Virus record (IMG/VR): IMGVR_UViG_3300032136_000022 | Coordinates: 1-25,217 of that record | Direction: 5' to 3' (one strand) | Source: a virus | Taxonomy: Duplodnaviria > Caudoviricetes | Length of the DNA stretch: 25,217 nucleotides | Shown: positions 1-25,217 of the stretch, one piece after another | How positions within the stretch are numbered: position 1 is the first letter of the stretch | Layout: every line of letters starts with the position of its first letter | Program-made: the position numbers and the translations under genes | Notes under the pieces: model-generated | The model's database searches: none | The model's input: the letters and a program-made list of their open reading frames with translations, nothing else | Told to the model about the DNA's origin: nothing

Positions 1-354
1 AAAAAAAACAAAAACCCGCGACCGACGTCCCTGGTCTGCAAATGCGGCGAACGCTATCCGGTATCGGCGCGGGGGAAGATCCCGGATCTTTGTCACGCCT
101 GTCGAAAGCGTCGCAACGATAACCCGGCGGTCAGGGCCGAAGCCCGGATCGACGCCTTGAAGAAAGCGAAGCGGCGGGTCGTCCGCTGTTCCTGTTGCGG
201 GGTTAACCCGGTCCACAAGGGCTTCCGCTTTCTTTGCTACACCTGCTGGAAAGCGAACGACGGCGACGACGAAAACGCCGGGGTCGTCTCGGCCTACGGT
301 ACGACGGCTTACGGGGTCCCGAAGATCGGCGGGGCGCACCAGGGGAAACAATAA
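1..354 (+). CDS. 5'-truncated protein with two putative zinc-binding Cys clusters
   Basis: Frame 1 is open from base 1: KKNKNPRPTSLVCKCGERY...DLCHACRKRR...RCSCCGVNP...LCYTCWK. The track ORF 157..354 is only its C-terminal part. Confidence 0.7.
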   Translation, partial: KKNKNPRPTSLVCKCGERYPVSARGKIPDLCHACRKRRNDNPAVRAEARIDALKKAKRRVVRCSCCGVNPVHKGFRFLCYTCWKANDGDDENAGVVSAYGTTAYGVPKIGGAHQGKQ

Positions 355-374
355 CCAGCGAAGGGGAAAAGCCT

Positions 375-563
375 ATGGAACCAACGGAACGACAGATCGA
401 AACCGTGGCGCGTTTGATCATGGCCGACGATAAACAATTCAAACTGGGCGCATATCAGGGGGACTTCGACGCCCTGAAGCTGGACCAGCAACTTCGATAC
501 ATCGTCCGGGCGAAGCGGTTTTTCCGGGTCCTGGAAGCCTACGGGGCCTGGGGGAAACCATGA
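375..563 (+). CDS. Hypothetical protein (62 aa, MEPTERQIE...)
   Basis: AAGGGG upstream of ATG 375; the stop overlaps the next start (ATGA). Confidence 0.7.
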   Translation: MEPTERQIETVARLIMADDKQFKLGAYQGDFDALKLDQQLRYIVRAKRFFRVLEAYGAWGKP

Positions 564-808
564 TCTGGCGGCCGAAGCCCGGACAGCCGGTTAGGGTGCA
601 TTATCGGGAAAGCCTACGGGACGCGACGGGGATCCACGGGCGGGCGGGTTTTGTCGTGGCGGTCGGGACTGGGCCGGGGCCGGCCAATGTCCTGGTGGAC
701 CTTTTGGACTGGGCGCCGGTCGTCGTCCCACGGGGGAACCTGGTCGCCGTTAATGCCGTCGCGGTTCGAAGATATGACTACACCGAAAAGCGAAAGGCCG
801 TCCAATGA
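560..808 (+). CDS. Hypothetical protein, possible small SH3/KOW-like beta barrel
   Basis: ATGA overlaps at both ends; PGQPVRV...HGRAGFVVAV...VLVDL...VVVPRGNL pattern. Confidence 0.7.
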   Translation: MIWRPKPGQPVRVHYRESLRDATGIHGRAGFVVAVGTGPGPANVLVDLLDWAPVVVPRGNLVAVNAVAVRRYDYTEKRKAVQ

Positions 809-1422
809 AAAAGATCGAATACGTTACCGCGAAGGAACTGTCCGTCCGCCTGGGCGTTTCCGCCGAAGCGGTCGGTCAACATATCCGTGCGGGGCGCCTG
901 AAGAAGTCCGTCAAAAAGACGGGGACCGGGCGCCAGACCCGATATCGGATCGACTACCAGGCGGCGGTCAAGGAACTTGAAGCGAACATCGATCCTCAAT
1001 ATCTGGTAAACAAACCGACCGGCGGCGGGAAGAAGAAAAAGGCCCCGGCGAAGGGGGCCAGGAAGAAAGCCCCGGCGCCTAAAAAAGCGGCGAAGGGTAG
1101 GGTCAAGGCCCCGGCGAAGACGGCACCAGCGAAGCCTGGCGAAGCGACGGCGTCGACGTTTACCGAAGCCCGGACCGCGACGGAACAATACAAAGCGAAA
1201 ATGCGGCGCCTTGAGTATGAAAAGGCGTCCGGCCTACTGGTCGAAAAGGCGCAAGTCGAAAAGGACGCCTTCGATGTCGCCCGGATCCTTCGGGACTCTT
1301 TGATGGTGATCCCGGACCGGGTCGACGCGATCCTGGCGGCGGAAACCGACCAGCAAGCGGTCAACGAAATTCTTAGGAAAGAAATCAAAGCGGCCCTGGT
1401 CGACGCGATCGGGAAATTTTAA
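805..1422 (+). CDS. terS: Terminase small subunit (Nu1-like)
   Basis: N-terminal HTH (VTAKELSVRLGVSAEAVGQHIRAGRL); C-terminal ARTATEQYKAKMRRLEYEKASGLLV...LRDSLMVIPDRV typical of Nu1-like proteins; lies upstream of the gpA-type terminase. Confidence 0.85.
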   Translation: MKKIEYVTAKELSVRLGVSAEAVGQHIRAGRLKKSVKKTGTGRQTRYRIDYQAAVKELEANIDPQYLVNKPTGGGKKKKAPAKGARKKAPAPKKAAKGRVKAPAKTAPAKPGEATASTFTEARTATEQYKAKMRRLEYEKASGLLVEKAQVEKDAFDVARILRDSLMVIPDRVDAILAAETDQQAVNEILRKEIKAALVDAIGKF

Positions 1423-1438
1423 CAAGGGGGCGAAGCAA

Positions 1439-1765
1439 ATGGACGAACTGGAAAAACGGGCGACGGATTTCTTGCAGTTCAACGTCGACCCACAGGACTA
1501 CCGAAGCAACAACCCGGCATTCCCGATTGTCCTGGACCTACTGATCGAAGTCCGTCGGCTTCGGCGCCAGGTCAGGGATCTATTCGGCGACGACGACGAA
1601 CTGGAAAAGATCTTCGTCGACGGGTTACGCTTAACGGCGCGGCTGAACGCGATCATGGACGTTTTTCTTCGGGCAAAAACAGCAAGGGGGGGCGAAGCCT
1701 ATGGACGAAAGACATCATCCACTATCAAGACTAATGGCCCTGAAGACCGTGGCCGACGATATTAG
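1439..1765 (+). CDS. Hypothetical helical protein
   Basis: AAGGGGG ribosome-binding site; 108-aa ORF whose 3' end overlaps the next gene by 65 nt. Confidence 0.6.
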   Translation: MDELEKRATDFLQFNVDPQDYRSNNPAFPIVLDLLIEVRRLRRQVRDLFGDDDELEKIFVDGLRLTARLNAIMDVFLRAKTARGGEAYGRKTSSTIKTNGPEDRGRRY

Positions 1766-1931
1766 GAAACGGGTCCTTCATTCCCAGTTACCGGACGACG
1801 AACGTCTGAAAATGGCCGACGATCTTCTTTTTTTAGGCGACGAAGTCCTTTCGCTTTCGGCGAAACTTTTCGACCGCGCCTATTTGGACGGTTTAAATAG
1901 CGGGATGTTCTGCCGGGGGCCGATGATATGA
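1701..1931 (+). CDS. Hypothetical helical protein
   Basis: AAGGGGGGG ribosome-binding site; the stop overlaps the ATG of the next gene. Confidence 0.65.
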   Translation: MDERHHPLSRLMALKTVADDIRKRVLHSQLPDDERLKMADDLLFLGDEVLSLSAKLFDRAYLDGLNSGMFCRGPMI

Positions 1932-3352
1932 CTTTATTCCTGGCCCTTTTCCCGCTGGTTTTCGTCCTTCCGAACGCTTCCGTCGCACCATTTTCGCGAC
2001 CACGGGACGCGGCCCTGGCCCTATCGCTTCCGGTTTCCGTCGCTTTTTGGGGCCTATCCGGCGGCGGGGTCTACATCGACCCCGGCGTTTTCTTTTTGGT
2101 CGCGACCCTGCTGTCCCTATTGACCCTGGCGACCGTCTTATCCGACCGGCCGGCGATATCGATCCGGGGCCTGATTCGCTTCGCGGCGGCGGTCGCCTTG
2201 GGGCTTGCGGCTACGCGGTCCGCTTTGACCGCCGTCGTCATGGGCGGGGTCGTTCACGCCGTATTCGTCGTCTGTCAACGCCGCTGGCCGGCGACCTGGG
2301 CGACGATCGACCGGCGAATATATTCGGCCGAAGGACTGGCGGGAAACACAAACTTTTCTGGCGCCTTCCTGGCCCCCGTCGTCTTCGTCGCGATCGCCGA
2401 CGGCGACTTCCTGGCGGTCCCTTTACTTGTCTACGCCTTGACCCTGTCCCGTTGCCGGGGCGCCTTTGTCGGGGCCGTTGCCGGCGCCTTCGTCGTCAAC
2501 CCTTGGGCCGGCGCGGCGGCGGCGGCCGGCGCGATCGTCTACGCGGTAAAGACCGGACGGACCGGGTCTTCGTACCGGCTGGACGTCTGGCGATCGGCGA
2601 TCCGGCGGATCGGGATCCGGAACGCCTTTGTCGGGGAAGGCGTCGGCGTTTCGAAGATTCGGTCATCGCTGATAAAGCGGGGCGTCCGGTTTCGGTGGGC
2701 GCATAGCGACGCGATTCAGCTCGCGCTGGACGCCGGAATCCCGGCGGCGATCATCCTTCAGACTATCGGCGCCTGGTCCGCATTCGCGGCGTATCAGTCC
2801 GGGGCGCCCTTTCTTTCTGCGGCGATCGTTTGCCTAATGGTTTCGGGCCTTTTCCTGAATACGCAATCGATCGCCCTGACGATGGTCGTCTTTTGGGTCG
2901 TCGTCGGACAGGCCGGACAGGCGTCCGGGGTCGTCTACGCGGCGCCGTCCTGGTGGCCTGTCGCGGCGGTCTTCCTGGCGGCTATCGCGGCCGCGACCTG
3001 GGGCCGGTCCTTCGTCGCGGACGTCGTCTTCGGGGCCGGATTCGGTCGGCATCGGTCGGCGGTCGCGGCGCACGTCGTCAACCCGGACGATTCGAAAATC
3101 GCCTATTATTTGATCACGGGCCTGGTCAATGGCGGACGCCACGACGTCGCATTCCTGAAAGCAACGCGGCTGGCCGACAAGTACGACGGCGAAGTAGATA
3201 TCGAAACCGTCCTATGGCTTTTAGGGGCAACGGCGGCGAACGCGGGGGCCTACGGTATCGCCCGAACCGAACTGTCGCGCCTTTTGGAATACAACCCGGC
3301 GGCCGGCGGCGCGGCCGAACTTCTTTCGAAACTGCCTGGGGCAACGAACTGA
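1928..3352 (+). CDS. O-antigen ligase/polymerase family (WaaL/Wzy_C/PglL-like) polytopic membrane protein with a TPR-like C-terminus
   Basis: Many hydrophobic segments plus motifs in family order: GLAGNTNFSGAFL (GxxGNxN), LTLSRCRGAFVG (SRG-like), SSYRLDVWRSA (RxxxW), FVGEGVG (GxGxG), WAHSDAIQLALDAGI (HN-like catalytic His); TPR-like helices ending RLLEYNP. Confidence 0.8.
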   Translation: MTLFLALFPLVFVLPNASVAPFSRPRDAALALSLPVSVAFWGLSGGGVYIDPGVFFLVATLLSLLTLATVLSDRPAISIRGLIRFAAAVALGLAATRSALTAVVMGGVVHAVFVVCQRRWPATWATIDRRIYSAEGLAGNTNFSGAFLAPVVFVAIADGDFLAVPLLVYALTLSRCRGAFVGAVAGAFVVNPWAGAAAAAGAIVYAVKTGRTGSSYRLDVWRSAIRRIGIRNAFVGEGVGVSKIRSSLIKRGVRFRWAHSDAIQLALDAGIPAAIILQTIGAWSAFAAYQSGAPFLSAAIVCLMVSGLFLNTQSIALTMVVFWVVVGQAGQASGVVYAAPSWWPVAAVFLAAIAAATWGRSFVADVVFGAGFGRHRSAVAAHVVNPDDSKIAYYLITGLVNGGRHDVAFLKATRLADKYDGEVDIETVLWLLGATAANAGAYGIARTELSRLLEYNPAAGGAAELLSKLPGATN

Positions 3353-5175
3353 TGCCGACGCCGTATAAAATAGCCTTTGCCGAAGGCCTTCAACCCGATC
3401 CGGACTGGACCATCACGGAATGGTCCGATCGTCGCCGAAAGCTGGCGAAGGGGGCGTCACCTGAACCGGGTCAGTATCGGTCAAGCCGGACCCCGTACCT
3501 GATCGAAATCATGGACGAACTATCGCCGACCAGTCCGACCGAAGAAGTCGTCGCGGTAAAGCCGACGCAAACGGGTTTTACCGAAGTCGGGAATAATTTG
3601 CTTTTTTGCGTCGCGGATCTTTACCCGGCGCCATGTATTTTTGGCATGCCGACGGACCAGCTAGTCGAACGGCACGTCAAAAAGAAAATCAATCCGTCGC
3701 TTCGGGCAATGGGGAACCTGGGCGGAAAGATCAAGGACCCACGGACCAGGGACGCGGGGAATACGATGCGGCTGAAGGAATTTCCCGGCGGAAACTGGAC
3801 CTTTACTGGCTGCAATTCTCCGGTCGCTTCGCGGTCGGATTCCGTCCGCTTCCTGGTCCGCGACGACTACGACGGCTGGATCGCGGAAGCCGGCGCCGAA
3901 GGCGACCCCGGCGAACTCATGAAAAAACGAACCGACGCCTATGGCCGGCGGCGGAAAATCTACACAAACAGCACACCGACGGTCAAAGACCGATCGAAGA
4001 TCCAGGCGGAATTCGACACTTCCAGTCAAGGGCATTACAGCGTCCCCTGTCCCTGTTGCGGCTTCCTTCAATTTTTGGAGTGGGGCGGGACCGACGTCGA
4101 TTTCGGGATCAAATTCGAAAGGGACGCCGACGGCCAGGTCACGGCGGCCTGGTACGTCTGCCGGGACTGCGGCGCCAGGATCAAAGAACATGAAAAAACC
4201 TGGATGATGGACCCGGACAACGGCGCCAGATTTATCCACAAATACCCGGACCGGAAAAAACGCGGTTTTAAAATCAATGGACTCTATTCGCCCGTCGGGT
4301 GGGTTTCCTGGGTTACGATCGCCCAGGAATTCGTTGATAGCAAGGGGAAGCCGGGGAAGCGCAAGGTCTGGCACAACACCCGTATGGCGGACGTCTGGAC
4401 CGAATACGAACGGATTCGGACCGAAGACGCGATCCTGGTCCTTCGCGACGATCGCCCCCGTGGGCGCGTCCCTGGCGGCGGGGTCGTCGCCGGGGTCTTC
4501 GGGTCGGTCGATACCCAGGACGACGGGTACTGGTATCGGATCCGCGCCTTCGGCTTCGGCGGCGCCGACCTTACGAAAGAATCATGGGGGATCCGCGAAG
4601 GCTTTGTCCGGACGGACGCGGACCTGGAACAGGTCCTGTTCCGGGACGTCTACATGGACGCCGACGGGGTCCAGTACGTCGTACAGCTTGCGATCATCGA
4701 CGCCCTGGGGCATAGGACGGCGGACGTCTACAAGTTCTGCCTGAAGCACCGTGGGCGGATCTTTCCGTCGTTTGGCCGTCAAACAATGACCGCCCCCTAT
4801 AGCTGGACAAACCTTGAATGGTGGCCTGGGACGAAAAAAGCGATCCCCGGCGGACTTCGCGGGATCAACGTCAATACGAAATACTTCAAAGACGAACTGT
4901 CGTCCCTTTTATCGATCGAACCGGACGACCCCGGCGCCTGGCACGAAAACGCGGAATTTACGCGGGACATGGCGCAACACATGACAGCCGAATATATCAA
5001 CGCGAAGGGTCACTGGGAATGTCCCGGCGGCAAGGCGAACCACTTATGGGACTGCGCGGTCCTGTCCCTGGTGGCGCACGAAATCAGCGGGATAAAGTAC
5101 CGGCCGAAGCCGGAAGCCGGGAACGAACACCGGACGCCGGGGCGCCGGGTCCGATCGAAGGGGGTGGCGGCATGA
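3352..5175 (+). CDS. terL: Terminase large subunit, lambda gpA family
   Basis: Start at ATG 3352 (TGATG overlap); PEPGQYRSSRTPYLIEIMD, Walker A-like KPTQTGFTE, Walker B-like FLVRDDYD, STPT motif, Cys pairs CPCC/CRDC, nuclease motifs VDTQ and NHLWDC. Confidence 0.95.
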   Translation: MPTPYKIAFAEGLQPDPDWTITEWSDRRRKLAKGASPEPGQYRSSRTPYLIEIMDELSPTSPTEEVVAVKPTQTGFTEVGNNLLFCVADLYPAPCIFGMPTDQLVERHVKKKINPSLRAMGNLGGKIKDPRTRDAGNTMRLKEFPGGNWTFTGCNSPVASRSDSVRFLVRDDYDGWIAEAGAEGDPGELMKKRTDAYGRRRKIYTNSTPTVKDRSKIQAEFDTSSQGHYSVPCPCCGFLQFLEWGGTDVDFGIKFERDADGQVTAAWYVCRDCGARIKEHEKTWMMDPDNGARFIHKYPDRKKRGFKINGLYSPVGWVSWVTIAQEFVDSKGKPGKRKVWHNTRMADVWTEYERIRTEDAILVLRDDRPRGRVPGGGVVAGVFGSVDTQDDGYWYRIRAFGFGGADLTKESWGIREGFVRTDADLEQVLFRDVYMDADGVQYVVQLAIIDALGHRTADVYKFCLKHRGRIFPSFGRQTMTAPYSWTNLEWWPGTKKAIPGGLRGINVNTKYFKDELSSLLSIEPDDPGAWHENAEFTRDMAQHMTAEYINAKGHWECPGGKANHLWDCAVLSLVAHEISGIKYRPKPEAGNEHRTPGRRVRSKGVAA

Positions 5176-5393
5176 CGATTAAAGCGTCGACAAAATTCAT
5201 CGTCGGTCAAAAGGCGATCATGGGTTACCTTCAGATCAGTCGACCGCTTTTTGACCACTTCATGAAGATCGGCCTTCCCGTCGCGACTATCAACGGCCGG
5301 CAGTATGCCCACGCGGACAACCTTGACGACTGGTGCCGAAATACCTTCCGGGGCCAGGCGACGATCACGATCCCCGAAGACCTTCCGAAGTAA
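5172..5393 (+). CDS. Small putative winged-HTH DNA-binding protein (excisionase/AlpA-like)
   Basis: ATGA overlap with terL; GQKAIMGYLQISRPLFDHFMKIGLPVATINGRQYAHADNLDDW has an HTH-plus-wing pattern. Confidence 0.65.
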   Translation: MTIKASTKFIVGQKAIMGYLQISRPLFDHFMKIGLPVATINGRQYAHADNLDDWCRNTFRGQATITIPEDLPK

Positions 5394-5545
5394 CCTTTCC
5401 AGCCCCCCTTGCAAGCCTTTTCCTTGTATTCGAAATCGTATTTTCCCGCCATTAGTGTGACATTTTCGTAACAATTCCCAAAAATGTAACAAAACCCGTT
5501 ATATGCTTGGGGCATCAATCGAACCCGAATCACGGGGGGCGGCGC
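5394..5545 (+). promoter_or_regulatory. AT-rich intergenic region, probable promoter/regulatory site for the head-tail genes
   Basis: Largest non-coding gap in the window; TTGCAA and TTGTAT hexamers; repeats TGTGACA (5456), CGTAACA (5467), TGTAACA (5485). Confidence 0.5.
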
Positions 5546-5547
5546 CG

Positions 5548-5769
5548 ATGACGGTCAAGACATACGCGGAACAGCTAGAAGAAGTCCAGACGGCGATCAC
5601 GAACGTCCTAACGGGCGCCCAGTCGATGACGGACGGCGACGGACGGGCGGTCACTCAGGCGAACTTAGAAACCCTGTATAAGGCCGAACAGCGACTGCGG
5701 GTCCTGGCCGATAGGGAAGCCGGGGGCGGTGGGATCCAGGTCCGCCAGGCGACGCCGGTCGACGCATGA
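5548..5769 (+). CDS. Head-to-tail adaptor, lambda gpW-like
   Basis: 73 aa between terminase and portal; EQLEEVQTAI...GAQS...GRAVTQANLETL pattern; GGGGGG before ATG 5548. Confidence 0.8.
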   Translation: MTVKTYAEQLEEVQTAITNVLTGAQSMTDGDGRAVTQANLETLYKAEQRLRVLADREAGGGGIQVRQATPVDA

Positions 5770-7388
5770 GGGAAATCGTCGAAGCGGCGTCGACCGCAAA
5801 GCTGAACACGATCGACCGAATCGTCGCGGCCGTCAACCCGGCGGCCGGCGTCCGGCGCCTTCGGTCAAGGGCGATCCTGGCGATGGCCGGCGCGTATCAC
5901 GGCGCCAGCAAAAAGCGAAAGGCCCTTTCCGAATGGTCGCCTTCGGCCGGGGACGCGGACGCGGATATCATCGCCGAACTTCCCGACCTTCGCGAACGGT
6001 CGCGGGATCTTGAACGAAACAACCCGCTGGCGACCGGCGCGATCAACACGAAATGTACGTCGATCGTCGGGACCGGCCTGAACCTGAACGCCCAGGTCGA
6101 CCGCGACGTCCTGGGATGGGACGACGACTTCGCCGACGCCTGGGAACGCCGGACCGAAGCCGAATTCGCCCTTTTTTGTCGCTATTGCGACGTCGAAGAC
6201 GTCCTTCCCTTTACGCCAGGATTCCAGGACCTTTCGCTTCGGTCGACGCTGATCAATGGCGACGTTTTTATCCTGACCCCGATGGTCGAAGACAAGCGGA
6301 CGCCGTACAGGCTAAAACTGCAAGCCGTCGAAGCCGATAGGGTTTCGAACCCGAACAATAGGGCCGACACCGATCGCCTGGCCGGCGGGATCGAAAAGGA
6401 CGCAAACGGCCGGCCGATCCGGATCCACGTTTTGAAGGGACACCCTGGGAACCCGTATTCGTCAAAAAACGAATGGATCCCGGTCGATATCTACGGCGCA
6501 AAAACCGGGCGGCGGAACGTCATTCACCTATTCGACAAAAAGCGGGTGGGCCAGACGCGGGGCGTCCCGGACCTGGCGCCCGTGATCGAAATCCTAAAGC
6601 AAATGGGGCGCTACACCGACGCGGAAGTCCAGGCGGCGGTGATTTCGTCCTTTTTTACGGTCTTTGTCAAAAGCGAATACGGGGGCGGGGGCGTCGGCAA
6701 TCCGCTTTTAGGGCCGATGCAACCGACGGCCGACGTCGGGGGGAAGACGTCCGACAAGGACTATAAAATGGGATCCGGCGCGATCCTGGAACTTCTCCCG
6801 AACGAAGACGTCACGACCGCGAACCCTGGGCGCCCCAACGACGCTTTCGACCCCTTCGTTCTGGCCCTGTCCCGACAGATCGGCGTCGCCCTTCAACTTC
6901 CGTATGAAATCCTGGTCAAGCATTTTACGGCGTCATATTCGGCGGCCCAGGCGGCGCTGTTGGAAGCCTGGAAGTTCTTCATGACCCGACGGGTCTGGCT
7001 GGCGCAAAGTCTTTGCCAGCTTGTCTATGAACTTTTCATGACCGAAGCCGTCGCCCTGGGCCGGATCTATGCCCCCGGCTTTTTGACCGGCGACCCGCTG
7101 GTTCGCGAAGCCTACCTGGGCGCCGATTGGATCGGTCCGGCGCGGGGCCAGATCGATCAAAAGAAAGAAATCGACGCGGCGGCGCAACGGGTCGCGGAAG
7201 GCGTTTCGACCCTATCCGAAGAAACGGCCGCCCTGACCGGCGGTGACTGGTCTAAGAAGCACCGGCAACGGGTCAAGGAAGTCCGGAAGCGGGTCGAAGA
7301 CGGTCTTCAGCCCGATCCGTCGGCGGCAACCAAACAGGCCCCGGCCCCGATGCCGGCGCCGGAAGAAGACCGGGGGGACGACGAATGA
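5766..7388 (+). CDS. Portal protein, lambda family
   Basis: LRERSRDLERNNPLA, GQTRGVPDLAPV, SYSAAQAALLE, QIDQKKE motifs; 540 aa. Confidence 0.95.
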   Translation: MREIVEAASTAKLNTIDRIVAAVNPAAGVRRLRSRAILAMAGAYHGASKKRKALSEWSPSAGDADADIIAELPDLRERSRDLERNNPLATGAINTKCTSIVGTGLNLNAQVDRDVLGWDDDFADAWERRTEAEFALFCRYCDVEDVLPFTPGFQDLSLRSTLINGDVFILTPMVEDKRTPYRLKLQAVEADRVSNPNNRADTDRLAGGIEKDANGRPIRIHVLKGHPGNPYSSKNEWIPVDIYGAKTGRRNVIHLFDKKRVGQTRGVPDLAPVIEILKQMGRYTDAEVQAAVISSFFTVFVKSEYGGGGVGNPLLGPMQPTADVGGKTSDKDYKMGSGAILELLPNEDVTTANPGRPNDAFDPFVLALSRQIGVALQLPYEILVKHFTASYSAAQAALLEAWKFFMTRRVWLAQSLCQLVYELFMTEAVALGRIYAPGFLTGDPLVREAYLGADWIGPARGQIDQKKEIDAAAQRVAEGVSTLSEETAALTGGDWSKKHRQRVKEVRKRVEDGLQPDPSAATKQAPAPMPAPEEDRGDDE

Positions 7389-8518
7389 ACTGGTATGAAA
7401 TCAAAGCGGCGACCGACAAAAAGCCGGCGCGAATTATGGTCTACGGCTACATCGGCCAGACCTGGGACGGGCGCGGCGTAGAAGCGAAGAAGTTCATCGA
7501 CGAATTGAACGCATTGGACGTCGACGCGATCGATCTACACATCAACAGCGGCGGGGGGCAGGTCTTCGAAGGGACCGCGATATATAACGCCTTGAAGGCG
7601 CACCGGGCGAAGATCACGGTCCGAATAGACGGCATAGCGGCTTCGATCGCGTCGATCATCGCAATGGCCGGCGATACCGTCGAAATGCCGGAAAACGCTA
7701 TGATGATGATTCACGACCCGATGGGGGTCGTCGCCGGAACGTCCGAAGATATGGAAAAAATGGCGGACGTTTTGGACAAACTGAAAACCGGCCTGATCGC
7801 GACCTATCACGAAAAGACCGGCGTCGACGCCGAAGACCTTTCGACGATGATGACCGACGAAACCTGGATGACGGCCGGCGAAGCCGTGAAACTGGGTTTC
7901 GCCGACGTCGTGATCGGTCGCGTCGAAGCGACGAACAACTTCGGCGGGGAAGAAATCCTGAACCAATATCGCAACGTCCCGCAAAACCTGACGGCCGTGA
8001 TCGGCCAGAAACAGCAACCCGAAGCACGAAAGGAAGAAGACATGAAAACCTTCAAAGCGGAAGAAATCAACGCCGATCTGATCAAGGCCGAATTCCCGGA
8101 AATCGCGAAGGCACTGGCCGAAGACGGCAAACCCGAAACCCTGAAAGCGGGGGCGACCGCCGAACGCGAACGGATCCAGGGCGTCCTGGAACAGTCGATC
8201 CCTGGTCACGAAGACCTGGTCAATTCGCTGGCCTTCGACGGCAAGACAACGCCGGCCGAAGCGGCGATCAAGGTCCTGGCGGCCGAAAAGAAGATCCGGG
8301 CGACGACCATCGACAACCACGCGGCCGACGCCCCGAAGCCGGTCGAACAACCGTCGACCGACGACGACGCCCCGGCCCCGGTCAAAAACCTGTCGCCCGA
8401 AGACCGATGGGAAAAGGACCCGAAAGTCCGGGCGGAATTCGACGACGACAAGGACGCCTTTCTGGCCTACGCGAAGGCGAACGCTTCCGGGCAGGTCCGG
8501 ATCCAGGGCAAAAAATAA
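7385..8518 (+). CDS. ClpP-type (S14) head maturation protease with C-terminal scaffold-like region
   Basis: HINSGGG, GIAASIAS (Ser), MMIHDP (His), ETWMTAGEAVKLGFAD; charged helical C-terminal half. Confidence 0.93.
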   Translation: MNWYEIKAATDKKPARIMVYGYIGQTWDGRGVEAKKFIDELNALDVDAIDLHINSGGGQVFEGTAIYNALKAHRAKITVRIDGIAASIASIIAMAGDTVEMPENAMMMIHDPMGVVAGTSEDMEKMADVLDKLKTGLIATYHEKTGVDAEDLSTMMTDETWMTAGEAVKLGFADVVIGRVEATNNFGGEEILNQYRNVPQNLTAVIGQKQQPEARKEEDMKTFKAEEINADLIKAEFPEIAKALAEDGKPETLKAGATAERERIQGVLEQSIPGHEDLVNSLAFDGKTTPAEAAIKVLAAEKKIRATTIDNHAADAPKPVEQPSTDDDAPAPVKNLSPEDRWEKDPKVRAEFDDDKDAFLAYAKANASGQVRIQGKK

Positions 8519-8534
8519 GACGGGACAACCCGTC
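8519..8534. promoter_or_regulatory. Small stem-loop without a U tract
   Basis: GACGGG-ACAA-CCCGTC perfect 6-bp inverted repeat immediately after the protease stop. Confidence 0.35.
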
Positions 8535-8567
8535 GAACATTCCAAAAAGTAAAAGGGGGAAAGAACA

Positions 8568-9329
8568 ATGACCACTTTAAGCGCAAACACTCCCAGGGAC
8601 TTCGAAGTCGGCGACGTGAACGAATTTCCCGTGATCGCGGCCGACATCATCTATGAAGGCGCGGCCGTCGGCCTTGTGACCGCTTCCGGTCACGCACAGC
8701 CGTTGACGTCTTCCGACCAGTTCGTCGGCTTTGCCGAAGACAAGGCCGACAATTCGTCCGGCGCGGCGGCGGCGATCAACGTCCGGGTGAAGCGAAAGGG
8801 CGCGGTCAAGCTGGCCGTGACCGGCGCCGTCATCACCGACGTCGGCCTTCCGGTCTACGCAAGCGACGATAACACCTTCAGCTTTATCAAGACGTCCGGT
8901 GTCTTCGTCGGCTTTGCGCGGCGGTTCGTTTCCGCCGGCTACATGATCGTCGAATTCGACGTCGACAACTACACGGACCCGCACCTGGGCCTGACCGCCG
9001 AAACCGTTTCGGCGAACAAAACCCTGGACGCCCTGGACACCGGGAAGGTCTTTTTCGTCGATACCGACGCGAAGACAATCACCCTTCCGGCCGTCGCGAA
9101 AATGTCCTTCCGGATCGTCAACGCGGGGGCATACGGGACCGTTCTGGTCACCATTTCGCCGAACGCTTCCGACAATATCCAGATGCCGGACCTGGCGGCG
9201 ACCGACGACAAGGACCTGCTGAACACGAAGGCAACGGCGAACCGTGGCGATATGGTCGATCTGGAATATGGCGACGCTACCGGCTGGATCGCGAAGCTGC
9301 TGGTCGGCACCTGGACGAAGGAAGCCTAA
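8568..9329 (+). CDS. Head decoration/cement protein with an extra C-terminal beta domain
   Basis: Lies between protease and capsid; IIYEGAAVG...FVGFA...DVGLPVYASDD pattern; additional ~115-aa domain (KTLDALDTGK...TITLPA). Confidence 0.7.
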   Translation: MTTLSANTPRDFEVGDVNEFPVIAADIIYEGAAVGLVTASGHAQPLTSSDQFVGFAEDKADNSSGAAAAINVRVKRKGAVKLAVTGAVITDVGLPVYASDDNTFSFIKTSGVFVGFARRFVSAGYMIVEFDVDNYTDPHLGLTAETVSANKTLDALDTGKVFFVDTDAKTITLPAVAKMSFRIVNAGAYGTVLVTISPNASDNIQMPDLAATDDKDLLNTKATANRGDMVDLEYGDATGWIAKLLVGTWTKEA

Positions 9330-9345
9330 CACAACGAATAACCGG

Positions 9346-9367
9346 CCGGCGGGTAGATGACCGCCGG
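9346..9367. promoter_or_regulatory. GC-rich stem-loop upstream of the capsid RBS
   Basis: CCGGCGG-gtagatga-CCGCCGG; no U tract. Confidence 0.35.
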
Positions 9368-9387
9368 TCATAAGGGGGAAACAAAAA

Positions 9388-10344
9388 ATGGCAATCGACA
9401 GACTTACCGAACGGCAAGTGATCGGGACCTTTTTCAAGGCCCTGGAACAGGACCTGGGCGCGTCCTGGATCCCCGGACTGACGAACTACTTCACCAGCGA
9501 CCAGGCGTCCGAAGAATACGCATGGTTGGGGATGCCCCCGGCGATGCGCGAATGGGTCGGCGGTCGAAACGCGAAGGGATTCCGCGAAAACGGCTTGACC
9601 ATCGCGAACAAACACTACGAATCCACGATCGACATCCTGGTCCGGCACCTTCGCCGGGACAAAAGCGGCCAGGCGATGCTCCGGATTCAGGAAATGGCCG
9701 ACCGGGCGAACGCCCACTGGGCTAGCCTGGTTTCGACGCTGATCATCAACGCGGCGGCAACCGTCTGCTATGACGGTCAGTACTTCTTCGACACGGATCA
9801 CAGCGAAGGCGATTCGGGGTCCCAGTCGAACGACATCACAGTCACCCTGTCCGGGATCCCCGTCGAAACCGACGGGACGTCGACGGCGCCGTCCGTTTCC
9901 GCGATGCAGTATTGTATCGCCCAGGCGATCGGCCAGATTGCTTCCTTCAAGGACGATCAGGGCGAACCGATGAACGAAAACGCCCAGTCCTTCCTGGTGA
10001 TGATCCCGCCGGTCTTCATGAACGCAACCCTTCAGGCCGTCCAGACCCCGGTCCAGGCGGCGGAAACTCAGACCGCGCTGGTGGCCTTGCAAAACAAGTT
10101 CAAGATCGACGTCGCGGTCAACGTCCGGCTGGCGGCGGACTGGACCACGAACTTCGCCGTCTTCCGTACCGACGGCCGGGTCAAGTCTTTCATCCGGCAG
10201 GAAGAAACCGGGATCACGCTGAAGGTCAAGGGCGACGACTCCGATTACTGCTTCGACAACGACGCCTGGCAGATCGGGATCGATACCTGGCGGAACGTCG
10301 GCTACGGTTTGTGGCAGAATTCCTGCCTGGTGACGATGGCCTAA
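9388..10344 (+). CDS. Major capsid protein, Mu gpT-like
   Basis: EEYAWLGMPPAMREWVG, TIANKHYESTI, CYDGQYFFDTDH, RNVGYGLWQ motifs. Confidence 0.93.
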   Translation: MAIDRLTERQVIGTFFKALEQDLGASWIPGLTNYFTSDQASEEYAWLGMPPAMREWVGGRNAKGFRENGLTIANKHYESTIDILVRHLRRDKSGQAMLRIQEMADRANAHWASLVSTLIINAAATVCYDGQYFFDTDHSEGDSGSQSNDITVTLSGIPVETDGTSTAPSVSAMQYCIAQAIGQIASFKDDQGEPMNENAQSFLVMIPPVFMNATLQAVQTPVQAAETQTALVALQNKFKIDVAVNVRLAADWTTNFAVFRTDGRVKSFIRQEETGITLKVKGDDSDYCFDNDAWQIGIDTWRNVGYGLWQNSCLVTMA

Positions 10345-10391
10345 AACGGCCGGGAACCAATAACAATAAACCCCAGGGAAGGGAACGCGGT

Positions 10392-10709
10392 ATGAATTAC
10401 TTTAGAGCAAACCAAACGGTAGAAATCGGCGAAGGGACGATCGCCTTAACGGACGCCCAGGCGGGGCCAAGGCGGCGCAAGCTGATGAAAGTCAAGGACG
10501 GCGTTTACCAGGTCCGGGAACTGGTCCAGTTCAAGGCCGGGGAAGTCGTCGGGATCGTCGGCGACGTCCCGAAGCATTTGGTCCACAAGGTCGACCCGGT
10601 CGACGCCGACGGCAATTCTCCCGAACCCGAAGAAGACTTCGAACCCGCCCCGGCGCCGAAGAAAAAGCCGGGGCCGAAACGAAAACCGCGAACCGGGGAC
10701 GCTGAATGA
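10392..10709 (+). CDS. Hypothetical virion-associated protein (MNYFRANQ...)
   Basis: AAGGG before ATG 10392; directly follows the capsid gene; ATGA overlap with the next gene. Confidence 0.7.
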   Translation: MNYFRANQTVEIGEGTIALTDAQAGPRRRKLMKVKDGVYQVRELVQFKAGEVVGIVGDVPKHLVHKVDPVDADGNSPEPEEDFEPAPAPKKKPGPKRKPRTGDAE

Positions 10710-11026
10710 CCGCGACCGACACTATATACAACCTGAACGGCCTGGCGGCGACCTATACGCCGTCGGGCGGATCGGGGTCCGCCGTGACCGTCCTTTTCCG
10801 GGAAGGTGGCGATCTGGAAAAGGACGGCGCGAACAGGCGGCACCGGGCGCGGATCAAGGTCCGCCAGTCCGAAGTCGCCGACCGTCCGACGTATCGGTCG
10901 ACCTTCCTGATCGGGTCGGACACATGGACGATCGTCGACGACGGCGTCCGGGAACTGAAGGCCAGCCCGTACCATGACGCGGAATGGCTTTGTGAATGCT
11001 CCAAAGGCGAAAGGGTCCCGTTATGA
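10706..11026 (+). CDS. Head-tail joining/closure protein (gpFII-like)
   Basis: 106-aa beta-rich protein in the neck position; ATYTPSGG...TFLIGSDTWTI. Confidence 0.65.
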   Translation: MTATDTIYNLNGLAATYTPSGGSGSAVTVLFREGGDLEKDGANRRHRARIKVRQSEVADRPTYRSTFLIGSDTWTIVDDGVRELKASPYHDAEWLCECSKGERVPL

Positions 11027-11640
11027 AAGGCGCGGCGCTGATATGGCGGAACGCGGCCCAGTTCAAAAAGGACCTGGACGCCGTCGAAACCAAACGAGTG
11101 AAGGCGGCGCACGTCGCGACGAAAAAGGAAGGCTTCCGCCTTCGCGGGAAACTTCAATCCGAATTGGCTTCTTCGCGGCCGGGGAACGCACGGCTGGCGC
11201 CCTATTCCCAGATCGCACGAAGAAAGAAGTCCGGCGACTTAAAGAAAAACGCCCGAAAACCGCTGGCCGGCATGAAGTACCTGATCCGGTATAAGGCGGA
11301 AAAGACCGGGAAAAACCTGAACGTCGCGGTCGGCTTTGTCCATCCAAAAATGAAGCGACGCGGGTGGGAAGACCTGGTCAACCGATTGCAGGAAGGCGGG
11401 GTCGCCTACGACCGGGCGCGAAAGCTGAAAGGCGCCTGGCTGGCGAACATCGGCGCAAGACTTTTGAAGCGGGGCCAGGGCAACGCGGCGAAATTCTTTT
11501 TCCTAAAAAAGACGACACGGGGCGCGATGCGCCTTCCGGCGCGGCCGGTTATTGACCCGTTTATTCGGGCAAACATGACCGAAGCCCTTCGAAATATCGA
11601 ACGCGACTGGGAACGCAAAATGGCCGGGGAACGGATATGA
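11023..11640 (+). CDS. Basic neck/tail completion protein (gpZ/HK97-gp10-like position)
   Basis: ATG 11023 overlaps the previous stop; K/R-rich; C-terminal LPARPVIDP motif. Confidence 0.65.
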   Translation: MKGAALIWRNAAQFKKDLDAVETKRVKAAHVATKKEGFRLRGKLQSELASSRPGNARLAPYSQIARRKKSGDLKKNARKPLAGMKYLIRYKAEKTGKNLNVAVGFVHPKMKRRGWEDLVNRLQEGGVAYDRARKLKGAWLANIGARLLKRGQGNAAKFFFLKKTTRGAMRLPARPVIDPFIRANMTEALRNIERDWERKMAGERI

Positions 11641-12116
11641 CCGATTTCAAGACCCACTTTGACGCGATCCGCGACGCGATCCACGACGACGCGACGACCC
11701 AGGCCTGGTGCGCGGCGGAATACGGGTCGACGCATAAGGTCTATGTCGGGATCGACGAGCGCGATCCGCCGGCCGAAGGCGACTGTCCCCTGGTCCACGT
11801 CTTCCCGATGGGACAGATCAACGGAATGGACCTGGAACAAAAGGACCGGTCCTTCGGGGTCGTTTGCGTACTCCACGACGACGCGGCGTCGGTCCAGGCG
11901 CGGGGGAACATTGTCGAAAAGAAGTCGATCGGGAACCTGTTGACCTTCACGAAGTATGTCGTCGCGGCGATCGACGGGGTCGATATCGACGACTGGGAAA
12001 TCGGCGTCGCGGACGTCGAATTCGACACGATCGAATCTTTTCCCTTCATACTGTCGTCGGTGGAAGTCCGCCTGACGCGTCCGTATTACCAGGGGGAATC
12101 GGATTACTTCGAATAA
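11637..12116 (+). CDS. Tail terminator-like protein
   Basis: Acidic 159-aa protein in the usual position before the tail tube; CPLVHV motif. Confidence 0.6.
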   Translation: MTDFKTHFDAIRDAIHDDATTQAWCAAEYGSTHKVYVGIDERDPPAEGDCPLVHVFPMGQINGMDLEQKDRSFGVVCVLHDDAASVQARGNIVEKKSIGNLLTFTKYVVAAIDGVDIDDWEIGVADVEFDTIESFPFILSSVEVRLTRPYYQGESDYFE

Positions 12117-12129
12117 AAGGGGACGACGT

Positions 12130-12351
12130 ATGAACAGATATCGCGGAATCATCGAAATCGATTGCAACGCGAAAACCTGTCGGCAAAAGACCGCCGACGG
12201 CAACGTCCGGCCGGCCTGTTGCGACTGCCCGGACGCCACGGTCGCGATCGTCGGGCTGGACGGAAAAGTCCTGGCAACGCTGAAGCCGCGATCGAAATGG
12301 GAGAAGCCGGCACCGAAGAAGACGTCCGGGAAAAAGAAAATAACAACCTAA
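12130..12351 (+). CDS. Small Cys-rich hypothetical protein
   Basis: AAGGGG ribosome-binding site; CNAKTC...CCDC; fills the gap exactly. Confidence 0.65.
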   Translation: MNRYRGIIEIDCNAKTCRQKTADGNVRPACCDCPDATVAIVGLDGKVLATLKPRSKWEKPAPKKTSGKKKITT

Positions 12352-12369
12352 CGGAATTGGGGGTGGAAA

Positions 12370-12786
12370 ATGGCCTATAACACGACACCTTTTCACGGCA
12401 AGGCGGCGCGGGTAGAAAAGAACAACGTCGCGATGGAATACACCGACGGCTGGCAGATCGACGCCAGCCTTGACATGGACGATATCAGTCGCCAAGGCCA
12501 GAATTGGAAGGAGTCGATCCCCGGCCTGGCGTCCTGGTCCGGGTCTTTTTCCGGGTCCTTTGTCGCCGGCAACACCGAACAAAAGGCTTTCTTCGATAAC
12601 ATCATCGCGGCGACGCCGGGGACGAAATTGACCGACGTGAAATTTCTTCTGGACGGCGCGACGAACGCCTTCACAGGGAACGTCTACGTCACGGGTTTTT
12701 CGATCAACCCGGCCGTGGGCGGGAAGGTCGGCTTCACGATCAACTTCCAAGGCGACGGCGCACTGACCCTGACCGACGCGGCCTAA
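12370..12786 (+). CDS. Major tail tube protein (siphovirus type)
   Basis: 138 aa; GWQIDASLD...NWKESIPGLASWSGSFSG...FTGNVYVTGFSI...FTINFQGDGAL. Confidence 0.88.
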   Translation: MAYNTTPFHGKAARVEKNNVAMEYTDGWQIDASLDMDDISRQGQNWKESIPGLASWSGSFSGSFVAGNTEQKAFFDNIIAATPGTKLTDVKFLLDGATNAFTGNVYVTGFSINPAVGGKVGFTINFQGDGALTLTDAA

Positions 12787-12801
12787 CGGCAAGGGGGGCC
12801 G

Positions 12802-13710
12802 ATGGGATCACCGACAACGCCCACGCACGGAAAACACGCGGCTTTATATCTTCTAAGGCCTGGCGGTTTCGTCGGCGACGGCCTGAACGATCTGTCCTGG
12901 GAAGTCGGGGTCGCGTCCCCAGAAGGCGTTTATGGCGTCGAAATACTCTCGGAAGGAACGCCCGACAAGGTCAAGGTGTACAGGGGCGGGTCATGGTATG
13001 ACAACGGCGGCGCCGGCTGGTCGATAACCGGCGCCCTGCAAGGCGTCACGGAATTCGGAACGGGGATGCGATTCCTTTTCGCGGCGACGACAGGACACAC
13101 GGCCGGGGATCGCTGGTATATAGGCGCTTTATTCGGATCGGATACGACGGTCGACGGGGCGACGGCTCAAATCACGGATGCCGCGATGCGATTACTTGAC
13201 CCGAACGATCTTCCGAACTTCGTCGATGTCGTCGACGGAAAAGCTGTTTTGAAAGTCGACCCGGTTCGCGGGAAGGCGACTTTTGTTTCATCCCTGGCCG
13301 GCGGGGTAGGGGCGACCGGGAAATATATCCCGAAGGAAGCGCTAAAAAAGATCGGATATCTTCGCGGCTGGTCCATGTCGATCAACGTCGACCTGGCCCA
13401 GGTCGAAACCTGCGGCGACGACTGGAAGGCGGCGGTCGCCGGACTTTCCGGCGGGTCAGTCGAAGCCGACGCCTTTTTGATCGGCACGGCGGCCGGCCTG
13501 GAAGTCCTAACTGCGGCGGCAAACGGCGGCCAGCCTTTATGCCTATTGCAGCTTTACAACTACGACCCGGATCAAGACCAGACCGGGGATCACTTCGACG
13601 CCTGGGCAATCATCGAAGGCGCTTCGCCTTCGTCGGCTATCGGGGAAATAGTAACCGATCCGATCAAGTTCGGCCTGGTCGCCGGGGTCGCGTTTACGGA
13701 AGACGCATAG
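12802..13710 (+). CDS. Tail tube paralog with a large internal insertion (copy 1)
   Basis: TTPTHGK N-terminus, GWSMSINVD...DWKAAVAGLSGGS and C-terminal TEDA align to the tube protein. Confidence 0.75.
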   Translation: MGSPTTPTHGKHAALYLLRPGGFVGDGLNDLSWEVGVASPEGVYGVEILSEGTPDKVKVYRGGSWYDNGGAGWSITGALQGVTEFGTGMRFLFAATTGHTAGDRWYIGALFGSDTTVDGATAQITDAAMRLLDPNDLPNFVDVVDGKAVLKVDPVRGKATFVSSLAGGVGATGKYIPKEALKKIGYLRGWSMSINVDLAQVETCGDDWKAAVAGLSGGSVEADAFLIGTAAGLEVLTAAANGGQPLCLLQLYNYDPDQDQTGDHFDAWAIIEGASPSSAIGEIVTDPIKFGLVAGVAFTEDA

Positions 13711-13719
13711 GGGGAAAGT

Positions 13720-14613
13720 ATGGGATCACCTACGACACCGATGCACGGAAAACACGCGGCCCTTTATCGGCGCCGGCCGAACGGATTCGTCGGGTCCGGT
13801 CTTAATGACCTGACCTTCGGGACCGGGTATTCCGGCGGGGCGTCGGCCTACTTTGAAGTCGAAATCGACGGGGAAGCGACGCCCGATACCTTCCGCTGGC
13901 GAAAAGACGGCGGCGCCTGGACTTCTGGCGTCGCCATAACGGGCGCGGCGCAAACCTTGAGCGACGATCAAACGGTTACCTTCGCGGCGACGACGGGTCA
14001 TACCAGCGGCGACAAATGGGTCATTGGCAATTTGGCGGCGGAAGCGACGACCGAAAGCGGGACGGACGCGCAGATCACGGACGCGACGAAGCGGATTCTG
14101 AACCCGGAAGCCCTTCCGACCTTTACCGACGATGGCGGCGAAACCGTTTTGACCGTTGATTTGGTCCGGGGCCTGGCCGGTTTTACCGCGAACGTCGGGA
14201 CCGTCACGGTCGCCGGGAACGACGGCTATATTCCGGCGGCGGCCCTTGAAAAAGTCGGATATCTTCTTGGCTGGTCCCTGGATCTGTCCGTCGACCTGGC
14301 GGACGTTTCCTGTTGCGGTCAAAACTGGAAAACGGCCGTTCCGGGTCTTTCCGGCGGATCCGGCGGCGCGGAAGCCTTCCTGATCGGGTCGAAGTCCTTC
14401 CTGAATGAACTGATCGACGCGGCCGACGGAACGGGGCTGTATCTTTTCCTTCGGCTTTTCAACTACGACCCAGACGCCGACGCGACCGGGGATCACTTCG
14501 ACCTTTGGGCAACGATCAACGGCCTATCGGTCGCGGCTACCATCGGCGACGTCGTAAAGGAACCCGTACAGTTCACGGTTCACGGCGGGGTCGCTTTCAC
14601 CGAAGACGCATAA
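13720..14613 (+). CDS. Tail tube paralog with a large internal insertion (copy 2)
   Basis: Collinear with 12802..13710; GWSLDLSVD...GQNWKTAVPGLSGGSG matches the tube protein's GQNWKESIPGL. Confidence 0.75.
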   Translation: MGSPTTPMHGKHAALYRRRPNGFVGSGLNDLTFGTGYSGGASAYFEVEIDGEATPDTFRWRKDGGAWTSGVAITGAAQTLSDDQTVTFAATTGHTSGDKWVIGNLAAEATTESGTDAQITDATKRILNPEALPTFTDDGGETVLTVDLVRGLAGFTANVGTVTVAGNDGYIPAAALEKVGYLLGWSLDLSVDLADVSCCGQNWKTAVPGLSGGSGGAEAFLIGSKSFLNELIDAADGTGLYLFLRLFNYDPDADATGDHFDLWATINGLSVAATIGDVVKEPVQFTVHGGVAFTEDA

Positions 14614-14658
14614 AGACCAGGGGAACCAAAAACCACGGAAGGGAAAGGAACAAACGCC

Positions 14659-15024
14659 ATGAAAATGAAACTTGACTTCACCGGCCTATCGATGGACCCG
14701 AAAGTTTACGACTTTGAAACCGGCGAACTTTTGACCGAAGCCGGCGACCGGGTCGCCGTCGGGGTCCGCCCCTATCCGGCCGAACTGACGAAGGTCGTCA
14801 TCACGCCGGAAGGGATGGTCGTCGACGGGGCGCAGACGATGGAGATCTTCGCCTATTGCCTGACCGACCTTTACAACTTCGAAGGCGCCGACGGGGTCGC
14901 CCTGACCCTGACCGACGGGGTCAAGGAAGCACTTTTCAAGTACAACCCGCACGGGATCCGGGACTTCGTGATCCAGCGGTCGCGGGACTTCCAGGACGCG
15001 AAGGGGGCGTCCGAACGGGACTGA
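14659..15024 (+). CDS. Tail assembly chaperone (gpG-like)
   Basis: 121 aa between the tail tube genes and the tape measure; AAAGGA upstream. Confidence 0.7.
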   Translation: MKMKLDFTGLSMDPKVYDFETGELLTEAGDRVAVGVRPYPAELTKVVITPEGMVVDGAQTMEIFAYCLTDLYNFEGADGVALTLTDGVKEALFKYNPHGIRDFVIQRSRDFQDAKGASERD

Positions 15025-15392
15025 CAGCCTGGGCGACCTGGTACTTCACGCCCCCGGCGAAGCGTATGGACTGCGGGACCTGCCGGCGGTCACAACGGGA
15101 CGGATTCATCAACATAACTTGCGAAGGGATCGATTATGTCGAAAAGTGCAAACGGCCGACCGACGCGATCCCGAAGCTATCTGACCGGATCCGCCGGTCG
15201 TGGGCCTTCGCCGAAAAGTATCTTCCCGGCGTTGTTCGTCCCGACGGCGGTTTCGACTTTTCGGGGCTTATGTCCGCGATGGACCTGGCCGGCGTCCCGA
15301 AAGGTCAAAGGCCTATTTTATACGATCGATGCCTGGTCGTTATCGAAGCACTAAGGGAAGCACGGCGGAAATATGGCAAAGCTGAAACTTGA
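15003..15392 (+). CDS. gpT-like chaperone extension (probable -1 frameshift product; alternative independent start at ATG 15066)
   Basis: Open -1 frame overlapping the end of the chaperone and ending in the TMP start; GGFDFSGLMSAMDLAGV...LVVIEALRE pattern. Confidence 0.6.
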   Translation, partial: GGVRTGLTAWATWYFTPPAKRMDCGTCRRSQRDGFINITCEGIDYVEKCKRPTDAIPKLSDRIRRSWAFAEKYLPGVVRPDGGFDFSGLMSAMDLAGVPKGQRPILYDRCLVVIEALREARRKYGKAET

Positions 15393-17814
15393 TTTATTAG
15401 TCGACGATAAGGGGTCGGTCGTCGTCAAAGCCTTCGGGAAGCACGCCCAGACCGCGATGAACGTCGCAAAGACCGGCGCCGTCGCGGCCGGGGCCGGGGT
15501 CGCGGCCCTGGTCGGCGGCCTTTACGTCGCGAACCGGGTCATGTCCGAAGCCGTCGCCCTGGCGAATACCCAGGAAAAGGCGGAAGCGAAACTGGGCGCC
15601 GTCCTTCAAGCGACCGGCAACGCGGCCGGCTACAACCTTGACCAGATGAAAAAAATGGCGTCGTCGATGCAAGCCGTGACGACCGTCGGCGACGAAGTCA
15701 TTCTGGGCGGCCAGGCGATCCTGGCGTCCTTCAAGCAGATCCGGGGGGAAGCCTTCGAACGGGCGACAATGGCGGCCCTGGACATGGCGGACGTGATGGG
15801 GACCGACCTGAATTCCGCGATGGTCCAGATCGGGAAAGCGGTCAACGACCCGATCAAGGGCCTGTCCGCTTTGTCGCGGGTCGGCGTTACCTTCACCGAC
15901 GAACAGAAAAGGATGATCGCGGCCCTTCAAGAGTCGGGGCGGGTCGCGGAAGCGCAAGCGATCATCCTGGCCGAACTTGAGTCCGAATTCGGCGGAGCGG
16001 CGGCGGCGGCGCGGGAAACCTTCGGCGGCGCGGTCACGGCGGCCGGCAACGCCTTGGGGGACATGAAGGAAGAATTGGGCTTCACAATCACGCGGTCAAA
16101 ATTCTTCACCGACCTGGTCAAAATGGCGGAAGCCCAGTTCATCGCCTGGGGGAACGCGATCGCCGACAACCGGGTCGACCTGCAAAACCTGGCGAAGGCC
16201 GGGATCCTGTACGTCGTCGACAAGATGGGCGTCGCGATCGAAACGCTTCGCTTTTTCCACAATGGATGGTTGGGCCTGAAGATGGTCGGCCAGACCGCGA
16301 TAAACGTCCTGGCGACGTCAATCGATGTCCTGATCAAGGGCCTTCGGATCCTACTTTTCCCGCTGGACGAACTCATGAAGGCCCTGGTCGCCCTGGGCGC
16401 GATCGATTCGAACCCCTTCGACGCCCTGACCCGAAGCACCGAACAATTTAAATATGCGACGCGGGACGTCACGGCCGAAATCGTCGCGGATATCGAAAAG
16501 ACGAACGCCGGCTACGACGCCGTCAAAAAGAAGCTGAAGGCCTGGCGCGACGGGGTCGCGGCGATCCCCGTCGTCGCGGCGAAGGCGGAAAAGGCCCAGG
16601 TCAAGCAATACGCGGCGATCACCGACGCGGTCGTCCAGACGTCGAAGGAAAAAGCAAAAGCGGCGAAGGCGGAACTGAAGCTGGCTTCGGAAATCGCGAA
16701 AGCCTACGGTAAAATGTACGGCGATCTAAAGGGGAAGGCCCAGGGTTATTTCGATTTCAAGATCGCGGCCTTACGCAAGGAACGCGACAACTACAAGGCT
16801 TTGACCCGCGACCAGGCGACGGTCGATCGATGGTACGAATCGCAACTTGAAGACCTACTGGACGAACGCGCCCTGGCCCACGGTAACTTCTTCGACGGGG
16901 TCGGCGCCGGTTATCGCCGTATGCTTCGGGACCAGTACACATGGGCGCAAGGTGGCCTGGCGGTCTTCGATACCTTCACCAGTTCTGCGAAGTCAATGTT
17001 TTCCGACGGTCTTTTCCGGGCGATGAAAGGCGACCTTTCGGACTTCAGCGACCTTTGGCAGGGCTTCCTTGATTCGATGCTTCGGTCCTTCGTGGATATG
17101 ATCGCCCAGATGGCCGTCCAGTGGGGGACCCAGTCCGTTATGGGAATGGTCGGCCTTCCGGTCCCCGGCGGCGGCGGGGGGCTGGTATCGTCGGCTTTAC
17201 AAGGTTACGGGATCTCAAGCCTATTCGGCGGCGGCGGCGGTTACGGCGCGACGGCCCTGGGGGGCGTTTCGATGGCCGGCGAAGCCAACGTCGCCGGACT
17301 GGCGGCGGCGGAAGCGGGAATCGGGTCGGGGTTTTCATTCGCGTCGGCTTTGCCCTTCCTGGCGCCGATATCGCTTCCTCTGTTACTGGGTCCCGGCGGA
17401 CTTGGACAAGCGGCCAGCAACGTCTTCAGCGGCGTCGGGAACGTGATTCACGACGTCGTCGGCGGAATCGGCGATTTTATCGGGGGAATTTTTCATCAGG
17501 GCGGAATCGTCCCTAGAGCTCACGGCGGAATGTTCCTGGGCGCCGATGAAAGGCTGGTCGTCGCACAGACCGGGGAAGGGATCCTTTCGCGGTCCGCGAC
17601 CCAGGCGATCGGCGGGAAGCCGGCGATCGATGCGATCAACGCCGGGGCCGTCGCCGGGGGGGACAGTCGGCCGATCGTCTTCGTCAATAAGGGTGTGATC
17701 GCGACCGACGACGTCGCCCGATGGTTTGCCGATATGCTTCAAAAAGTAAACGATGGCCGGGTCGGAAATCGGATCCAGTACGTCGAAGCGGCGGAAGCGG
17801 GGATCGATATATGA
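15373..17814 (+). CDS. Tail tape measure protein
   Basis: 813 aa, Ala/Gly-rich and helical; QIGKAVNDPIKGLSALSRVGVTF core; C-terminal FHQGGIV...AQTGEGIL. Confidence 0.93.
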   Translation: MAKLKLDLLVDDKGSVVVKAFGKHAQTAMNVAKTGAVAAGAGVAALVGGLYVANRVMSEAVALANTQEKAEAKLGAVLQATGNAAGYNLDQMKKMASSMQAVTTVGDEVILGGQAILASFKQIRGEAFERATMAALDMADVMGTDLNSAMVQIGKAVNDPIKGLSALSRVGVTFTDEQKRMIAALQESGRVAEAQAIILAELESEFGGAAAAARETFGGAVTAAGNALGDMKEELGFTITRSKFFTDLVKMAEAQFIAWGNAIADNRVDLQNLAKAGILYVVDKMGVAIETLRFFHNGWLGLKMVGQTAINVLATSIDVLIKGLRILLFPLDELMKALVALGAIDSNPFDALTRSTEQFKYATRDVTAEIVADIEKTNAGYDAVKKKLKAWRDGVAAIPVVAAKAEKAQVKQYAAITDAVVQTSKEKAKAAKAELKLASEIAKAYGKMYGDLKGKAQGYFDFKIAALRKERDNYKALTRDQATVDRWYESQLEDLLDERALAHGNFFDGVGAGYRRMLRDQYTWAQGGLAVFDTFTSSAKSMFSDGLFRAMKGDLSDFSDLWQGFLDSMLRSFVDMIAQMAVQWGTQSVMGMVGLPVPGGGGGLVSSALQGYGISSLFGGGGGYGATALGGVSMAGEANVAGLAAAEAGIGSGFSFASALPFLAPISLPLLLGPGGLGQAASNVFSGVGNVIHDVVGGIGDFIGGIFHQGGIVPRAHGGMFLGADERLVVAQTGEGILSRSATQAIGGKPAIDAINAGAVAGGDSRPIVFVNKGVIATDDVARWFADMLQKVNDGRVGNRIQYVEAAEAGIDI

Positions 17815-20183
17815 CAACTAAACTGATCGCGGAAAACATACTGGCGAAAAGTCATTTCCTTTCGGCGACCGAACAGGCGGCGCCATTTGCCGCACAACCG
17901 ACGCCGGACGCCGGCAATACCGGCGCCTTTAGGCTATTGGCTTCGGGGGACGTGGCGGATCTGGTGTACTCAGGGACGGCAACCGGCGACGGATCTACAA
18001 CGACGATCGTCGATTCCGTCCTGTCGGCCCTGGGCGACGACTACCTGATCGGCGCGACGATCGAATTCACGGGCGGGGAAAATACGTCGGGAACGGCGAC
18101 GATAACGGACTTCGCCCAGGCGACGGGGACGATCACCTGGTCCGGGGCGGTCAACTCGACCCTGACCGGCGATACCTTCACGGTGACCCTGCCTTTTTCA
18201 ACCCGCGAAATCCAGGTCGAACTTGTGGCCGGCGGCGACGCCGGAACGGCGACCTTTAAATGGTCGCACGACGGGGGGACGACCTGGCTAGGGCGCGACG
18301 CGATCGCCCAGAATAATTTCGTCGGGAAGCGAACGCTGTCTGGCGGCGGTGAAATGCCGTATATCGTCGAAGCGGCGAACGGCGACCTGGTCGCCCTATT
18401 CGGTTCGTCAGGCGATAGCGAAATCCTGGCCTATATTTCGGACGACGGCGGCCTTACCTGGGGCGCGGCAATAACGGCGGCGACGACTTACCCCGGCTGT
18501 AAGGCGCCGGTCGTCCTGGCTTCCGGCCGGATCTGCTTTTTCCGGAATAACGTCATGGTCTACAGCGACGATCACGGTCAGACCTGGAACGAAATCGCTT
18601 CGACGGCTTACGGCATGACCGGATCTAATATGCTTCTTCCGGACGGGTCGATCCTCAATATCGGGTCGAACTCATATTCGATATGGCGACAGGTTTCGCG
18701 GGACGGCGGCCTGACCTGGGAAGAATCCGCCGAAGTGATCGCCGACACGAACGACCAGAAACAGGCGACGGCGGTCGTCGCGGCGAACGGGAACATAGTT
18801 TGTGTCTACGCTTCCGACGAAGATTCCCTGGCCGATTTTGAAATCAAGTGCAAGATCAGCGAAGACAACGGCGTCACTTGGGGAAGCGTGATCGCCGTCG
18901 CGAATTTTGGCGGGACCGATCTACAATACCCAACGGCGGCTGTCGATCCTTCGGGTCGGATCTATGTCACTTACCGGGCGTCGAACACGATCTACACGGT
19001 TTACAGCGACGACCACGGCGAAACCTGGTCGGCTTCCGTTAATTATAGTCCGGGCGGGTCCGTCGAAAACATCAGTCTTTCGATGGTTCACGGTCACCTG
19101 GCCGTTGTTATCTGGACCGATTTCACCGACACCTATGTCGCCTTTCGCGGCGCCTGGGAAGCCTATTCGGCGAACGCCTGTCCGGTCGCGGTCGACGTCA
19201 AAGATCAACGGCTGGCGGTCGGGGTAGAAATCGCCTGGCACGGCGGCGCCGGGGTCGCTGGCGACGCCTGGACCATTTCGCCCGACTACGGCTTCGCGGC
19301 GTCGAACATCATCACCGATTCGCCTTCCCGGCCGTGGCGATCGGAACAGGACGACGCGGCGATCGCGATCGTTATCGACATGGGGGAAAACGTCCGGCAC
19401 ATGGTCGACGGCGTCGGCTTTTTTGGCTGTAACGTCCGGACCCTTTCTTTTCAGATGAACGCGACCGATTCCTGGGGATCCCCGTCCGTCGACGAAAGCG
19501 TTTCATTTGACCTTGCGACCGGGACCGTCGACGCCGTCGCCGGGAACGCGATTCAGGACACTTCACTTCTGGCGGGGTACAAAGACCACGCCTTGAAAAA
19601 CCTATTCTTCCGGCCGACGTCCGGGACCGACGACGGGGTCACATGGCGGATCCTTGACAACGTCGGATCCTATATCATGCTCGACACGACGGCGGCGCAT
19701 AGCGTCGGGGCGGCGGACACTTTCGCAATATTCCAGGCAAGCGTCGCGAAGACCTTCACGGGGGGGCTGTATCGCTTTGTCCGGATCGCGATCGCGGCAC
19801 AGGAAACGGCGGACGGCTTTTACCAGATCGGGACGATGGTCGCCGGCCTATCGATCGCCCTGACCCGGACCTGGAAGCCCGGTTACGGTCGGTCATACGT
19901 CTACGATATCGAAATGATCCGGACGCCACACGGCGGGCTAATTCCGATAAAGGGCGCCGACCGGAAGCGGCTTTTTTCCGTCGGCTGGTCTTCGGACGAA
20001 GACACGACCCAGGAAGTCCTGGCCCTGGTCGATTACCTTGAAGGGAAGAACATCGCTTTGATCCCCGACGCGGCGACCCTGACCAATGCTTACCTTGTGA
20101 AGTCGATCGGCGATATCCGCCAGATCCACAAAAGCGGCGATGCCCGTTTCGACTTTACCCTGCAACTGGAAGAAATCTTATGA
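17811..20183 (+). CDS. Distal-tail-position protein with an Asp-box (BNR) beta-propeller, sialidase-like fold
   Basis: ATG 17811 overlaps the TMP stop; SHDGGTTW, SDDGGLTW, SDDHGQTW, SRDGGLTW, SEDNGVTW, SDDHGETW; Dit-like end FDFTLQLEEIL. Confidence 0.8.
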   Translation: MTTKLIAENILAKSHFLSATEQAAPFAAQPTPDAGNTGAFRLLASGDVADLVYSGTATGDGSTTTIVDSVLSALGDDYLIGATIEFTGGENTSGTATITDFAQATGTITWSGAVNSTLTGDTFTVTLPFSTREIQVELVAGGDAGTATFKWSHDGGTTWLGRDAIAQNNFVGKRTLSGGGEMPYIVEAANGDLVALFGSSGDSEILAYISDDGGLTWGAAITAATTYPGCKAPVVLASGRICFFRNNVMVYSDDHGQTWNEIASTAYGMTGSNMLLPDGSILNIGSNSYSIWRQVSRDGGLTWEESAEVIADTNDQKQATAVVAANGNIVCVYASDEDSLADFEIKCKISEDNGVTWGSVIAVANFGGTDLQYPTAAVDPSGRIYVTYRASNTIYTVYSDDHGETWSASVNYSPGGSVENISLSMVHGHLAVVIWTDFTDTYVAFRGAWEAYSANACPVAVDVKDQRLAVGVEIAWHGGAGVAGDAWTISPDYGFAASNIITDSPSRPWRSEQDDAAIAIVIDMGENVRHMVDGVGFFGCNVRTLSFQMNATDSWGSPSVDESVSFDLATGTVDAVAGNAIQDTSLLAGYKDHALKNLFFRPTSGTDDGVTWRILDNVGSYIMLDTTAAHSVGAADTFAIFQASVAKTFTGGLYRFVRIAIAAQETADGFYQIGTMVAGLSIALTRTWKPGYGRSYVYDIEMIRTPHGGLIPIKGADRKRLFSVGWSSDEDTTQEVLALVDYLEGKNIALIPDAATLTNAYLVKSIGDIRQIHKSGDARFDFTLQLEEIL

Positions 20184-21745
20184 CAACGATCGCCGAAGCC
20201 CTGAAGATCGCCCGGAAGCCCTGGGTCCTTGTCCAGGCGGACTTCCAGGGGCTTTTGAAGCGGTGGGCCGTGAAAAACCTTTCGGTCCCGTATTCGGCCG
20301 GGGATCCGCTATTTTTCGAAGGACGACTTTTGGCCGAACCGGCGATAGGGACGTCCTTTTCGCTTGAGTCAATGACCTGTAGTCTTCGAAGCCTGGAAAT
20401 GACCATCGCGAACGACGGACGGCTTCAGGACGAAGAAGTCCGGCGCCGGCTGGACGGCGCGAAGGTCACCGTCTATTTGTGGGCCGATGGTCTTGACTGG
20501 GCCGACATCGCCACGAACGGCGTCCTTTTTCGCGGGTACTTCGCAAAAAAAAGCCACGACGCGAAGCGATACGCTTTCACGGTCACGGAATCGCCGTTGA
20601 TTGAATTCGGCGCGATCCCCAGGACGACGATCAACGCGGCGACCTGGCCGTCGCACCGCACCGAAGGCGGCGCCGGATCCGTCGCCGGACTACCACAGGC
20701 GATCGTCTACGGCGACTGGCCCCGTGGCGTCCCGCTGAAATGTATCGACACTTCAGCATATAAGTACCTTGCAATGGCCGGCGAAAGCGATTCGACCGAC
20801 GCCGACTACACGGCGACCACGGTAAACGTCTATGACAAGGACGGCGCCGTCGTCGCGGCCGGCGGTTTCACGTTTTACCCGGCCGGTAGGGACGGCAACG
20901 GCGGGGCGGTGAGCTACTTTGATTTCACGGCGGACAAAGTCGCTTCCGAACCTTTGTCGGCGTCAATTCGCGGGATCCCGGATTCATCCGGATTCTATAC
21001 CGGGACAACGGACGCCCTGATCGAACATCCGGCGCATATCGTCCACCACTTGATAGCGACGGAAACGAAGACGGCGCACGATCGAATTGACGTCCAGTCG
21101 CTAAAGACGATGGCGGCGCGGCTTCCCGGCGTAAAATTCGCGACGATCATCAACAAAGCGACCGACGCGATCGCGGTCGTCGATCGGATCCTTGGGCAAT
21201 GCGCTTACGCCAGGACCCAGGCGCGGGGGGCGGCGGCGGTCTTCGGGATCCATCCGGACGCCCCGGTCGTCTATCGGTCGGGACGGTCTTCCCAGGCCGG
21301 CGACGTCGTGATGATATCCAGGACCCCGGATTCGAAGGTCGTCAATGATCTATCGGTAAAATACGGCTTGAATCCGTCGACCGGGGCTTACGAAAGCGAA
21401 ATGGCTTTCGACTATACGAACGATAGTCTTTGCCGGCTTTCGGTCTACCAGTACGGGACCAGGCCACGGGTCACGCTATCATATCCGGACGTCCAGGACG
21501 AAGGGACGGCGCGGGTCCTGGCGCAAAGATACCTATCGCTTTTCGCGTTTCGTCACGATATCGTCGAAAGAAGCGAACCGGCCTTCCGTTGTATTGATAT
21601 CGTTGAAGGCGACGCGGCGGAACTGGACGTCCTGGAAGGCCCTTCGGTAGACGGCGCCGGATGGGTCGCGGAGAAATTCATCCTGATCGAAAGGGCCATC
21701 ACGGGCGCGGTTATCAATCAAAAGTGGTGGCGGGTGGCGACATGA
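20180..21745 (+). CDS. Tail tip/baseplate hub protein
   Basis: 521 aa after the distal tail gene; PQAIVYG, IEHPAHIV, VVNDLSVKY, SVYQYG...VQDEGTA patterns typical of hub proteins. Confidence 0.7.
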   Translation: MTTIAEALKIARKPWVLVQADFQGLLKRWAVKNLSVPYSAGDPLFFEGRLLAEPAIGTSFSLESMTCSLRSLEMTIANDGRLQDEEVRRRLDGAKVTVYLWADGLDWADIATNGVLFRGYFAKKSHDAKRYAFTVTESPLIEFGAIPRTTINAATWPSHRTEGGAGSVAGLPQAIVYGDWPRGVPLKCIDTSAYKYLAMAGESDSTDADYTATTVNVYDKDGAVVAAGGFTFYPAGRDGNGGAVSYFDFTADKVASEPLSASIRGIPDSSGFYTGTTDALIEHPAHIVHHLIATETKTAHDRIDVQSLKTMAARLPGVKFATIINKATDAIAVVDRILGQCAYARTQARGAAAVFGIHPDAPVVYRSGRSSQAGDVVMISRTPDSKVVNDLSVKYGLNPSTGAYESEMAFDYTNDSLCRLSVYQYGTRPRVTLSYPDVQDEGTARVLAQRYLSLFAFRHDIVERSEPAFRCIDIVEGDAAELDVLEGPSVDGAGWVAEKFILIERAITGAVINQKWWRVAT

Positions 21746-21945
21746 TGGGCGAAATCGCGAAGATCGTCGAAGCACTTCCGGCCGAAGTCATTATCAGGAT
21801 CATCCCCACGGCGGCGCTATTGTACGTTATTTTTTTGCTAATGCGGTATATCACAAAGCAGAACGACGCGATCGTCGCGAATACAACGGCGGTCAATAAG
21901 CTGGCAACCATTATCAACGTCATGTCGGGGTTTAAAAATGATTAA
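21742..21945 (+). CDS. Small single-TM protein (holin/antiholin-like)
   Basis: ATG 21742; IIPTAALLYVIFLLM followed by an NTTAVNKL coil; first gene of the lysis cluster. Confidence 0.55.
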   Translation: MMGEIAKIVEALPAEVIIRIIPTAALLYVIFLLMRYITKQNDAIVANTTAVNKLATIINVMSGFKND

Positions 21946-22156
21946 ATTTTTTAAGGACGCGGCATTGATTCGCCGGAAGATGATCGCCGTCCCGGCCGGA
22001 CTTGAGGCAATCGAAGAAGCGCAAGCCGACACGACGGCGAAGATTGAAGAAGCGGAACGATTGCTATTGAATGGCGAAAAAAAGTGGTTCGCCGATAAGC
22101 TCGAAAAGGCAGACATCATTTGCGCCTGTCAACTTAACGAAAGGATGCCGGGATGA
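21938..22156 (+). CDS. Hypothetical coiled-coil protein
   Basis: 72 aa; overlaps both neighbours. Confidence 0.6.
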   Translation: MIKFFKDAALIRRKMIAVPAGLEAIEEAQADTTAKIEEAERLLLNGEKKWFADKLEKADIICACQLNERMPG

Positions 22157-22488
22157 ACTGCGACTACACCCTTTTCGCCTATCTTTTCGTGGCGGCGACT
22201 GCTACCTGGGGCGCCGTACTTTTCACGATCCGGATCGTCGAAATCGCGACCCGAACGAACCTGGAAGTCGGCCCCGTTTACGCCTATGTAACCGTCATGT
22301 TTTACGGGATCGCCTTGACCTTTTGGACGAACACCTGGGCGCGGATTTTAAGGGCGCGGGACACGGCGGAATATATCGCGTTTATGGGGTCCTGGTGGTG
22401 GTCGGCGCGGACGGTCGTCTTCGGCCTTGCGATCCTGGCGATAGTGGTTCACATGACGGCGCGATGGATAAGGACGAAAAGCCTATGA
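22153..22488 (+). CDS. Three-TM membrane protein, holin candidate
   Basis: Three hydrophobic helices; directly upstream of and coupled to the endolysin. Confidence 0.6.
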   Translation: MNCDYTLFAYLFVAATATWGAVLFTIRIVEIATRTNLEVGPVYAYVTVMFYGIALTFWTNTWARILRARDTAEYIAFMGSWWWSARTVVFGLAILAIVVHMTARWIRTKSL

Positions 22489-22904
22489 AGCCCGAACTGA
22501 TCATCCTTCACCATAGCCTGACAAAGGATTCCCGGACGGTATCCTGGGACGCGATCCGGCGCTATCACGTCGGGACGAATCACTGGTCCGATATCGGCTA
22601 CCACTTTGGGATTGAACGGATCGAAGATACCTTCGAAGTCCTGGTCGGCCGGATGCCCGACCGGATGGGCGCCCACTGCCGGGGGCAGAATTCCCGGTCC
22701 CTGGGGATCTGCTTCGTCGGCAATTACGACATGGGTCCGCCCCCCCCGGAAATGTGGGTCAAGGGTCTGGGCCTGGTCCGGTCCCTGATGAACGTCTTCG
22801 GGATCCCGGCCGATCGCGTCCGGGGCCACTGCGACTTTGCCGACAAAACCTGTCCGGGGAAGGCCTTCGGGATGGATCGATTCCGGGCCGGTCTGGTCGC
22901 CTGA
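22485..22904 (+). CDS. Endolysin, N-acetylmuramoyl-L-alanine amidase (Amidase_2, T7 lysozyme-like)
   Basis: IILHHS, WSDIGYHF, GAHCRGQNSRSLGICFVG, GHCD...KTCPG zinc-ligand motifs; start at ATG 22485. Confidence 0.93.
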   Translation: MKPELIILHHSLTKDSRTVSWDAIRRYHVGTNHWSDIGYHFGIERIEDTFEVLVGRMPDRMGAHCRGQNSRSLGICFVGNYDMGPPPPEMWVKGLGLVRSLMNVFGIPADRVRGHCDFADKTCPGKAFGMDRFRAGLVA

Positions 22905-22916
22905 AAGGGGGAAACA

Positions 22917-23435
22917 ATGCTTCCAATTTTACCGCTGGCGATGTCCCTGGTCGAAGTCGTCCCCTGGCTGGCCGGGAAGCTGATTGGCAAGGACGCGGCG
23001 AAGACGGCTTCGAAGGTCGTAGACGTCGCGAAAGCCGTCACCGGGATTCAGGACCCAGGCGAAGCAATCCGATCCGTCAAAGCGGACCCGGAACTGGTCC
23101 TAAAGCTGGAAGCGTCGCTGATCGACGCCGGGATCAAGTACGACGCGGCGGAATTTGCCGACGAAGCCGACCGCCGGAAAGATATCCGCGAAAGCGGTTT
23201 TCTTTCGCGGCAAGTCAGGCCCGTGATCGCCCTGACCTTTCACGGTTTCATTTGGTGGGTTATTTTGACCGGGAACAACGCTGCGGAAATCGCGGAAAAG
23301 ATCGGGATCGAAATTTTTACCTGGGGGTCGGCGAAGATCACGATCGGCGGCGCCTATTTGATTATCATTGGTTTTTACTTTTTGACTAAGGGCCTGAAGG
23401 ACTATTTGATCGGCAAAAACCCGAAGGGCGTTTAA
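22917..23435 (+). CDS. Holin-like membrane protein (GTA/3TM holin-like)
   Basis: KVVDVAKAVTG...ADPEL...ADRRKDIR...VRPVIAL...IIGFYF; two C-terminal TM segments. Confidence 0.65.
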   Translation: MLPILPLAMSLVEVVPWLAGKLIGKDAAKTASKVVDVAKAVTGIQDPGEAIRSVKADPELVLKLEASLIDAGIKYDAAEFADEADRRKDIRESGFLSRQVRPVIALTFHGFIWWVILTGNNAAEIAEKIGIEIFTWGSAKITIGGAYLIIIGFYFLTKGLKDYLIGKNPKGV

Positions 23436-23437
23436 AA

Positions 23438-23836
23438 ATGGCGAAATTACTTTTAGTGAATGACAAATCAGCAGTAGACGGAAGGTGCGAACCCGGCGAC
23501 ATCATCGGCGTTTTTGATGACTCTCACGTTTTTAGCGAGAGAGAACTCGCGATGTTTGATTTTGAAACCGTAAAGGAAGACGCAAAAACTTTACAAGCGG
23601 CTCTTTCTGCCATTACCCCTGAAATTAGAACTGCAACAAGAGCAAAGACGTTAGATTGGACTTTCGATGAACCAGAGAAAAAGTCTTTATGGAAAGATGG
23701 AGATAACTGGAAGGAACTGGTCACAGACCCTAAATATAAATTTCGATTTATTGATGGAGAATTTATACAAAACTTTGATAGGTACATTGAAAATACTTCA
23801 AAGAACATTTCTGTCTTTGAGCCTACGGATAAATAA
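23438..23836 (+). CDS. Hypothetical protein (low GC)
   Basis: 132-aa ORF; AT-rich codons; its stop directly abuts the next ATG. Confidence 0.75.
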   Translation: MAKLLLVNDKSAVDGRCEPGDIIGVFDDSHVFSERELAMFDFETVKEDAKTLQAALSAITPEIRTATRAKTLDWTFDEPEKKSLWKDGDNWKELVTDPKYKFRFIDGEFIQNFDRYIENTSKNISVFEPTDK

Positions 23837-25217
23837 ATGGCAGATGTTTATTCCATATTGATTGAGGGCGGATCAGGATCAGACTGGTGGGACGGGACCG
23901 AATCCTGGGGCGGTGAGGTATCTGAAGCCGCAAGGGACGCGAAGTATTCGACTCGTATTTTTACATCCATGTCTGCGTGGGAAGCCGATAGGGATGCCAA
24001 TGCCGGGTCAGGTGACGCTGAGAAGTTAATTATAGTCGGGCCATTTACGTCTGCGGATACTACCGTATGTAATTTAGACGACAACGATGCTGATAGCATG
24101 GGTATTTATTGCCCGATAACTCTCAACGATGGACAAGCAAATCAGGCCCGGCATGACGGGAAGTGGAACACAACAGCTTATAGGCTGGTCGCTGATGGAT
24201 ATTATGGCGCAATCGTGCCAAAGCACAAGGTGAACATAATTTCGGGCATTCAAATCCAAAACGAAAGCAGCAATGCCGGGGATGGAGTTGGCATAAGTCG
24301 GCGTTTTGTCCCTGATGCTGCTGATTTAACTGTCTACGATTGCATAATAAAATCAGACAATAGCAACGGAATCGGTGGAACTGATAAAACAGGCGATGAA
24401 CACACTTATTTAATTTACAACAATGTTCTTTATGACTGCGGAAATGATGCTATCAGTTTTTCATCCGGCACAACAAGTGACGTTTTTATAATCTCAAATA
24501 ACACTATTGTTGATTGCGCTGGCGGTTTGAACATACTCCTTTACGGAGGCAGCGATACAATAGATATTAGAAATAATCTAATTTTCAATTCTTCAACAGA
24601 ATACTCTTTCACAAGCACAGCAACAACTTCTACCATAACAAATAACGCTTATTCGTCCGGCAGTGATCCCGGTTCTTCTGGCGTCGATCTTTCAGGATAC
24701 GCCGGGACTGATATTTTCAATGACTACAGCAGCGATGATTTTTCATTGAAGGCCGGAAGCCCTGTAATAGATCAGGGTGCGACACTAACTTATGATTACG
24801 ACATATTAGGAGTATCAAGGCCTCAAAATAGCGTATGGGATATTGGTGCCTTTGAATATGTCGCGTCATCCCAAACGTACCAGGCGACGGCGGCGGACGG
24901 GATAGAAGCGACCGACGCCCCGGCGCGGATCCTGACCGGGGGCCGGACGGCGACCGACGGCGTCGACGCTGGCGATGTTATCGCGGCGGAGGCGACCCTG
25001 TTAGTATCTGCCGGCGACGGCGCCGACCTGTCCGACGCCCCGGCAACGGTGGCGACTTTTCGAACCGATTTGACCGATGGCGCCGAAGCCGGCGACGTCC
25101 CGTCGGCGGTCGGTACTTTGCGCGGCGGCGCGTCCGACGGGGTCGCGGCCGGGGACACGGCGGCGGGGGCGGCGACCTTCCGGCCGGCGGCGGTCGACGG
25201 CCTGACCCTATCGGACG
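23837..25217 (+). CDS. 3'-truncated right-handed beta-helix (pectin-lyase-like) protein with a DIGAFEY motif followed by 20-aa repeats; putative tailspike/fibre
   Basis: Absent from the ORF track because it has no stop. Manual translation is open from ATG 23837 to the end: IYNNVLYDC, ISNNTIVDC, IRNNLIFN, ITNNAY ladders, then DFSLKAGSPVIDQG...DILGVSRP...WDIGAFEY. Confidence 0.85.
   Translation, partial: MADVYSILIEGGSGSDWWDGTESWGGEVSEAARDAKYSTRIFTSMSAWEADRDANAGSGDAEKLIIVGPFTSADTTVCNLDDNDADSMGIYCPITLNDGQANQARHDGKWNTTAYRLVADGYYGAIVPKHKVNIISGIQIQNESSNAGDGVGISRRFVPDAADLTVYDCIIKSDNSNGIGGTDKTGDEHTYLIYNNVLYDCGNDAISFSSGTTSDVFIISNNTIVDCAGGLNILLYGGSDTIDIRNNLIFNSSTEYSFTSTATTSTITNNAYSSGSDPGSSGVDLSGYAGTDIFNDYSSDDFSLKAGSPVIDQGATLTYDYDILGVSRPQNSVWDIGAFEYVASSQTYQATAADGIEATDAPARILTGGRTATDGVDAGDVIAAEATLLVSAGDGADLSDAPATVATFRTDLTDGAEAGDVPSAVGTLRGGASDGVAAGDTAAGAATFRPAAVDGLTLSD
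24881..25217 (+). repeat. Degenerate 60-nt (20-aa) tandem coding repeats
   Basis: QATAADGIEATDAPARILTG / GRTATDGVDAGDVIAAEATL / LVSAGDGADLSDAPATVATF / RTDLTDGAEAGDVPSAVGTL / RGGASDGVAAGDTAAGAATF / RPAAVDGLTLSD. Confidence 0.8.

Follow-up and report, generated by a model that had tools for sequence, protein, structure and literature searches.

Gene content of the window

The window analysed here is the whole stretch of 25,217 nucleotides of a virus record in IMG/VR (IMGVR_UViG_3300032136_000022). Judged from its sequence, positions 1-23435 are the morphogenesis half of a lambda-like siphophage from sediment that infects bacteria, and its hosts are probably Desulfobacteria. This purged core holds the packaging, head, tail and lysis genes and has 47 GAG/CTC sites in all; every gene described here is read on the plus strand. 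PHROGs/Pfam profiles identify the terminase small subunit (805-1422) and a gpA-type terminase large subunit (3352-5175), which are separated by small genes and a 474-aa membrane protein, and 805-5175 has 0-5 GAG/CTC sites per kb. Next are a lambda-type portal (5766-7388; PHROGs/Pfam), a ClpP-type protease (7385-8518) with zero GAG/CTC in 1134 bp, a decoration protein that lies between the protease and the major capsid protein within 5766-10344, and the Mu gpT-like major capsid protein itself (9388-10344; PHROGs/Pfam). The tail region (12370-21745), with 1-3 sites per kb, encodes a tail tube and two tail proteins in its first part, then the tape measure (15373-17814), a BNR-repeat protein (17811-20183) and a further tail protein (20180-21745), all matched by PHROGs/Pfam. 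An amidase endolysin followed by a membrane protein (22485-23435), with zero GAG/CTC, are the last genes of the core.

The right edge of the purge is exact, at 23435/23436. Beyond it is an unpurged, AT-richer patch (23436-24870; 39-44% GC; 25 GAG/CTC sites vs 33 expected) with a 132-aa gene and the N-terminal part of a choice-of-anchor-Q domain protein. The GC-rich C-terminal part of this last gene (24871-25217) is purged, with 1 site vs 8-12 expected. The patch serves as an internal control for the purge and is likely to be a recent import. Many pieces of the core are repeated letter for letter in the contigs of a second sample, and the 23435 join lies inside one contig of the possible source run; thus, neither the depletion nor its boundary is an assembly artefact. 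Runs X1-X3 also give nearly identical letters. In a low-depth variant contig with differences at 8651-8757, inspection by eye of 18 listed differences of a longer list, too few to count, gave no new GAG/CTC.

GAG and CTC are lost from both strands and all frames

The first-pass annotation had claimed extreme avoidance of GAG/CTC, with about 45-50 sites, and this is borne out by the count of 18 GAG and 29 CTC within 1-23435. In 200 dinucleotide-preserving shuffles of the same stretch the sum is 672 +/- 18, with a minimum of 626. The first-order observed/expected ratio, which would be near 1 if dinucleotide composition explained the count, is 0.07, and 93% of the expected copies are gone. Over the whole window GAG/CTC is by far the lowest of the 32 trinucleotide pairs, followed by CAC/GTG at 0.62. 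The survivors are evenly scattered over the core (mean gap 474, sd 434), and all eight 4-mers that contain GAG or CTC are at 0.02-0.30, each keeping 5-20 copies and none reaching zero.

On the coding strand, GAG is found 18 times vs 290 expected (0.06) and CTC 29 times vs 364 (0.08). Among the 30 core genes, Glu is encoded by GAA 360 times and by GAG 11 times (11/371), and Leu is CTC in 12/572, while in a GC-matched control set of 15 related loci 62% of Glu codons are GAG and 27% of Leu codons are CTC. Off-frame GAG occurs 4 and 3 times in the two other frames vs 55 and 39 expected, and off-frame CTC 9 and 8 times vs 20 and 111, where the expectations derive from synonymous-codon shuffling of the 30 core genes. 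The loss is therefore not confined to the reading frame or the sense strand, and the earlier observations that Glu is almost always GAA, that Leu CTC is nearly absent and that out-of-frame GAG is missing all hold. Codon or mRNA-level bias is ruled against by the loss in every frame.

Ribosome-binding sites have been altered as well. No GAG lies 3-18 nt upstream of any of 30 core gene starts, which were chosen by the analyst, and 22 of the 30 have a G run; at 8546-8567 on the plus strand, for example, AAGGGGG stands in place of AGGAGG. By a single automated rule, GAG is present in the ribosome-binding region of 0/23 core ORFs vs 141/328 control ORFs, and it lies upstream of the capsid gene in 46 of 76 undepleted relatives. 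Since the word is lost on both strands, in all frames and from ribosome-binding sites, the pattern indicates that selection acts on the DNA and argues against codon bias or mutation, in line with the earlier proposal that a very short asymmetric motif is under pressure at the DNA level. The alternative offered with that proposal, a mutagenic base modification, is disfavoured because a single hypermutable base would not be expected to remove GAG from Glu codons, CTC from Leu codons and GAG from Shine-Dalgarno sequences alike.

Surviving sites are graded by their flanks

Relative to the 15 control loci, CCTC is retained at 5/205 (0.024), TCTC at 9/138 (0.065), GCTC at 13/166 (0.078) and ACTC at 20/78 (0.258), and this effect of the 5' base across the four NCTC words is strong (chi2 p 2e-8). 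The order is similar at synonymous Glu/Leu positions, with CCTC at 2/391, TCTC at 5/161, GCTC at 5/170 and ACTC at 11/124 (ACTC vs CCTC, Fisher p 5e-6). On the 3' side, CTCG is at 0.03 and CTCA at 0.30 of the control, an effect that is weaker under codon control. AT-rich imported patches were considered as a source of the flank effect and rejected, the local GC of the survivors being 0.616 vs 0.601. In three depleted relatives (L012, the L168 core and L025) ACTC is spared too (17/142 vs 26/624, p 9e-4), though at their synonymous sites CCTC (12/265) is no lower than TCTC (10/253) or GCTC (4/106).

One alternative is that several ordinary modification or restriction sites of 4-5 bp, all asymmetric and with CTC in common (CCTC, CTCC, GCTC/GAGC and others), were avoided together or in turn. 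MnlI, for instance, recognises CCTC. The phage does purge type II sites: GATC, TCGA, CCGG and GGCC are abundant in the core, as the first-pass annotation had noted in arguing against ordinary type II avoidance, but CCGCGG (0 vs 24 expected) and CCCGGG (0 vs 18) are absent, and 11 of the 64 6-bp palindromes have zero copies with at least 3 expected. Type II site avoidance therefore coexists with the GAG purge. A CTCC m4C methyltransferase has been reported (PMC8919816), a Dnd system with a GAGC/GCTC motif has been described (PMC12914056), and one other locus, L487, has a CTCC-centred depletion (3/78) with a flank pattern unlike that of the window. Against this, the eight 4-mers stay above zero while type II sites reach it, and it would take at least four enzymes with one common core, recurring in lineages that are not related. 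In type II restriction-site avoidance by dsDNA phages (Rusinov et al. 2018, PMC6286503), selection likewise clears a defence word from both strands, but a site of 4-8 bp, usually palindromic and driven towards zero, would be expected, while the phage word is of 3 bp, non-palindromic, graded and incompletely removed. The survey reports avoidance mostly for orthodox type II sites in non-temperate phages; it is seldom seen for sites of types I, IIG and III, and temperate phages show it less strongly. The family of this phage includes prophages. Overlapping asymmetric sites, proposed earlier, are thus disfavoured, and we regard this explanation as improbable.

Alternatively, a type I CRISPR system of the host could use CTC or GAG as its PAM, which the phage would have lost through long-term escape. 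Kupczok and Bollback (2014, PMC4246573) describe PAM depletion for type I-C GAA/TTC, likewise a three-base asymmetric word on both strands, and PAM depletion would fit the TTC-poor relatives, namely L223, L224 and a prophage in genome G567. CRISPR types I-B, I-C and I-D are present in candidate hosts, and E. coli type I-E accepts GAG as a PAM for interference. Nevertheless, none of the 43 type I PAM-subtype pairs tabulated in PMC8482600 (Table 1) is specific for CTC or GAG, and the nearest entries (CTN, CTT, AG, AWG and TTC) are contradicted by the enrichment of CTT/AAG (1.58), CTG/CAG (1.44) and TTC (1.11) in the phage. The type I-C differences are small in the table rows covered (PMC4246573), compared with a depth of 0.07 here. 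We consider a PAM origin to be quite unlikely, and the 10-fold effect of the fourth base is also against it. Such an effect is atypical of type I PAMs.

The flank also speaks to a DarT2-like ADP-ribosyltransferase whose motif has changed to N-C-T*-C, which would mark thymine in single-stranded phage DNA at forks, add one replication block per site and so drive a gradual purge on both strands. DarTG2 (PMC9967889) is alike in its short T-centred TNTC-type motif, read on single strands, in the reading of the -2 position, which is the effective flank in this phage, and in its dose-dependent damage. It differs in that the described DarT motifs (TNTC, TCT/TTT and TTTW) all need T at -2, while here CCTC is rarer than TCTC, and in that single strands are targeted; the equal loss on both strands counts against DarT. 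We judge it unlikely on balance, and in our literature search no report of DarT motif purging in phages was found.

Relatives and candidate hosts

Among 311 related loci, with a median GAG/CTC observed/expected of 0.85, four are below 0.4: L012 (0.12), L168 (0.22), L025 (0.34) and L155 (0.39). A single capsid clade for the window, L012, L075/L168 and L025 is rejected (p-AU 0.001). Other words are purged in some relatives, L012 having also lost most CGTC/GACG (1/18), and L223 and L224 being poor in CTTC/GAAG (3/56 and 7/45). The trait is phage-specific and patchy within the family, and genes inserted in the window and in L168 are unpurged. These features would suit a nuclease or base-modifying enzyme of the phage's own, encoded in the absent early region, that would attack CTC/GAG in the DNA of the host or of competitors and whose self-damage the avoidance of the word would prevent; the 25 kb of the record are late genes only. 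A candidate gene was not found within the window, and the integration of family members in host contigs (G567) fits poorly with destruction of host DNA, so that we give this explanation little chance.

A search for the host of this phage gave no direct link. A prophage copy was not found, the best capsid match in genome contigs having 60% identity; terminase profile matches in 31/401 genomes of the phylum and tail protein matches in 3/301 genomes of the class included no CTC-purged locus, and 116 spacer-like pieces from the examined loci had no phage match. Phages in culture are only distantly related (TerL identity of 34% or less). A complete purged genome was not found either: a scan for the G-run ribosome-site pattern gave at least 120 loci, and in the 78 of at least 3 kb that were examined the median GAG/CTC was 0.89, with L487 the sole low one. 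The L168 portal, used as a query, matched only itself. Genome G567 is the one host genome in which a prophage of the phage's family was found to be word-purged, with TTC at 0.67 of the host level, and it encodes DarT and DarG, with no match to PAPS reductase or BrxP. DarT was found in 1/7 Desulfobacterota genomes searched. This co-occurrence favors DarT but is a single case, and type I-C CRISPR uses TTC as its PAM too; also against DarT, no TTC word of the prophage is less depleted than TTTC.

In all 67 candidate-host genome stretches GAG/CTC is at 0.62-1.18, with no comparable purge. Whole cells can show depletion, since in the small proteobacterial genomes G011, G012, G013 and G003 GAG/CTC is the lowest trinucleotide chromosome-wide, at 0.28-0.60; in G012, Glu is GAG in 31/783 and Leu is CTC in 4/1036. 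This raises the possibility of a mutational or repair bias common to phage and host chromosome that erodes GAG/CTC without selection, and CTT and TTC, the C-to-T products, are indeed enriched in the phage. Yet one hypermutable C would cause missense changes in either Glu GAG or Leu CTC and spare conserved sites there, and both are lost, as is functional Shine-Dalgarno GAG; moreover, the candidate-host stretches are all at 0.62 or above, and the depleted small genomes have 34-45% GC vs 60% in the phage. A host bias is therefore very unlikely. The four small genomes encode several methyltransferases, their flank patterns are unlike the phage's, PAPS reductase has no match in them and DarT none in the three of them searched; we treat their depletion as a separate phenomenon.

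Discussion

We infer selection and a host reader of N-CTC and, with less confidence, that the reader is BrxP/BrxC-like. On our analysis, the purge may reflect avoidance of a relaxed N-CTC phosphorothioate-type host defence of the BREX type 4 or Ssp kind, which is the leading explanation and a serious possibility, though it falls somewhat short of probable. The BREX type 4 of Bacteroides salyersiae modifies 17% of CCTC, 4% of TCTC and 0.2% of ACTC sites (PMC12914056). Its brxPCZL system and the phage share the three-base asymmetric CTC core and the 5' base order C > T > A, in partial modification there and in the purge here. BrxP/BrxC-like enzymes, which mark just a fraction of their sites and read shape, would attach a small risk to each CTC site, either because an unmodified site on phage DNA triggers exclusion or because a sulfur mark on it recruits a phosphorothioate-reading nuclease. 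A reduction from about 670 to 47 sites would then pay off gradually, with the best substrates lost first and zero unnecessary. We propose that this small risk per site explains a gradual, graded and incomplete purge, unlike that of the zeroed type II sites. The relatives fit too, as BREX type 4 has a further motif pair, GAAG and GACG (PMC12914056), the words depleted in L223/L224 and L012, respectively.

BREX type 4 operons are present in some genomes of the likely host class. BrxP is found at E<1e-80 in 7/231 genomes of the likely host class (~3%), compared with a BREX type 4 frequency of 0.6% in bacteria at large (PMC12914056). PADLOC confirmed the brxP-brxC-pglZ-brxL operon genes in G678 and G279, and G601 has a split form with brxP, SspC-like and brxL matches. 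Ssp loci are also present in Desulfobacterota: DUF4007, a search that misses BrxP, matched in 15/401 genomes, and six loci checked were four Ssp and two methylase-linked. DndC is above cut-off in 7/301 genomes, and a strong DUF6079 match was BREX type 3 in the single locus checked. For so deep a purge, a system found in ~3% of genomes would have to be kept for long in a single host lineage.

The link to BREX type 4 is a rank-order match of three values to one gut Bacteroides strain, and a homologue search with a Desulfobacteria BrxC gave no Bacteroides among the 120 matches listed. GCTC is purged here as hard as TCTC but is unmodified in B. salyersiae, and Brx is reported to leave no G*N marks; a Dnd motif, G*AGC/G*CTC, exists apart from it (PMC12914056). 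The published NCTC motif has no 3' flank preference, while the phage shows one. In BREX type 4 islands, avoidance of the system's own motif is unsupported, with island/host CTC at 0.86 in G678 and 0.88 in G660 and no deficit in G279 or G601; a CTC-specific deficit is absent from all four islands and their hosts. Genome G567, whose TTC-poor prophage is accompanied by DarTG and by no match to PAPS reductase or BrxP, also speaks against the phosphorothioate reading, as do the four small proteobacterial genomes depleted in GAG/CTC, which have no PAPS reductase match.

That phages avoid 4-6 bp palindromes, a single copy of which can kill, is textbook knowledge. A 14-fold graded purge of a three-base asymmetric word, which has rewritten ribosome-binding sites, implies a defence that does more harm the more sites there are. 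The broader proposal, which we hold more doubtful than the reading itself, is that phosphorothioate-type defences leave a readable footprint, and that N-CTC was purged separately in the present phage and in three or more of its relatives, following the BREX type 4 rank order and at a cost to their Shine-Dalgarno sequences. If so, other such purges, of GAAG and GACG, would record other Brx specificities, and the genomes of uncultured phages could reveal the motifs of phosphorothioate systems in hosts never grown. A phosphorothioate reader would make it testable whether BREX type 4 and Ssp act via a motif on phage DNA, given that 0.2-17% of sites are marked, and would let the motifs of uncharacterised host systems be worked out computationally from phage genomes. 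Should the reader be something else, the N-CTC profile gives a precise search image with which to look for it.

A full-text literature search, which subscription journals lie mostly outside, found no report of CTC/GAG purging or phosphorothioate-motif avoidance in phages. SspABCD-SspE/FGH places single-strand phosphorothioates at the 3-bp CCA, likewise a three-base asymmetric word, with ~14% of CCA sites modified; SspE is activated by phosphorothioates on self DNA, and its nicking is not described as site-specific (PMC9646914). CCA/TGG is at 1.02 of controls in the phage, so the Ssp word is undepleted. Neither the Dpd system, which reads CxGCxG, nor an EcoSal review supplied a motif with CTC. 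The earlier suggestion of an undescribed defence or modification system is possible, no candidate being proven, but the described NCTC phosphorothioation of BREX type 4 makes it unneeded. That activity, the closest described candidate, had not been named in the first-pass annotation.

Loss of GAG/CTC from the phage core

The core of the window (1-23435) holds 47 copies of GAG and CTC together, against 672 ± 18 expected from 200 dinucleotide shuffles. The first-pass annotation had estimated about 45-50 by eye, and the deficit it described persists after dinucleotide correction. Across the 30 core genes, GAA outnumbers GAG 360 to 11 among Glu codons and CTC supplies 12 of 572 Leu codons, while in 15 GC-matched related loci that serve as controls GAG makes up 62% of Glu and CTC 27% of Leu. 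Off frame in the same genes, GAG occurs 4 and 3 times in the two frames (55 and 39 expected) and CTC 9 and 8 times (20 and 111 expected). Since GAG (at 0.06) and CTC (at 0.08) are both low on the coding strand of the core, codon bias and mRNA-level causes are ruled out, in line with the earlier claim of a loss that affects every frame and both strands. The purge is a real and strong footprint and a form of site avoidance.

The purge also reaches the ribosome-binding sites. GAG is missing from the region 3-18 nt ahead of all 30 core gene starts, and a G run (e.g. AAGGGGG) precedes 22 of them. By one automated rule, GGAG/GAGG lies upstream of 0 of 23 window ORFs vs 141 of 328 control ORFs. The capsid gene is preceded by GAG in 46 of 76 undepleted relatives vs 1 of 3 depleted ones. 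We infer that the purge reflects selection, not mutation. The loss of both Glu GAG and Leu CTC would argue against a single hypermutable C, as one or the other of these codons would then be a missense target and would be kept at conserved sites. Candidate host DNA is unpurged, with an observed/expected ratio (O/E) of 0.62-1.18 for GAG/CTC in 67 stretches (1.24 Mb). Mutation or a host-wide bias is a very improbable cause. Chromosomes poor in the word do exist: in four small proteobacterial genomes (G011, G012, G013 and G003; ~1 Mb; loci L291-L301), GAG/CTC is the lowest trinucleotide chromosome-wide (0.28-0.60), and G012 has 4 CTC among 1036 Leu codons. No PAPS reductase match was found in these four genomes, which may be incomplete, so other causes of such a signature exist. 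Two prophages in these genomes (L134, L140) show a one-strand purge, with coding-strand CTC at 3/39 and 0/10 and GAG at ~0.6.

Shape of the avoided word

The word with its 5' base (N-CTC) is avoided in a graded manner. Relative to the control level, the core has CCTC 5/205, TCTC 9/138, GCTC 13/166 and ACTC 20/78 (p = 2e-8); for the 3' base the values are CTCG 8/281, CTCC 14/205, CTCT 7/61 and CTCA 18/60. Synonymous Glu and Leu positions probe opposite strands, and the 5' effect recurs there (ACTC 11/124, TCTC 5/161, GCTC 5/170, CCTC 2/391; A vs C, p = 5e-6), the 3' effect being weaker. Surviving sites are spread evenly over the core and do not favour AT-rich patches. Several 6-bp palindromes are at zero (CCGCGG 0 vs 24, CCCGGG 0 vs 18, and nine others), and the eight 4-mers that contain the word are all low with none at zero. 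Together with the flank order, this indicates that avoidance works in two modes, complete for classical sites and by degrees for N-CTC. A stack of 4-bp sites sharing CTC could draw on known marks, namely CTCC (PMC8919816) and GAGC/GCTC (PMC12914056). However, the nonzero 4-mers speak against it, and avoidance is described as mainly a type II, non-temperate trait (PMC6286503), so we consider this unlikely.

A second, weaker deficit in the core concerns CAC/GTG and CA/TG overall, and is shared with the related locus L002, where CAC/GTG is avoided more clearly. CA stands at 0.66 vs 0.97 in controls, GTG supplies 49 of 575 Val codons vs 40% in controls, and coding-strand GTG and CAC are at 0.40 and 0.80.

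Word avoidance in related phages

The comparison covered 311 related loci of at least 3 kb, after removal of ten duplicates and of the record of the window itself; a few of the loci are weak matches. Their median GAG/CTC O/E is 0.85, and four lie below 0.4: L012 (0.12), L168 (identical to L075; 0.22), L025 (0.34) and L155 (0.39). The first three are purged on both strands and in all frames. G-run ribosome sites are present in L012 and L168 and in part in L025. ACTC is likewise spared in these three (17/142 vs 26/624, p = 9e-4; counted without two inserted L168 genes), and CCTC is not below TCTC or GCTC in the synonymous-site test. A single clade of the window, L012, L075 and L025 is rejected (p-AU 0.001) by a 48-row capsid tree; given phage mosaicism, a tree of one gene is limited evidence. 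The inserted L168 genes (4715-5901, between terminase and portal) are unpurged, and one encodes an N6/N4 DNA methyltransferase.

Other words are avoided elsewhere in the family: CTTC/GAAG in L223 (3/56) and L224 (7/45), and CGTC/GACG in L012 (1/18). Across eight loci (L223, L224, L245, L106, L051, L033, L045 and L087), further deficits in the family concern TTC (0.47-0.49 of trend), AAG/CTT (0.49), GGA/TCC (0.52-0.60), CCA/TGG (0.61) and GCC/GGC (0.56). An unrelated 46-kb phage (L487) is low in CTCC (3/78), CTCG (13/100), GCTC (17/103) and GGA/TCC.

The genome G567 is the sole host here with a word-purged prophage (contig C5, 55000-90893; L414, L415). TTC/GAA falls to 0.67 of host level, changing sharply where the prophage is inserted, and CTTC and GTTC fall to 0.50. 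G567 carries DarT and DarG adjoining a type I restriction locus, and gave no PAPS reductase or BrxP match, although the genome may be incomplete. A DarT variant that reads the word would have the right architecture but the wrong base at -2 (both PMC9967889), and is rather unlikely. TTC is also given as a type I-C PAM (PMC4246573), and a Cas1 fragment is the only Cas match in G567. That CTC/GAG itself is a CRISPR PAM seems quite improbable: Table 1 of a type I catalogue has no CTC/GAG-specific PAM (PMC8482600), and the nearest PAM words listed there are enriched in the core.

A candidate reader

The purge very probably reflects selection against a DNA-level reader of N-CTC. A host enzyme would read N-CTC in DNA, with harm rising with site number. 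Phosphorothioate (PT) systems fit such harm because they are reported to modify only a small, shape-selected share of sites (PMC12914056), and we tentatively suggest that the reader could be one of these. Unmodified sites on incoming DNA might set off exclusion; alternatively, PT marks put on phage DNA might attract a PT-reading nuclease, and the Bacteroides salyersiae BREX type 4 locus is described as carrying an McrA-like gene (PMC12914056). According to the same source, brxP and brxC of this locus place PT on NCTC, at 17% of CCTC, 4% of TCTC and 0.2% of ACTC sites. The order C > T > A is that of the purge in the window. GCTC differs, as it is purged in the window and left unmarked in that account of the B. 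salyersiae system. Another type 4 system, the Butyricimonas type, places its marks on GAAG and GACG (PMC12914056), and this pair corresponds to the deficits of L223/L224 and L012. Further three-base PT motifs are C*AG (PMC11931770) and C*CA (PMC9646914); the BREX family is treated in PMC12839542.

Of 231 genomes that belong to the likely host class, 7 match BrxP at E<1e-80. PADLOC confirmed brxP-brxC-pglZ-brxL in G678 and G279; in G601 the arrangement is split. Four BREX type 4 islands are no poorer in CTC than their hosts, which counts against a PT reader, as do the purge of GCTC and the lack of a PAPS reductase match in G567 and in the four small proteobacterial genomes. Full-length DUF6079 ATPases (L560-L589) occur in about one-tenth of 301 class genomes; a single locus was inspected and belongs to BREX type 3. 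Whatever probability the named explanations leave falls to an undescribed system. Full-text literature searches turned up neither a description of CTC/GAG purging nor one of PT-motif avoidance by phages. New here are the profile of bases flanking N-CTC, the altered ribosome sites, the trait's repeated origin and the named candidate reader.

The phage, its host and the unpurged patch

The window is the entire virus record (25,217 bases). Its genes, all on the plus strand, include in order the terminase small subunit, gpA-type large subunit, lambda-type portal, ClpP-type protease, Mu gpT-like capsid, tail tube, tape measure and amidase endolysin. The record lacks early and replication genes, and a reader encoded by the phage would lie in a genome of which only half is in view; we think this quite unlikely. 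The phage DNA is present in sediment sequencing runs, one of which may be the source of the record. Two more are from a second sample, and many pieces of the contigs are identical to the core.

Sequence relationships point to a likely host in the class Desulfobacteria of the GTDB taxonomy. Named terminase relatives come from Desulfoluna, Desulfobacterales, Syntrophus and Desulfobacteraceae, with one labelled Planctomycetes. The capsid groups with a Desulfobacula prophage in a loosely resolved part of the tree, and 3 of the 301 class genomes gave a match to a tail protein. Between the terminase genes (1928-3352) lies a 474-aa multi-pass membrane protein, which has no match in PHROGs, Pfam or NCBIfam and by eye may resemble an O-antigen ligase.

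Between 23436 and 24870 the window is richer in AT and shows no purge (25 sites vs 33 expected), and the final 347 bases are purged again (1 site vs 8-12 expected). One contig spans the join at 23435. This patch is probably a recent import. Its recombination edge falls within the last gene, and a contig break with lower depth at 23547 hints at alternative versions in the population.
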